NCBI GenBank assembly: GCA_965203275.1
Contig: OZ241865.1
Location: forward strand, 2,400,001-2,464,000
Source: Bdellovibrionales bacterium
GTDB taxonomy: Bacteria > Bdellovibrionota > Bdellovibrionia > Bdellovibrionales > JAUICD01
Length of the DNA: 64,000 bases
Direction: 5' to 3'
Of this stretch, positions 1 to 64,000 are shown one piece after another (positions within the stretch are counted from its first letter, which is position 1; each line of letters opens with the position of its first letter). The notes beneath the pieces are model-generated. The model saw nothing but the letters and a program-made list of their open reading frames with translations. It searched no databases and was not told the origin of the DNA. A program made the position numbers and the translations under genes.

Positions 1-247
1 GGTGGCCGGATGGGATATTCTGTTAAGCTTGTTTCAGAAAGATATTTAAAAAGCGATTTGCCATTGGGAGGGGCAAATACAAGCGGGACAATTATTAACC
101 CACCTGATTCATTATAATAAAAACAGTCTAAAGCCAGAGAACCATTCAATTGGATTTTTAACAATAATCCTATATGCCTATAAATAAAGCATGCTTGTAT
201 GAAAGCCAAAATGAATTTTAAATTTAGGGCTTACTTTGAATCTGCCT

Positions 248-2698
248 CTATTGTGTAATTTCCAGGATGCCATCTTGACCTTCTATAAATCCAAGCCTTT
301 CATTTATAGAAGTCTCTAAACTTTGTATTGTCGTATGCAAATTTCTGATATCTTCGTTGTTTAAGTCCATAACTTTTGTGGTCCCAATGAGTTCATCATA
401 CCTTGATGCTAACTGAGATGTCAGCTCTTGTGATTCCTTTAAGATGTCTTTCTCTATACCAAATCCATTAATAAACATATCGTGTCGATGTATTTCTGAA
501 ACTATATGAATACGATTTAAAGTCATCTGTAGATATTCTTTAATAATGTTAGAATATACTGCATTTTTCATAGATTCAGTAATCGCTTCAGCGAGGAGAT
601 CTTGATCTTCGCCAATGAGCCTTAGATAGCCATTTTCTAAAAATTGACTATCAGTATATAACCCTCCTCCTTTGTGATAGGCTTCTGTATATCCAAGTGG
701 TTTTATTTGCTTTGTACTTAAAATCAAATCTTCTAAGGTTGTAGCCTCAAGAATGGAAGATGGACTATCAAAATTATTATAATTCCCCCTTAATAACCAC
801 TTAACATCAATAGACAGTACATTCTCATTCTCAACATCAATAGTAGATCTTTCATTCTTTATTATTTTTCTAAGGTCGCTTAATATTTCTCCTACATTTA
901 TAGATGCCCTAAGAGACTTTTCTTTTAATGCGTCGAATTTTATCATGTCATTATCAATAAATTTTGTTAATTCATTTACTAATGTCCTATCTTCATCTTC
1001 AAACATTCTTCTTAGATGATCTGCATCTATTCTCTCTACAGCCTCATTTACCTCTGCATAATAATTCTGTGAATCTAGTTTTTTTATTACTTGATGCAAT
1101 TGCAAAGGACCATAATATAAAGGATCATTATTGTTCTTTATTCTTATATTTTCTATTACTCTTGTTGTTATAGGACGATCACGAGATGAAGAATTTGAAG
1201 TCACATCATTAACATCATAACTATCAATTATAAATTGGTCGTCAATATATTCATTATTTATGATTTTTTTACGCAAAGATTCATCTATTACTTCTGCTAA
1301 CGGCCCATTTTCAAATAAAGATTTAAGATGATTTCTCTGTTGAATTAGTCCTCTTATCCTTTCTGCAGATTTTGACGGATGTTTTCCGAATCTATTATCT
1401 CTGATTCTTCCAAGGTAGAATTGTAATTGGGACAAGGGGGTATTTTTTACCCTACCTTCCAGCAGGCTTAGTATTCTTTTATCATCTGTTTCAGTTGTTT
1501 CTAATAAAATATTCTGATACTTTTCCAACAATTCATTTTCTAAAAAAAGCTCTTTTATGGCTTCTTGTTGTGTTGTAATGCTTGTCAATGTTGCTCTTCC
1601 TTCGTTCCATTGATTATCACGAATCATAGCCAAATAAAAATCAGCTTTGACTTGATCCAATTGATGATTCATAGCTATCAGAGAGTTATCAGATACCCAG
1701 AAGCCCTCATCAAATGAACCACGTCCCCTCTCAATTTGTATCCTAGGATTATCTAAGGCTGGTATGTCATTTTCAGGAATCATTTCAAGAGACTCCCCTG
1801 CATTTAGCTGAGAAGAAGCAGATTGCACCCGTGGAAATTCTTCAAAATGTTTAGAAGATTTATGCATAAAAACAAGACCGCGACGAGCTACAAGTATTGG
1901 CCCTATCATTCCCAAAGTGGCAACTTCTATCGCAACCTCTGCCCCCATTTCTCCACTAAACTGAGTTAAAGAAGCCCACTTTTGTCTATAATTAAGACAA
2001 GGAAAGCGATCAATAGCTCCCACCATAGCCTCTTTAATAGAGTGACCTATCAAATAACCAAAATCTCCTACTGTTTCACCTGTGGCAGTTATTGCTACAA
2101 CAAGATCAGGGTAATACACTGCTTGATTTGATCGACGCTCTAACCATTTTTTATAATTTTCTTTGTTTGTACTAGCAAAAGGTTGTATAGCTTCCTGGAT
2201 TTGAGTTTTCTTCGTTTGCATGTCTGTTCCAAAAAGCCAATTCCACAAACCACTAATCATATTAACAGTATTTGTCCAAAGATCAGATGCACCTTCTTTA
2301 ACTCCTAATGCACCTTCTCTAAATCTATTTTCATCTTCTGCAATTTGATCACAAACGATCCGATCTTCTAATGGCACTTCCTGGCAAGTGGGACTATTTA
2401 CAATCCCTTCACACATCCTCACAACATCTGCTATTGAAAGTGGAGCATAAAATCCTGTCAGATCAGGATCCACTACACGTTGATAATGAGCAACAATATT
2501 ACGGCCAAGAGTAGACAGTCCTTCAGACATATCCATCCTTAAAAATAAGCGATTGATTTCATTTTGAGATGGTATGTATGATACTGCATTGGGGTCTATA
2601 GGATCCATCACAGAATGCAAATCTACATGGCCAGAAGAATGATCTTGATTTTGTTTGAAGTCACCTGAAAAATAAACCCCACTGATGACCAATAACAA
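248..2698 (-). CDS. Large hypothetical exported/membrane-anchored protein; probable true start at 2775 is out of frame across a C12 tract
   Basis: 816-aa ORF with no recognisable family. GAGG-preceded ATG at 2775 and G12 run at 2739-2750 on the + strand. Confidence 0.7.
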   Translation of the reverse strand: MLLVISGVYFSGDFKQNQDHSSGHVDLHSVMDPIDPNAVSYIPSQNEINRLFLRMDMSEGLSTLGRNIVAHYQRVVDPDLTGFYAPLSIADVVRMCEGIVNSPTCQEVPLEDRIVCDQIAEDENRFREGALGVKEGASDLWTNTVNMISGLWNWLFGTDMQTKKTQIQEAIQPFASTNKENYKKWLERRSNQAVYYPDLVVAITATGETVGDFGYLIGHSIKEAMVGAIDRFPCLNYRQKWASLTQFSGEMGAEVAIEVATLGMIGPILVARRGLVFMHKSSKHFEEFPRVQSASSQLNAGESLEMIPENDIPALDNPRIQIERGRGSFDEGFWVSDNSLIAMNHQLDQVKADFYLAMIRDNQWNEGRATLTSITTQQEAIKELFLENELLEKYQNILLETTETDDKRILSLLEGRVKNTPLSQLQFYLGRIRDNRFGKHPSKSAERIRGLIQQRNHLKSLFENGPLAEVIDESLRKKIINNEYIDDQFIIDSYDVNDVTSNSSSRDRPITTRVIENIRIKNNNDPLYYGPLQLHQVIKKLDSQNYYAEVNEAVERIDADHLRRMFEDEDRTLVNELTKFIDNDMIKFDALKEKSLRASINVGEILSDLRKIIKNERSTIDVENENVLSIDVKWLLRGNYNNFDSPSSILEATTLEDLILSTKQIKPLGYTEAYHKGGGLYTDSQFLENGYLRLIGEDQDLLAEAITESMKNAVYSNIIKEYLQMTLNRIHIVSEIHRHDMFINGFGIEKDILKESQELTSQLASRYDELIGTTKVMDLNNEDIRNLHTTIQSLETSINERLGFIEGQDGILEITQ

Positions 2699-2961
2699 TA
2701 AAGATAGGATAAAAGTATTGACTATGACGCGACGTGTTGGGGGGGGGGGGTGAACAGATTAAATTTAAATTTCATAATAAATGCCTCTTGTACCTAGTTG
2801 TATTAGATTTGAAATGAGTATCTAAAAACTTTTTAATATTCAATAGCTTTCAAATAACTTATCGATCATCAATTATAAAAACTTTAATCATTTATTTGAA
2901 TTGAATAGCTACAAAATAATTTTGAGTTAATTCAGTTAGTTACAAGTATACAAAGAGTTTT

Positions 2962-3228
2962 ATGCCACTAGACTTTTGTTTTGCGACAGAGTTTGATTGA
3001 TTTGCTGGCTTATTTCTTCCTCAGTTTTTTAGCCCATTTTTTATGATGGTGAAGCAAGTTTCCTTATCATCAACGCCGATAATTAACCAGCCACCTTGTA
3101 GAGATTCATGGTTAGCAATGGCTGAAATATCTTTGCCATATTTTTGGTTCCATGTAGATTTTAATTCAAGATAAGGATAGTCGATCTCATGTAAACGACT
3201 TGCTTGCTACTAAAACTTTAATGTCCAT
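2962..3228 (-). pseudogene. Frameshifted fragment of an AlbA_2/Schlafen-like DNA-binding domain gene
   Basis: Manual translation gives YLELKSTWNQKYGKDISAIANHESLQGGWLIIGVDDK, matching the E.K...K.ISA.AN..GG.LIIGV.D motif. The ATG at 3228 overlaps the surA stop but is out of frame with the motif, and an early stop follows. Confidence 0.6.
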
Positions 3229-4187
3229 CAAAGGTCAACTTTAACGAATGCTTCATGACGTCTTTGGTCTAACCAAACCCTCAAACGATTTTGAAAAGCT
3301 TCTTGATATAAAACTCTATGAATATGGGCTTTCCTTCTAGTCAAATCAGGGTCTTCAATGAGTTTCTTATCTACTAATTGTAAAATATGAAACCCCCTTG
3401 CTCCCCGAATAACTTTAGAGAATTGTCTAGGTTGAAGTTTTTGTATGGCTGTATCAAAATCTTTTTGCATTTCATTCGATTTAAACTTACCTAAAGCCCC
3501 TGCAACGACAGAAGAAGATTTTTGATCATTGTATCGTGTTATGAGTTCCTCAAAGCTTGTACCAGATTCTAAAAGAGCATAAGCATCTTGAGCTTGTTTC
3601 TGTGTTGCTTGCACATCTTGCAATCTTGACGAAGTCCAACGAAACAAAATGTGTGCTACTGTATATTCAAATTTTGGTACTCTGGCTTGCCCACTTTGTT
3701 CTCGCACATAATAATAATTGGCAATGTCATCATCAGATATAGAGATATAAGGTGTGATGATTCTTTCTATTAAGGCTTGTCTTTCTAATTTTGTTCTAAT
3801 AAATCTGCGATATTCTGGTAAGGAGATATTTTGTTTTTGTAAAGCCTCAATCAGCTGTCTGCGATTAACTCGGTTCATTTGAGCAATGTTATTGATTTCT
3901 TGTTCAATGCGTTCTTCTGACACAGTCAAACTCTGCCTTTTAACTTCTATATCCACAAGCTTTTCGTTGATGAGATGGGTCACCAATTTTTGAGAGTCTG
4001 ATAACAATTCAGGAATGTTTGTCACCAACGTATCATCTAAAAATTGATTATTTCTCAGCTTTTGTTTATAATCATCAATATCCATCTGTGTGATGGTTTG
4101 ATCGTTGACTATGGCCACAATCCGTTCAATTGTTTTACCAAAAACCATTGTAGTATATAATAGAACCACAAGAATTATTCTTATCAT
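3228..4187 (-). CDS. surA: SurA-family peptidyl-prolyl isomerase chaperone
   Basis: Signal peptide, IERIVAIVNDQTIT N-terminal motif, parvulin domain (AHIL...GALG...GFHILQL). Confidence 0.85.
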   Translation of the reverse strand: MIRIILVVLLYTTMVFGKTIERIVAIVNDQTITQMDIDDYKQKLRNNQFLDDTLVTNIPELLSDSQKLVTHLINEKLVDIEVKRQSLTVSEERIEQEINNIAQMNRVNRRQLIEALQKQNISLPEYRRFIRTKLERQALIERIITPYISISDDDIANYYYVREQSGQARVPKFEYTVAHILFRWTSSRLQDVQATQKQAQDAYALLESGTSFEELITRYNDQKSSSVVAGALGKFKSNEMQKDFDTAIQKLQPRQFSKVIRGARGFHILQLVDKKLIEDPDLTRRKAHIHRVLYQEAFQNRLRVWLDQRRHEAFVKVDL

Positions 4188-4299
4188 AACTGTATCTCCT
4201 TATTTCCCATTTTATTTGTTTTTATCATTCTGCTTGCTACTCTGCTACTTTTTTTAGAGTATTTTTTATACTAACATAATATTTTCTTAATAGCAACCT

Positions 4300-5420
4300 T
4301 GTTTCTTTCACTAAAAGTGGTCTAGCCTCTGGCTACTTTTGGGCAATGACCGCAATGGCTTTCGCCATTGGCAAAATGGTCATTGCCTCAAAAGCCTGAC
4401 CACTTTTAGTAGGAAGGATCCTTTCCTCTTTTGACACAATGTTAAGGAAACAGAGTTTCATTTTTTTGTTTTTTTTATTCTCTTTTAGATTCTGCGTAAC
4501 TCTCAAAAAAACATGAATATTATGAGTGGGAGGCGGGGGCGGGCTGAAGGAGTTGTTTCACTAAAAGTAAACTAGCCGTCTTTTGCACTAAAAGTAAACT
4601 GACCTCTGGTCACTTTCTGGCGATGACCACGATGGCTTTCGCCATCGGTAAAATGGTCATCGCCTAGAAAGCCTGACCACTTTTAGTAGGAAGGATCCTT
4701 TCCTTTTTTGACACGATGTTAAGGAAAAAGTTTCATTTGTAGGCCTGGTTGCTCTTGAGGTAATAAAAGAAATTTTCCTTAACATGGTGTTAAGGGAGAT
4801 GGATATTCTGCCTACTCAAAATGAGCGGATTTTTGAGGCATTGCTCTTTTTGGACAGCGATAGCTGTCAGAGCAAACATCCGAAGGAAATCTTTTTCCTT
4901 AACATGCTGTTAAGAAATGAGGACATCCTTCTTCCTAAAATTGAACAAGCTTTTGAGGGAGTTAGCCTTTGATCGACGACGACAGTCGTCGGGCTAACTG
5001 CCCAAAAGTAGCCAGAGGCTAGTTCAATTTTAGGGAAACAGAGGTGTGGCTCATTTTGAGTGAAATGTTAAGGAAAAAGTTCCTTTATTGCATTGAGCTT
5101 GCTCTCCAAAAACATTTTAGAGGCATATCTTGTTTCCCTAACATGGTGTAGAGGAATAAAAGGATCCTTCTCTACTCAAAATAAATAGATTTTCTAGGCA
5201 GTTAGCCTTTGATCGACGGCGGTAGCCGTCGGGCTAACTGCCAGAAAACATGCCAGAGGCATGATTTATTTTGAGTGAAACAAAGAGCAAGCTCAATTGA
5301 GGACTTCGGAAGGCTCACACTGCCCTATCCTCAAGTAAAAACAAAATGAAAAAGCAGAATCAAGGGTGGGGGGTGGGGTTAGGGATCATCCTTCTGATGT
5401 CAGGATGCCGGATCCCAGAT
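4300..5420. repeat. Cluster 1 of structured ~150-nt repeat family (about 5 units plus accessory modules)
   Basis: Units at ~4303-4452, 4583-4730, 4773-4876 (partial), 4893-5039 and 5133-5281, in both orientations, with nested inverted repeats. Confidence 0.9.
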
Positions 5421-5626
5421 TATGCTCTTCTTCATTTAACAAACTGTGTTTTAAGCATTGACTTTGATGGTTTTAAACATAGAAAATAAAATGAGCTGTA
5501 CTAAACAAAAATATAATAATATTAAAGGGTTTACTTTAAACAATAAAATATTTCATCTTCAATAGGACTTTAATTTTTCAAATGATGGCCTTCAACATCA
5601 AATTTATAGGGAATATTTAAATTAAA

Positions 5627-6406
5627 ATGTCTATTATAATATTTACAATCCTTTTAGGGTCACTTGTGGGGATACTTTCTACTCTTTTGGGATTAGGAGG
5701 TGGGATTCTTTTTGTAACTTTTATACCTCTTTTATATGAAGGTATTGATCATAAAACAGCTATTGGTACAGCTCTTGCCAGTGTATTCTTTATTGTCTCA
5801 CTAAACACATTAAGATTTCATAAAAGAAAACTTGTCAGCTGGAATACTGTCTTTAAACTTACACCTGCTGCTTTAATCACAGCCTTTTTCGCTGGTAAGT
5901 TAGCACATGACATTCCAAATGAAATATTAATTTTATTCTTAGCTGGACTTCTAGGTTTTTTGTCCTTCTCATCTTTTATTAAAAAACCTAAGAGAACAAA
6001 ACCTGCTTCTTTTTTTAAAATTAACTTTTTAGGTATGTATGCAGGAGGCATTTCAGGTTTTACAGGCATTGGTTCTGGTGCTATAACAAGTACTTGCTTT
6101 TTGAATTGGAATCTTTTACCTAATTCAAAAGTATCCCCTACAAGCAATGCTGTTATGGTCATCACAAATTTATCAGGATTGATTGCTTACCTCAACTTAA
6201 AAGAAATATCTTTTGACTGGTCTATACAAATGGGTTACGTCAGATGGGATATTGCTCTTTCGCTTTTTTTGTCTTCATTTTTAACTGCTTTTTTTGGTGT
6301 GCGTTTTCAAAGCCATATTTCAGAAGATCAACGTCGCTTATCCATCGCTTATCTGCTTTTAATTTTATGTATTTATGAATGCTATCAGTTTTATCAATTT
6401 TTATAA
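5627..6406 (+). CDS. Sulfite exporter TauE/SafE family membrane protein
   Basis: GLGGG and GIGSG motifs in two halves, AIGTAL, ~8 hydrophobic segments. Confidence 0.85.
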   Translation: MSIIIFTILLGSLVGILSTLLGLGGGILFVTFIPLLYEGIDHKTAIGTALASVFFIVSLNTLRFHKRKLVSWNTVFKLTPAALITAFFAGKLAHDIPNEILILFLAGLLGFLSFSSFIKKPKRTKPASFFKINFLGMYAGGISGFTGIGSGAITSTCFLNWNLLPNSKVSPTSNAVMVITNLSGLIAYLNLKEISFDWSIQMGYVRWDIALSLFLSSFLTAFFGVRFQSHISEDQRRLSIAYLLLILCIYECYQFYQFL

Positions 6407-6668
6407 CAACACTATAACAACAAAAAAGCAACAAAGAAGAAGAACAGAGAAACAAACTTGGTAGTAACTAAAAGACCTAAGGCATAATGCATTTGTGAAA
6501 GCCCTGATACAAGCTAAAACAAAGTAACATTGACTTTGATAATATATATGAATAGAGTAATTATAGTTTTTTAATTTTATTAAGAATCTACAAAAGGACT
6601 TAATGTTGAAAACATTAATATTAACAACATCTATTCTATTACTCATTAGCTTTTAATTTTATATATTT

Positions 6669-8057
6669 ATGAGTACGACTCATTTTATTCATTTTTATAA
6701 TAGTAAAGCCTGTCGATACAATAACTTAACAGGCTTTTCAATAGATCAAATTAAAGGCTATCTTAAAGGATCTTTAATTATATCTTTTTGTATATATATT
6801 CTTTTTTATTCTTTGCTGTCTTTTGCTCTACCTTCTCGCAAGTCAAATTATAAGATAGACAGTCCATTTTTAAACGACAAGACTTGGAGCCAAATTCATT
6901 GGAAACAATCAAATAACAAATCTTCTCAAGCATGGCTTCCTAGTCGTATGTTATTTGATGAGTGGTACTTTGCTAGATATGCTATAGCATCTCAAATGAC
7001 CATTGCTTTTTATACTGATAGCTCTCCAGCTTTAAATCATATTATTAATAAGAACCAAAAACTTAAGATCAATAAAGTCACCCCAACATATATTCAAGTT
7101 CAATTTCAAGGACAAAAACTTTGGGTCTTACGCCATCAGCTCACAATAGATACTGAAGATATTGGGTATCTCGTCTCAAAACACAAAACCCCTTTAAGAG
7201 AAGTCCCATTGCATAAGTCAAAGGTTATAGGATATTTAAAGCCAGGTCTGAGATTGACACCTGCAAATTTTCAAAAGGATTTTGCTCTGATCCACTGGAA
7301 AAATAAACCTTATTTTGTCCCTTTAAGCTATATGCTGTCCCGATTAGATTTTATAAAAAGAGCCAAGATAGATCAACAATGGGTTGATGTATTGTTTGTC
7401 ATAGGACATTTTATTAAAACAATCAATAATCAATTTGTACCCGTAAGTCAAATAAAAGGGATGCAGGGCAGGGAACTTTTAGCTTACACAATGGCTTTAA
7501 AAACCTCTATCCATAGTAGTCCTGATGTGAAAGGACAAATTATTCAAACACTTTCCCCATTTACACCTCTTCTTCTGATAGCTAAAGATCATCTTCAACT
7601 TCATACAAAACCTCAAACTGTGATGACAACTCATCAGCTTTTTGATCGTAAACTATTTGACGTAGCATCTACAAAGGGCTTAATGTTAGCTTCTGCAAAA
7701 GGTATTTTTAAATCATACAATGGTAATTTATGGCAGAGATTAGCTTTTTTTGAGGATAAAGACTTTCCTTTAGCTATTTCACCTGAAGGTAAAATTTATA
7801 TAGGTCCCTATAGAAGTACAGACCTAGGTAAAACATTTCAACAGTACATTCGATGGGATTTTGTTTTTGATGTACTCAAATCCAATGGCATACATGCTGT
7901 CTCTGAATTGAGAATCAAAGATATTGAGTTTTTAAACCACAATGCGAAAAAACTTAGACTTACATTAAATATAGGTCGAGATGGGTCTCAAAAGATGAAA
8001 TTAGCAAAGATTATTAGCTACGACGAAGGAATGACTTGGCAGTCAGAAATCAATTGA
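6669..8057 (+). CDS. Exported protein with SH3-like segments and C-terminal BNR/Asp-box repeats
   Basis: LREVP..KSKVIGYL SH3b-like segment; Asp-boxes STDLGKTF and SYDEGMTW. Start position uncertain. Confidence 0.55.
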   Translation: MSTTHFIHFYNSKACRYNNLTGFSIDQIKGYLKGSLIISFCIYILFYSLLSFALPSRKSNYKIDSPFLNDKTWSQIHWKQSNNKSSQAWLPSRMLFDEWYFARYAIASQMTIAFYTDSSPALNHIINKNQKLKINKVTPTYIQVQFQGQKLWVLRHQLTIDTEDIGYLVSKHKTPLREVPLHKSKVIGYLKPGLRLTPANFQKDFALIHWKNKPYFVPLSYMLSRLDFIKRAKIDQQWVDVLFVIGHFIKTINNQFVPVSQIKGMQGRELLAYTMALKTSIHSSPDVKGQIIQTLSPFTPLLLIAKDHLQLHTKPQTVMTTHQLFDRKLFDVASTKGLMLASAKGIFKSYNGNLWQRLAFFEDKDFPLAISPEGKIYIGPYRSTDLGKTFQQYIRWDFVFDVLKSNGIHAVSELRIKDIEFLNHNAKKLRLTLNIGRDGSQKMKLAKIISYDEGMTWQSEIN

Positions 8058-8602
8058 GCTAAAATATATTTTTTGATTTCTGCAACTTCAGCCATACGAC
8101 CAAGTCCTTCTTCTCCACAGGCAAGAGGTCCTTGCTTTCCTAGTATAATCTCTACCCCCCAGTTTTTTAAACTTTGAAGTGCTGTTTGTGTCGCTGGATA
8201 ATTTAACATCTCTTGATTCATTGCAGGAGCAATTAAACAAGGGGTTTTAAAATTATTTGCAATAAAACAACTACTTAAAAGATCATCTGTTATCCCTGCA
8301 AAAACTTTATTAATAAAACAAACAGTTGCAGGGCAAATAACAAATAAGTCAGATTGTCTTACCAAATGAATATGATCCATTTGATGTCCTTTTTGATACA
8401 TTTGTGTCAAAATAGGCCGAGAAGTTAAGCCTTCTAATGTACTACTCCCTACAAATTTTAAAGCTTTTCGAGTGGTCACAATTTGAATCTCATGTCCTGA
8501 CTGCACAAGGTCAGAAATTAACATGCAAGCTTTGTAACAGGCAATAGAACCTGAAAGTCCAAAAAGTATTTTTGCTTTTTTCTGCTTTTTTTGAGAAGAC
8601 AT
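8018..8602 (-). CDS. coaC: Phosphopantothenoylcysteine decarboxylase (stand-alone CoaC flavoprotein)
   Basis: GLSGSIACYK, HIHL, PAMNQEM, GPLACGEEGLGRMAE motifs. No CoaB domain. ATG 8602 is preceded by GGAGG. Confidence 0.85.
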   Translation of the reverse strand: MSSQKKQKKAKILFGLSGSIACYKACMLISDLVQSGHEIQIVTTRKALKFVGSSTLEGLTSRPILTQMYQKGHQMDHIHLVRQSDLFVICPATVCFINKVFAGITDDLLSSCFIANNFKTPCLIAPAMNQEMLNYPATQTALQSLKNWGVEIILGKQGPLACGEEGLGRMAEVAEIKKYILAQLISDCQVIPSS

Positions 8603-8671
8603 ACTTGATACCTCCAATCTTTTAAAAAAACTTTACAAAAATTTCATTGTCATCTAAAACCACTATATTGC

Positions 8672-9292
8672 TTATGAACAATCAGAACAATACGATATTA
8701 AGTCTGCAATACAACCTATCTTTAAATGATGCTCCGATGCAAAAATCTTTAAATCTTGAGGTCTTGCCATCTCTCCATCCTCTCTGAGGATCTCACAGAT
8801 CACAGCTACAGGGTTTAAGCCTGCCAATCGAACTAAGTCAATGCTACCTTCTGTGTGACCTGCACGTTCTAAAACTCCACCATCTCTTGCTATAATAGGG
8901 AATACATGACCTGGTATTATAATATCTTTTGGTTGAGAATGCACATCAGCAACAACTTTCATGGTATGCACCCTATCCGGCACAGAAGCTCCTGAGGTAA
9001 TACCACTAGATGCATCTACACTCATTGTAAAATAAGTCTGTTGTGGAAGTCTCTTTTTTTTTTCACTCAAAGGATGCTTCATTAACGGCAATTCTAATCT
9101 ATCTGCTTGTTTTTGAGTTATAGTTAGACAAAGTAAGCCTCTTGCATGATGTAACATGAAATTCACAATTGAAACTGTTGCGTGACAAGCTGCGACAACC
9201 AAATCACCTTCATTTTCTCGGTCTTGGTCATCCATAAGAACTACCATACGACCTTCTTGGATATCTTGAATCAGATGTTTAGGATGATCCAT
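8672..9292 (-). CDS. ribB: 3,4-dihydroxy-2-butanone-4-phosphate synthase
   Basis: DDQDRENEGDL, PGHVFP, RAGHTEGS, ICEI motifs. Confidence 0.95.
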   Translation of the reverse strand: MDHPKHLIQDIQEGRMVVLMDDQDRENEGDLVVAACHATVSIVNFMLHHARGLLCLTITQKQADRLELPLMKHPLSEKKKRLPQQTYFTMSVDASSGITSGASVPDRVHTMKVVADVHSQPKDIIIPGHVFPIIARDGGVLERAGHTEGSIDLVRLAGLNPVAVICEILREDGEMARPQDLKIFASEHHLKIGCIADLISYCSDCS

Positions 9293-9514
9293 TGAGTTTC
9301 TCTTAATAAGTTAGACTGCATAATAAATTTATAACTTAAGAGATTGGTTTTTTAAATAACATTGTTGCATGAAAAATAAAATCTTTGTTTATTTTTATAG
9401 GCCTTTTTTAAGAAACTAGTAGCTCTATTCTAAAAGGGGATCAATCAAAGGTTGACTGCTGTATACTTTACTTTTACTGTTTGTTAGACATCATTTATAA
9501 TGTCTTTTAAAATG

Positions 9515-10009
9515 TTATGCATTAAAGATTTTTTTCATCTTACCCTCAATGTCAGCCTCTTTACTTTTAGTGGCAATAGCTAGCTCTTTTATAAGAAGCC
9601 CTCTGGCTTTATTTAACATCTTTTTTTCACCAAAGCTTAATTGCTTATCAACCTTTAATAAAAAAAGATCCCTTAGGACTCTTGCTACCTCATAAATATT
9701 ACCTGTTTTGATTTTCTCCATATATTCTCTATAACGACGATTCCATGTTTGATTGTCAATTTTATCAAGCTTATGTCGTTTTAAAAGACTCAATACTTGA
9801 ACGGCTTCACCCTGATTGATCAAAGATCTGACTCCTACATTATGGGCGTTACTCTGAGGGACCATTATTTTCATTCCACCTTCTAAAATTTGTAGACAAT
9901 AAAATGTCTGAGGTTTACCCATGATTTTTTGAGTGTTGATATTTGTAACTCTAGCTACTCCATGTCCTGGATAAACAACATGCTCTCCTATTTGAAACTG
10001 TGTTTGCAT
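9515..10009 (-). CDS. carD: CarD/CdnL family RNA polymerase-binding regulator
   Basis: FQIGEHVVYPGHGV, WNRRYREYMEKIKTG, LSFGEKKML. Confidence 0.92.
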   Translation of the reverse strand: MQTQFQIGEHVVYPGHGVARVTNINTQKIMGKPQTFYCLQILEGGMKIMVPQSNAHNVGVRSLINQGEAVQVLSLLKRHKLDKIDNQTWNRRYREYMEKIKTGNIYEVARVLRDLFLLKVDKQLSFGEKKMLNKARGLLIKELAIATKSKEADIEGKMKKIFNA

Positions 10010-10368
10010 AATAAAATCTCCTTGTATTTATAACGCCTATTGTCAAAAATAAAATATTTACTTAAGCTAGTCATACCATCTATAAAGCTATGAATCAAAC
10101 TTTTATATTTATTTCACAGCATTTTTATTGAAATAACTGTATTTTAGATAATTTTTATAAGGTGTATAAATAAAGAGCTTATAAATTCTACAAAAATCTT
10201 TATTTCTATGTAAAAAATACTTTATATTTATAGCTAGTTTAAATAAATGGTCAGTCCTTAAAACACATAGCCTCAGAATATTTTTTATTAGAAGGGCAAG
10301 TCATTCGTCCAGAGCCAGTTTAATAAATAACTAAAGGTTGTTTATTTTAAGTGAAATAAAGGCATAGC

Positions 10369-11364
10369 TTAATGAAACACAATATCGTTATGAATCAAAA
10401 GCCTATCTTTGACCTGACAGCCTGAAAAGATGACAGAATCATGTACAGCAACACCAGAACCTAATATAACGTTATCTCCTATGACAGAATGTCCACTGAT
10501 TTTAACTCCGTTGCCTATCTTCAGTTTATTTCCTAATAAAACTGTTTGGACATCATCAATGTATGGCAGATTGTGATCTATTTGTGGTTTTAAATACTTT
10601 GACATAATTGCTTTTAAATAAGTATTGTTTTGTTTTAGATTCAATAAAGCCTTTGTAGTCTTCAAAAAATCCACTTTATTGCCTGTTTCAAACCAATATC
10701 CATTTTCATATACACATAACACATTGTCTCCTTTTTGAATTGCCATGGATAAAACATCTTGAAAAATATGAGTGTGTACTTGGACTCGTTTTAGATATTT
10801 AAAAATACGGTTAGAGAGCAAATAATAACCTATAAAATGACCTGCTACATGCATATTTTTTTGAGGTATATTTTGAGGTATATGACCAAAACGCATAATT
10901 TGATGTGTTTTCTTATGAAACCATACCGCAGAATAATGACTAAAACCTTTATAAGGTATTAAAACTAAAGTGGCTAAAGCATTGTGTTGTTTGTGCTTTT
11001 CATAAGCCGTCTTTAAAAACTCTGGATTGTCAGGAAGAAATACAGTATCTCCATTGACAACAAAAAAATCTTTTTCATCTTTAAAATATTTTTTAGCATT
11101 TTGAATGCCAGCAGCAGCTCCTAATAAATAAGGTTTTTCTTCTATAAAGTGCATAGAAGGTGAGATGTCTTTTAAAGTTTGAACCATTTGATCAGATAAG
11201 TGATGTAGATTACAAACAAACTCTTGCACCCCTGCTTTCAAAAGAGGAGTGATCGCATAATACACAATAGGAATGTTCAACAAGGGTAAAGATGGCTTAG
11301 GCCATTTATGAGTAATAGGTTGAAGTCTGCGACCTAAACCTGCTGTTAAAACAAAAGCTTTCAT
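10369..11364 (-). CDS. NDP-sugar nucleotidyltransferase (MurU-like)
   Basis: AGLGRRLQPIT..PKP motif, VNGD. Translationally coupled to the AmgK-like kinase. Confidence 0.8.
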   Translation of the reverse strand: MKAFVLTAGLGRRLQPITHKWPKPSLPLLNIPIVYYAITPLLKAGVQEFVCNLHHLSDQMVQTLKDISPSMHFIEEKPYLLGAAAGIQNAKKYFKDEKDFFVVNGDTVFLPDNPEFLKTAYEKHKQHNALATLVLIPYKGFSHYSAVWFHKKTHQIMRFGHIPQNIPQKNMHVAGHFIGYYLLSNRIFKYLKRVQVHTHIFQDVLSMAIQKGDNVLCVYENGYWFETGNKVDFLKTTKALLNLKQNNTYLKAIMSKYLKPQIDHNLPYIDDVQTVLLGNKLKIGNGVKISGHSVIGDNVILGSGVAVHDSVIFSGCQVKDRLLIHNDIVFH

Positions 11365-12371
11365 TAAATACAGTATTCCTTATTGACAAGATCATAATTT
11401 GTTAAAATGCTTTTTATAGCTTGATATTCAGGGAAATAAACAAGTGCATCTAGTATATTTTGCAAAGGCTTTGTCATATACTTTAAATAACGAGTATTTT
11501 TGTTTATATTATAAAGAGCAACAAATGTACCACACATTTTAAAACATCTTTGAATACAGTGCAAGTGATAAAGTTGCATAAATTCATCCCTAGAAATATA
11601 CAAGCCCAGCTCTCTTCTTTTTGTAATATAATATTCAATCAATAAATCTTCTAATTTTTGATCTATATCTACATAAGCATCTTTTAATAAACTGACTAAA
11701 TCATATTGACAAAGTGCCATCCTAGCATCTTGAAAATCAATAATATACACTTTATTTGATTTCATCATAATATTGCGAGAGTGATAATCTCTATGAGTCA
11801 TGCATTTTTTTTCTTTATCTAATTGATTGCTAATACTGATAAACTCTTTATTCAACTGAGCTTTCATCTTTGTGGTCAGTGGCATTTGACAGTAATCTTC
11901 TAATAAGTGTTTTTGTGTATAGAGCATTTCATTGGTGAATTTTTCAGTATCAAAGATAATATCAAAAGCAATGCAGGGTAAATATTTTGATCTGACCAAA
12001 CAATGAAACTTCACTAGCTCATTGATAGTTTGTTTATAAAAACTGATCAGCTCAGGTAAACTTTCTTTTTGCCAGAAAATATCTTCTAAGGTTGTATCTC
12101 CTAAATCTTCTAATAATGCCATACCTGACTTTTGATCGTGGTATAAGACTTGAGGGACAGCAATTTGATTGTAGCTTAAATACTTTTGAACACTTAGAAA
12201 AGAATTAAGTGAAGCAAAAGGTTTTTGATAACACATCAAAATAAATGTATTGGATCCTTGGATAACGCGGAAGTAAAGGCGATCAGAAGCATCCCCCTTA
12301 AGAGATTTTAACTGGAAACTTTCTGAATTGTTAAGAGCTGTTTTTAAAAACTTTGTTTTATTCTCATCCAT
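11364..12371 (-). CDS. amgK: Phosphotransferase, AmgK-like anomeric MurNAc/GlcNAc kinase
   Basis: GDASDRLYFR, LEDLGD, HRDYHSRNIM, IDFQDAR, YDLVSLLKD motifs. Confidence 0.8.
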   Translation of the reverse strand: MDENKTKFLKTALNNSESFQLKSLKGDASDRLYFRVIQGSNTFILMCYQKPFASLNSFLSVQKYLSYNQIAVPQVLYHDQKSGMALLEDLGDTTLEDIFWQKESLPELISFYKQTINELVKFHCLVRSKYLPCIAFDIIFDTEKFTNEMLYTQKHLLEDYCQMPLTTKMKAQLNKEFISISNQLDKEKKCMTHRDYHSRNIMMKSNKVYIIDFQDARMALCQYDLVSLLKDAYVDIDQKLEDLLIEYYITKRRELGLYISRDEFMQLYHLHCIQRCFKMCGTFVALYNINKNTRYLKYMTKPLQNILDALVYFPEYQAIKSILTNYDLVNKEYCI

Positions 12372-12476
12372 TTAGAGGTTGTCTCAACATTTCTAGTTAA
12401 TAATTAAGAGATTGTTTGGACATTTTTACAAAGCGTATTAAGTGTCTTGAGTTTCAATAGACAAAGATTATAAAGT

Positions 12477-13157
12477 TTATATTTTGAAAAGAATATCTAC
12501 TAAGACAGCCACATCAAAGGTTCTATAATAATAACGACGATACATATAATCACTTCCTTGATAACCACAAGTAGATGCTCCTACTCCTGTCCCACATTGA
12601 ACATCATTAAATAAAAAACTTCTGATTTGCAGACTGGGTCCTAGCCCTACTATAGAGCTAAAAAATTTAATGTACCCTACTTGAACAATAGCACCCATTC
12701 CACTACCCAGATTAAAATCTAAATTTTGCATATGACCTACAGTTAAACGTCGTCCTTCACCTCTATATTCTTGCCTCATATTTCCAGAGATAAAAAATAA
12801 ATAAGTTGCACTACCAAACCAGCCATTATTCATATATCCTGCTGTTAAGCCAACTCCTGTTGTCCTAATATGGGTATAATTACTGAGGTTAATAAAATTG
12901 GTATCAAATGCTGCCCCAACAAATAAACCTGCATTAAACTGAAAATAAACACCTAAGTTGCCAATAAGATTACGAGCAGTGGGTCTAGGATTAGATAGAG
13001 GATCATTTACACCACCGGTACTAGCTTGATCATCGGAGTAATCATTTGAATGCCCCATGTAAGAAATACCAAATGAAGGCTTAATCAAAAGATCAGCATA
13101 AACTGAGCATCCTAAATTCAAAGTAAAAAAGATAATAACAAATAAAAATTTTTGCAT
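12477..13157 (-). CDS. Exported protein, probable outer-membrane beta-barrel
   Basis: Signal peptide, alternating hydrophobic/Gly-rich strands, aromatic residue near the C-terminus. Confidence 0.5.
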   Translation of the reverse strand: MQKFLFVIIFFTLNLGCSVYADLLIKPSFGISYMGHSNDYSDDQASTGGVNDPLSNPRPTARNLIGNLGVYFQFNAGLFVGAAFDTNFINLSNYTHIRTTGVGLTAGYMNNGWFGSATYLFFISGNMRQEYRGEGRRLTVGHMQNLDFNLGSGMGAIVQVGYIKFFSSIVGLGPSLQIRSFLFNDVQCGTGVGASTCGYQGSDYMYRRYYYRTFDVAVLVDILFKI

Positions 13158-13318
13158 AATTTTTACACTGTTCCTTTTTACTTATAGCGTTTCAATAAAC
13201 AACAATTTTGTCAAGATTTTGAATAGCAAAGCTAGACTATATCACTAAAAGCCACTCACACTTCCGACGTGTTTTTAGAAAATCCACTGATAGCTTATAC
13301 CATCGTGAAAACACTCGA

Positions 13319-13960
13319 CTATACTATTTTCCCATCAGATAAACGAATAACAAAATGAGCTACTTCATTTATATCTCTTACATCATGTGTGACCATAAGA
13401 GCAGGGATATTAAATTCTTCTACAAGATTTCTAATCAAAGATTGAGCTGCTTGATGTCTCTTGCTATCTAATGCACTGAAGGGTTCATCTAACAATAAGA
13501 TGCGAGACCGACTCATCAAGGCATTAGCAATAGCAAGCCTTTGTTGTTCTCCGCCTGATAAATCTCTAGCCTTTTGTTTTAAAATGTGGTTTATTTCTAA
13601 AACATGGGCTACTTTATCTAAAAGTTTTTTTAAATCTTGTTTAGACTTATGACGTGGACTACCCGCAAATAACATGTTTTGCTCTCCTGTGAGGTGGGGG
13701 AAAATATCATTTTCTTGAAAGACAACTCCAATGCGACGTTTTTGAAGTGATAACTCAGCTAAGTCCTCTCCTTTGAATATCCAAGAAAAAGAAGCACATT
13801 TTTGCACACCTAAAAGTACTTTCAAAAAGGTGGTTTTACCACTACCACTTTCACCCACAAGAGCAGTGATCCCTTCATCTGAGAGAGAAAGATGAGGAAT
13901 ATCCAACTGGAATGAACCAAAATCCACAAAAACATTTTGTATCAAAGACATGATCATCAA
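13319..13960 (-). CDS. ABC transporter ATP-binding protein (ThiQ-like)
   Basis: Walker A GESGSGKT, signature LSGGEQQR, Walker B LLLDEP. Confidence 0.9.
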   Translation of the reverse strand: MMIMSLIQNVFVDFGSFQLDIPHLSLSDEGITALVGESGSGKTTFLKVLLGVQKCASFSWIFKGEDLAELSLQKRRIGVVFQENDIFPHLTGEQNMLFAGSPRHKSKQDLKKLLDKVAHVLEINHILKQKARDLSGGEQQRLAIANALMSRSRILLLDEPFSALDSKRHQAAQSLIRNLVEEFNIPALMVTHDVRDINEVAHFVIRLSDGKIV

Positions 13961-14000
13961 CCTTTTATTTCTAAATGTATCTTTGTTACTTGGACTTGAA

Positions 14001-15458
14001 TCATCTAGGATGTTTTCCTAAAAGCCAAATCTTGGAATTAAATATCCAAAATGCAAAACATCCAACTAGCAACATTAAAAGTAATATCCATGAAGCTCCT
14101 GTGAATTGATAACGAGAGAGCATATTGCTTAAAAGTAAAGGCAATGTACTATTGCTATCTTTAAAAAGCATAAGAGATAAAGTAAAATCACCTACAGCCC
14201 AAAAGGCAGCTAGACCTGCTAACTGCCATGCAAGTCTTTGAGACTGAGGCCATATAATATGTAAAAAAATAGACCAATGATGATGTCCCATAAGCCTTGC
14301 TAATGTCCTCTGTGATTCTAATCTTAAAATCTCTGTTGACCATTTCCAACGATATAATCCGCCTAAAGATAAAAGACATAAACCCAATGAGTTTAGAAAA
14401 GCCACCTGCATAAGTGACCTTAATTCCCAATGAAGATAATAAGATAAAAACAAAAGGGCAAAGCCCATCACAGCTGTACTGGGCATCATAAATAGTAAAT
14501 AAAATTTATCTAACAAAATGCTATATCCTACCAAAGCCATCATGGCTAAGATCAAAAGAACCATCAACCCAGTCAAAAAACCTATCAATAAACTGCCACT
14601 TAAGGGCTTAAATAAAAGCAAAGGTTCTGACAAAAGCGTAGCAAAGGCAGGCCATCCAGTGATCAAATCTCCAAAGCAAGCACAAAGTAAAAGCACAGTG
14701 ATTGATAGCGGTAAATAAATAAAATATTTGAAGCCTATATCCTGACAATTCCATGTTTGTTTTTTCTCTCTAAAGTGAGGAAGTAAATAAATAAAAAAAA
14801 GCAAGATAAAAATCTGATATAAAGAGAGCAAAGCTGCTGCATTGATATGGCCTTCAAATCTTATAAGTTCATAAATAGCCATTTCTGTTGTGACCCATTG
14901 GCCTCCACCTAAAATCAAAGGGATAGAAAAAGACCCTAAACATAAGCACAATAGCATAAGAAAAACAGTAAACAAATCTCTCTTGATGCTTGGAAGTAAT
15001 ACATAAAAGAAAATACTTTTTTGAGAATGTCCAAAAAGTCTTGCTAAGATAGGTCCAGCTCCACAGCTTTCTTGCAAACTCTTTGCTAACATCACAGATA
15101 CAAGACCTGAATATATTAAAGTATGTGCCATAACAATACCTGTGAATCCATAAGGAAAATCAAAGGGCAGAAAGGAAAAAATACTTAACAGAGAAAAAAT
15201 CACAAAAAGAGAAGGGAAAAAACTAGGCAATACAATAAACATTTCTAAAAAAGTTTTGTTACCTTGGTATCTGATCAAACCCAATGCTCCTAAGAATCCA
15301 ATAGCAATTGCTATCAGACTACTCCAAAAACCTTGTAAAAAAGTTTTATACAATATAAGAGCAGGAAAATCCGGCACACTCCAATCATGGAAAGTGGAAA
15401 AAATAATCAAATAAGGTAGGAGTAGAATAAAAACTAAAAAAGTTTTAATAAAAATCAT
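14001..15458 (-). CDS. ABC transporter permease (ThiP/FbpB-like, duplicated domain)
   Basis: Polytopic protein with two EAA-like loops (LARLFG, LARLMG), in an operon with the thiamine-binding-type protein. Confidence 0.75.
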   Translation of the reverse strand: MIFIKTFLVFILLLPYLIIFSTFHDWSVPDFPALILYKTFLQGFWSSLIAIAIGFLGALGLIRYQGNKTFLEMFIVLPSFFPSLFVIFSLLSIFSFLPFDFPYGFTGIVMAHTLIYSGLVSVMLAKSLQESCGAGPILARLFGHSQKSIFFYVLLPSIKRDLFTVFLMLLCLCLGSFSIPLILGGGQWVTTEMAIYELIRFEGHINAAALLSLYQIFILLFFIYLLPHFREKKQTWNCQDIGFKYFIYLPLSITVLLLCACFGDLITGWPAFATLLSEPLLLFKPLSGSLLIGFLTGLMVLLILAMMALVGYSILLDKFYLLFMMPSTAVMGFALLFLSYYLHWELRSLMQVAFLNSLGLCLLSLGGLYRWKWSTEILRLESQRTLARLMGHHHWSIFLHIIWPQSQRLAWQLAGLAAFWAVGDFTLSLMLFKDSNSTLPLLLSNMLSRYQFTGASWILLLMLLVGCFAFWIFNSKIWLLGKHPR

Positions 15459-16491
15459 GTAAGCCTTCTAAAGATCTCTTCCAGTTTTTCAGATAAAAGC
15501 TTTCTGGTTTTTGTAATGTATGGTGTGGAATAAGAGATAAATTTGGAAGATCAGCAAAGGCAGTGCCTTCTTCCACATTGGCAATCACAGGGAACATATA
15601 ATTTTTTGTCATTATAAGCTTCTGCACTGGTTGACTATGAAGAAATTTAAGAAATTTCAATGCCATTGGTTTACGAGGGCTATCAGCCACAACTCCTGCA
15701 AATTCTATTTGATAGGGATGGCCAGAATGAAATTCCATAACTTTCAGTGTGTGATTGTTTTCTTCTATTCTATGATAAGCCAGAGAAGTTAAATAAGAAA
15801 AAGCTATATCTGTTTGTTTTTTGGTAAACAATCCGTACATAACTGTCCAAGAAGGAGATAGTAAATAAGCTTTTTGAATAAATTGAGAAAGTGTGTTTTG
15901 TCCAAATTGATTGAGTATCCAAACTAAAAATTGAAACCCTGGGGAGCTACTTCTAGGATCCATTAGTGCATATTTGATATCATAAGTTAAAATATCTTGA
16001 GGTGTTTGAATTGTAGATAATTTATTAGATGGTCTATAAATAAAAGTTAGAGGTGACCAATCAAAAGGCAAAAAGGTATTGTATTCCTGAGAGAATTTAA
16101 TTGCTTGGAATCTTTGTGAAAGCCTTGTGTGGGGATACCATGGTATCTTCTCCCATTGGAGAATATTATAAGCTTGTGAAATAGAAAATTGATCAAGTCC
16201 TAAAACCACATCCGCATCAGTTGTGCCTTTAATTTTTATTTCAGTATTCAATCTTTGCAAAAGAGTTCTCGCATCACCAATATTTTCAAGATGCAATTGA
16301 CAATTTGTTTGTTCTTGAAAAAGAGCTTGGAGATCTCCGCCTACACCTGTGGAGCTAGCAAAGGATGAATAAGTATATACGTAGACGGCACAGGTTTCTG
16401 GCGGTTTGGTTTTAGACCAATAGAGGATTAAAATTAGCAATACAATTAATCCTACAGGTATGTATTTTTTAAGGTACTTGTATTGTGGCAT
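15445..16491 (-). CDS. Thiamine ABC transporter substrate-binding protein (ThiB/TbpA-like)
   Basis: VYTYSSF, ADVVLGLD, DPRSSSPG, SYLTS, QIEFAG, NYMFPV motifs typical of TbpA. Confidence 0.8.
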   Translation of the reverse strand: MPQYKYLKKYIPVGLIVLLILILYWSKTKPPETCAVYVYTYSSFASSTGVGGDLQALFQEQTNCQLHLENIGDARTLLQRLNTEIKIKGTTDADVVLGLDQFSISQAYNILQWEKIPWYPHTRLSQRFQAIKFSQEYNTFLPFDWSPLTFIYRPSNKLSTIQTPQDILTYDIKYALMDPRSSSPGFQFLVWILNQFGQNTLSQFIQKAYLLSPSWTVMYGLFTKKQTDIAFSYLTSLAYHRIEENNHTLKVMEFHSGHPYQIEFAGVVADSPRKPMALKFLKFLHSQPVQKLIMTKNYMFPVIANVEEGTAFADLPNLSLIPHHTLQKPESFYLKNWKRSLEGLHDFY

Positions 16492-16549
16492 CTTAAACTT
16501 TTTTCATCATGTATAACTATAATTATTGAGAGTACTTCTAACTAAACAA

Positions 16550-17617
16550 TTAGTGGATACATTGACTTAAGTCATACCGGCACATTCCAAAGCGATCTAT
16601 TTCTACAAAAAAAGCCAATGATAGCTTAGCAAAATTGATAGCATGTTTTGCATTATTACCTGAAACTTCAAAAGTATCCGTGGTCTTATGTATGTGAGGA
16701 TTGATTTCACGCAATCTAGCTTCTGTCAACATAGAGGCAGGATATCCTGCAATATACCAAGAAGCATGATCTGAACATCCATAACCACATTGATCATATT
16801 CCCATTGTAATGTTGGAAGATAAGTATTAATGACTCGCTTCAAAAAACTATTTTGTCCAGGGTCTGTGTAATCAGAGATCATCACAAGATCAAGATCCTC
16901 AGATCCTTTAAAATTAACAAGGTCCAAATTAATGCTACCAATAACTTTCTGATTGCTTTCTGCAAAAGAATTAGCTATATGCTCTGAGCCTTTGCGGCCT
17001 ATTTCTTCTGCTGCATAAGCCATAAACATCATCGTTCTTGTTGGACGATAATTGTTAGAAACCAAAACTCTTAAAACTTCTGTAATAGTGGCAATGCCAG
17101 AAGCATTATCATCAGCCCCAGGTGCATTTGTCCTCAAAGCAACCTCTTCATCAGGCATGACACCACGGCCTTCTTTTACAACAGAATCTGCATGAGCACC
17201 TAAAATAATTTTTTCTTCAGGAAACATACTTCCTTGAATTGAAAGAATCAAAGAAGGCATAGGGCTAAATTCTGTATGGTGAAAAAATTCTATGTGAACG
17301 TCATCCCTGTTTTGTGTTATTTGTTCCCATTGAGATTTCAACCATTCTTGTGATTCGATAGCCTCTGGACTTTTATAAAATCTTGAAAACTCTGAAAAAG
17401 ATATTATGGTCTCTGCGATTTCTGAATCACTTACATTCTCTAACATCTCAACGACTTCTGATAATGGTTCTTTAACATTGTCAGAGACTTCACTTTCTTG
17501 AAGTGGTTGTTGTGTGCTTTTTTGATTTTCCTCTTGGTGAAGCTGTGTGGTTTGACTGTTAGCATAAGTTGTACTTAAAATCATCATCCATGATAATAAA
17601 ATAATTGCTGTTCTCAT
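16550..17617 (-). CDS. Secreted M28-family (leucyl) aminopeptidase
   Basis: GAHADS, PGADDNASG, AAEEIG, CGYGCSDHASW zinc-ligand motifs; signal peptide. Confidence 0.9.
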   Translation of the reverse strand: MRTAIILLSWMMILSTTYANSQTTQLHQEENQKSTQQPLQESEVSDNVKEPLSEVVEMLENVSDSEIAETIISFSEFSRFYKSPEAIESQEWLKSQWEQITQNRDDVHIEFFHHTEFSPMPSLILSIQGSMFPEEKIILGAHADSVVKEGRGVMPDEEVALRTNAPGADDNASGIATITEVLRVLVSNNYRPTRTMMFMAYAAEEIGRKGSEHIANSFAESNQKVIGSINLDLVNFKGSEDLDLVMISDYTDPGQNSFLKRVINTYLPTLQWEYDQCGYGCSDHASWYIAGYPASMLTEARLREINPHIHKTTDTFEVSGNNAKHAINFAKLSLAFFVEIDRFGMCRYDLSQCIH

Positions 17618-17883
17618 AATTATAACCTCCTATATATTATTTGTTATTTGTAATATTTGTAATAAAACAATCTTGTTGCATGAAAAACAAAATCTCTGTT
17701 TACTTGTACAAAGTTTTGTTGCTTTGTTATACATCATTCATGCTACAAATCCATTAAATATTTTTTGCCATTATAATTAAGAGTTTTAAGAATGCAAGCA
17801 TAAAATATACCTTTTGTAAAATTTACATAGCGATTTTTATTTTAACTTCCTATACCCTTATATTTTATGACACACGATCACAG

Positions 17884-18711
17884 TTATATGATAAAAATAT
17901 GCACTAACCAAACATAAACAGGTATAGCAAATAAAAAGCTATCTATTCTGTCTAAAGTTCCTCCATGTCCAGGCATGAACCACCCTGAATCTTTAACTCC
18001 AGCCTCTCGCTTTAAAAGAGACTCAAAAAAATCACCTATTTGTCCCACAAACCCTGTTATAAGAGATATTAAAACAAATATAGGAAATGCTAGGTGAGGA
18101 AACCACATAAAATAAGCTATACTGCCAGCAAATGCCGAACCTACAAGTCCTCCTAAGCAACCTATTTGTGTTTTATGAGGTGAAATATGAGGGAGTATTT
18201 TCGTCTCTCCCCATATACGACCTGCAACATAAGATAAAGTATCTCCAATAAAAATAATTCCGCAAAGAGTAAAAAATAAATACACGTTCAAATGAAGTAG
18301 GTCAATGATTAAAGAAGGAATATACCCTAGATAAATGATTCCAACAGCAACTACTAAAATATTGTAGATTGTTTGATGGAATTTTTGTGTGACTTTTGTT
18401 AATTCACAAGAAATAAATACAATAAAAAGACAGGCTATAAGTATATATATGGTGTTTTGAGAGAAGATATCTTTATATAAATAAAGATGACAAGCTAAAA
18501 TAAAGCAAAAACGAGTGATAAAGTTAGGTTTTTGTTTGATAAAAAAAGTAACGTTGAGGTATTCATAAGAAGCCATCAGACAAATAAGAGCTAAAAAGAA
18601 CTTAATACCTGTTATACCTAATAAGACATAACTGCCTGAGAGGAGTATAAGCCCTACACTAGCTGAAAAACACCTTAGATAAAAAGGGTTATGTTTGTTT
18701 TTTGAACGCAT
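17884..18711 (-). CDS. cdsA: Phosphatidate cytidylyltransferase
   Basis: ISPHKT and GDFFESLLKREAGVKDSG..MPGHGGTLDRIDS signature. Confidence 0.93.
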   Translation of the reverse strand: MRSKNKHNPFYLRCFSASVGLILLSGSYVLLGITGIKFFLALICLMASYEYLNVTFFIKQKPNFITRFCFILACHLYLYKDIFSQNTIYILIACLFIVFISCELTKVTQKFHQTIYNILVVAVGIIYLGYIPSLIIDLLHLNVYLFFTLCGIIFIGDTLSYVAGRIWGETKILPHISPHKTQIGCLGGLVGSAFAGSIAYFMWFPHLAFPIFVLISLITGFVGQIGDFFESLLKREAGVKDSGWFMPGHGGTLDRIDSFLFAIPVYVWLVHIFII

Positions 18712-18768
18712 ATATTTTTAATTTGTTTGTTAGATAATTTTAGATATTTTATAAAGCTTATTTTTGTA

Positions 18769-19287
18769 TCAAAATGGTAGGCGTTTAAGTTTCATTTGAT
18801 CCATATCATAAGCTCTTATACCCAGCAAAAGTGTCTCTCCACCTGATGTTGGTTCAACTACTGCTTTATTAACATAAGTATTGATAGCTAAAATGCGACC
18901 TTCAAAGCTAGTCCAATGGAACAAAGGGTCAATATGATATAAATCAGAATTTACAAAAACAGGACGATTTGTATTGACACAAAGTTTTGTGCCTATATTA
19001 ATCAAACAGCCATTCGTTCTATATAAGTCCATTTCATTATAGATACCGTAATTGTTATCCTCAAATTGCACAGTGACCATACCATGATTGTCTATAGTCG
19101 AAACTTTAGCTGGCCTTGCTTTGTTACATTGATACCCATAAGTCTGATAGGAGCAATCATCCACAACATAAACTAGATCATCTACATTCAATACAGTTGT
19201 TTCATGGATCTGGGATGAAGTCATTGCAACAGTGTCTAACACAAAACCTTGTATAAAAAATAAACTCAAAATAAATATTTTTAACAT
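18769..19287 (-). CDS. Hypothetical secreted protein
   Basis: 172-aa ORF with a signal peptide and 4 Cys. Confidence 0.6.
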   Translation of the reverse strand: MLKIFILSLFFIQGFVLDTVAMTSSQIHETTVLNVDDLVYVVDDCSYQTYGYQCNKARPAKVSTIDNHGMVTVQFEDNNYGIYNEMDLYRTNGCLINIGTKLCVNTNRPVFVNSDLYHIDPLFHWTSFEGRILAINTYVNKAVVEPTSGGETLLLGIRAYDMDQMKLKRLPF

Positions 19288-19421
19288 GATGTTTTGATTT
19301 AATTTTTCTTAAATTAATTTTAAATTATTATATTATTTATAGGTTTGTGTCAAATTTTTTATAAGGGGTATGTATTTTAAAGTATATGACAGAGTAAAAA
19401 AGAAGCTTAGCGTGTATATTT

Positions 19422-19508
19422 CAATATTATATTGGTGGCAGTCGTTATGACGAATGGACCATGAGTGATGCCAAGGTATTAGCAAACGAGGCCAATGGTG
19501 TTGATTAA
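19422..19508 (+). pseudogene. Short type IV pilin 3'-end fragment (copy 1)
   Basis: Identical to 62630-62716; encodes IGGSRYDEWTMSDAKVLANEANGVD*. Confidence 0.55.
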
Positions 19509-19607
19509 TCACATAATCCTTTAATTTTAAAGTTTAAGCATGATAGAGCATAAAGGCCGCTTGCTACGTCCCGTATATTCTTATTAAATAGATAGTTATT
19601 GTGTCGC

Positions 19608-19763
19608 CTCTCTTAAGAGTCTTTTTACATCTTCTGAAATTAAAGATAAGGTGGGTGTTGGAACACCGACTCTCTTAAGAGTCTTTTTACATCTTCTGAA
19701 ATTAAAGATAAGGTGGGTGTTGGAACACCGACTCTCTTAAGAGTCTTTTTACATCTTCTGAAA
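19608..19763. repeat. 62-bp tandem duplication (2.5 units) at the ankyrin gene 3' end
   Basis: ctctcttaagagtctttttacatcttctgaaa at 19608, 19670 and 19732, separated by two identical 30-bp segments. Confidence 0.9.
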
Positions 19764-20691
19764 GTGTTCTCTCATAGTCTAAGATACTAAATCCAACATT
19801 GTCTTCAAGATCGACGTTAGCTCCGGCCGCTAGCAATGCCCTTACAACCTCTATATGGCCATAAAGACTAGCCAACACTAAAGCCGTCCGGCCTCTTTTG
19901 CTTTGATGATCGACGTCCGCACCATATTCTATCAATAATCTTACAATCTCTATATCGCCTTCACGACTAGCCCATATTAAAGCCGTCCTGCCTCTGTTGT
20001 CTTCAAGATTGACGTTAGCTCCATATTCTATCAATAACCTTGCAAGAGTTCTAAATTTATCATATTTAACAGCTCTTATTAAAGATATATCATCCACGTT
20101 GGCTCCGGCCGCTAGCAATGCCCTTACAATCTCAATATGGCCTTCATGACCAACCCACATTAAAGCCGTTTTGCCATTAATGGTTTGAAGATGGACGTTA
20201 GCTCCGGCATCTAGCAATACCCTTACAATCTCAATATGGCCATCAAAAGCAGCCCATATTAAAGCCGTCCAGCCAACACTGTCTCCAAGATCAACGTTAG
20301 CTCCGGCCGCTAGCAATGCCCTTACAACCTCTATATGGGCTTCATGACTAGCCCACATTAAAGCCGTCCAGCGATTGTCTTCACGATCAACGTTAGCTCC
20401 GGCCGCTAGCAATGCCCTTACAATCTCAATATGGCCATCAAAACTAGCATTTATTAAAGCCAGCCGGCCATCATTGCCTTGAAGATTGACGTTACCGTTT
20501 TCAATTAAACGTCTTACACAATTAAGATTGTTCCGTTTAACGCATTCTATTAATTCTCTTAGGTCTTCACTTTGCTGAATAACTTGATGTGTTCCTTCAA
20601 CCTTTTGTCCATTTTCTACTGTATTTTGAGTAGCTTCTGAATTTTGACATGCAATCATGGATAAAAATAAAGATAAAAATATATTTCTCAT
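19702..20691 (-). CDS. Secreted (probable lipoprotein) ankyrin-repeat protein
   Basis: About 7-8 G.TAL..AS..GH.E.VR.LL..GA.V repeats; leader MRNIFLSLFLSMIAC. Confidence 0.92.
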   Translation of the reverse strand: MRNIFLSLFLSMIACQNSEATQNTVENGQKVEGTHQVIQQSEDLRELIECVKRNNLNCVRRLIENGNVNLQGNDGRLALINASFDGHIEIVRALLAAGANVDREDNRWTALMWASHEAHIEVVRALLAAGANVDLGDSVGWTALIWAAFDGHIEIVRVLLDAGANVHLQTINGKTALMWVGHEGHIEIVRALLAAGANVDDISLIRAVKYDKFRTLARLLIEYGANVNLEDNRGRTALIWASREGDIEIVRLLIEYGADVDHQSKRGRTALVLASLYGHIEVVRALLAAGANVDLEDNVGFSILDYERTLSEDVKRLLRESVFQHPPYL

Positions 20692-20912
20692 TATTTGATA
20701 CTCCTTTTAAATTGGTTAAAATTTTTAAGTTAAATAACAATAAAGCACATACAAGGTTAAAGCCTTGATTAAAAAGGCTTTTTCTATGTTTTAGAAGTAA
20801 CCCTTGATAATTTTTGTAAAAATATCTTAATTTAGGGGCGAAGTCAAGCATTTTTAAGAATTAAGAAAAAAGTGAATAGGAACATCCTTAAGTAAGTTTT
20901 TTTAGATATACG

Positions 20913-21396
20913 ATGTTAAAGCTCATCAAGACCTCATTTTCACGATGGTTTGACATACTTTGGTCTACATGATAAGATAAATATAAAAATATAAGTTTAT
21001 GCAGAGGGTTAAAGCTTTTATTGATTTTTTAAAAGAATATATATATGGTGAGTGTATGAAAAAGAAAATAAGGGTTATTTTAGTATTTTTTCTATCTAAT
21101 GAGACATTTATTCTATGGCCTTGTCCTAAAGTCACATTCGATGGCATTAAACAATCAATGATGGATAAGTTAGAGAGAACGCTTATAACTTATTTTTTCC
21201 CTTTAATTGTTCCACTGACTCATCCTACCCTTTAAATCAGGTTAGTTCCGGCTGATTAAATCATCACACTTTCAGAACTTGTAAATGCCACTAAACTTCT
21301 TTATTAAAAAAACCGATAGATATTCTGACAGTCCAGTCCATGCCTAAACCTACAACTTGCCTGATAAATAAGAACATGGATGCATGAAAATAAAAC
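20913..21396. repeat. ~480-bp leader module, copy 1 (copy 2 at 27226-27707)
   Basis: Near-identical direct duplicate, each copy ending just before the RBS of a small gene. Contains TAAA-N16-ACCGATAG (sigma28-like) at 21292-21319. Confidence 0.9.
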
Positions 21397-21409
21397 CTAG
21401 GAGGATATT

Positions 21410-21727
21410 ATGAGTGATTTTTTTAAAAAAATAAGCTGGCCAAATTTTTTTATGTGGGGTGTTTTTGCTATTATTTCATGTTTGGTAGGGCTTGTATCTT
21501 ACCAATTATATGACAATATACCTAAACAGATTGAAGAGGTTAAGATTGATCTTAAAGAGGTTAAGGATGATCTTAGAGCAGATCTTATTAGAGAGATTGA
21601 TAAGCTAGATAAAGATATTAAAATACTTAACACTGACATTAAAGAGATGGATAAAAAGAATGATCGAAATTTTAAGGACATACTTTTGAGATTGCCACGG
21701 AATGAAATAGCATCTATTGATAAATGA
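21410..21727 (+). CDS. Small N-terminally membrane-anchored coiled-coil protein
   Basis: AGGAGG RBS, TM segment FFMWGVFAIISCLVGLV, heptad-like IEEVKIDLKEVKDDLR. Confidence 0.75.
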   Translation: MSDFFKKISWPNFFMWGVFAIISCLVGLVSYQLYDNIPKQIEEVKIDLKEVKDDLRADLIREIDKLDKDIKILNTDIKEMDKKNDRNFKDILLRLPRNEIASIDK

Positions 21728-21768
21728 TTGACTTATAAGTGGATATGAAAAGCAAAGTTTCCATATTA

Positions 21769-21797
21769 AAAGAGGCCCTTGTGGCCTCTTTTTTTTA
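21769..21797 (+). terminator. Rho-independent terminator (possibly bidirectional); duplicated at 28220-28249
   Basis: aaaagaggcc-cttgt-ggcctctttt followed by a T run. Confidence 0.8.
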
Positions 21798-21821
21798 TTT
21801 GAAATTTTCTTAAGATTTTAT

Positions 21822-21850
21822 TTGACAGGAGTGTATCAAACTGATACACT
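21822..21850 (+). promoter_or_regulatory. Sigma70-type promoter with embedded palindromic operator
   Basis: TTGACA-N17-TACACT; perfect 9-bp inverted repeat agtgtatca-aac-tgatacact at 21830-21850. Confidence 0.6.
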
Positions 21851-21865
21851 GATAGTAAGGGATAT

Positions 21866-21958
21866 ATGAGAATTTATATCTCTATTTTTTTATGCAAAGA
21901 ATGTACATTCGTTGCTAATTATTTGAGTGAGTTTTTTAACAAGTTTAAAAAAGCTTAA
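21866..21958 (+). CDS. Putative 30-aa peptide MRIYISIFLCKECTFVANYLSEFFNKFKKA
   Basis: Lies between the promoter above and a terminator at 21986-22021; TAAGGGA RBS-like sequence. Confidence 0.35.
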   Translation: MRIYISIFLCKECTFVANYLSEFFNKFKKA

Positions 21959-21985
21959 ATTAATCGTTAATTTTGAGTTTTTTTA

Positions 21986-22021
21986 GGGATGGGTTTTTGT
22001 GAGAAGCCCATCCTTTTTTTT
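21986..22021 (+). terminator. Rho-independent terminator
   Basis: ggatgggttt...aagcccatcc hairpin followed by a T run. Confidence 0.7.
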
Positions 22022-22352
22022 CTTTATCGGGTTTTATTAAGTTTTACTTTAATTTGTTAATTAATTAAAGTTAATTATACCAAACAAAAAAATAAAGTCA
22101 AGAATAAAGGCAAAAAAAAAGCTTGCAAAGTGGTTTTTAATAAGCACGGGTTATAGTTAGGGCCTGCCAGGGAGCCTGATCACAACACTAAACCACTATT
22201 TTTGATAAAATCTACTTATATATTTAAGTTCTATAGCCTTTTTTCAGATAAATAGGATGATAAACTTCCTTGTGAATTATAAAAAGACCGGCTTGAAAAG
22301 AGCATAAAGGCCGTTTGCTACGGCCTGTATATTCTTATTAAATAGATAATAG

Positions 22353-23276
22353 TTATTCTGCCGACTCTCTTAAGAGTCTTTTCACATCTTCTGAAAGTAC
22401 TCTCTCATAGTCTAAGATACTAAATCCAAAGTTGTCTTCAAGATCGATGTTAGCTCCGGCCTCTAGCAATGCCCTTACAACCTCAATATGGTCTTCAAAA
22501 CTAGCATACATTAAAGCCGTATAGCCATGCCTCTCTTGAAAATCGACGTCCGCACCGGCCGCTAGCAATGCCCTTACAGACTGCAAAAGTCCCTCACGAC
22601 TAGCATACATTAAAACTGTATAGCCGTTTCTGTCTGGAACATCGATGTTAGTACCCTCGTTAGCTACGGCAGCTCCGGCCACTAGCAATGCCCTTACAAC
22701 ACCAAAACAGCCTGCATTATGAGCCGACCATAAAGCTGTCTTGCCTTTTTGGTCTAGCATCTTGACATTAGCTCCGGCATCTAGCAATACCCTTACAACT
22801 TCAATATGGCATTCACGACTAGCATCAGTTAAAGCCGTATCGCCATTTAAAGCCCTTTCGCCAAAATCCGACCTGCCAATTTTTCTTTGAATATTGACGT
22901 CAGCACCGGCCACTATTAATGCCCTTACAACTTCAATATAGCCTCCAGAGCTAGCATCCATTAAAGCAGTATAGCCATAATAAGCTTGAAGATTGACGTT
23001 AGCTCCGGCTGCTAGCAATGCCCTTACAATCTCTATATGACCATATTGGCTTGCTAACATTAAAGCCGTATAGCCATTACTACTTTGATAATTGACGTTA
23101 GCACCTTTTTCTAGCAAATTCCTTATATCCTCTATATCGCCCCATTTAACAGCTTCTATGAAATCCTTATGGATATTTAGAGGTTCATCTCGATGAAAAT
23201 AAAGTTGTGTTCCTTCAACATTTTGACATACAACCATGGACAAAAATAAAAATATAGATATAAAAATATTTCTCAT
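22353..23276 (-). CDS. Secreted ankyrin-repeat protein
   Basis: About 7 ankyrin repeats; leader and upstream ~200 bp are shared with 19702..20691. Confidence 0.92.
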   Translation of the reverse strand: MRNIFISIFLFLSMVVCQNVEGTQLYFHRDEPLNIHKDFIEAVKWGDIEDIRNLLEKGANVNYQSSNGYTALMLASQYGHIEIVRALLAAGANVNLQAYYGYTALMDASSGGYIEVVRALIVAGADVNIQRKIGRSDFGERALNGDTALTDASRECHIEVVRVLLDAGANVKMLDQKGKTALWSAHNAGCFGVVRALLVAGAAVANEGTNIDVPDRNGYTVLMYASREGLLQSVRALLAAGADVDFQERHGYTALMYASFEDHIEVVRALLEAGANIDLEDNFGFSILDYERVLSEDVKRLLRESAE

Positions 23277-23687
23277 TGTTTGTTACTCCTTTTAAATGGG
23301 TTTAAATTTTTTTTAAGTTAAATAACAATAAAGTACATACAAGATTAAAACCTTGATTAAAAGGGCTTTTTCTATGTTTTAGAAGTAACCCTTGATAATT
23401 TTTGTAGTTGTATCTTATTTAGGGCCGAAGTCAAGCATTTTTAAGAATTAAGAAAAAAGTGAATAGGAACATCCTCTAAGTAAGTCTAAAGCCCTGCCGA
23501 TAGAGCTTGACGTATTTTGTCTACATTGACCAATTTTGTCTCCCATCAGAAAATCTATTTTACTTAACTTTAGTATTTATAAGGCTTTTAGTCTTTTAGA
23601 CAAAAAGTTAATTATGGCCTATACTTTGCAGGTATATACTTTAATATTATTTTTTTATTCCATAAAACTAAAAAACAAGGAGTTAAA

Positions 23688-24689
23688 GTGAGTATTAAAT
23701 TTTATAAAACCATATTGTTAGTTATATTTTGTTTATCTTTCATAAGTCCTATAAAATTGCAAGCCTATTGTCAATTTGAAGGATGCGGTGTTTCAAGCAA
23801 TTTAGATGAAGCACCTCTTACACTTCAAGAAGCTCAAGAAATAAAGGAATTCTACACGTCTGTTGAACGTGACTTATCAGACAACCTTGAGGTCTTACAA
23901 GATGGTACTTATCAAGTTAGGTTTTCAGACGACGTCATGGTTGCAATAACTTCTGGAGCTTTTTTCAGAGTAAAAGGAATGTTTGATAATAAAGTGACAA
24001 TTGTGGATGAAACACGGATTGAAGAAATAAGGCAGGACAGGATAAGAGACCGAGAGACTAAAGAGATTGTAAAACATGAATATGAAAGCGGTAATAAGCG
24101 TTTAAAAAAGCTTTTAAAAGAATACCCCCGTGTATCTATAGAAGAGACACCTGATAAAATGACCACTTATATTGATGGACCTAGAGGGAATTATCGCATT
24201 GGCATTTTTCGCAAATTAAAACTTTATCCTCAGGGATATGATGAACGTTACAATAACAGTACTTTACGCTTTTATCGTAAAGTTGGTGGGAAATGGATAA
24301 AAGCAACCCAGGATTTGGTGTCAACAGAAATGCATTTGTACTACCTTTTAAGTAAAGAAGACAAACATATAACTACAGCAATAAACTCATTACAGTCAAG
24401 AAGGGGTTTTAATAGGTATCTAAGAGCAAGGAATATCACGTGGCCCTTGAGTGTAAATAGACTTGTAAGAGCTGGCAGATTTGTAGGTCGATGGACCTTT
24501 CGAGCTGTTTTAGCTGGTGCGAGCATTGTAGGTGGTCAATTGCTTTTTGAACATGCTCAAGAGAATCACCCGGAAGAAACAGAGCTTGTTATAAATATCA
24601 CTAAAGAGCAATGGGAAATTTTGTCCACTAACGTAAGAGGCATCATCGAAGAGCTTTCTGAAAACGTCCTTAGTGAACTTGAATTATAA
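23688..24689 (+). CDS. Hypothetical secreted protein sharing its first ~38 aa with the ankyrin gene at 25358
   Basis: AAGGAG RBS, GTG start, leader ...SPIKLQAYCQFEGCG.SSN. Confidence 0.75.
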   Translation: MSIKFYKTILLVIFCLSFISPIKLQAYCQFEGCGVSSNLDEAPLTLQEAQEIKEFYTSVERDLSDNLEVLQDGTYQVRFSDDVMVAITSGAFFRVKGMFDNKVTIVDETRIEEIRQDRIRDRETKEIVKHEYESGNKRLKKLLKEYPRVSIEETPDKMTTYIDGPRGNYRIGIFRKLKLYPQGYDERYNNSTLRFYRKVGGKWIKATQDLVSTEMHLYYLLSKEDKHITTAINSLQSRRGFNRYLRARNITWPLSVNRLVRAGRFVGRWTFRAVLAGASIVGGQLLFEHAQENHPEETELVINITKEQWEILSTNVRGIIEELSENVLSELEL

Positions 24690-24787
24690 GTCCTTATAAT
24701 CATCCATTTATAGGTTTTATCCTTAAGCAAGTCTAAAGCCCGTCTTTAATTTTTCTAAACCCCTATATTTCCATAGTTTTTATAAGG

Positions 24788-25280
24788 AAATTTTTCCTTA
24801 ACATTTCACTCAAAATGCATCATGCCATCTTTTGCACTTGAAATGAACCACACCTCTGGTGTGTTTTTTGGTGTTGCCTGCAAAGGCTTTCGCCTTTGAC
24901 AAAATAGGCAACACCTAAAAAATCCATTCATTTCAAGTAAGAAAGGATATCCTTGCCACTTGACATCATGTTAAGGAAAATGTCCCTCTAATGGTAGTTA
25001 GCCCGACGGCTACCGCCGTCGATCAAAGGCTAACCGCCTCAAAAGCTTGTTCAATTTTAGGAAGAAGAATCTCTTCGTCTCTTGACCACATGTTAAGGAA
25101 AAAGTTCCTTCTTACACCTTGGGCAATGACCGCGTTTGTTTCACTAAAAATAAACCAGCCGTTTGTTTCACTAAAAGTGGTCAGGCTTTCTAGGTGATGA
25201 CCATTTTATCGACGGCGAAAGCCGTCGTGGTCATCGCCAGAAAGTGGCCAGAGGTCAGACCACTTTTAGTGAAAAAAGCG
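24788..25280. repeat. Cluster 2 of structured repeat family (~3 units)
   Basis: Units at ~24835-24980, 24995-25105 and 25168-25275. Confidence 0.9.
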
Positions 25281-25357
25281 GCTTGACTTTAGAAAGGTTA
25301 TGTGGTATATTTGCATTAAGTAAAATTATGTAACCCCTAAACAAAGAAGGAGTCAAA

Positions 25358-26044
25358 ATGAATATTAAGTTTTATCAAACCATGGTTTTAGTTGTATTTT
25401 GTTTATCTTTTCTAAGTCCTATAAAATTGCAAGCCTATTGTCAATTTGAAGGATGCGGTGATTCAAGCAATACGACTTTAATAAGTGCCATCCTTAGTGG
25501 AGATATAGAGGCTGTAAGGTCATCTCTAGCGAATGGAGCTGACGCCAATTATCAAGACAAATATAGTGGTTTTACGGCTTTAATGGGTGCTAGTGAGAAA
25601 GGCCATATAGATATTGTAAGGTTATTGCTAGAAAATGGTGCGGACGTCGATCTTTTAAAAGATTTTTATGGTAATACGGCTTTAATACATGCTAGTCGTG
25701 AAGGCCATATAGAAATTGTAAAGATATTGCTAGCGGCTGGTGCGGACGTCAATCATCAAAACAAAATAGGCAGGACGGCTTTATATTATGCTAGTTCTGA
25801 AGGCCATATAGATATTGTAAGGTTATTGCTAGAAAATGGTGCAGACGTTAATCATCAAGACAGTGGTGTTGGCTACACGGCTTTAATGATTGCTAGTTTT
25901 GAAGGACATATAGAGGTTGTAAGGGCATTGCTAGCGGCCGGAGCTAACGTTGATCCTGAAGACATTGCAGGATTGAGTATCTTAGACTATGAGGATTTTC
26001 TTTCAGAAGATGTGAAAAGACTTTTAAGAGAGTCGACAGAATAA
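25358..26044 (+). CDS. Secreted ankyrin-repeat protein
   Basis: About 5 ankyrin repeats; conserved C-cap SILDYE..LSEDVKRLLRES; AAGGAG RBS. Confidence 0.92.
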   Translation: MNIKFYQTMVLVVFCLSFLSPIKLQAYCQFEGCGDSSNTTLISAILSGDIEAVRSSLANGADANYQDKYSGFTALMGASEKGHIDIVRLLLENGADVDLLKDFYGNTALIHASREGHIEIVKILLAAGADVNHQNKIGRTALYYASSEGHIDIVRLLLENGADVNHQDSGVGYTALMIASFEGHIEVVRALLAAGANVDPEDIAGLSILDYEDFLSEDVKRLLRESTE

Positions 26045-26065
26045 CTATCTATTTAATAAGAATAT

Positions 26066-26090
26066 AAAGGCCGTAGCAAACGGCCTTTAT
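26066..26090 (+). terminator. Hairpin shared downstream of all four ankyrin genes
   Basis: aaaggccgt-agcaa-acggccttt; variants at ~19552, ~22306 and ~62761. Confidence 0.55.
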
Positions 26091-26130
26091 GCTCATCATG
26101 CTTAAACTTTAAAATTAAAGGATTATGTGA

Positions 26131-26344
26131 TTAATCAACACCATTGGCCTCGTTTGCTAATACCTTGGCATCACTCATGGTCCATTCGTCATAACGACTG
26201 CCACCAATATAATACCTATTGCACCGATTGTAAATGTCACCGATGTTAAATTGCTATTATTGACTCCACCAAGGTTTGGTGTACACGTATTAGTTGTTGG
26301 TGCAGTATTGCTACAACTGTTTGCACCAATTTTCAAACCTAATT
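26131..26344 (-). pseudogene. Frameshifted type IV pilin 3' fragment (copy 2)
   Basis: Translates as LGLKIGANSCSNTAPTTNTCTPNLGGVNNSNLTSVTFTIGAIG, then a frameshift, then IGGSRYDEWTMSDAKVLANEANGVD*. Confidence 0.6.
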
Positions 26345-26379
26345 TCCTTATTTTTTAAAAAAATGCAGAGAAATGAAAG

Positions 26380-27215
26380 CCTTGTTTCCTTAACATTTCA
26401 CTCAAAATGAACTGGCCTCTGGCTACTTTTGAGCTGGATCTTCAATTTATTTCTTAAATTTCAAAATCATTTCCCTGAGACCAGACTCTTTCCCATTCAT
26501 ATCATTAGCTTTTACAACCTTTCATCTTATTTGGCTTTGAAATTCTGTGCTTACAAATAAAAAATCTGGATGCGAATGGTAATGGGCAATCAGCCCGACG
26601 GCTCACGCCGTCGTAAAAAGCTGGCTACCTCAAAAGCTTGTTCATTTTGAGTAGAGGAGGATCTCCTCATTCTCTACACCATGTTAGGGAAACAAGGTAT
26701 GCTTCTAAAATGTTTTTAGGGAGCAAACGGATTGCAAATAAAACACTTTTTCCTTAACATGGTGTTAAAAAACGAAGGGATCCTCCCTACTAAAAGTGGT
26801 CAAGCTTTCTAGGCAATGACCATTTTATCGACGGCGAGAGCCTTTGCAGGCAACACTCAAGGTGTAAGAAGGAACTTTTTCCTTAACATGTAGTTATGAG
26901 ACGAGGAGATCCTCCCTTACTAAAAGTAAACGGACTTTTGAGGTAGCCAGCCTTGATGAAGGAACTTTTTCCTTAACATTGTGTTAAAAAAGGAAAGGAT
27001 CTTTCCTACTAAAAATAAACGGATTTTTGAGGTATTGCTCTTTTTGGACAGCGTAAGCTGTCAGAGCAATGCCCAAAAACAGCCAGAGGCTGGTTTATTT
27101 TTAGTGAAAAAGATAAGAAGGCGAATAGCCTTCGGCTGGCTACCCAAAAGTGACCAGAGGTCAGTTTACTTTTAGTGAAACAGAGGTCAGTTCAATTTTA
27201 GGGAAAACAACGGCT
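26380..27215. repeat. Cluster 3 of structured repeat family (~5 full/partial units, one with a ~160-bp insertion)
   Basis: gtttccYtaacat ends and covarying stems. The insert at 26432-26590 recurs inverted at 60843-61000. Confidence 0.9.
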
Positions 27216-27225
27216 ACTTTTTTTA

Positions 27226-27707
27226 ATGTTAAAGCTCATCAAGACCTTATTTTCACGATGGTTTGACATACTTTGGTCTACATGATAAGATAAATATAAG
27301 TTTATGCAGGGGGTTAAAGCTTTTATTGATTTTTTAAAAGAATATATATATGGTGAGTGTATGAAAAAGAAAATAAGGGTTATTTTAGTATTAGTATTTT
27401 TTCTATCTAATGAGACATTTATTCTATGGCCTTGTCCTAAAGTCACATTCGATGGCATTAAACAATCAATGATGGATAAGTTAGAGAGAACGCTTATAAC
27501 TTATTTTTTCCCTTTAATTGTTCCACTGACTCATCCTACCATTTAAATCAGGTTAGTTCCGGCTGATTAAATCATCACACTTTCAGAATTTGTAAATGCC
27601 ACTAAACTTCTTTATTAAAAAAACCGATAGATATTCTGACAGTCCAGTCCATGCCTAAACCTACAACTTGCCTGATAAATAAGAACATGGATGCATGAAA
27701 ATAAAAC
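27226..27707. repeat. ~480-bp leader module, copy 2
   Basis: Near-identical to 20913-21396 apart from small indels. Confidence 0.9.
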
Positions 27708-27730
27708 TAAAAACTAAAAGGAGAGAAATA

Positions 27731-28078
27731 ATGGAATTAGTATATGAAACTCTACCAATAATAGGTATTCTTGTAGGTATCTTTATAATTGGTGTCTTTA
27801 GTGTTGTAGGCAGTTTAATTATGATAAATAATGTTCTAAATAAACCTATCAAAGCAGAAGTGGATTTTGTTAAGGAACAAGCTATTTCTACAAAAAAAGA
27901 CATGGAAGACATTAAAAAGCAAGTATATAATCATATACCTACCGAGATTAAGAAAATTCAAGAAGATAATGTGAAAATAATAAAAGTTATAGAACTATTG
28001 TCTGAAAATGTTAATAGGTTATTAAAGCTCCAGGAAAAGAAACCTCATAATAATTTGACACCATCAAATATAGGATAA
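27731..28078 (+). CDS. Small N-terminally membrane-anchored coiled-coil protein
   Basis: AAGGAG before ATG 27731; TM segment IIGILVGIFIIGVFSVVGSLIMI followed by a charged helical region. Confidence 0.75.
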   Translation: MELVYETLPIIGILVGIFIIGVFSVVGSLIMINNVLNKPIKAEVDFVKEQAISTKKDMEDIKKQVYNHIPTEIKKIQEDNVKIIKVIELLSENVNRLLKLQEKKPHNNLTPSNIG

Positions 28079-28358
28079 TATACTATAATTAATTTCTACT
28101 GTTGTAGATTAGATACAATTTGAGATTTGGTGATCTCTATCATCTAAAGATCATCTAAAGATAGGGATTGACTTATAAATTGACTTATAAGAGGATATGA
28201 AAAGTAAAGTTTCCATATTAAAAGAGGCCCTTGTGGCCTCTTTTTTTTTATATACATTAATTGCATGCAGTGTGTCAGTGTTCTACTAAATTCTTATAGA
28301 TAAGGAATTAATCTCTCTAAAATAGCAGTGGTAAAATTGTGGGCAATAGGAGGTTTAT

Positions 28359-28493
28359 ATGTTTTTTAAAATTATATTTGTCATTTTATCGACTATTTCA
28401 ATTTTAGTGGCTTGGGCTAAGAATAATGATAAGAGAGAGATTGTGGTTAATATTATTCAATGCCATGATAAACCATCTAAAGTCAGGGCTTAG
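28359..28493 (+). CDS. 44-aa signal-peptide-like ORF, possibly a truncated remnant
   Basis: AGGAGG RBS; MFFKIIFVILSTISILVAWAKNNDK... Confidence 0.4.
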   Translation: MFFKIIFVILSTISILVAWAKNNDKREIVVNIIQCHDKPSKVRA

Positions 28494-28630
28494 CGATATT
28501 CCTTTATAAGCATGGCTTATAGTAAGTCCTGAGTTTGATAGCCTGCAAAAATAAAGTTGAGCAGTAGGTTATAAGCGTAATAAGATTTTGTGCCACTAGG
28601 TTTTTGTTTTGTGGCAGATTGAGGAAAGTC

Positions 28631-28957
28631 TTATTTTTGTTGCTTTTTCTGTTGTTGTTTATTGAATTGAGCATAACGTTTTTGAAATCTTTCTACACGA
28701 CCTTCCACATCTACCAACTTTTGCTTGCCTGTATAAAAAGGATGACATACATTGCAAATATCTAAGTATATCTCTGGGAGAGTAGAACCTGTTACAAAGG
28801 AGTTTCCACACACACAAGAAACCTTTGCTTGTGCATGCCATTGGAGCTTAGGGGCTTTTTTCTGACTTTTTAGCTTGTCTCGTTGTGGTTTAGAAGGCTT
28901 TGAATCTGAAGCCTTTGATTGTAATTTTTGTGGAGATTGATTTTTTTGTTTTTGCAT
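28631..28957 (-). CDS. rpmE: 50S ribosomal protein L31 (Zn-binding type) with N-terminal extension
   Basis: CVCGN...[23 protein letters not shown] motif. Confidence 0.92.
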
Positions 28958-29052
28958 GATAATACCTTTTTATATTTTGATCCCTTTACTTTTTTATCTT
29001 TTTTAAAATCTTTTTCATTAAATATAAATGCTATAATGTAATAAAATAATTT

Positions 29053-29466
29053 TTAATTTTCTAATTTTTTGTCTTCAACAAGAGCAAGCCTCAATCTTGC
29101 CTTTTGAGCTTTGAGGGCATTGCTCTCAAAGTTTTTCCCTTTTTCCATAGCATCTGTAGCCTCTTTCAATGCTCTCATAGCTCTTTTTTTATCGATGTTT
29201 TCTGGAACTTCTGCTGTTTCAGCTAATACATTCACAGTATTATTGAAAACCTCTAAATATCCCCAAAAAATAGCAACCTTATGCACAAAAGACTGCCTCT
29301 TTTGTTTATACTTTAAAAGCCCTACACCTAATGTAGTCAATAAGGGAGCATGGTCTTTTAAAACCTCAATTTCCCCTTGAGTGGCCACAGCTTGAAGGCT
29401 TTCAATGGGTAGATTGAAGGCTAGCTTTTGAGTAGGAGTCAATAAAGTCAACTGAAGATCACTCAT
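29053..29466 (-). CDS. atpC: ATP synthase F1 epsilon subunit
   Basis: GEIEVLKDHAPLLT, GYLEV...V.VLAETAE; directly downstream of atpD. Confidence 0.92.
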   Translation of the reverse strand: MSDLQLTLLTPTQKLAFNLPIESLQAVATQGEIEVLKDHAPLLTTLGVGLLKYKQKRQSFVHKVAIFWGYLEVFNNTVNVLAETAEVPENIDKKRAMRALKEATDAMEKGKNFESNALKAQKARLRLALVEDKKLEN

Positions 29467-30876
<1,410 letters not shown>

Positions 30877-31025
30877 TCAAAGCTCCTTCTTTTTAGCTGA
30901 TAACAGTTCTTATACTATAAGGCCTATTTTTGTATCAAATAGTTTATAAAGGCAAGAAAAAAATTAGATTTTAAAAGGTTTTATTTTATTCCAAGCAAAT
31001 CTAAAACTACAAAGCTAAAATTGAT

Positions 31026-32342
31026 CTATAAATTAAATTCTAAAGGCTTGCCGTAAGGTCGGCCAATAAACTCTTCATCCCATAAGGCAACATGGCCTTC
31101 AATGATAGAAGCTACAGGCCAGCCATGAACAGTCATGCCATCGTAGGGTGTCCACCGACATTTGCTTTCAATCCAATCATTTGTAATTGTTTTTTTCTTC
31201 TTCAAATCAACAATACTCAAATTTGCTAATTGATCGGGTGCTATAAAACCCATACCTTGAATACCATAGATCTTTGCAGGATTTATACAGAGAAGTTCAA
31301 CAACTCGTTGTAAAGTGAGTTTTTTTTGAAAACACATATTGAGCATCACAGGTAATAAGGTTTGTACACCCGGCATACCTGAAGGACTCTTAGGATAAGA
31401 CTTTTGTTTCTCACTTAAGAGATGCGGAGCATGGTCAGAACCTATCACGTCTACCGTGCCATCTAAAACAGCTTGCATGATACGTTCTTGATGTCTCTTT
31501 GAACGGATAGGAGGGTTCATTTGAATTAAACTACCTAAGCGATCATAATCCTCTGGAAAAGAAAATATCAAATATTGTGGTAGAGTTTCAACAGTCACAA
31601 GATTGTCTTTATAACGTTTGAGAAAGTTCATTTCCTCTGCGGTAGAAACATGTAAAATATGAATCTTTTTTTTGAAAGTTTTAGCTAGCTTGACAATACG
31701 TCGGGTGGCTATGAGAGCTGTTTGTTCATTTCTCCACTCAGGATGAAAATGACTTGTTGCCTTATGAGGGATTAACTTTTCTCTTTCATTGAGCAAATCT
31801 TCATCTTCACAGTGAAAAGCTGCTCTCCTTTGGATCACCTGTAATAGTTTTTTGAGGTCTTCTTGTTGATGAACACAAAGACCACCTGTGGACTTCCCTA
31901 AAAAAACCTTTACACCACAGCAACCAGGAGATTGCTCTAATTCGCCTAGTTGCTCTATATTGAAAGGCAAACAGCCCATAAATAAGGCAAAATCTACCCA
32001 AGACCAAGTAGCTACTTGGTCCTTTTTAGCTTGATAGGATTCTTGATCTACGATAGGAGGTAGGGTATTGGGCATATCAAAAACAGCTGTCACACCTCCC
32101 TTTAAAGCTGCTTTAGAACCTGTTGCAAAGTCTTCTTTATATGTCATACCAGGTTGTCGAAAATGTACTTGAGTATCTATGACACCTGGTAAGACAGTTA
32201 AACCTCTGAGGTTTCTTTCTTCTCTGGCAGAGGCATGGGGGGGATTAATAGCAACAATTTTGTTGTCTGATATGGCAAGGCTTCCCTGTTCTAACTTGCC
32301 TCGCATATAAATATTTGCATTTTTGAGTAGTAAGTCCCACAT
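31026..32342 (-). CDS. pyrC: Dihydroorotase
   Basis: DTQVHFRQPG, DMPNT, HCED, MNPPIR, GSDHAPH. Confidence 0.9.
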   Translation of the reverse strand: MWDLLLKNANIYMRGKLEQGSLAISDNKIVAINPPHASAREERNLRGLTVLPGVIDTQVHFRQPGMTYKEDFATGSKAALKGGVTAVFDMPNTLPPIVDQESYQAKKDQVATWSWVDFALFMGCLPFNIEQLGELEQSPGCCGVKVFLGKSTGGLCVHQQEDLKKLLQVIQRRAAFHCEDEDLLNEREKLIPHKATSHFHPEWRNEQTALIATRRIVKLAKTFKKKIHILHVSTAEEMNFLKRYKDNLVTVETLPQYLIFSFPEDYDRLGSLIQMNPPIRSKRHQERIMQAVLDGTVDVIGSDHAPHLLSEKQKSYPKSPSGMPGVQTLLPVMLNMCFQKKLTLQRVVELLCINPAKIYGIQGMGFIAPDQLANLSIVDLKKKKTITNDWIESKCRWTPYDGMTVHGWPVASIIEGHVALWDEEFIGRPYGKPLEFNL

Positions 32343-32348
32343 AAAACC

Positions 32349-33284
32349 TTAAGAAGTTAGTCCATAGCCAGCACGAAAGCCACCTCTCTCTAGACGTTGG
32401 ATACGTTCCTTCAACGGTGGATGTGTACTCCAAAATCTTAATAAAGATCCTGATGAAGGTTTATTGGATATTTTTAAAGTGGCCAATGATTGATGGCTTA
32501 CATCAACTTGATGGGTATAACTTTGTAGCTTTTTTAGGCTTTGTATCATTTTTTCTCGACCTGCTAAAGTAGCTCCCCCTGCATCAGCCCTGTATTCTCT
32601 CATACGAGATACAAAAGCTACAAGTGGCATCGCTGCAAAGGCAAGCAGTGAATATATCAACTGATACACAATCATCCCCATAAAGAACCCTAAACCACTA
32701 CGTCCACCATTTTCATCTCGTAAAGCATTTTCGATAATATTCATTATAATATGTGTAAAGAAAATCACAATAGCATTAACAACCCCTTGAACAAGAGCCA
32801 TCGTGACCATATCACCATTGGCAACATGGGCTACCTCATGTCCTAGGACACCTTCTGCTTCACTTTTGTTCATGGAACGCAAGAGTCCCGTAGAAACTGC
32901 TACTAAAGCATTATTCTTACTGGATCCTGTTGCAAAAGCATTTAGCTCAGGACTATCATAGACACCTACTTCTGGCATTTTGTTAAGTCCTGCCTTTTTA
33001 GCTAATCTGTGAGTTGTCTCCATAAGCCATCTATATTCTGGCGACCTTTCATTCTCAGAGATCATTTGAATATTTAAGGTTCTCTTTACAATAAATTTAG
33101 ATAACCACAAAGAAATAAAAGAACCACCAAAACCAAAAACTAAAGAAATTATGATGAAAGAACCATAAGTATTTGCAAAAATTTCTGGAAAGAATATTTG
33201 TGCTATAAACAACATAGCTATTAGAGAAGCCATAACTAAAAAGTTGACCATTAAAAAGAAAAATATACGCTTTGCTATAGTCAT
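32349..33284 (-). CDS. htpX: Membrane zinc protease HtpX
   Basis: NAFATG, HEVAHVANGDMVT, REYRAD, THPPL. Confidence 0.95.
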   Translation of the reverse strand: MTIAKRIFFFLMVNFLVMASLIAMLFIAQIFFPEIFANTYGSFIIISLVFGFGGSFISLWLSKFIVKRTLNIQMISENERSPEYRWLMETTHRLAKKAGLNKMPEVGVYDSPELNAFATGSSKNNALVAVSTGLLRSMNKSEAEGVLGHEVAHVANGDMVTMALVQGVVNAIVIFFTHIIMNIIENALRDENGGRSGLGFFMGMIVYQLIYSLLAFAAMPLVAFVSRMREYRADAGGATLAGREKMIQSLKKLQSYTHQVDVSHQSLATLKISNKPSSGSLLRFWSTHPPLKERIQRLERGGFRAGYGLTS

Positions 33285-33790
33285 TTTATCCTCCTTAATT
33301 GTTCAAGTTTAAATAATTGATTTAATTTATTATGTCCTTATATGTTTATTATACTAGTCTTTAGCATCGCAGTCTATACAAATAAAAGCTTAAAATACTA
33401 TTTATAAGCATAATATATACAAAAAACCACAAGTCAAGGCCTTATTTCGCTTTTTTATTTGAAATGTCAAAAAGATTGACTCATTTTGAGTGAGTAATAG
33501 TATCCCGGATAAGATAAAAGGATTTTTTGTATGATCATAACTATATTAAATAAAACTGCTATTTTTTATATCTTTTAACCTCAATGTATTAAAATTCTTC
33601 TAAAAAGATCATTTTTACTAAAAGCAATCAATTTTTAAGACAGGTCACTTTGAAAATAGCATAAGTCACCGGCGAGAGTTATTTTGAGTAAAAGGTAAAA
33701 CATTTTTTTGTTGATCTCTTGTAAAAATGATCTTAAATTTTATCTTAATACTACAATACACCATTAAACAAACATCAAAAGGCTTATTAA

Positions 33791-34285
33791 ATGAACAACT
33801 CAGAAGTACCTTCAAAACATGGTAAAAATATCTCTAGTAAAGCAGAAAGTGTTATTTTCGCTTCTATCTTTATCTTCATTATTTTATTTTTCCTCTTGAC
33901 CTTATGGATCAACAAGGGGCCTATTGATCAACCTGAACAAACACAAGTTGCAAGTTTTACAGAAGAAGAAAGACTACAAAGAAACCAACAATGGCAAACT
34001 TCCTCACCTCTTGCGATTAAAGAGGGACAAAAGCTTTTTGAAGTTCTTGTTTTTGGACAATTACAACCTATCTTTGATTTGATCCTACAGGGAGAATATG
34101 GCTCGACAGAGGTAGAGCTTTACAAAATACTGACCTACGGTCTTCCTGGCACAATTTTTAAAAGTTGGGATTACCTTCCACAATTTGCTAGGTGGCAGAT
34201 TGTTCATTATATCCGCTCTACAATGTCAGAACCTCCATCAGCGACTAAGGATGAATGGGATACTTTCAACAAAGAAAGGATTTAA
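33791..34285 (+). CDS. Membrane-anchored cytochrome c-like protein lacking CxxCH
   Basis: EGQKLF...YKILTYGLPGT...RWQIVHYIRS resembles class I cytochrome c terminal helices; the protein has no Cys. Confidence 0.55.
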   Translation: MNNSEVPSKHGKNISSKAESVIFASIFIFIILFFLLTLWINKGPIDQPEQTQVASFTEEERLQRNQQWQTSSPLAIKEGQKLFEVLVFGQLQPIFDLILQGEYGSTEVELYKILTYGLPGTIFKSWDYLPQFARWQIVHYIRSTMSEPPSATKDEWDTFNKERI

Positions 34286-34287
34286 AA

Positions 34288-35100
34288 ATGAAAGTTTTAT
34301 TAATACTTTTACTTTGTTTTGTACCTTATTCTACAAAAGCTGACAAAAATAAGTTACCTTGGAAAACCCATAAACCAGCCCATGAGAAAGTCGCAGCTTT
34401 AAAAAATGTCACTGTGAAAGAAAATTTAGGAAAGGAAATCAATCTTAATTTACCTTTTGTCAATGAACAAGGTGAAACTGTCACTCTCAAAGATTTTTTT
34501 AACCCTGATAAGCCTGTCCTTTTAACCCTTGTCTATTATACATGTCCTGGTCTGTGTAACTTTCATCTTCATGGAATCACAGATGCTCTTAAAAAGATGG
34601 ACCTGATAGCAAGTCAGGAGTTTGAGTTTGTAGCTATTAGCTTTGAGCCTAAAGATACCCCTCAAACAGCCTTAACTAAAAAAAATGAGTTTCAAAATAC
34701 TCCGCAAGCTCAAAAAGGAAAGTGGCATTTCCTTACAGGCTTACAAGAAAACACTAAAAATTTAGCAGATCAATTAGGTTTCTTTTATGAATGGGATGAA
34801 GAAAATAAACAATGGTCTCATCCTGCTGTGGCTTATGTTTTGACTCCTGAAGGGAAAATTTCACGTTATCTCTATGGTATTCAAGTATCAGATAAAACAC
34901 TTCGATTGTCATTGGTAGAAGCTAGTAACGGCAAAGTTGGGAATATACTAGACAGGTTTATTTTATATTGCTTTAATTATAATCCACAAGAACGTAAATA
35001 TAGCCTGATGGCTTTACGAGCCGTGCAAGCAGGTGCAGGCATTACATTAATTGTGTTGGGCTTTCTTTTAATCCCTTTTTGGATGCGAAAAGCTTTTTGA
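34288..35100 (+). CDS. SCO/SenC copper chaperone
   Basis: YYTCPGLC motif, conserved His (WSHPA), C-terminal TM; upstream of coxB. Confidence 0.88.
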   Translation: MKVLLILLLCFVPYSTKADKNKLPWKTHKPAHEKVAALKNVTVKENLGKEINLNLPFVNEQGETVTLKDFFNPDKPVLLTLVYYTCPGLCNFHLHGITDALKKMDLIASQEFEFVAISFEPKDTPQTALTKKNEFQNTPQAQKGKWHFLTGLQENTKNLADQLGFFYEWDEENKQWSHPAVAYVLTPEGKISRYLYGIQVSDKTLRLSLVEASNGKVGNILDRFILYCFNYNPQERKYSLMALRAVQAGAGITLIVLGFLLIPFWMRKAF

Positions 35101-35286
35101 CTTTGATAGCTTATTGATTTGGATTTCAAATAAGATGAAGCTTTAATTTTTAATGAAGTAAAACCTAGTTAATATGACTTATTAAACTAAAGAAATCATA
35201 TTAAAGTCAGGTGAAACCATATATCACCTTATGATGTAGACAAAATAGGTAGACAAAATGGAGTGATGGATTTTTATAGAGGGGGT

Positions 35287-36276
35287 ATGACTATTAAGCT
35301 ATTTATTGGGTTTTGTTTTTTTATACTTGTAGCTTCTCAGATCAGCTTAGCTCAGAGCAATTATCTTCCTATACAAGCCTCTGAAGTCTCTCGGTCTGTG
35401 GATTCTCTGTATAATTTTTTAACTTATACAAGTCTTATTGTCTTTATAATTATGATGGGGGCTATTTTATTATTTGTCTTTAAATACCGTCGTCAATCAG
35501 AAGATCAAAAAACAGCTTACATTACAGGGAGTCACACCTTAGAGTTTATATGGAGCTTTGTACCTTTAGTGGTCTTTTTAGCTGTTTTTTATTGGGGATG
35601 GGTTGTTTATAAAAGCACCCGGTACTTTCCCGAAGATGCTATTACTATTCAAGTGACAGGCTTTCAGTGGGCTTGGAGCATGCAGTATGCCAATGGTAAA
35701 AAAACTTCAAATGAACTAACTGTCCCTGTAGGCAAAAGAGTTGTATTAAACATGCGGTCAACTGATGTGTTGCACAGTTTTTTTGTTCCTAGCTTTCGCA
35801 TCAAACAAGATGTTGTACCGGGATATATATCAAAACTTTCTTTTGTGCCTATTAAAACAGGTAGGTATCATATTTTTTGTGCAGAGTATTGTGGAACAGC
35901 CCATTCTGGTATGACAGGATGGGTGAATGTAGTAGAGCAGTATGAGTTTGAAGACTTTTTAAATAGGGATGACACAGAAGGTATACCACTGGCAGAGTTA
36001 GGTGAAAGAACTTATAAAAACCTTTGCATTGTTTGTCATTCAGTTGATGGTTCTCAAATAATAGGACCTTCTTTCAAAGGAATCTATGGGCGTACACAAA
36101 CACTTGTGGATGGTAGTACTGTGACCAGTGACGATAATTACCTTCGTAGCTCTATTTTAGATCCGAATACTCAAATTGTTAATGGTTATCCTCCTGGTCA
36201 AATGCCTATGTTCCAAGGACTACTAGATGAAGATCAAATTACACAATTGATTGAATATATGAAGACCTTGAAATGA
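35287..36276 (+). CDS. coxB: Cytochrome c oxidase subunit II with fused cytochrome c (caa3 type)
   Basis: Two TMs, DVLHSF, CuA motif CAEYCGTAHSGM, C-terminal CIVCH...MP. Confidence 0.95.
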   Translation: MTIKLFIGFCFFILVASQISLAQSNYLPIQASEVSRSVDSLYNFLTYTSLIVFIIMMGAILLFVFKYRRQSEDQKTAYITGSHTLEFIWSFVPLVVFLAVFYWGWVVYKSTRYFPEDAITIQVTGFQWAWSMQYANGKKTSNELTVPVGKRVVLNMRSTDVLHSFFVPSFRIKQDVVPGYISKLSFVPIKTGRYHIFCAEYCGTAHSGMTGWVNVVEQYEFEDFLNRDDTEGIPLAELGERTYKNLCIVCHSVDGSQIIGPSFKGIYGRTQTLVDGSTVTSDDNYLRSSILDPNTQIVNGYPPGQMPMFQGLLDEDQITQLIEYMKTLK

Positions 36277-36371
36277 CTATATGAAACTTAAGATTTTAAT
36301 TTCTTTCTTTCATTTCAATACCATCGACATGGAACTTTATAAAACTGATTAAGAAACAAAAAGACCTATCT

Positions 36372-37304
36372 ATGCAAAAAAGACTTTTTTGGAAAGCTTT
36401 ACAAAAAGGAGACTTAATTGATATAGTCGCTCCTGCATGGGCTTGCAAATCATCTGAAATACAAAAAGGCATAGCCTTTTTAAAACAAGAAGGTTTTGCT
36501 GTTCGACTCCAAAAAAATATTTTAAAAAAAGACTTTATTTATGCTAGTCATCTGAATAATAGACAAGCAGGATTAGAAAAAGCTTTACTAGCTACAGATT
36601 CCAAAGCTATTTTATGTTTGCGTGGAGGGTCTGGTAGTCTTCATCTTTTACCTCGATTGTTGAAATTAAAAAAACCTAAAAAGTGTAAACTACTCATAGG
36701 GTTGAGTGATATTTCTCTCCTACATTATTTTGTGAATCAAAAATGGAATTGGCCAAGCCTACATGCTCCTATGCTTGCTCGCTTAGGGGATAGGTGTAAG
36801 CCTGTAAAAGAGAAAAGAGAATTTATACAAGTTGTCACAGGGAAGGTCTCTCTTTTACATTATAAAAAGCTTAAAAAAATTAACAAAGCTACTGGTAAAC
36901 AACAGACTATAAAAGGTATTTTGGTAGGAGGTAATTTAGCTACTTTGCAAACAACATTAGGTACCTCTTTGTCTTTAAGTGGGAAGAATAAAATTTTATT
37001 CTTTGAAGAAATAGGTGAAAGGGCTTATCGTATAGATCGTATGTTACATCATCTACATTTAGCTGGCGTGTTTTCAGGGGTGAAAGCTATTGTTTTAGGT
37101 CATTTTTTATATCATTCAGAACGTTCACTTATAAGTTCTGTGCTGTCTCGTTTTTTTGCAGATTTTAAATGCCCTGTTTTTAAAGGGCTACCTTGCGGAC
37201 ATGGTCATCCTACTCAACACACACTTCCTTTAAATACCCCTTGTACTCTTTCTATCACTTCAAAAGGTCAAGAGATGTTTTGTCATACAGGAGTTCAAGC
37301 ATGA
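36372..37304 (+). CDS. ldcA: LD-carboxypeptidase (S66 family)
   Basis: RGGSG, GLSDIS, GGNL, FFEEIGE..YRIDRML, GHG. Confidence 0.88.
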   Translation: MQKRLFWKALQKGDLIDIVAPAWACKSSEIQKGIAFLKQEGFAVRLQKNILKKDFIYASHLNNRQAGLEKALLATDSKAILCLRGGSGSLHLLPRLLKLKKPKKCKLLIGLSDISLLHYFVNQKWNWPSLHAPMLARLGDRCKPVKEKREFIQVVTGKVSLLHYKKLKKINKATGKQQTIKGILVGGNLATLQTTLGTSLSLSGKNKILFFEEIGERAYRIDRMLHHLHLAGVFSGVKAIVLGHFLYHSERSLISSVLSRFFADFKCPVFKGLPCGHGHPTQHTLPLNTPCTLSITSKGQEMFCHTGVQA

Positions 37305-38377
37305 TGAATAAATTAGAAAAATCTATGCTAGAGTTTTTAAAACAAAATCAAGCAGAAGTAGCTACACCGGGATTGGTTTTAAGAGTTTATCGTAAAAGAA
37401 GAAAATGCATCGATATAGTATATGGAAAAACTTCTTGTTTTTATGATATTGCTTCTATTACAAAAGTCATGTTGACAATGACACGATTAATGATGCTTAG
37501 AAAAGATAAATTGTTTAATGAAACCAGTCAGATTCAAAAAGTCATACCTTGGTTTAAAGCAGGTTACTCTTTTGAGAGATTGTTAGCACATCAATCAGGA
37601 GCTATTGCATGGAAGCCTTATTTTAAAAAGATGTCCCTTAAGGCTTCGAGACAGGAGCGGTGGCTTTGGTTGCAAAAACAATTAAGAGCAGAGACTTCTT
37701 TTCAAAAATCTTTTTCAAAAGTAAGGACATCTATTTATAGTGATGTTGGGTTTTTGCTTTTAGGGGTTGCTCTGGAATACTTAGAAAGTCAAAGTTTATT
37801 GCACTCTTGGCAAAAAGTTCAAGAGGCATTCAAACTTCAAAAGACACATTTTAATATTGATCATACTCTAAAGTATAAGGTGTCAAAATATGCTCCTACT
37901 GAAAAATGTGCTTGGAGGAAAAAGCAATTACAAGGTCAAGTCAGTGATGAAAATGCTTATGCTTTAGGCGGTGTAGCACCTCATGCGGGGCTTTTTAGTA
38001 CGATAGACGATGTTTCCTCTTGGATATTGCAATTGAGGGATATATTTTATGGGAAGGTTTCTAAATTTATTGATCAAAGTACATTAAAAAAGTTTACTCA
38101 AACAAGCAGATCTGATGTAGATTTTGCTTTGGGTTTTATGAAGCCTTGTTTTCCAAGAGTAGTTAGTCAAAAAAAAGTCAATAGCTGTGGGCAGTATTTT
38201 TCTCGTCATTCGTTTGGACACACAGGTTTTTCAGGAACTTCTGTCTGGTTTGATCCTCGAAAAGACATTATTATAGTTTTATTATCTAACAGGATTTGCC
38301 CTAATAGAGATAATAAAAAATTTGTGACTTTACGCCCTTTGCTCCATGACTACATTGTCATGCAACTCACCTCTTAA
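37301..38377 (+). CDS. Serine hydrolase, beta-lactamase class C/AmpH family
   Basis: ASITK (SxxK), LLAHQSG, YSD, HAGLFS, FGHTGFSG; ATGA overlap with ldcA. Confidence 0.88.
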   Translation: MMNKLEKSMLEFLKQNQAEVATPGLVLRVYRKRRKCIDIVYGKTSCFYDIASITKVMLTMTRLMMLRKDKLFNETSQIQKVIPWFKAGYSFERLLAHQSGAIAWKPYFKKMSLKASRQERWLWLQKQLRAETSFQKSFSKVRTSIYSDVGFLLLGVALEYLESQSLLHSWQKVQEAFKLQKTHFNIDHTLKYKVSKYAPTEKCAWRKKQLQGQVSDENAYALGGVAPHAGLFSTIDDVSSWILQLRDIFYGKVSKFIDQSTLKKFTQTSRSDVDFALGFMKPCFPRVVSQKKVNSCGQYFSRHSFGHTGFSGTSVWFDPRKDIIIVLLSNRICPNRDNKKFVTLRPLLHDYIVMQLTS

Positions 38378-38654
38378 AACCATTTTTATCTAAGATACTT
38401 TTTTCATAGGATTCATAGGATTATTTTTCTACAAAGCTGTAGTAGCTTTTAATTCATTGTAATATTAGCTATTTTATTGAAACGATCAAAAATCTTATAA
38501 TGAGAGGCCTTTTTTAAATAACTTATATTTGCTGTCTTAAGATATGTTTTATAGCATAGTTTGTCATAATTAATGCATATATCCTGGAATATCAAAAATA
38601 TTTTAATTTTTAAGCTTGAAAAGTTTTAAAATTAAATCTAAAGTAAGGGTTTAA

Positions 38655-41126
<2,472 letters not shown>

Positions 41127-41376
41127 AAATACCTTCAGATATCTTAAAAACTCTAATAGCCTCATATCAAAATAAGGATTTTTAAAAATAAAGTCAAGTG
41201 ATTTCAATATGTTATAAGAATAATGGACTGCGAAAATTTTGCCGTTGTATTTTTATCTTGCTTTGATATAAAAAATATGTAAGTATATAAGTGTTATATG
41301 TTTTGTATCAAAATAGCTATCATGTTATGAATATAAAATGTGTTAAACTATTTCACAGTAAATAAGGAGGTCTCAA

Positions 41377-41652
41377 ATGGATATGGATCAAGTATTAAAA
41401 GAAATGAGAGACATCAATAAAAAAGTCACTCAAAGTTTAGAAAACCAAAAAGAAATTCAAAAAAACCAGGCAGAGTTTAAGAAAGACCAAGCAGAGTTTA
41501 AAAAAGACCAAGTAGAGTTTAAGAAAAAACAAGACGAGATGGAAGCAAGGCTTGCAAATCAAGAAGAAACGACCAAGCACACAAATAAATTGGTATTAGC
41601 TATAAAAAAAAACTGGATTATACAAACCCTGATGGGTCAAAAGGCCGGCTAA
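41377..41652 (+). CDS. Tandem coiled-coil protein copy 1 (extends to 41723 if -1 shifted at A9 41604-41612)
   Basis: TAAGGAGG RBS; repeated (N/D)Q(A/V)EFKK heptads. Confidence 0.8.
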   Translation: MDMDQVLKEMRDINKKVTQSLENQKEIQKNQAEFKKDQAEFKKDQVEFKKKQDEMEARLANQEETTKHTNKLVLAIKKNWIIQTLMGQKAG

Positions 41653-41746
41653 GCAATTTTATTTTTCAATTAATTCAGTGGCTTTTAAGACTTTTTATAG
41701 CAATAGGATTTAACCATAAATAAACTAACTTTTAAGGAGGTCTCAA

Positions 41747-42040
41747 ATGGATGATCAATTATTAAAAGAAATGAGAGACATCAGTAAAAAAGTCACTCAA
41801 AGTTTAGAAAACCAAAAAGAAATTCAAAAAAACCAGGTGGAATTTAAGGAAAACCAGGCGGAGTTTAAGAAAAACCAGGTGGAGTTAAAAGAAAGCCAGG
41901 CAGAGTTTAAGAAAAAACAAGACGAGATGGAATCAAGGCTTGCAGATCAAGAAGAAACGACCAAGCACACAAATAAATTGGTATTGGCTATAAAAAAAAA
42001 CTGGATTATACAAACCCTGATGGGTCAAAAGGCCGGCTAA
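41747..42040 (+). CDS. Tandem coiled-coil protein copy 2 (extends to 42111 if -1 shifted at A9 41992-42000)
   Basis: As copy 1; longest heptad array. Confidence 0.8.
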   Translation: MDDQLLKEMRDISKKVTQSLENQKEIQKNQVEFKENQAEFKKNQVELKESQAEFKKKQDEMESRLADQEETTKHTNKLVLAIKKNWIIQTLMGQKAG

Positions 42041-42134
42041 GCAATTTTATTTTTCAATTAATTCAGTGGCTTTTAAGACTTTTTATAGCAATAGGATTTA
42101 ACCATAAATAGACTAACTTTTAAGGAGGCTTCAA

Positions 42135-42386
42135 ATGGATGATCAATTATTAAAAGAAATGAGAGACATCAATAAAAAAGTCACTCAGAGTTTAGAAAAT
42201 CAAAAAGAAATTCAAAAAAACCAGGCGGAGTTTAAAAAAGACCAAGTAGAATTTAAGAAAAAACAAGACGAGATGGAAGCAAGGCTTGCAGATCAAGAAG
42301 AAACGACCAAGCACACAAATAAATTGGTATTGGCTATAAAAAAAAACTGGATTATACAAACCCTGATGGGTCAAAAGGCCGGCTAA
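42135..42386 (+). CDS. Tandem coiled-coil protein copy 3 (extends to 42457 if -1 shifted at A9 42338-42346)
   Basis: As copy 1. Confidence 0.8.
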   Translation: MDDQLLKEMRDINKKVTQSLENQKEIQKNQAEFKKDQVEFKKKQDEMEARLADQEETTKHTNKLVLAIKKNWIIQTLMGQKAG

Positions 42387-42480
42387 GCAATTTTATTTTT
42401 CAATTAATTCAGTGGCTTTTAAGACTTTTTATAGCAATAGGATTTAACCATAAATAGACTAACTTTTAAGGAGGCTTCAA

Positions 42481-42711
42481 ATGGATGATCAATTATTAAA
42501 AGAAATGAGAGACATCAATAAAAAAGTCACTCAGAGTCTGGAAAATCAAAAAGAAATTCAAAAAAACCAGGTGGAATTTAAGAAAAAGCAAGACGAGATG
42601 GAATCAAGGCTTGCAGATCAAGAAGAAACGACCAAGCACACAAATAAATTGGTATTGGCTATAAAAAAAAACTGGATTATACAAACCCTGATGGGTCAAA
42701 AGGCCGGCTAA
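42481..42711 (+). CDS. Tandem coiled-coil protein copy 4 (extends to 42782 if -1 shifted at A9 42663-42671)
   Basis: As copy 1; shortest heptad array. Confidence 0.8.
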   Translation: MDDQLLKEMRDINKKVTQSLENQKEIQKNQVEFKKKQDEMESRLADQEETTKHTNKLVLAIKKNWIIQTLMGQKAG

Positions 42712-42841
42712 GCAATTTTATTTTTCAATTAATTCAGTGGCTTTTAAGACTTTTTATAGCAATAGGATTTAACCATAAATAAAATAAGGCATTTTGAATA
42801 AAAAAGCATGTCGCCGGCAAACAAATTATAATATTCCATCA

Positions 42842-44821
42842 TTAAATGTCATCTAAGTAAACCCAATATATGATTTGCCTGAATATATAATCACGTATTT
42901 TAGCTGTAGAAGCTGCTTGTAAATGACCATCTTTATCACGTGTCATAGCTCTTTGTGTTCCATCAGGTTGTTCTATCATTCGATAAGGCATACCATACAA
43001 ATTAATAGCAGAATCTATAAAATAAGTAAGAGTATCTTGATCTACATTATGTAGATAAGCTGAAAAACTCTTAATGATAGATGCCATCTGTGCTAAAGGC
43101 ATACCAACTACAAACCCTGAAGTAAACAACTTTACTCTATTTCTAAGAGATAAAGAAGATAAATGTTTACCATTAAAGAAAGATTTAATGAAGTGATATA
43201 AACCAATCAGATCATCTTGAGAAGATCCTACAAGAAGGCCTCTTAATAACATAAGAGTTATCTCTGGATTGTGTGTTTCTTGATTGATCATGAAAAAAGC
43301 ATCGATGAGTGTCTTTTCAGAAATATGCGGAGACATCTCAGCCATCATAAAAAGAATACCAGCATAATCATAACCACGATAGATCAGAGTATTAAAGAGA
43401 TCCCATCGTGTCCTCCAATATATATCTTGTAATTCAATAAAAACTTGACCTTGTATAAAGTTCTCCTTTTCTATCAAAGAATCAAAAATATCATCTGGAT
43501 GCCCTTCTGTAGGAGAGGAATCTAATAAACTGTCTTGGTCTGTTTGATCTTTGATCATCCTAATTAAATAAACATTTTGGAAGCTCCTCATGTAATTAAA
43601 TTTTACTTTTGTGTTTCTTCTTTTTGCTTTTTGATAAACGGAACTAGCTTTATTTAAAATACTATGAAATCTTTCTGATAAAGGGATGTTAAGATTTTGT
43701 TTGTAGGAATCTTTTTGCTGATCAGGAGGTTTTAAGCTCTCTATTTTATTCAATAAACCAGATATAACAAGCACCCTACGTAAAAAAGTTCCATAGAGAG
43801 AATGATGAAATAGTTCTTTAAAATCTTTTGATAAATCCATGAGCTGTTCCTCATTTAAACCAGTGAATTTAGTTAAAACGAATTTATGATATTGAGATTT
43901 AGATTTATTTTTGTCTTTGAATGGATGGTCTAGAAATATGGGGGTTTTTTGCTTTAGTGAGGGTATTATAGATGTGATTCTCATAAGGAAAGCTGTTAAT
44001 TGTATTGAACGTTTTAATACAGAGGCTTGTTGTGAAGGATCTGAATCTTGAGAATGATTTACTTTAGCATATCCCGATTTAAATTTCATCGTGTGTATAA
44101 ACCACTGTGAAATATCTATGTATGAAAAATTCTTCTCTATTTCTTTTAATAAGGATCGAGGTGTGGGCGACCGCACAGTAAGGGAGCTGTCATCTTGATT
44201 CATTGTTTTAACAATGTCATATAATATTATATTTTCTTCTCTGGATTTCTCTAATAAAGTAGGATTGACATGGTTTAAAGACCAGTCCAAATGATTTATC
44301 TTTTGTTCAAACCATTTGATGAGAATACCTGTTTTGGTAGGGCTGTCAACATAGCTAAGTACTTGGCCATACGGGGTATCCTGAACAAAATAAATGACAA
44401 ATGAGAGACGATTTATAGAGTGAATATAAAAAACTGTCTTTTGGTTGTTTTTGATTTGGATCACACGAGAGCTACTGTTTAGAAAATTAAATTTAGATCT
44501 ATCTATTCTGTCTATCCCATAAAAGATCAAATTATATTTTTGAGGGTCATTGTACATATCATATACCAACTCAGAAACAGTTAAAAATTTTATATCTTCC
44601 CAGTGAAAACTCCCCCATATTTGTTTTAGAGCTGAAATTAAATGATTGGTATTTGTATAAGGTAGTTGAATCTTATGAGAAGGTTGAGAGTATACTTCTT
44701 GAAATTGCATTAAAGCTTCATGACATGTTATACGTTTTTGATTTTTTTGATCTCCATAAGTTATGGTATGAAAATATATTATAAATAAACACAAAGTAAG
44801 AAAAAAAGATTTTATATGCAT
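42842..44821 (-). CDS. Hypothetical secreted protein
   Basis: 659-aa ORF with a signal peptide; no family recognised. Confidence 0.7.
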   Translation of the reverse strand: MHIKSFFLTLCLFIIYFHTITYGDQKNQKRITCHEALMQFQEVYSQPSHKIQLPYTNTNHLISALKQIWGSFHWEDIKFLTVSELVYDMYNDPQKYNLIFYGIDRIDRSKFNFLNSSSRVIQIKNNQKTVFYIHSINRLSFVIYFVQDTPYGQVLSYVDSPTKTGILIKWFEQKINHLDWSLNHVNPTLLEKSREENIILYDIVKTMNQDDSSLTVRSPTPRSLLKEIEKNFSYIDISQWFIHTMKFKSGYAKVNHSQDSDPSQQASVLKRSIQLTAFLMRITSIIPSLKQKTPIFLDHPFKDKNKSKSQYHKFVLTKFTGLNEEQLMDLSKDFKELFHHSLYGTFLRRVLVISGLLNKIESLKPPDQQKDSYKQNLNIPLSERFHSILNKASSVYQKAKRRNTKVKFNYMRSFQNVYLIRMIKDQTDQDSLLDSSPTEGHPDDIFDSLIEKENFIQGQVFIELQDIYWRTRWDLFNTLIYRGYDYAGILFMMAEMSPHISEKTLIDAFFMINQETHNPEITLMLLRGLLVGSSQDDLIGLYHFIKSFFNGKHLSSLSLRNRVKLFTSGFVVGMPLAQMASIIKSFSAYLHNVDQDTLTYFIDSAINLYGMPYRMIEQPDGTQRAMTRDKDGHLQAASTAKIRDYIFRQIIYWVYLDDI

Positions 44822-44939
44822 ACCATCACCTTAAGGGTTAAAATATGCATAGCCTAAATGGTATTAGAAATCAAGCTTGATTTCTAAGAATGTAAATCAT
44901 TGAAATTTGCTATTTTTCATAAGCTTCTAGGATTTTATT

Positions 44940-45560
44940 TCAATTTTTGCTCTTATACAACCATCTGTAAAGTAGATAAACAGCAACAAGTCCTACAAAT
45001 ATGAAAAGATAAATATGAATTTGTGTGAGTATCTCAAAAGCTTTTTCTCTATGCTCATGGAATTTATAACCTAACCATACTAAGAGAGGTACACTGGCAA
45101 AGGCAGCCAGCCCATCTTGAAATATAAACACTTTAAATGGCACTTTGAGAGTACCAGCAGTCAAATAAATAGGGGCCCTCAAACCCGGGGCAAATCGAGC
45201 TGTAAAACAAATGAGCTTTGCATTTTGATTAATATGTTCTGTTGCCTTCTGAACCCTTTTAGGTGTAAAAACTTTTCTGAAAATAGGCCATTGAAAAACT
45301 TTTGGTCCAAAATAGCTCCCTATACTAAAGAGTAGCACATCACCGACTAAAACTCCTATAAAACATACCAATATAGCTCCTGTTAAAGAAATAGCTCCTT
45401 TTCCAGCTAAGTAACCTGCTGTGATCAGGGTGATATCTTCAGGGACTGGTAGTCCTATTCCACATAAAAACAATACCCCAAAGATAAGGGCATAAGCTTG
45501 GAAACCTGATATTCCAATGAATAAAGATAAAATTTTATGAGCAAATCCAGCTTCTTTCAT
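44940..45560 (-). CDS. DedA family membrane protein
   Basis: GLPVPEDITLITAG, GDVLLF..G, ARFAPGLR motifs. Confidence 0.92.
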   Translation of the reverse strand: MKEAGFAHKILSLFIGISGFQAYALIFGVLFLCGIGLPVPEDITLITAGYLAGKGAISLTGAILVCFIGVLVGDVLLFSIGSYFGPKVFQWPIFRKVFTPKRVQKATEHINQNAKLICFTARFAPGLRAPIYLTAGTLKVPFKVFIFQDGLAAFASVPLLVWLGYKFHEHREKAFEILTQIHIYLFIFVGLVAVYLLYRWLYKSKN

Positions 45561-45712
45561 GCTTGATAACCTTTTGTTATTATTATTGTATCGACATCTT
45601 TGATTTTATTCTGTATGATTATATTATGGTCAGGAAAAGTTAAAATAGTAAATGACTTTGATTTTTTGATTTACTTTGATTTATAGATGATATCTAGAAT
45701 AAGTGTTATTTT

Positions 45713-46069
45713 TTGAGGAAATGGAAAACTTCAAAAATGTTTTTTTATATAAGATGTATTTGCTTAGCATTGCTTATCTCTATTAGTTTATACTCTGTCA
45801 AAATAGAGAAGGTCAGGCTTTCTCATAAAATACATGGATACATCGAGCAAACACCTGTTGGTTTATATTTGAATCAAATGGCTCAATTTGGAATCCATTA
45901 CACTCAAAAAACTTTTAAAAAAATATACACTGATAACAAAAAAGAACTTATGGAACGTCTTTCTCATAAAGTAAAAAAAGCAATCCAAAGAACTCATCAA
46001 CACCTTGAACTTGAAAAAAAGGATCATCAAGAAGGAACAAAGCCCAATCCTAGCCCGGTGGCTCACTAA
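45713..46069 (+). CDS. Hypothetical small membrane-anchored protein
   Basis: N-terminal hydrophobic segment; its stop lies at the edge of repeat cluster 4. Start uncertain. Confidence 0.5.
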   Translation: MRKWKTSKMFFYIRCICLALLISISLYSVKIEKVRLSHKIHGYIEQTPVGLYLNQMAQFGIHYTQKTFKKIYTDNKKELMERLSHKVKKAIQRTHQHLELEKKDHQEGTKPNPSPVAH

Positions 46070-46280
46070 AAGTAGCCAGAGGCTAGACCACTTTTAGTGA
46101 GACAAAAGAAGCATATCTTGTTTCCCTAACATGGTGTCAGAAGCAAGGAGATCCGCCCTACTCAAAATGCATAGATTTTTGAGGCAATGACCATTTTGTC
46201 AATGGCGAAAGCCATTGCGGTCATTGCCCAAAAACATGCCAGAGGCATGATGCATTTTGAGTGAAATGTTAAGGAAACAG
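46064..46280. repeat. Cluster 4: one complete structured repeat unit with terminal inverted repeats plus a partial unit
   Basis: gtttccctaacat (~46120) ... atgttaaggaaac (~46278) enclosing the full nested fold. Confidence 0.9.
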
Positions 46281-46291
46281 GCAATTTGCTT

Positions 46292-48550
46292 TTAAAGATT
46301 ATCGAATTCTTCTTCTAACTCAAGTTCTATATCATCAATATCATTGCTATCAATACTGTTATTTGTAGAATTAACTTCTCCACTGAGTGTGCTAGAAGCA
46401 AAAATTTCATTGCGATTGAGGATACGAGGTGTAATAAAAATTAAAAGCTCTGCTTTATTAGAAGAATAAGTATTCCTTTTAAATAAAGAACCTAAAATAG
46501 GAATGTGCCTAAGAACAGGAACTCCACTATTATTTTTATCCATGCTGTCTTGATACATACCACCAATAACAGCCGTGTCTCCATTGTTGACTAAAACATT
46601 GGTACTAGCAGATCGACCAAAAATAGGTGGAGCTTCACCATCTGAAGCTGCTGCACCAGCAAATTGTCTTTGAATATTGATTTGTAAAATAATGCCTTTG
46701 CCCGAAGTCACTTGTGGAGTCACATTCAATGAAAATGTGATATTTTTATATTCTGTACTTTGTGAAATGCCACCTCCTGTAGAATCTGTTTTAGCCAGAG
46801 GGATTTGATCTGTTTGATTGATATTTGCTGACATATTATTAAGTGTAACTACACGCGGTGAAGATATGACTTTAACCACTTGATCTTCTTCTAGTAAATC
46901 TAATGTTGCTGTTAAAGCTCCTTGGCTTAACCCTACAATTGTACTTAGATCGAAGTCTAAAGGAATTCCACCTCCTCCGCGATCTAACACAAATCCTTTA
47001 ACTATTGAACCTAAGTTTTGTCCTTTGATAATCATTCCAAATCTTCGACTAAATACTTCAGTTGCTTCCACAATTTTAGCTTCAATAAGGATTTGTGGAA
47101 TTTGCACATCTAAGGTCCTAATAAGCCTCTTCATGCGATTAATGTTTTCAAGAGTATCTGTGATCATTAAACTATTGGTCCTAGGATCAGATTGGATTTG
47201 CCCTTTAGGACCTTTAAATATTTGTATGCGATTAACTAAATCATTGGCTTTCGCATAACTCACAGGGATAAATTGAATTTGTAGAGGACTTAAAGATTTT
47301 TTAGATTCAATAAGTTGTTGGCGGTTTTTCATTTCAGTTCGAATATTATCAATTGTATCTACAATTAAAATATTCTCACTGCGAATATAACCTAGCTTCT
47401 TCATTTGTAAAACAAGTAAGAACACTTGATCCCAAGGAATTTCTTTAAGTTCTAAAGAAACCTTTCCAGTGATATTTTCTGATAACACAATATTTAATCC
47501 GCTTTCCCTTGTGATGAATTTTAAAACATCTCGAATATTAGCATTATTAACTTCTATAGAAATAGGAACTCCAGTATAACGAACATTTTGAGATAAAAAA
47601 TCATCGGAAGACTCAGCATTTAAAGGGCTTTTAGAGGCCATATCATTAGCTTCTTGTAGTTCTGAATCCTCAAGTAATTGTTGTGTATCTGCTAAACTTC
47701 CTGTAGTTGTATTTGAATCTTGAGCTTCTACTAAAATAGAATTGCCATCAACTCTCACAATAGGTTCTATAGGATCTCTTATAGAAATTACAAATCGAGC
47801 TTTTGTGCTTTCATTATCTTGATAAGCTTGAAAGAATCCAATATTGCTAGGGAAATCTCTTGTCGCATAAGGCCTTTTAAATTGACTTGGTATCTTAAGG
47901 TTATCTATTTCTACTATGATTTGTCTTCCATCTTCAGATTTACGGATAAAGGGATTTTGAGGAATTCCTGTGGTTTGAATCACAATAGTACCTCCAGCTT
48001 GGTCATGCAGAAAATCAACACCTGTCACATTTAAGAGAGGACCATCTGTTGTCGTGGATGGTATTTGCTGAGTTAATTCAATGGGTTCTTCTATTGTACT
48101 CTCTGTATCTTCAATATCTACAAGAGTTTCATCCTCTGGTAAAGTTTCTGCTGGAGATGTGGACTCTATGTCTTCTAGTGGGGGTTCTGTTTTTTCTTCA
48201 GTTTCTGCTAATTGTTGCTCAAATTCTTCTTCAATAAGCTGTTCTGCCTTTTTCTCTGCATTTTCATCTAAATCAAAAGGTTCTTCATTAGGTATATCTG
48301 CAAAATCTTCTTCAAGTTCTCCTTCAAGTTCTGATTCTAAATTATCTTCAAATTCATCTGTAACTTCTTGGTCAACATCTCCCAACTCTAATGCAAGATC
48401 ATCTTCTCCATCTTGTTTTTCTTGATCAGCTTGTGCTATTAAAAAAGAATTATTTCTAGTAATGATTTTGTTTTCTTGAACAGTACTTCTTGCAACTGTT
48501 TGGATCACAAAAGAAATAATCAAAAAAATAATTAAAAAAAATTTTAGCAT
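46292..48550 (-). CDS. pilQ: Type IV pilus secretin with acidic N-terminal region
   Basis: AMIN-like domain, L.L.EIPWDQ N0 motif, SYAKA, DPRTNSL, QILIEAKIVEA, LLIFITPRI secretin signature. Confidence 0.92.
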   Translation of the reverse strand: MLKFFLIIFLIISFVIQTVARSTVQENKIITRNNSFLIAQADQEKQDGEDDLALELGDVDQEVTDEFEDNLESELEGELEEDFADIPNEEPFDLDENAEKKAEQLIEEEFEQQLAETEEKTEPPLEDIESTSPAETLPEDETLVDIEDTESTIEEPIELTQQIPSTTTDGPLLNVTGVDFLHDQAGGTIVIQTTGIPQNPFIRKSEDGRQIIVEIDNLKIPSQFKRPYATRDFPSNIGFFQAYQDNESTKARFVISIRDPIEPIVRVDGNSILVEAQDSNTTTGSLADTQQLLEDSELQEANDMASKSPLNAESSDDFLSQNVRYTGVPISIEVNNANIRDVLKFITRESGLNIVLSENITGKVSLELKEIPWDQVFLLVLQMKKLGYIRSENILIVDTIDNIRTEMKNRQQLIESKKSLSPLQIQFIPVSYAKANDLVNRIQIFKGPKGQIQSDPRTNSLMITDTLENINRMKRLIRTLDVQIPQILIEAKIVEATEVFSRRFGMIIKGQNLGSIVKGFVLDRGGGGIPLDFDLSTIVGLSQGALTATLDLLEEDQVVKVISSPRVVTLNNMSANINQTDQIPLAKTDSTGGGISQSTEYKNITFSLNVTPQVTSGKGIILQINIQRQFAGAAASDGEAPPIFGRSASTNVLVNNGDTAVIGGMYQDSMDKNNSGVPVLRHIPILGSLFKRNTYSSNKAELLIFITPRILNRNEIFASSTLSGEVNSTNNSIDSNDIDDIELELEEEFDNL

Positions 48551-48654
48551 TATATGACCTCTTTATCCTACTAATTATTTAAGAGGTGTTTTTCTGTTTT
48601 GACAAGACTTTAGGTGAAAAAACCAGACCAATAGACTAGAGTGTATTTAAAAAT

Positions 48655-49401
48655 TTATCCCGTGTAAGGCAAATAAGTAAAATAAATATAATCTCTATAT
48701 TGTTTTAAAAATACAATATTTTGATCTTTATTGATTTTATTTGTTTTAAGTTTCTTAAGCCAACGTGACTCTTGATAAGCAATGCAACTTAAATGAGAAA
48801 AACTTAAATCTACCTTACTTTGTTGTCTACAAAGACTTTGCATTTGACGTAATTTTTCTAAATCAAAAACACTCTCCATAGCAATAAAAGATAAAATAGA
48901 AACACCTAAATCAAGCTCTAAAAGAGATACAAGACTTTGAGCGTTGGGATGAAAGACATCTTCCGGAGTAGCAATCATTAAAGTTTTTTTTAATTGTGTC
49001 TGTTGTTTTTTTAAAAGTCTTAAAATGTCTGTGTAGTTTTGAGTTAAATGCTCGACCCGCACATTTAATGAAGGAAAATGCTTTGCTTTATTTTCCCATT
49101 CTGACTTCATAGGACTTAAAATCAACACTGTATGAAAGTTTTTTTTATAACTTTGACTTGTGTGCAGTAAGCTTAAGATAATATCTAAATTAAAAGATTT
49201 GTTAATACCAAAAGCCACCACCTTAGATGAATGAATATCTTTATGTAATTGTTTAAAAATAGTTTGACCAATGACATGGAAATTAGAAAAATTAGAAGGC
49301 TTAATAACAGGTTTGGGCCTAGGGTTTAATCCAAATTGAAAAATTAAAATAACTAAGGCTAAAACAACAATAGCTAAAAAAGAAAAGTACCATTTTATCA
49401 T
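48655..49401 (-). CDS. Hypothetical membrane-anchored protein
   Basis: 248-aa ORF with an N-terminal TM. Confidence 0.6.
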   Translation of the reverse strand: MIKWYFSFLAIVVLALVILIFQFGLNPRPKPVIKPSNFSNFHVIGQTIFKQLHKDIHSSKVVAFGINKSFNLDIILSLLHTSQSYKKNFHTVLILSPMKSEWENKAKHFPSLNVRVEHLTQNYTDILRLLKKQQTQLKKTLMIATPEDVFHPNAQSLVSLLELDLGVSILSFIAMESVFDLEKLRQMQSLCRQQSKVDLSFSHLSCIAYQESRWLKKLKTNKINKDQNIVFLKQYRDYIYFTYLPYTG

Positions 49402-49556
49402 TTTTTTTGAACCTATGATTATTGATCATCATCTAACTTCTATATCCAACGACTCTAACTTTTTTAAGAATGAGTTGTTCAGTGTTAAGAGCAGAGATTT
49501 AATTACAACAGCGTACTTTTATTTTTATTGTACATCACTCATATCATAATGCTTTT

Positions 49557-49868
49557 TTAAGAGGCGAGAACTTCTTTTAGCTTTCCTGATTCGTACATTT
49601 CTGTCATAATATCACAACCTCCTATAAGTTGTTTGTTGACATAAAGTTGTGGGATTGTTGGCCAATCACCATAAATTTTAATACCTTCTCGTATTTCAGG
49701 ATCTTCTAACACATCCACATCTTGAAACGAAACGTTCAACTCTTTAAGTATAGCCACAGCCCTGTGAGAAAAACCACAATGCGGAAAACTAGCCGTCCCT
49801 TTCATAAACAAGACAATACGATTTTTATTAAGTATATCTTCAATTTGACATTGCGTTGTTTTATTCAT
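49557..49868 (-). CDS. grxD: Monothiol glutaredoxin Grx4
   Basis: LFMKGT..FP.CGFS, WPTIPQLYV, GGCDI. Confidence 0.95.
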   Translation of the reverse strand: MNKTTQCQIEDILNKNRIVLFMKGTASFPHCGFSHRAVAILKELNVSFQDVDVLEDPEIREGIKIYGDWPTIPQLYVNKQLIGGCDIMTEMYESGKLKEVLAS

Positions 49869-49900
49869 TAATACAACCTCCTTTTAAATGGATTAAAGTT

Positions 49901-50128
49901 TTATTTAGAATGAAAGTGAATAGTCAAAGCATGGATTTCACCACTTGCAAATTGTTCTTTAAAAAGCCCCATGACTTTTCTATGAGCTGTCACCCTAGGC
50001 AAAGATTCTAACTCTTTACAAGATAAAGTCATTTGATAATGGTTATTGGTATGAGTTAAATCTACAACTTCTATTTGAGCATGAGGATAATGTTTTAAAA
50101 AATGTTGCTTAATTTCTATAGCTTGCAT
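49901..50128 (-). CDS. BolA family protein
   Basis: HY...RV..HR.V...IHAL motif; adjacent to grxD. Confidence 0.9.
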   Translation of the reverse strand: MQAIEIKQHFLKHYPHAQIEVVDLTHTNNHYQMTLSCKELESLPRVTAHRKVMGLFKEQFASGEIHALTIHFHSK

Positions 50129-50139
50129 TACGTCTCCTT

Positions 50140-51455
50140 TGTTTCACTAAAAGTAAACTGACCTCTGTTTCCCTAAAATTGAACTAGCCTCTGGCTACTT
50201 TTGGGCAGTTAGCCCGACGGCTATCGCCGTCGATCAAAGGCTAACTGCCTCAAAAGCTTGTTCAATTTTAGGAAGGAGGATCCTCTCGTCTCTTTACACG
50301 ATGTTAAGGAAAAAGTTCCTTCTTACATCTTTTGCCTGCAAAGGCTTTCGCCTTTGACAAAATAGGCAACACCTAAAAAATCCGCTCATTTTGAGTAGGG
50401 AAGGATCCTCTCGTTTCTTAACATGATGTTAGGGAAACAAGATATTCGCTTCATCCTTGCCTGTCTGTTTGATGCCGGGGTGCCAAATCCCGGATCCCGG
50501 AAAAGTATCCTTTCATTTCTTTATACCATGTTAAGGAAACAAAGCATTCGTTTTTTTGTTTTTTTTATTCTTTTTTAGATTCTGCGTAATTTTCAAAAAA
50601 GCATGAATATTATGAGTGGGAGGCGGAGGCAGGCTGTAGGAGTTGTTTCTACTCAAAGTGAACAGGCTTTTGAGGCAATGACCATTTTGTCAAAGGCGAA
50701 AGCCGTCGGGCTAAATGGTATTAGAAGGATGTTTTCCTTAACATGGTGTTAAGAAACGAAGAGATCCTCCCTACTCAAAGTGAACAGGCTTTTGAGGCAA
50801 TGACCATTTTGTCAAAGGCGAAAGCCTTTGCGGTCATTGTCCAAAAGTGGCCAGAGGCCAGTTCACTTTGAGTGAAACAACTATCCCTAACCCCACCCGC
50901 CACCCTTCGATTCTGCTTTCTCATTTTGTTTTTACTGGAGGATGAGGGCAGAGGGAGCCTTCCGAAGTCCTCAATTGAGCTTGCTTTTAAGGAGCAAGCT
51001 CAATTTGCGGAAGATCTCCAGTCTCCCTCTGCCCCCATCCTCCCCTAAATGATTTTTTATTTGAGAGTTACGCAGAATCTGAGAAAAAATAAAAAAAAAG
51101 GAACTTTTTCCTTAACATGTAGTAAAAAGACAAGGAGATCCTCCTTCCTAAAAGTGAACAGGCTTTTGAGACAATGACCATTTTGTCAAAGGCGAAAGCC
51201 TTTGCGGTCATTGTCCAAAAGTGGCCAGAGGCCAGTTCACTTTGAGTGAAACAGCTTAGCCTTTGATCGACGACGATAAGCCGTCGAGCTAACTATTAGA
51301 AGGACATTTTCCTTAACATGGTGTTAAGAAACGAAGAGATCCTCCCTACTCAAAGTGAACAGGCTTTTGAGACAATGACCATTTTGTCAAAGGCGAAAGC
51401 CTTTGCGGTCATTGTCCAAAAGTGGCCAGAGGCCAGTTCATTTTGAGTGAAACAA
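50140..51455. repeat. Cluster 5 (largest) of structured repeat family, ~7 full/partial units plus accessory modules
   Basis: Three near-identical units at ~50733-50878, 51107-51253 and 51308-51453; other variants at 50168-50312 and 50335-50440. Confidence 0.92.
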
Positions 51456-51478
51456 CAATGTAAATATGTTTTTATTTC

Positions 51479-51769
51479 TTACTTCTTTTGAATATGACAC
51501 AAGGCGACATCCACAGATGTTCTTGTACCTTTCTCTGTGTTGCATTTATGGCAAGCAACGACCACATTAGATTTTGAAGAAAGCCCTCCTTTTGCTAAAG
51601 GAACCTTATGATCCATTGTAAGATGTTTTGCAGTAAAATGTTTTCCACAATAATAACATTGGCCTTTTTTGAGTTTCCATTGCCACCACTTAGAAGCTTT
51701 TAATTGCTTAGCTTTGAGGCGTTCTTTTTGAAGTTGCCACTTTGGTTGTGGTGCATAAAACAAAGTCAT
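51479..51769 (-). CDS. Small HNH endonuclease
   Basis: CYYCG, TMDHKVPLAKGG, NVVVACHKCN..K. Confidence 0.9.
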   Translation of the reverse strand: MTLFYAPQPKWQLQKERLKAKQLKASKWWQWKLKKGQCYYCGKHFTAKHLTMDHKVPLAKGGLSSKSNVVVACHKCNTEKGTRTSVDVALCHIQKK

Positions 51770-51836
51770 TATGATGATATCTCCTTTAGTGTTTGATTTT
51801 CAAATATTCAAAAGTTTGTCAATCAACAAAATTATT

Positions 51837-52475
51837 TTAAGATGGACTGATGTATTGGCAAAAAATAGTAGCCCACTTTTTTAATAGAAAAGCTGAAGGA
51901 GTTAATTTTGTGTAATAAGATACAGAATCTAAACTTTCAAAGTCAAGACCACAAGGACGAATAAGAGAAAATAAATCCAGATCATTATTTATGTTGATAG
52001 CCAGTCCATGACAAGCAATGCCTCTTTGTACCTGTACACCAAAAAAAGCAATTTTACCTCTCTGAGTATAAATGGCAGTCGTTTGATTTTTCTTCTCTTG
52101 AAGACAGATCACACCTAAGCTCTCCAAAAAGTCTCTTGTGACATTTTCTAATAAAGCAACATATTGCCTTACAGAAAGCTTCCATTTTTTTAAGGGTATA
52201 ATAGGGTAGATCACCAACTGACCAGGGGAGTGACAGGTGACCCCTCCTCCTCTTTTTGTCAACACAACTTCAATCTCTTTGCACTTGAGAAAATCATGGG
52301 AAACTAAAATATCTTGTTTTTGACTGTTAAGTCCTAAAGTGATCACAGAAGGGTGTTCTAATCCTAAGAGATAACTATACTGAGTCCTTTGACTTTGCAC
52401 TACAAAATCTTGTTGTAACTCAAGCCCCTTTGAATAAGGCAAACAAGAAAGCCATTTGATTTGTATATTTTTCAT
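51837..52475 (-). CDS. lipB: Lipoyl(octanoyl) transferase
   Basis: LEHPSVITLG, RGGGVTCHSPGQLVIYPI, KIA, HGLAIN, PCG. Confidence 0.93.
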   Translation of the reverse strand: MKNIQIKWLSCLPYSKGLELQQDFVVQSQRTQYSYLLGLEHPSVITLGLNSQKQDILVSHDFLKCKEIEVVLTKRGGGVTCHSPGQLVIYPIIPLKKWKLSVRQYVALLENVTRDFLESLGVICLQEKKNQTTAIYTQRGKIAFFGVQVQRGIACHGLAININNDLDLFSLIRPCGLDFESLDSVSYYTKLTPSAFLLKKWATIFCQYISPS

Positions 52476-52625
52476 AATGTAAACCTTGAAGAGTTAAAAA
52501 AATAAAAATAATGTACAGAGTTTATTGTCTAAAATCTTGTAAAATCAAATACTTTATTAAAGATAAATACAGATAATTGACATCTCACATTTTTTTATTT
52601 TATTCTTTATAGATTATAGAATGAA

Positions 52626-52671
52626 TAAGATGAAGCATCTATATAAATTAAGATGAAGCATCTATATAAAT
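52626..52671. repeat. 23-bp perfect tandem duplication immediately upstream of aceE
   Basis: taagatgaagcatctatataaat occurs twice. Confidence 0.85.
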
Positions 52672-52676
52672 AAGGA

Positions 52677-55376
52677 ATGAATATGGCTCAAACAAATAAA
52701 GCAAATAAACTAGATATGAACATATTAAATACTATTACAAAAAAAGCACATGCTTTTGCAACAGCCATGATCTACTTTGCTAACCACAGAGAGCATCAAG
52801 ATAAAACAGATCCAAAAGTAGGAGGTCATCCTACGGCTTCTGCCAGTAGCCTTCATATTTTAGGGAGTCTTCATCTTGTTGTTAAATCAGGCTTTGATCA
52901 TCAGGCTATCAAACCTCACACATCCCCTACAGACCATGCTTTTAATTATCTACTTAATCTTTTTTTAGATGCAGAAAAAAATAGACTTAATGACGATCTT
53001 TCTCAACAAGCTATGTATGGCTTGCGAGCTTTCTGTCAACAAGGTGAGCCGGTCTTTCAATCTTACCACTCTAAATACGATCCCGACCATGAAGGCTATC
53101 TCCCTTCAGGTACAGTAGGCATTCCTCCTGTCAATTTAGGCTATTTAGCTCTTGCTTACAAATATGCAGAAAACCAAGGTTTTAAAGTACCTCAGCCAGC
53201 TCATTTTTGGGCCCTTATCGGAGACTCTGAATTTAGAGAAGGTTCACTTTTTGAAGCTATGCCTGACTTTGCAGAAAGGCAAATAGGCCACTTGACTTGG
53301 ATTATTGATTATAACAGGCAAAGCCTTGATGGACAGCGAATTGTCAACTCTCAAGCTGTAGGCCATGATTGTCATAGAATAGCCCAAACAGCTATAGCTA
53401 ATGGATGGGAAGTTATAACAGTGCAACATGGTAGCTTTAGAAAAAAGCTTTTTCAAAAAAATGGCGGTGAAGTATTTCAAAATATATTAGAAAACAAACT
53501 TGAAGATTTATATTTTCAAGCTCTTTTGCTCAATAAAGATGCTCTGCTTGCAAGGCAAGCTCTTCTCAAAATAGACCCTCAGATCAATCATTTTTTAAAA
53601 GAGATCACTGATAAAGATTTATTAAAAGCTCTGCAAGATTTAGGTGGACATGATTATCAACAATTGATCCCTGCTTTAGAGAAAAGTAAAACTTTTCACA
53701 ATAAACCTTCTCTGATCATTGCTCATACTATTAAAGGATGGGGATTACAATCAGCAGCACAGTCTTCTAATCATAATGCTTTGCCTAGCAAACAAGAGAT
53801 CACAAGTTTGCTGGAAGCACAAGGGCTTTCTTTAAAAAAGCCTTTTGAAAAATTTCCTGTAAATTCCTTAGAAGGGAAATTTTTAAAAAAACGTGGAGAT
53901 GAGCTTTTAAAGCAGTTTCAAGAAAAATGGTCAATCAAAAAACACAATCAACAAAATTTTCAAAAAAAACTCTCTCGCGTACCACACACTTTAGATATTA
54001 ATTTAAAACTTGCTCCCTATAGTCACACACAATGGATGCTTGGACAACTGGTTGCAAAACTTATTCGTGTCGCTCAGACACCTCGTTGTGATTTAGAAAA
54101 AGCTTTTCAACCCTTAGCACAAATGATGACTTTGATGTCTCCTGATGTAGGGACTTCTACAAATTTACAATTTACAATGGATGAAAAAGTTTTTGGACAA
54201 ATCAAAACAACAGACTATGAAACCCAATTGAATGTGAGAGATAAAAAAGCTCCTATTTTGATTCCTAACTCTACAAATAAAAATCAATTTTTAAGATTTG
54301 AGATTGCAGAAGCTAGTAGCATGTCTTGTATGGGTTCTTTTGGTAAGATCAAAGAAATACTTGGCATTCCTTTAATACCTCTAATGACCATCTATGATTT
54401 TTTTATTAAAAGAGCCTTGGATCAGTACTTTTATAATTTGTATTGGGATTCGAGTTTTATATTGTTTGGAACCCCTTCAGGTGTGACTCTTTCTTCTGAA
54501 GGAGCTCAACATGGATGGAAGTCAGACTTTCAAATTCCTCATCAGATCACTTGGGAGCCTTGTTTTTGTCAGGAACTAGATTGGATTTTTGTAGATAGCC
54601 TTAAGAAACATTTTTCTGGTGAAAACCATACTCCACAAAGAACAGGTGTACTTATTCGTTGTTTTACAAGGGGTGTTTATCAAAAAGAATTTCTCACCCG
54701 CCTTAAAACACAGCAACGCTTTAAAGCATCAAAACCTCAAGTACCCTTACATCCCAGTAGCTTATCGACAAAAGGTGCTATAGATGAGTCTTCTGTGGAA
54801 ACCTTATCAGAAAATGACATTTTAAAATATGTGCGAGAGGATGTATTAAAAGGAGGATATTATTTAATAGATTATCGTGGATATGTAGGTTATGAGCCAG
54901 GGGATAATGTGGTACATATTTTTACTATGGGAAGTGTCACAACAGAAGCTATTGTTGCATCGGATGTTCTGTTGAAAAAAGGCATTTATGCTAACGTCAT
55001 TATTGTGACAAGTCCTGATTTGCTTGTAGGTCATCTGGGGTTTGCTGATGGTTACACTCATCTTAAGAAAAATTTAAACATCACTGCTGAGTTGCATTTA
55101 AAATCTAAGCAACTGACCAAAACAGATTTAATAACTTTGGCAGGTGGCCAAATACCTCTTGTCAGTGTGCATGATGGTGAACCAGGGTTGTTAGATAATA
55201 TAGGTTCTATTGTTGGAGTCAAACATAAAAGTCTTGCTGTAAGGAAGCATTCAAAATGCGGTTGTCCTCGTGATATTTACAAATACCATGGTATAGACAA
55301 AGATGCTATTGTCGTTGCTGTGGATGAAGTTTTATCTGATTTGGCTTTGACAGATCTCAATATGGTATCTTCCTAG
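52677..55376 (+). CDS. aceE: Pyruvate dehydrogenase E1, homodimeric AceE type
   Basis: KVGGH..ASASS, TPP motif GDSEFREG...DYNRQSLD, HTIKGWG, EGAQH; divergent from lipB. Confidence 0.8.
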   Translation: MNMAQTNKANKLDMNILNTITKKAHAFATAMIYFANHREHQDKTDPKVGGHPTASASSLHILGSLHLVVKSGFDHQAIKPHTSPTDHAFNYLLNLFLDAEKNRLNDDLSQQAMYGLRAFCQQGEPVFQSYHSKYDPDHEGYLPSGTVGIPPVNLGYLALAYKYAENQGFKVPQPAHFWALIGDSEFREGSLFEAMPDFAERQIGHLTWIIDYNRQSLDGQRIVNSQAVGHDCHRIAQTAIANGWEVITVQHGSFRKKLFQKNGGEVFQNILENKLEDLYFQALLLNKDALLARQALLKIDPQINHFLKEITDKDLLKALQDLGGHDYQQLIPALEKSKTFHNKPSLIIAHTIKGWGLQSAAQSSNHNALPSKQEITSLLEAQGLSLKKPFEKFPVNSLEGKFLKKRGDELLKQFQEKWSIKKHNQQNFQKKLSRVPHTLDINLKLAPYSHTQWMLGQLVAKLIRVAQTPRCDLEKAFQPLAQMMTLMSPDVGTSTNLQFTMDEKVFGQIKTTDYETQLNVRDKKAPILIPNSTNKNQFLRFEIAEASSMSCMGSFGKIKEILGIPLIPLMTIYDFFIKRALDQYFYNLYWDSSFILFGTPSGVTLSSEGAQHGWKSDFQIPHQITWEPCFCQELDWIFVDSLKKHFSGENHTPQRTGVLIRCFTRGVYQKEFLTRLKTQQRFKASKPQVPLHPSSLSTKGAIDESSVETLSENDILKYVREDVLKGGYYLIDYRGYVGYEPGDNVVHIFTMGSVTTEAIVASDVLLKKGIYANVIIVTSPDLLVGHLGFADGYTHLKKNLNITAELHLKSKQLTKTDLITLAGGQIPLVSVHDGEPGLLDNIGSIVGVKHKSLAVRKHSKCGCPRDIYKYHGIDKDAIVVAVDEVLSDLALTDLNMVSS

Positions 55377-55469
55377 TAATTTATTTTTCATACATTCTAA
55401 GCTTTTAGAGAATTCAATCTAGCTGAATAGCTTTCAAAAATAAATCCTGAGTTATTTCAAAGGACTAGA

Positions 55470-56651
55470 TCACTTTGAATGAGATAAAAGAAGTTGGTAG
55501 GCAAGAACAAGTCTGACTTGATCTCGCTGTGTCAATGTAAAGGGGCTTTCATAATAAATAGAGAACGTGCTTTGTTTGTGCTGGATCAAAGCACCTAAAG
55601 TTACTTTTTGTTGAGATGACATTGAAATAATATTATGATCTATATAAAGCTGATTCCATCTGACAAAAAGTGATGAAGAACCAATAAAAGGATACTCTAA
55701 GTCAACATGCCATGAAGATATAAATGCCTTATTTTGATCGATGAAAAGTTCTCCAAAATGAAATTCTGTTTTAATGACAAATTGAGGAATTTCAAGCTCC
55801 ATATAAATATTTCCAAGTTGAAGGGCATAGTTAGGCCAAATCTCTTGTTGAGTTCTAGATTTACCTATAATAGCAGATAGTCCTACATCTATAACATGGG
55901 ATCCCTTCCAACCCCCTTTAGCTCTCCACCAGAGTGTATCCAATGAGGTCGGTGTAGATAAGTTATGCCTTTGAAAATATCCATTATGCACAGCAGCCTC
56001 CACATAAAATCCATGATAGTTTATTAAATAAGATAATCCTAAATCATAGTGTGGGATCAGTGGAAATAAAAGAGAACGAGGTAGGCGAAGCTGAGAATCT
56101 CTCACCCCACCTTCTAAGCCATAAGATAAGGGGATTTGCCCTATCCTCAGCCGACCATAAGCAGACCAATCAGCCTGAATAAAAAAAGATTGCAATCCAT
56201 AATCTTTTTGAGAGAGATTTTTTGAAAGAATATTCTTTAAAAAAGGCCTATCTTCTGCAAATAAGATATGAGTAGAGTAGTTAGATTTTTCTAATGATAA
56301 ATAAGCAGAGGAAGGGAATAATTGGAACTGATTGAATTGACCTTCAAAAGCAAAACCTGGTTGTAAAAAGATTTCACCTGTTAAAATAGCTTTATCTTTT
56401 TGAGGCTTTTGTTCTGCTTTTAAGTCACCTGCTTTTAAGTCAATAGGTTGCTTGTCGAATTTAATACCTGCATATACGACTTGTGGAATAAGAAGCATTA
56501 TTGCTAAACTGCTTGAAATGGTTTTCAAATTTGTAGCTACATGATCATAAAAGCAAAGAATAAAATCACTTAGTTTCTCCATACTATAACACCCCCCTAT
56601 TGTTTCATAACAATAAAGGTCATTAGAGTCAAATATCTTTTTTAATACCAT
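55470..56651 (-). CDS. Probable outer-membrane porin-like protein (true start probably ~56582)
   Basis: LRIGQ..L.YGLEG and DLG motifs with amphipathic beta-strands. Confidence 0.5.
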   Translation of the reverse strand: MVLKKIFDSNDLYCYETIGGCYSMEKLSDFILCFYDHVATNLKTISSSLAIMLLIPQVVYAGIKFDKQPIDLKAGDLKAEQKPQKDKAILTGEIFLQPGFAFEGQFNQFQLFPSSAYLSLEKSNYSTHILFAEDRPFLKNILSKNLSQKDYGLQSFFIQADWSAYGRLRIGQIPLSYGLEGGVRDSQLRLPRSLLFPLIPHYDLGLSYLINYHGFYVEAAVHNGYFQRHNLSTPTSLDTLWWRAKGGWKGSHVIDVGLSAIIGKSRTQQEIWPNYALQLGNIYMELEIPQFVIKTEFHFGELFIDQNKAFISSWHVDLEYPFIGSSSLFVRWNQLYIDHNIISMSSQQKVTLGALIQHKQSTFSIYYESPFTLTQRDQVRLVLAYQLLLSHSK

Positions 56652-56745
56652 CAGTAGAAGAGTCTGTCAATTGAAAGACGCCACATCAAAGCTAAGATGA
56701 CAATACATAAAACTATTGCCTTGCAAAATAAAGTAATTGAAAAAA

Positions 56746-58269
56746 TTATTGTTTTTTTACATACATTAAAGGAGTAAAATCACCATTGAGAGAAGGCTTG
56801 TAATTTAAAATTCTTTTATGCACAATAGCCACATCTGTAGGATACCATAGAGGAATGATGGGTAAATCTTTCATAACAAGCTCTTGCACTTTATGATATA
56901 TTGACTTTCTTTTTTCAAGTGACTCTGTTTGAGCAGCTTGTTCTACAAGTCTATCAAGTTCTGTATTTTTATAAAAGCCTCTATTTCTTCCTTTAGGAGG
57001 TATTTCTAAGGAGTGCAGTGCCATTTTGTAGAGGTCAGGAGCCATCACACCCACCCATGTCATAATAGCCATCTGAAAGCGACCTGCTTGAATATCTCCA
57101 TAATAAGTAGCCCACTCAAAACTTTGCATTTGCACATTGAGTCCTGCCTTACGTAGCTGATTGACAATCACTTTTCCTACCTCTACTGAAGTAGGATTAT
57201 TAGAAGTTTTAAGCAGGAGAGGTTTAGGCAGTTCAACTTGACTTAAAACCTTTTGAGATGTTTTTAAGTTATATTCTAAAAGATGAAGCCTTTTATGAAA
57301 AAAAGGATGACTTGGAGTTAAAAGAGATGTGGCAAGGCTAGCTAACCCTGAAAGCTTAAATTGAATAATTTCTTTTCTATTAAAGCCACTTGCAATAGCT
57401 TTCCTCACAGATAGGTCAGATAAGAGAGGATCTTTTAAGTTTAAAAGAATATAGCTCATTTTTAGGCTAGGGTACTTAAAAACTTGAAATTTTTTATTGT
57501 TTTCAAATTGTTTTACTCTGTGAAAAGGTATTCCTGATGGGACAATGTCTAGTTCTTCTTTTAAAGTTTTAAAATAGAGTGTGTTGTCATTTTTAATAAT
57601 TTTGAAAACAACTTCCTTTATTTGAGGGGTGACAATAGGGTGTTGTTCCCTAGCTTTTAATATGATCTCATGGGTAGATTGTTTCTCTAATATAAAAGGC
57701 CCACTGCCTATAATATGTCTATGAAAATGATCTTTGTGCTGAGTGACAATAGCTTGAGGTAAGATCTTTACTACAGATAAATCGGCAAAAAAAGACAAAG
57801 GAGGACGATATTGAGAAAGCACTAACTGAACTTGCAGGCGGCCTTGAACAGTTTCTACTTTGAATTCCTTAATAAAACTTAAACTGCTCTTAAAAGGTCC
57901 TTGAGTGGTGTATTGTTTAAATGTAAAGAGTATATCTTCTTTTGTAATAGGGCGACCATTTGAAAAAGTCAAATTTTTATGTAAGTCAAATGTGTAAGTT
58001 AGATTATTGTAACTCCAACTTTGGGCAGCATCTCCTACAGCTTCTAAATTTGGGCCAATTTTTACTAGAGAATTAAAAATTAAATGAGATATATATTGTC
58101 CGTTTGCATCAGTGGCAAAACGTGGGTCAAGAGTTTGAGGTTGACTTGTAATAGCTACTTGCAGGCTATTTGATAAATTTTTTTGATTTGTGCAAGCTAC
58201 GGAACACACCCAGAAAACTGCACACTTCATTAAAACGAAATACAAATTTAGATTTTTAAAATACATCAC
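56746..58269 (-). CDS. ABC transporter peptide-binding protein (family 5)
   Basis: PQTLDPR, FSNG.PIT..D..FT, IGSGPF, VRKAIA, DLPIIPLW. Confidence 0.9.
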   Translation of the reverse strand: MMYFKNLNLYFVLMKCAVFWVCSVACTNQKNLSNSLQVAITSQPQTLDPRFATDANGQYISHLIFNSLVKIGPNLEAVGDAAQSWSYNNLTYTFDLHKNLTFSNGRPITKEDILFTFKQYTTQGPFKSSLSFIKEFKVETVQGRLQVQLVLSQYRPPLSFFADLSVVKILPQAIVTQHKDHFHRHIIGSGPFILEKQSTHEIILKAREQHPIVTPQIKEVVFKIIKNDNTLYFKTLKEELDIVPSGIPFHRVKQFENNKKFQVFKYPSLKMSYILLNLKDPLLSDLSVRKAIASGFNRKEIIQFKLSGLASLATSLLTPSHPFFHKRLHLLEYNLKTSQKVLSQVELPKPLLLKTSNNPTSVEVGKVIVNQLRKAGLNVQMQSFEWATYYGDIQAGRFQMAIMTWVGVMAPDLYKMALHSLEIPPKGRNRGFYKNTELDRLVEQAAQTESLEKRKSIYHKVQELVMKDLPIIPLWYPTDVAIVHKRILNYKPSLNGDFTPLMYVKKQ

Positions 58270-58272
58270 GGA

Positions 58273-58917
58273 TCAGTTGTTTATAATTTCTAAAGAGTTA
58301 TTATCATAAGCATTTGAAGGAAGATCAATAAACCAAGCAAGACCTAAAGTGATATAAGGGGCTTTGATTTTAAATGAATGTTCAAATGAGAAGACGGCAT
58401 ATCCTAATTCTGCCCTTACAGCAAGCTGAGATGAGAATTTATAGCCCAGGGCAGATCCTGCTTGAAAGCCTCCTAAAAATTGAGAGTCGTATAATTTTAA
58501 AACATTTTTAATGCGTTGATCAAAAACAACCACTTGTATAAGGTTGAGTCCTACCAAAATATCTGCAAAAAATCCTCTATAAGTGTCTGTCAGACGAGCA
58601 ATTCTTTGTTTGACTAAAAGAGATAATGCAGAAGCTTGTACCCATCTATTGCCAATTTTACTTACATAACCTTGAGATCTTAAGCCTATGCTAGTATGTC
58701 CAAAGCCTGTATCAATCAGATCATAAAGCATATTAATATGACTGACCCAGGGCAGAGATGTACTTTCATCTTTGTCTTCTCCTACATCTTTTATACTCTT
58801 TTTAAAAGCAGGCCCTAAATGAAATGAAAGCTCTACAGATGCATACGTTTTAGTTGCGTTAGTTACAGAATTTAAAATGAATAACATCATTATAAGATGA
58901 ATTAAATTTTTTATCAT
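58273..58917 (-). CDS. Exported protein, probable small beta-barrel
   Basis: Signal peptide; LGYKF..LAVRAELGY and ITLGLAWF strands. Confidence 0.5.
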   Translation of the reverse strand: MIKNLIHLIMMLFILNSVTNATKTYASVELSFHLGPAFKKSIKDVGEDKDESTSLPWVSHINMLYDLIDTGFGHTSIGLRSQGYVSKIGNRWVQASALSLLVKQRIARLTDTYRGFFADILVGLNLIQVVVFDQRIKNVLKLYDSQFLGGFQAGSALGYKFSSQLAVRAELGYAVFSFEHSFKIKAPYITLGLAWFIDLPSNAYDNNSLEIINN

Positions 58918-58996
58918 AATACCCTTCTTATTTTTTGAAAAGATTTAGGGTGTACCTTTAATGGTGATTCATTTAAAAAATAAAAAATTAATGGAA

Positions 58997-60337
58997 CTAT
59001 ATCCAACTAAAAAACTTACCTAAAATAATGAGTATTATAGATATAGGAGCTACAATGCGCAAGATCCATAAAAAGACATCTCTTGCATAATAGCGGGGGG
59101 TGATCTGTTCTAAGAGTTCTTTAGAAGCAGATGCTCTCCATCCTATAAATAAAGCAATAACCAATCCACCTAATGGCAATAACCAGTTAGAGGTTGTATC
59201 AAAGAAATCAAAAAAAGTTAAACCAAATATTTTGAATTCTGAAAGATGGTTAAAGGATAAAGCACATAAAATGCCTGTAAGAAAGACCACTGCACTTGTC
59301 ATCAATGTAGCTTTTTGACGTGAGATATGATATTTTTCATTAAGAGCAGCTACAGGCACTTCTAAGAGAGAAACAGCTGAGGTGATAGCAGCAAATGCGA
59401 CCAATAAAAAGAAAGCTATTGAAAGTAAGCCTCCTCCAGTCATTTGTATAAACAATGAAGGCAAAGTACTAAAGATCAAAGATGGACCTGCTCCTGGTTC
59501 TAAACCAAAAGAAAACACCACAGAAAAAATCACAATACCAGCAATAATGGCTATTAGAGTATCTAAAATAGATATAGTGATTGCTAATTTAGGGAGAGTT
59601 TCTTTAGTAGAGAGGTAACTACCGTAAGTCATTATAGCTCCCATACCAAGACTCAATGTAAAAAAGGAATGTCCGATAGCACTTAAAACAGATGTCCAAG
59701 TGAGTTGCTCCCAATGAGGTACAAATAAAAAAGTCATAGTTTGACCAAACCCATCAAGAGTCAAAGCTTTAAATAAGAGTAACAATAAAAGACCCATTAG
59801 AGTAGGCATTAAAATTTTGTTCCATTTCTCTAAGCCCTTTTTAACACCTTTGTAGACAATGAAAGTGACTATCCCCATAAAAATAGCATGCCAAAAAATT
59901 TGTCTTGTACTACTTGCTAAAAGGTCACTTAAAAGCCCTTCAATTTCTGTAGTAGATAAGCCAGAAAAGCTCCCCATTAAGGATTTAAACTCAAAATCTA
60001 AAACCCAGCCACCGACAACACTATAGAAAGACAAAATAATTACAGATGTAAAACCCATCCATCCACACAATTGCCATGGGCTGTTTTTCCCTTCTACTTT
60101 ATTGAAAGCATTCAATACACTGGATTGAGATTTTTGACCTATGAAGAGTTCTGCCATAAAAATAGGAATAGCGATCACAGCGATGCAAGCTAGATAAACT
60201 AGTACAAAAGCTCCACCACCGCTTTCTCCTGCCATATATGGGAACTTCCATATATTACCCAATCCAATCGCAGAACCTGCTGCTGCTAAAACAAAACTAA
60301 CCCGACTAGACCAAGATTCTCTTTTTTTATATCCCAT
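58997..60337 (-). CDS. Sodium-dependent transporter (NSS/SNF family)
   Basis: RESWSSR..FVLAAAGSAIGLGNIWKFPY, GGGAF, FFTLSLG. Start set at ATG 60337 after GGGAGG. Confidence 0.95.
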   Translation of the reverse strand: MGYKKRESWSSRVSFVLAAAGSAIGLGNIWKFPYMAGESGGGAFVLVYLACIAVIAIPIFMAELFIGQKSQSSVLNAFNKVEGKNSPWQLCGWMGFTSVIILSFYSVVGGWVLDFEFKSLMGSFSGLSTTEIEGLLSDLLASSTRQIFWHAIFMGIVTFIVYKGVKKGLEKWNKILMPTLMGLLLLLLFKALTLDGFGQTMTFLFVPHWEQLTWTSVLSAIGHSFFTLSLGMGAIMTYGSYLSTKETLPKLAITISILDTLIAIIAGIVIFSVVFSFGLEPGAGPSLIFSTLPSLFIQMTGGGLLSIAFFLLVAFAAITSAVSLLEVPVAALNEKYHISRQKATLMTSAVVFLTGILCALSFNHLSEFKIFGLTFFDFFDTTSNWLLPLGGLVIALFIGWRASASKELLEQITPRYYARDVFLWILRIVAPISIILIILGKFFSWI

Positions 60338-60479
60338 GATGACCTCCCTTTTAGTGTCTATAGTATTGTAATGATTATGTGATGATCTTATAACTATTGG
60401 TTTAAATAATATATAACACCTCGCATAAAGTCTGTATATTAGATAAATTTTATAATATATATAATTGTAATATATGCTT

Positions 60480-61037
60480 TTTTCACTCAAAATAAATCAT
60501 GCCTCTGGCATGTTTTCTGGCAGTTAGCCCGACGGCTACCGCCGTCATCAAAGGCTAACTGCCTAGAAAATCCATTTATTTTGAGTAGAGGAGGATCCTT
60601 TTATTCCTCTACACTATGTTAAGGAAAAAGTGTTTTTATTGTCTTAGGAGCAAGCGGGTTTACAAATGAGGAACTTTTTCCTTAACATTGTGTTTATCCG
60701 AGATCTGGGATCTGGGATCCGGCATCTAAATGAACTTTTTCCTTAACATGCAGTAAAAAAATGAAGAGATCCTTCTTCCTAAAATTGAACAAGCTTTTGA
60801 GGTAGCCAGCCTTTGATCGACGGCGATAGCCTTCGGGCTGGTTGTCCATTACCATTCGCATCCAGATTTTTTATTTGTAAGCACAGAATTTCAAAGCCAA
60901 ATGAGTAAAAAGTGATAAAAACTAATGATATAAATGGGAAAGAGTCTGGTCTCAGGGCAATGATTTTGAAATTTAAGAAATAAATTGAAGATCCAGCTCA
61001 AAAGTGACCAGAGGTCAGTTTACTTTTAGTGAAACAG
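60480..61037. repeat. Cluster 6 of structured repeat family (2 units, one with the ~160-bp insertion)
   Basis: Units at ~60481-60628 and 60737-61036; GGATC-rich module at ~60697-60728. Confidence 0.9.
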
Positions 61038-61287
61038 ATAAAAGGCTCAACAATATATACAACAAAAATTATATATTTAGGATGTTATGCAGTGAGTTTC
61101 TGACCGATCTCCTCAAAGTTGACCTTTCAATTCTCTGAAAGAGGCTTGATCTGGTGAATGCATGAAATTAGAGATCATAGATTCAAAGAAAGGAAACTTT
61201 GAGGGAAACAGTTCACGTATCTCTGAAAGAGGTACGTACGGGTAGATGAAGATCAACGAAGTTAGATAATAAAAGGCTCAAATATCA

Positions 61288-61821
61288 ATGATGGATTTTA
61301 AATTAGAAAAACTTTTTTGGATTGATCTTGAAATGACAGGTTTAGATCCTGAAAGAGAAGTGATCATTGAGGTGGCAGCTATTATTACAGATTTGCAATT
61401 TAAAGAGCTGGATCAATATCATACTGTTGTGAAACAGCCTCAGATATTTTTAGATCAAATGGACCATTGGAATAAAAAAACACATACAGATACAGGCTTA
61501 ATTGATAAAGTGGTGCAGGGCAGGCAACCTAATAAAGTCGAAGATGATCTTATTCAACTTTGCCGTAAGCATTTTAACCCTAAAGAGGTTATTATTGCAG
61601 GCAATTCCATTCATCAAGATAGATTGTTTTTAAATAAATACTTTCCTCAATTCAGTGATATGTTAAATTATCGTATGTTAGATGTTTCTGCTTGGAAGAT
61701 TGTCTTTTATAGTAAATTTAAACAGGCATTTGAAAAGCAAAATAAGCATCAAGCATTAGATGATATTAGAGAGAGCATCAAAGAACTGAAATTTTATACA
61801 GACTTCGTTTCAAAAACTTAA
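61288..61821 (+). CDS. orn: Oligoribonuclease
   Basis: WIDLEMTGLD, GNSIHQDR.FL, YR.LDVS, HQALDDIRESI.EL.FY. Confidence 0.96.
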   Translation: MMDFKLEKLFWIDLEMTGLDPEREVIIEVAAIITDLQFKELDQYHTVVKQPQIFLDQMDHWNKKTHTDTGLIDKVVQGRQPNKVEDDLIQLCRKHFNPKEVIIAGNSIHQDRLFLNKYFPQFSDMLNYRMLDVSAWKIVFYSKFKQAFEKQNKHQALDDIRESIKELKFYTDFVSKT

Positions 61822-61894
61822 ATTGTATTATAATACTGTCAGTCAAGAGGATATTTTATTTTTCCCAGACCATCAAACAAGCGGATCAAACGGC

Positions 61895-62465
61895 AGTCGG
61901 GCAATCCAGCATCAGGTATCAGAAGGAACTCCCCAACCCCACCCGCCACCCTTTGATTCTGCTTTTCTATTTTGTTTTTATTTGAGGATAGGACAGTGGG
62001 AGCCTTCCGAAGTCCTCAATTGAGCTTGCTTTTAAGGAGCAAGCTCAATTTGCGGAAGATCTTCAGTCTCCCACTGCCCCATCCTTCTCCCTAATTACTT
62101 CTTTTTTGAAAGTTACGCAGAATCTAAAAAAGAATAAAAAAACAAAAAAACGAAATTCTTTTTCCTTAACATCGTGTCAAAAGAGGAAAGGATCCTCCCC
62201 TACTCAAAATAAATGGATTTTCTAGGCAGTTAGCCTTTGATCGACGACGATAGTCGTCGGGCTAACTGCCAGAAAACATGCCAGAGGCATGATGCATTTT
62301 GAGTGAAATGTTAAGGAAACAAGATATTTATATTTATATTTATATTTATATTTATTTCACTCCCGGGATCCGGGATCAGGCAATCTGGCATCCCGGGATC
62401 TGGGACCTGATGCCGGGTTGCCGGATCCCAGATCCCGGATAGATACAATGTTAGGGAAACAAGGT
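61895..62465. repeat. Cluster 7: accessory modules, one complete unit (62161-62320), (TATTTA)5 microsatellite and GGATCC-rich hairpin
   Basis: Modules match 50880-51100 and 5285-5390; microsatellite at 62325-62354. Confidence 0.88.
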
Positions 62466-62495
62466 ATTTGTTTCTCTGTATTTTTTAAAAAATGA

Positions 62496-62716
62496 GAGGA
62501 ATTGGGTTTGAAAATTGGTGCAAACACTTGTAGCAATACTGCACCAACAACTAATACGTGTACACCAAACCTTGGTGGAGTCAATAATAGCAATTTAACA
62601 TCGGTGACATTTACAATCGGTGCAATAGGCAATATTATATTGGTGGCAGTCGTTATGACGAATGGACCATGAGTGATGCCAAGGTATTAGCAAACGAGGC
62701 CAATGGTGTTGATTAA
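62496..62716 (+). pseudogene. Frameshifted type IV pilin 3' fragment (copy 3)
   Basis: Removing the duplicated ATATT (62632-62641) restores ...CSNTAPTTNTC...TFTIGAIGNIGGSRYDEWTMSDAKVLANEANGVD*. Confidence 0.65.
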
Positions 62717-62805
62717 TCACATAATCCTTAATTTTTTAAAGTTTAAGCATGATAGAGCATAAAGGCCGCTTGCTACGGCCCGTATATTCTTATTAAATAG
62801 ATAGT

Positions 62806-63375
62806 TATTGTGTCGCCTCTCTTAAGAGTCTTTTCACATCTTCTGAAAGTACTTCCTCTCATAGTCTAAGATACTCGATCCTTCAATGTCTTCATCAACA
62901 GCTCCGCCGCTAGCAATGCCCTTACAACCTCTATATGTCCTTCAAAACTAGCAATCATTAAAGCCGTGTAGCCAAAACCACTGTCTTGAGGATTGACGTC
63001 CGCACCATTTTCTAGCAATAACCTTACAATATCTATATGGCCTTCAGAACTAGCATAATATAAAGCCGTCTTGCCTATGTTGTTTTGAAGATTGACGTTA
63101 GCTCCGGCTACCAGCAATGCCCTTACAATCTCTATATGACCATATTGGCTTGCTAACATTAAAGCCGTATAGCCATTACTACTTTGATAATTGACGTTAG
63201 CACCACTTTCTAGCAAATTCCTTATATCCTCTATATCGCCCCCTTTAACAGCTTCTATTAAATCCGCATGGATATTTAGAGGTTCATATTGAGGATGAAA
63301 AAGTTGTGTTCCTTCAACATTTTGACATACAACCAGGGACAAAAATAAAAATATAGATAAAAATATATTTCTCAT
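62806..63375 (-). pseudogene. Chimeric secreted ankyrin-repeat gene with frameshifted 3' end
   Basis: The ORF stops at 62866 after small indels near 62855-62910; the family C-cap (SEDVKRLLREATQ*) is still present out of frame. Confidence 0.75.
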
Positions 63376-63619
63376 TATTTGATACTCCTTTTAAATTGGT
63401 CTAAATTTCTTTTCTAATGTCATTATAATTAAATTCATTGAGACTCTTGTCCATTTGTTAAGTAGAACCAGAAATTTTCTATCTCTAATTTCGTACATCC
63501 AGTACATCCATCCAGATCAAGCCTCTTTCAGAGATATGCAAAGTCAATAAACTCAAAGCTAACAACGTCTTCAGAGGCAAGTTTCAATAATTAATCACTG
63601 AAACCTGCCCCTTGAGTTT

Positions 63620-64000
63620 GAGAGGCTAACTGTAAGCCGGATTCTGTCCATCAAAAGCCGACGTTATAACTCTTACTTTTGACTGTGTATTTATTCATCT
63701 AGGGGCTACATTACTACAACCCTCAAGTCACAGCATACTTAAGCAAGTGACAGGAGCGATCAACCCGAAAGCTTTATGCTGGCTACATTTTTTATGCTTT
63801 CCTATTTGATCTTGCTTCACACAGAGTTTAGCTGATTTCACTACAGCAACTGGCTTTAAACCAGATCTGTACATACTTTCTGTTCCACTTGTCCTCACCT
63901 TGCGGTGGAAGGGCGTTACCCCCTGTGTTGCCATACGAAGTCCGGACTTTCCTCTTGATTTCATGATCTTAAAACCACTCAACCGACCACTCAACCAAGC
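63620..64000 (-). ncRNA. rnpB: RNase P RNA (5' end just beyond the window)
   Basis: The minus strand carries the universal GAGGAAAGTCCGGAC (~63941-63955) and 3' ACAGAATCCGGCTTA (~63633-63647) motifs. Confidence 0.92.

What the first reader, a model, noticed from the sequence alone, without database searches (positions are those of the whole stretch)
4300..62465. Family of ~150-nt repeats with a conserved three-way-junction fold and extensive compensatory covariation
About 20 full or partial units sit in seven intergenic clusters (4.3-5.4, 24.8-25.3, 26.4-27.2, 46.1-46.3, 50.1-51.5, 60.5-61.0, 61.9-62.5 kb). Architecture, read as at 5133-5281 (+): ttccYtaacat - purine run - GATCC - P1 - P2 - P3 - T-rich bulge - P4 hairpin - P3' - P2' - P5 hairpin - P1' - gaaa. 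Stem sequences change between copies while pairing is kept. P1: actcaaaataaat/atttattttgagt, cctaaaattgaac/gttcaattttagg, actaaaagtggtc/gaccacttttagt, acttgaaatgaa/ttcatttcaagt, actcaaagtgaac/gttcactttgagt. P3: ggcagttagcc, ggcaatgacc, ggcgatgacc, ggtgttgcct, ttgctc. P4: cgacggc, cgacgac, caatggc, cgatggc, caaaggc, gacagc. P5: catgcc, tagcc, tggcc, tgacc, cagcc, cacacc, always closing an AGA loop. Such covariation within one genome implies selection on a single-stranded fold rather than on sequence (inference). Some units also have ~13-bp terminal inverted repeats (gtttccYtaacat). I do not recognise the family, and no mobilising enzyme is encoded in the window.
Basis: partly seen in the sequence, partly recalled or inferred. 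Interest (0 to 1): 0.88.

Follow-up and report, generated by a model that had tools for sequence, protein, structure and literature searches.

The report
Folded selfish repeat, copied by break-priming
A 150-base non-coding DNA unit that keeps a three-armed hairpin fold fills about 6% of this uncultured Bdellovibrio-like bacterium's genome, and its landing scars (lost or long duplicated host DNA) suggest it is copied into DNA breaks rather than moved by a known transposase.

Summary
In detail: 23 units (13 near full length) in seven clusters here; 1,462 profile hits (742 near full length) genome-wide. Covariation holds: 32 of 42 pairs change on both sides, and allele linkage follows helix nesting, not distance. 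No Rfam match. Found only in this genus among 146 order and 150 phylum genomes sampled. Earlier scan notes describe the same family elsewhere in this genome. Tested here: 37 filled/empty site pairs show 5-100 bp of target lost (23) or target duplicated (14), with no fixed TSD and no target consensus, unlike DDE MITEs and precise HUH insertion. No Y1, IS110, TnpB or RT was found. The strongest gene link is Rpn/YhgA nucleases (45 of 48 ORFs within 300 nt, background 23%), but a relative has Rpn without the element. Best model (0.45): a broken host end switches onto the element's A-rich 3' tail, copies it and switches back. DNA versus RNA template is open, since a sister genome's loops are mostly GNRA. 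The TIRs are a minority fusion form. New variant of small structured bacterial repeats; enzyme not shown.

The parts
4303..4450 (-). full unit, followed by stacked 3' tail fragments towards 4300
4583..4727 (-). full unit
4774..4884 (+). 5' partial unit (model 1-113), cut off by the leader of the next unit (self-insertion)
4894..5039 (+). full unit, followed by a P5-loop tail and an inverted 5' motif
24832..25275 (.). cluster: full unit (-) 24832-24979, 5' partial (-) 24992-25101, 3' partial (+) 25165-25275
26380..27206 (.). cluster: (-) 26577-26692; conserved divergent spacer; (+) 26749-26857, 26878-26954, 26968-27109, 27117-27181 and a tail
46056..46278 (+). tail fragment, then a full unit 46121-46266 carrying the inverted 5' motif at its 3' end (minority TIR-like form)
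50134..51456 (.). cluster: (-) 50167-50312, 50333-50437; (+) 50646-50716, 50733-50878, 51107-51252, 51308-51453; second hairpin repeat at 50963-51016
60480..61035 (.). cluster: (-) 60480-60627; spacer; 5' stub and heptamer run 60706-60726; (+) 60738-60854 interrupted by an unrelated insert; 3' remnant to 61035
62008..62465 (.). second hairpin repeat 62008-62061; full unit (+) 62161-62308 with inverted 5' motif; heptamer runs 62364-62437

Best explanation
A non-autonomous selfish repeat that spreads by break-primed 'copy-in', not cut-and-paste. A 3'-OH end at a nick, break or stalled fork leaves its template, anneals by a few bases to the short A-rich tail beyond the foot of P1 of a folded single-stranded copy, is extended through the unit to a point roughly 8-28 nt past the invariant TTCCYTAACAT motif, and returns to the host template. 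Returning upstream of the exit point loses target DNA; returning downstream duplicates it. Landing in older copies gives the stacked tails, the truncated 5' halves and the mosaic stems. The fold and the 5' motif would set donor choice and end points. The most likely polymerase is a host DNA polymerase, and the best candidate break-maker is the expanded Rpn/YhgA nuclease family. Shown: fold, abundance, mobility, junction scars, self-insertion, Rpn proximity. Inferred: priming, polarity, DNA template, any role of Rpn.
For: 37 distinct filled/empty pairs: 23 lost 5-100 bp, 14 had duplicated target, none had a fixed short TSD; a separate search found one clean insertion without loss or TSD. Direct duplications of 43-96 bp flank 5 of 85 isolated units (inverted control 1), and of 83 and 52 bp in L184 and L006. 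In 95 distinct 3' junctions the tail reads AAACA(A/G), target identity starts mostly 5-9 nt after the P1 foot, and there is no target consensus. 222 of 250 5'-only partials are followed within 45 nt by a new same-strand 5' motif (median leader 20 nt). Stacked tails join at the P5 loop through a 4-nt linker in most of 119 cases. Mobility: units sit inside two CRISPR arrays, break four-helix-bundle and Rpn genes, lie between rpsQ and rplN in L006 where G000 is empty, and different alleles occupy the orthologous mutY site in L100 and L195. Rpn: 57 profile matches in G000 and 43 in G001; 45 of 48 Rpn ORFs have a unit within 300 nt against 329 of 1,433 background ORFs, IS256 2 of 9, IS1634 1 of 6; 19 units per 10 kb within 1 kb of intact Rpn genes against 3.4-4.5 elsewhere. 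E. coli RpnA is a non-specific endonuclease whose 3'-OH products prime polymerase and were proposed to allow primer-template switching (PMC5350276, passages).
Against: No enzyme is shown to act on the unit. G003 has 20 Rpn matches, yet no unit in 11 fetched Rpn regions or by covariance model. Rpn subfamilies have no fixed position, orientation or stem allele next to them, only 53 of 401 clusters adjoin an Rpn ORF, and many Rpn ORFs are fragments broken by the unit, so they may simply be tolerated targets. Other multicopy genes are enriched too (four-helix bundle 9 of 9, pilin-like 22 of 34). RpnA showed no preference for nicked or cruciform DNA. 'Empty' sites are paralogues at 85% identity or more, not true pre-insertion alleles; some duplications may be later tandem duplications, and their lengths are inflated by arrays. 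Plain template switching does not explain the invariant 5' motif or the near-fixed P5-loop junction. In G001, 24 of 30 G..A tetraloops are GNRA and only 9 of 30 close with C-G, which is more RNA-like.
Confidence: 0.45

Rival explanations
1. RNA intermediate: the unit is transcribed, trimmed to a short tail beyond P1 and inserted by target-primed reverse transcription, like a bacterial SINE, by an RT that G000 has lost or that escapes detection; the Avd-like four-helix-bundle protein could assist.
For: Variable loss or duplication, a tight A-rich 3' end and a looser 5' end are also what target-primed reverse transcription leaves (established knowledge of non-LTR elements, recalled). G001 loops are mostly GNRA with U-A or U-G closings. 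G-T outnumbers A-C 277 to 137 on the + strand. G001 has three RT matches. Four-helix-bundle genes: 14 in G000, 19 in G001, 0 in G002 and G003.
Against: No RVT_1 candidate in G000 and no tblastn hit with three G001 RT proteins, although G000 has many near-identical young copies. 231 of 625 common G000 tetraloops are GNYA, all closed by C-G, the DNA mini-hairpin pattern (PMC13037366, search listing). G-T pairs are only about 1% of cells. The tail is partly inherited, not added afresh (MI 0.52 against 0.18 shuffled). No orientation bias in co-oriented gene pairs (206 same, 188 opposite). G004's large contigs hold most of its 19 four-helix-bundle genes without this unit.
Confidence: 0.2
2. A dedicated but undetected ssDNA transposase (HUH-like or other) recognises the 5' motif and the fold, as RAYT does for REPINs; the ragged scars come from later repair and recombination.
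For: Invariant TTCCYTAACAT in all three organisms. Recurrent joints at the P5 loop and at the CA of the 5' motif (88 joins to a P1 foot). Divergent pairs (100) far outnumber convergent ones (13), with a conserved 53-63 nt spacer in most of 116 cases. The whole proteome was not screened and G000 is 90% complete.
Against: No Y1_Tnp in G000 (control rang in 6 of 14 genomes), no tblastn hit with the G001 Y1, no IS110, no TnpB-sized protein. HUH insertion is precise, whereas none of the 37 pairs is. No replichore bias evident (skew is weak). Tandem neighbours (253) and singlets are common.
Confidence: 0.2
3. A host-functional structured element (transcript stabiliser, terminator, protein or nucleoid site) spread passively by ectopic recombination, with stems kept perfect by quasi-palindrome correction.
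For: Never inside long ORFs; 3' ends face the flanking genes (same orientation as an adjacent gene start in 120 of 142 cases). Template switching can maintain stems.
Against: Positions are not conserved between sister organisms. It disrupts genes and CRISPR arrays. It is confined to one genus among those searched. Copy number differs several-fold between two congeners (240 motif copies in G001, about 1,300 in G000).
Confidence: 0.1

Closest known systems
REP / REPIN / BIME repeats with RAYT (Y1 HUH) transposases (PMC3116915, passages read)
   Same: Hundreds of extragenic, hairpin-forming, clustered copies on both strands; non-autonomous; inverted pairs with a conserved spacer occur.
   Different: The unit is a 150-nt three-way junction, not a short palindrome; singlets insert alone; no RAYT in G000; insertions lose or duplicate target DNA.
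bcr1 of the Bacillus cereus group (PMC3184786, passages read)
   Same: About 155 bp, branched fold kept by compensatory changes, non-conserved positions, no transposase inside.
   Different: bcr1 has 5-bp direct repeats in each case and is transcribed; here there is no fixed TSD, stems are mosaic, copies nest in each other, and transcription is untested.
DDE-mobilised MITEs (RUP, Correia, IMU; PMC3184786, passages)
   Same: Size, intergenic location, high copy number.
   Different: A TIR-like end only in a minority; no fixed TSD; the ends of the genome's IS256 and IS1634 elements do not match.
Rpn/YhgA-like nuclease-promoted RecA-independent recombination (PMC5350276, passages read)
   Same: Non-specific 3'-OH breaks that prime polymerase and template switching would give the scars seen; Rpn genes are expanded and adjoin units.
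   Different: The passages read mention no structured repeat as a substrate ('palindrom' 0 occurrences); the link here is positional only.
Integron attC sites; non-LTR SINEs (both recalled, no call)
   Same: attC: long imperfect hairpin with extrahelical bases, conserved in structure not sequence. SINE: variable target loss or duplication and an A-rich 3' end.
   Different: No cassette arrays and no evident IntI; no RT in G000.

Membership tests
REP/REPIN-RAYT | RAYT (Y1_Tnp) gene in the genome, flanked by the repeat | tested here: not met
   0 matches in G000; G001's single Y1 (L015) is IS200-like and had no unit hit in its locus
REP/REPIN-RAYT | repetitive, extragenic, palindromic | tested here: met
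   411 clusters, 0 inside long ORFs; fold
REP/REPIN-RAYT | inverted doublet is the replicative unit | tested here: inconclusive
   divergent 100, convergent 13, tandem 253 neighbours; single units insert alone
DDE MITE | terminal inverted repeats at both ends | tested here: not met
   89 of 1,438 3' termini; 74 units with both ends
DDE MITE | fixed short target-site duplication | tested here: not met
   0 of 37 filled/empty pairs
DDE MITE | IS with matching ends in the genome | tested here: not met
   IS256 and IS1634 ends differ; other DDE families were not searched by profile
IS200/IS605 derivatives (PATE, omega-RNA) | TnpA or TnpB present; precise insertion next to a short target motif | tested here: not met
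   (only a 1,365-aa frame)
IS91/Helitron-like rolling circle | Y2 transposase | tested here: inconclusive
   0 of 5 genomes, but the control rang nowhere
Integron attC | IntI integrase | tested here: inconclusive
   two tyrosine recombinases in G000 (307 and 187 aa) look Xer-like by eye and have counterparts in G001; no IntI profile was run
Integron attC | co-oriented ORF-attC arrays with GTT/AAC boxes paired in the stem | tested here: not met
   dispersed, both strands; the AAC-N5-GT motif lies outside the covarying helices
bcr1-type repeats | about 155 bp, branched fold with compensatory changes | tested here: met
bcr1-type repeats | 5-bp flanking direct repeats | tested here: not met
Retroelement-dependent repeat (SINE-like, DGR, retron) | reverse transcriptase available | tested here: not met
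   none in G000; three matches in G001
Retroelement-dependent repeat (SINE-like, DGR, retron) | discrete RNA copy | not testable with these tools
   no RNA holder listed
Rfam families | match at gathering score | tested here: not met

The most novel reading that the evidence does not exclude
A transposase-free and RT-free bacterial mobile element: a 150-nt DNA whose own fold and terminal motif make it a preferred template for polymerase switching at breaks, fed by an expanded Rpn/YhgA nuclease family. It would be a DNA-level analogue of a SINE, would give the 'putative transposase' Rpn family a first mobilised substrate, and would offer a testable route for other orphan bacterial repeats.
Probability: 0.25. 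Interest if true: 0.85.

Novelty: new variant of a known kind. Interest (0 to 1): 0.62.

Why it matters
How orphan structured repeats multiply in bacteria without a cognate transposase is an open question. This family offers more than 700 full copies, mix-and-match helices and dozens of readable junctions whose scars fit neither DDE nor precise HUH insertion. It makes two hypotheses testable: break-primed copy-in with Rpn nucleases, and an RNA route. It is also a clear case in which strong covariation may not mean a functional RNA. If the cause proves to be an undetected ordinary transposase, it is one more, unusually elaborate, REP-like family.

Tried and rejected
Enzyme searches that gave no candidate: Y1_Tnp, RVT_1 (13) and tblastn with three RT proteins and one Y1 protein of G001 (59), IS110 (53), TnpB zinc ribbon (65), GIY-YIG (one UvrC-sized frame per genome; 60), DUF559 (one; 61), AEP primase (98), IS91 Y2 (52, control silent). 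HNH: the 96-aa gene at 51479-51769 has a syntenic counterpart on a G004 large contig without the unit. A composition-filtered list of 236 basic soluble ORFs was read by eye (output partly cut); nothing stood out, and it was not profile-scanned. Hairpin targeting of foreign DNA: rejected; 62 target sites fold no better than flanks (-2.9 against -2.9 to -3.3 kcal/mol), although both CRISPR insertions lie at repeat hairpins. A helix between the 5' flank and the 3' tail: no covariation. Four-helix-bundle gene as obligate partner: the apparent 3-of-3 match fails because G004's units lie only on small contigs C1, C4 and C11, and C4 is 88-91% identical to G001 against 64% for a G004 large contig, so probably misbinned; the gene has its own heptamer cassette and is often broken by the unit. 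Rpn subfamily versus stem allele: no pairing. XerD-arm and integron 7-5-7 likeness of the 5' motif (recalled consensus): partial only. No RNA holder listed; this says nothing on expression. Logan contigs showed no empty allele. Literature: searches returned no paper; some searches returned listings, none describing this family; subscription papers and supplements were not seen. No structure or complex prediction was run.
Full report
Setting. The window is G000:C1:2400001-2464000 of a 2.57-Mb, 35% GC, single-contig genome rated 90% complete. Its ATP synthase beta subunit is closest (82%) to Bdellovibrionales MAGs. A related strain is present in a sponge metagenome run that was laid on the window (X8; cover in 30 of 30 bins, pieces with several percent differences).

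Observation. The seven clusters are real: 23 hits over 30 bits, 13 near full length. A profile from nine window copies finds 1,462 hits genome-wide (748 +, 714 -), 742 near full length, in 411 clusters covering 6.0% of the genome, none inside a long ORF. Short-read contigs give the element bins about 100 times single-copy depth (X3). The only Rfam match in the window is RNase P RNA; relaxed scanning of one cluster gave sub-threshold unrelated hits.

Anatomy, read on the + strand of 5133-5281. A variable leader; the invariant TTCCYTAACAT-N3-GT motif; a purine run; then P1 (13 bp), a 3-nt bulge, a three-way junction with P5 (AGA loop in 674 of 703), P2, one bulged A, P3, a T-rich bulge and P4 with a G..A loop; then an A-rich tail. 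On 37 copies from three organisms, 32 of 42 pairs change on both sides and 0 of 500 shuffles reach the covariation score. In 665 distinct G000 copies each helix has about 7-8 alleles that recombine into 91 haplotypes. Linkage follows nesting rather than distance (P1 5' with P1 3' 0.64; P1 5' with P4 0.29), and 81% of copies keep the diagnostic P1 columns paired against 17% expected under independence. Pairs are nearly all Watson-Crick (21,760; G-T 277; A-C 137). So the fold shapes the family, but selection cannot be separated from template-switch repair of stems (bioRxiv 2021.04.15.439925, abstract and outline).

DNA or RNA. In G000 the P4 loop is closed by C-G and 231 of 625 common tetraloops are GNYA, matching the GCGNNAGC DNA mini-hairpin (PMC13037366, search listing). 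No RNA run was listed. The question stays open.

Distribution. A covariance model matches G000, G001 and G004 among 146 order-level genomes and only G000 among 151 drawn from the phylum. The 5' motif occurs 240 times in G001, 6 times in G004 and 0 times in G002 and G003. G004's matches lie on small contigs C1, C4 and C11; C4 is 88-91% identical to G001 while a G004 large contig is 64%, so these contigs are probably misbinned and the family is best read as confined to one genus among those searched.

Mobility and scars. Units sit in two CRISPR arrays, interrupt four-helix-bundle and Rpn genes, and lie between rpsQ and rplN in L006 where G000 is empty; at the orthologous mutY site L100 and L195 carry different alleles at the same junction. 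Of 763 3' ends queried, 141 had an element-free paralogous flank, giving 95 distinct events. The tail reads AAACA(A/G), target identity starts mostly 5-9 nt after the P1 foot, and there is no target consensus. Targets are not enriched for hairpins (62 sites). Of 147 junctions with an empty paralogue, 45 allowed both sides to be placed, 37 after collapsing: 23 lost 5-100 bp and 14 duplicated target, 11 of them at or near the 25-bp cap of the test. Duplications of 43-96 bp flank 5 of 85 isolated units, and 83 and 52 bp in L184 and L006. One clean insertion without TSD was seen. Self-insertion is the rule: 222 of 250 5'-only partials are followed by a new leader and 5' motif, and stacked tails start at the P5 loop (119 cases). 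Neighbouring full units are tandem 253, divergent 100, convergent 13; most of 116 divergent pairs share a 53-63 nt spacer. The TIR-like form follows 89 of 1,438 3' termini and looks like a 3' end fused to another copy's 5' arm; the examples printed show no flanking direct repeat. Caveat: the empty sites are paralogues, and some duplications may postdate insertion.

Enzymes. None of 51 window ORFs scanned is a transposase, recombinase or RT. G000 lacks Y1_Tnp, RVT_1, IS110, TnpB-sized and AEP matches. Its two tyrosine recombinases look Xer-like by eye. IS256 and IS1634 have unrelated ends, and IS256 has landed inside units. Two gene families adjoin units. Four-helix-bundle genes (TIGR02436; 14, 19, 0, 0, 19 in G000-G004) are 9 of 9 adjacent, but they have their own heptamer cassette, are often broken by the unit, and on G004's large contigs sit beside a different structured repeat. 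Rpn/YhgA genes (TIGR01784; 57, 43, 0, 20, 3) are 45 of 48 adjacent against 23% background, 16 of 19 among long ones, with 4-5 times the unit density within 1 kb. Against a dedicated partnership: G003 has Rpn without units, there is no fixed geometry or allele pairing, and only 53 of 401 clusters adjoin Rpn. The proteome was not fully screened.

Mechanism. Leaving the host template at one point and returning at another gives variable loss or duplication without a fixed TSD, which is what is seen. I therefore favour break-primed copy-in by two template switches (0.45), entering at the single-stranded tail and leaving just past the 5' motif. RpnA makes non-specific 3'-OH ends that prime polymerase (PMC5350276, passages), which makes Rpn the best candidate break source, on positional evidence only. 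Target-primed reverse transcription would leave similar scars but no RT is found in G000 (0.2). An undetected dedicated ssDNA transposase explains the invariant motif and recurrent joints better, but not the ragged scars (0.2). A host function is least likely (0.1).

Comparison. It works like REPINs (PMC3116915, passages) and bcr1 (PMC3184786, passages) as an abundant structured intergenic repeat, but fails their defining tests (RAYT; 5-bp direct repeats) and those of MITEs. Nine literature searches showed no description of this family; subscription papers and supplements were not seen. Earlier notes of this scan describe the same family in other windows of this genome, with the enzyme unknown; they are not independent support.

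Verdict. Real; an undescribed family; a new variant of a known kind, with junction scars that point away from known transposases. Interest 0.62.

Noticed in passing
window 63618-63990 (-): RNase P RNA, class A.
   Followed up: no
window 50963-51016, 62008-62061, 5299; L002, L006, L100, L195: A second structured repeat with its own covarying hairpin (about 60 copies in G000; longer form in G001 and G004 small contigs); often a target of the main unit and a likely source of the divergent spacer.
   Followed up: partly
window 5404-5417, 60706-60726, 62364-62437: GGGATCY-type heptamer runs; 394 strand-counted runs in G000, 183 followed within 60 nt by a unit's 5' end; they also flank four-helix-bundle genes.
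   Followed up: partly
L198, L201, L208, L213, L218 (G004 large contigs): A different structured repeat beginning AAGGTCTTCC, with a C(GAA)G hairpin, next to four-helix-bundle/heptamer cassettes; no hit to this family's profile.
   Followed up: partly
G004 contigs C1, C4, C11: Probably misbinned from a G001-like organism: C4 is 88-91% identical to G001 against 64% for a large contig.
   Followed up: partly
window 19702-26044 and 62866-63375: Four ankyrin-repeat genes with shared flanks and 62-nt repeats at 19605-19790; G000 has a large ankyrin-type family.
   Followed up: no
window 41377-42820; 21080-21379 and 27391-27690: Four tandem copies of about 350 bp carrying small ORFs without Pfam match, and a 99% identical 300-bp duplication.
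   Followed up: no
window 51479-51769 (-): 96-aa HNH gene converging on a unit; a syntenic counterpart exists on a G004 large contig without the unit.
   Followed up: partly
window 36372-38377: LD-carboxypeptidase (S66) followed by a beta-lactamase-family (PF00144) gene; function not examined.
   Followed up: no
G000:C1 242-246 kb, 369-370 kb, 1990-1996 kb, 2266-2269 kb: Several CRISPR loci (Cas12a-sized frame, Cas9-Cas1-Cas2, two further arrays; types judged by eye); the unit has invaded two arrays.
   Followed up: partly
G000:C1 952-958 kb, 1478-1486 kb, 1490-1492 kb: Two four-gene loci ending in a SNF2-HNH protein (Zorya-like, recalled label) and a nucleotidyltransferase-patatin pair (CBASS-like, recalled label); not scanned.
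   Followed up: no
L170, L176, L182, L184 (G001): A roughly 10-kb segment repeated at least four times, each with a head-to-tail array of the unit (231-bp period); L002 has a 56-bp array of the 5' end alone.
   Followed up: partly

Follow-up and report, generated by a model that had tools for sequence, protein, structure and literature searches.

CCDC90-like proteins (DUF1640, PF07798) are coiled-coil proteins with a C-terminal anchor. In tssM1 of Citrobacter rodentium, as reported in PMC4256274, an A11 tract lies 28 nt upstream of the stop codon, an added A gives a longer variant (about 20%), and both forms are needed. Slippage on a run of nine in dnaX of Thermus thermophilus truncates the protein, with about 50% short product (PMC1088944, PMC5009743). 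In the editing of the Ebola virus glycoprotein the unslipped transcript gives a soluble product and one added A a transmembrane product, according to the account in PMC5009743, which also describes runs of nine A or T as slipping efficiently in transcription in vivo. Single insertions prevail in A/T runs and rise with run length in the report of Traverse and Ochman (PMC5574713), and Baranov et al. caution that slippage may be suppressed in AT-rich genomes that have many A9 genes, unless such runs are under-represented there (PMC1088944).

The slip mechanism itself is well known. The locus described here lies in a window of 64,000 nt (the whole stretch of DNA analysed, from contig OZ241865.1 of the Bdellovibrionales bacterium assembly GCA_965203275.1) and consists of four tandem genes for small predicted coiled-coil proteins. 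Like tssM1, each gene has a poly-A tract shortly before its stop codon and would give two length forms from one bacterial gene. In tssM1, as reported, slippage brings back a canonical C-terminal domain that is widely conserved, whereas the present genes have A9 instead of A11, a predicted 37-residue hydrophobic tail for which an in-frame homologue was not found and a short form whose own ending is conserved. As in dnaX, the run of nine A is on the sense strand near the 3' end of the gene; a stimulator was not seen here, and a slip would extend the protein and add an anchor rather than truncate it. The likeness to Ebola virus glycoprotein editing is one of soluble-versus-membrane logic, by analogy alone and with no sequence relation claimed; a viral polymerase and a secreted glycoprotein are involved there, in contrast to a bacterial, signal-less coiled coil of 76-190 aa here. 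The predicted -1 product has the order of the CCDC90-like proteins, a coiled-coil stalk followed by a C-terminal hydrophobic helix (tail hydropathy 1.61 and 2.30), but the anchor is in frame in those proteins and in the -1 frame only here, and the tail does not align to the PF07798 member of the genome. A literature search, with most subscription journals outside its coverage, returned no bacterial instance of slippage, coiled coil and tail anchor occurring together. If real, the arrangement would be a case of bacterial recoding that decides the place of a protein (soluble or membrane-bound) rather than an enzyme domain, and gene callers would miss the long form.

Organization of the array

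The array follows the gyrase B gene (38691-41126, a name given by recognition, without a family search) and comprises four ATG open reading frames on the plus strand (91, 97, 83 and 76 aa), each preceded by TAAGGAGG (at 41363, 41733, 42121 and 42467). The coordinates of all features are given in Table 1. The four copies differ mainly in the number of 21-nt (heptad) units. The distance from the -1 stop to the next ribosome binding site is 9 nt in the first three copies, and the identity of copy 4 with the repeat unit stops within about 1 nt of 42782, where a sequence-only reading of this DNA had placed the end of the unit. That reading had also counted the short distance to the next ribosome binding site (given as about 10 nt) in favor of the -1 frame; the distance holds, but it carries little weight, since an AT-rich spacer would stop any frame. 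The 8-nt direct repeat that flanks the array (41360-41367 and 42782-42789) is likely the microhomology or junction of a tandem duplication, to judge from the sequence. The array was built by recent tandem duplication of the whole unit from ribosome binding site to -1 stop, with 21-nt heptads gained and lost.

Table 1. Features of the coiled-coil gene array and its dispersed paralogues (window positions unless marked C1)
Feature	Location	Strand	Remarks
Shine-Dalgarno TAAGGAGG, copy 1	41363..41370	+	marks start of repeat unit
Copy 1, frame-0 ORF	41377..41652	+	91 aa, coiled-coil protein
Copy 1, A9 run	41604..41612	+	bridged gap-free by a contig of run X6
Copy 1, -1 tail	41610..41723	+	linker, basic patch, amphipathic/hydrophobic helix; stop TAA
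Copy 2, frame-0 ORF	41747..42040	+	97 aa, heptad-richest copy
Copy 2, A9 run	41992..42000	+	bridged by a run X3 contig (collapsed-repeat contig)
Copy 2, -1 tail	41998..42111	+	stop TAG
Copy 3, frame-0 ORF	42135..42386	+	83 aa, predicted parallel coiled-coil oligomer
Copy 3, A9 run	42338..42346	+	from sequence
Copy 3, -1 tail	42344..42457	+	stop TAG
Copy 4, frame-0 ORF	42481..42711	+	76 aa, heptad-poorest copy
Copy 4, A9 run	42663..42671	+	bridged by a run X1 contig (collapsed-repeat contig)
Copy 4, -1 tail	42669..42782	+	stop TAA
Array-flanking AAATAAGG	42782..42789	+	8-nt direct repeat of 41360-41367, from sequence
Paralogue pA	C1:1199877-1199305	-	190 aa, tblastn
Paralogue pB	C1:1945347-1945751	+	134 aa, tblastn

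A scan for terminators and plus-strand promoters gave none above threshold. A sigma-70-like site on the minus strand (42852-42825, 11 of 12 matches) points antisense into the array; nine such sites were found against 7.8 expected, so this one is possibly due to chance. An antisense gene over the array was rejected, as only short shadow frames are present. An open reading frame at 42842-44821 (minus strand, 659 aa) had no Pfam match at E up to 1. In a genome of the same genus (G001) the genes behind gyrB differ from the array, and a second copy of the gyrB 3' end is found about 3 kb behind gyrB (C1:2288402-2288527 of that genome) with unrelated genes between, which points to an insertion hot spot at the site that the array occupies here.

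The A9 site and the -1 frame

All four copies read ATA AAA AAA AAC in frame 0, with the frame-0 stop 13 residues later, and the heptamers A_AAA_AAA and A_AAA_AAC are both in frame at each run. The -1 frame is open for 37 codons in each copy and ends in TAA, TAG, TAG and TAA, respectively. The sequence-only reading was thus correct in its description of the four genes, the motif, the frame-0 ending and the open -1 tails with their stops, although it overlooked the A_AAA_AAA heptamer and two further paralogues. Its main arguments for the -1 frame are weaker than they seemed. The frame is indeed open in all four copies, but these differ at only one base of the 122 nt from ATA to the -1 stop, in the stop itself, so that they amount to a single observation; the alternation of stop codons is real too, but a TAA/TAG swap is one substitution and has little weight. 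By inspection, no -1 stop could fit the frame-0 residues of the 13-codon overlap, so openness there carries no information. The tail reaches a maximal 19-residue hydropathy of 1.61 and has Gln, Gln and Arg on one face, which makes it a borderline transmembrane helix by sequence. The tails of the window and of pB both lack an ATG and a ribosome binding site, which led to the rejection of a separate small ORF there.

Homopolymer under-calls are a known error type, and if the true run were A10 these would be plain coiled-coil-plus-anchor genes; a fall in the number of A runs from 102 (A9) to 10 (A10) would fit such an artefact. Against it, A9 is bridged without gaps by contigs of three public runs from two studies, X1 (42605-42781), X3 (41934-42110) and X6 (41514-41837), of which X1 or X3 may be the source sample and for which sequencing platforms are not on record; a piece from run X7 with 22 letters on one side was left out of this count. 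The indel table was empty in all four runs compared (4 of the 15 listed), within what contigs, which drop rare variants, can reveal. Addition of an A to any of the 109 coding runs of nine or more A opens at most 86 codons of -1 frame; since none exceeds this length, no gene is rescued and A10 is not under-called genome-wide. A variant from another assembly, P0004, also ends in frame 0, and frame 0 past A9 is conserved with synonymous changes (see below). The A9 is real and not an assembly error; the A-run length check that had been set beforehand did not turn up the A10 under-call, and the artefact, which is largely refuted, now has next to no probability. Runs labelled as sponge or marine metagenome hold small shares only.

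Background rates were obtained with a crude ORF caller, which gave 2156 ORFs. These contain 109 runs of nine or more A, and 18 of the 2156 have such a run within their last 26 codons. A -1 frame with hydropathy of at least 1.6 occurs at five of the 109 runs, namely the four window copies and pB, although most of the other runs lie deep inside genes and are an unfair control. Among 1832 gene ends, 135 have an open -1 frame of at least 37 codons, and 42 of the 1832 also reach a 19-residue hydropathy of at least 1.6 (pB counted). In ORFs of at least 150 aa, A runs were compared with synonymous-codon shuffles, giving observed/expected ratios of 0.88, 0.62 and 0.26 for lengths of 8, 9 and 10; such a depletion, rising with length, is as expected if the runs are slip-prone, and A9 runs are moderately under-represented. 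The same ORFs hold 78 A9 runs, including those in the genes for IF2, LeuRS, ValRS, a class Ic (Glu/Gln) synthetase and DnaG. With A9 tolerated in essential genes, slippage in this organism is likely slight, if it occurs. The sole other comparable case among the 109 runs is a 127-aa ORF (C1:404643-405026, plus strand) in which A9 gives a +1 frame of 60 codons with a hydropathy of 2.05.

Dispersed paralogues

A tblastn search of the genome recovered two dispersed paralogues of the array genes, pA and pB. ATA AAA AAA AAC is kept in all six family members of the genome, and pA and pB also keep the frame-0 ending. Comparison of copy 3 with pB reveals synonymous changes in 6 of the 15 same-residue codons of the C-terminal block, all outside the four motif codons, and in 3 of 15 in the N-terminal block; these changes show frame 0 to be under purifying selection and to yield a real product. 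Retention of A9 is weak evidence in itself, because 21 of 30 comparable synonymous codons are unchanged between copy 3 and pB and 20 of 140 genomic IKK+A sites use ATA AAA AAA.

Behind the pB site the -1 frame runs for 41 codons before a stop and reaches a 19-residue hydropathy of 2.30 (1.61 in the window). Hydrophobic residues occupy 17 of the 20 positions after the stop, which is reached by none of 1830 other gene ends in the three frames tested; 13 of 20, counted in the -1 frame, is reached by 35 of the 1830. A gapless comparison of the window with pB over the 20 codons from the frame-0 stop onward gives 32 identical bases of 60 (53% DNA identity). Each of the 13 positions that are hydrophobic in the window tail also has a hydrophobic residue in pB, a match seen in none of 1830 real flanks. 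The two tails agree in the phase of their helical hydrophobic moments (29 and 42 degrees); in both, by sequence, the helix is preceded by basic residues and a helix-breaking linker, and in both only the -1 frame of the three is open over the 20 codons after the stop. Simulation of neutral divergence gave P values of 0.0002-0.002 for the 13-position match from window to pB and of 0.03-0.12 for the reverse, pattern statistics that were chosen after the tails had been seen and that concern two independent tail sequences only. Matches between the two tails are spread over the codon positions as 9, 12 and 11 of 20, without third-position bias; 6 of 20 residues are identical, and the gapped DNA similarity is not significant (P 0.06). 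When the pB flank was shuffled, 14% of trials produced an open frame with hydropathy of at least 1.6, and 2% produced one that matched the observed hydrophobicity. The T-richness of both flanks favors a hydrophobic reading.

In pA the flank is split by an insertion of about 170 nt of a genome-wide repeat, so that the -1 frame ends early and the tail is evidently dispensable there. Past the frame-0 stop, pA and pB differ by a 3-nt indel that leaves the -1 frame intact. Selection on the tail is supported by pB, and pA shows that the tail can be lost. The proposal that each gene may make a soluble and a membrane-associated isoform stands in part. It passed one out-of-sample test beyond the reach of the sequence-only reading, in that the diverged paralogue pB has retained A9 together with a -1 tail that is open, very hydrophobic and in the same register, but pA has lost the tail. 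The similar F-x-x-K-stop ending of pB was left uncounted, as it probably stems from the start of a dispersed repeat. This repeat is palindromic and about 150 nt long, often occurs in tandem clusters, and is MITE- or REP-like by appearance, each of its positions being overlapped by about 900-1040 BLAST hits; examples are C1:1945836-1945983 behind pB and the insertion behind pA.

Predicted structure and relatives

A three-copy model of the 83-aa form (copy 3) is a parallel coiled coil in which contacts span residues 1-76, W72 included. Its score was 0.72 against 0.00 for the best control, the runs agreed in at least 93% of contacts, and pLDDT was at least 83. Of solved pairs, 20 of 30 reached the mark, as did 1 of 23 single chains; a three-copy model falls outside this calibration, and coiled coils may pass by likeness. 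The frame-0 product is accordingly predicted as a parallel coiled-coil oligomer through the slip site to W72. The slip site (I68-K70) coincides with the end of the rod, and W72 is in the predicted core. Because the slip site is at the rod end, both forms would share the rod and could mix.

The genome encodes 40 other small proteins rich in E, K, Q and D, most of them with an N- or C-terminal hydrophobic segment; one belongs to PF07798. Frame 0 of the array family has no such segment (0.45-0.55), and the -1 tail would supply one. These about 40 small proteins with a hydrophobic segment and a coiled coil are encoded at C1:209338-212474, 1938547-1940500 and 2207636-2211731 and at dispersed sites, several in tandem arrays with variable repeat numbers.

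Searches for relatives outside the genome returned little beyond near-identical sequences. Pfam gave only sub-threshold coiled-coil matches for the array proteins, and PF07798 matched neither copies 1, 2 and 4 and the tail (E up to 1) nor pA and the pB tail (E up to 1e-4). No likeness of the array proteins was seen to the CCDC90-like protein of the genome or to a 288-aa coiled-coil protein. The best match in the ESM Atlas (0.90) was hypothetical, with recognition below the mark. Relatives were found in none of 60 near genomes, none of the 4 closest (alignment query) and none of 400 genomes of the phylum. A protein collection held 4 near-identical proteins and none further, and 1.84 billion protein representatives gave a single match, P0004. 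Among candidates from metagenome, genome and viral contigs, 0 of 595, 0 of 333 and 0 of 143 were confirmed, in collections that possibly exclude very near genomes. The array family was thus found in one species only. An in-frame fusion of coiled coil and tail, which the sequence-only reading had proposed to look for in homologues, was seen in none of 21 candidates in the protein collection (a weak search); in the paralogue pB the tail is in the -1 frame.

Proposed mechanism and alternatives

That the hydrophobic tail is a real recoded product, made by transcriptional slippage or by a ribosomal shift, has slightly better than an even chance on the sequence evidence. The most probable single explanation, though short of an even chance, is RNA-polymerase slippage that gives a soluble coiled-coil oligomer and a minor tail-anchored form. 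Each gene would encode a small protein that forms a predicted parallel coiled-coil oligomer. RNA polymerase would slip on the run of nine A in a minority of transcripts and add one A, which leads exactly into the -1 frame. The slipped transcript would then give a longer form ending in a hydrophobic helix predicted to bind the membrane, probably as a low share of the product, given that essential genes tolerate A9. The tail would anchor on the cytoplasmic side, as a signal peptide is not seen by eye and basic residues precede the helix, and one anchored chain may tether soluble chains in mixed oligomers. The genes are candidate members of the programmed-slippage class: the run of nine A is present and correct in the DNA, but its retention in six of six members goes only weakly beyond chance, and the tail is kept in pB and lost in pA. 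A wider reading is doubtful: that in a species-specific family the nine-A slip is built in to set the ratio of soluble to tail-anchored subunits within one oligomer, with rare anchored chains tethering mostly soluble rods and the heptad-variable tandem copies providing rods of several lengths.

A serious possibility, likewise below an even chance, is that these are ordinary genes in which the frame-0 coiled coil alone matters. A9 would then follow from the encoding of Ile-Lys-Lys-Asn in an A-rich genome, and the -1 tail would be hydrophobic by chance, being either a T-rich spacer or what is left of an older anchor now in decay; any slip product would be adventitious. Conservation of frame 0 past A9, with synonymous changes that alter -1 residues, fits this, as do the place of W72 in the predicted core, the commonness of tolerated A9 runs, the 42 of 1832 gene ends that would also yield an open hydrophobic -1 frame, the missing codon-position signal in the tails, the loss of the tail in pA and the reduction of the four copies to one observation. 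It accounts less well for pB, whose tail exceeds all other gene ends tested in hydrophobicity and, at 53% DNA identity, has kept its register, its helical phase and every one of the 13 hydrophobic positions, for the frame-preserving 3-nt indel, and for a duplicated unit that ends at the -1 stop. Under DNA-level phase variation, replication slippage within subpopulations would toggle individual copies from A9 (soluble) to A10 (anchored) and back. Selection on both frames is expected under this model too, and the G or C tracts of the genome (see below) suggest that contingency loci are in use. Yet all six genomic copies and P0004 end in frame 0, four runs show no indel rows (in contigs, which drop rare variants), MutS and MutL are present and essential genes carry A9, so that phase variation of this kind is very improbable.

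The same two products would arise by a -1 ribosomal shift on A_AAA_AAA or A_AAA_AAC, the other route that the sequence-only reading had offered beside polymerase slippage. Two overlapping in-frame X_XXY_YYZ heptamers and a single tRNA-Lys(UUU) in the genome scan speak for it. Bacterial -1 frameshift sites have an upstream SD-like element and/or a downstream stem-loop or pseudoknot. Here SD-like pairing is absent upstream (best -2.8 and -1.9 kcal/mol), and downstream structure is neither significant nor shared (z +0.7 to +1.1 in the window, -0.1 to +0.5 in pB, -2.6 in pA alone, for pseudoknot-free structures). A haloarchaeal virus uses A_AAA_AAC, but E. coli ribosomes, as summarized in the same source, shift much more on A_AAA_AAG than on A_AAA_AAC or A_AAA_AAA (PMC5009743). 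Polymerase slippage is favored over the ribosomal shift because an SD or structure signal is absent, A_AAA_AAC is a weak shifter and insertions prevail in A/T runs; the ribosomal route is improbable.

Elsewhere in the genome 35 G or C tracts of 9-23 nt were found, several of them inside long ORFs or near their starts and one at window position 2739 (G12), and these tracts are candidate phase-variation loci.
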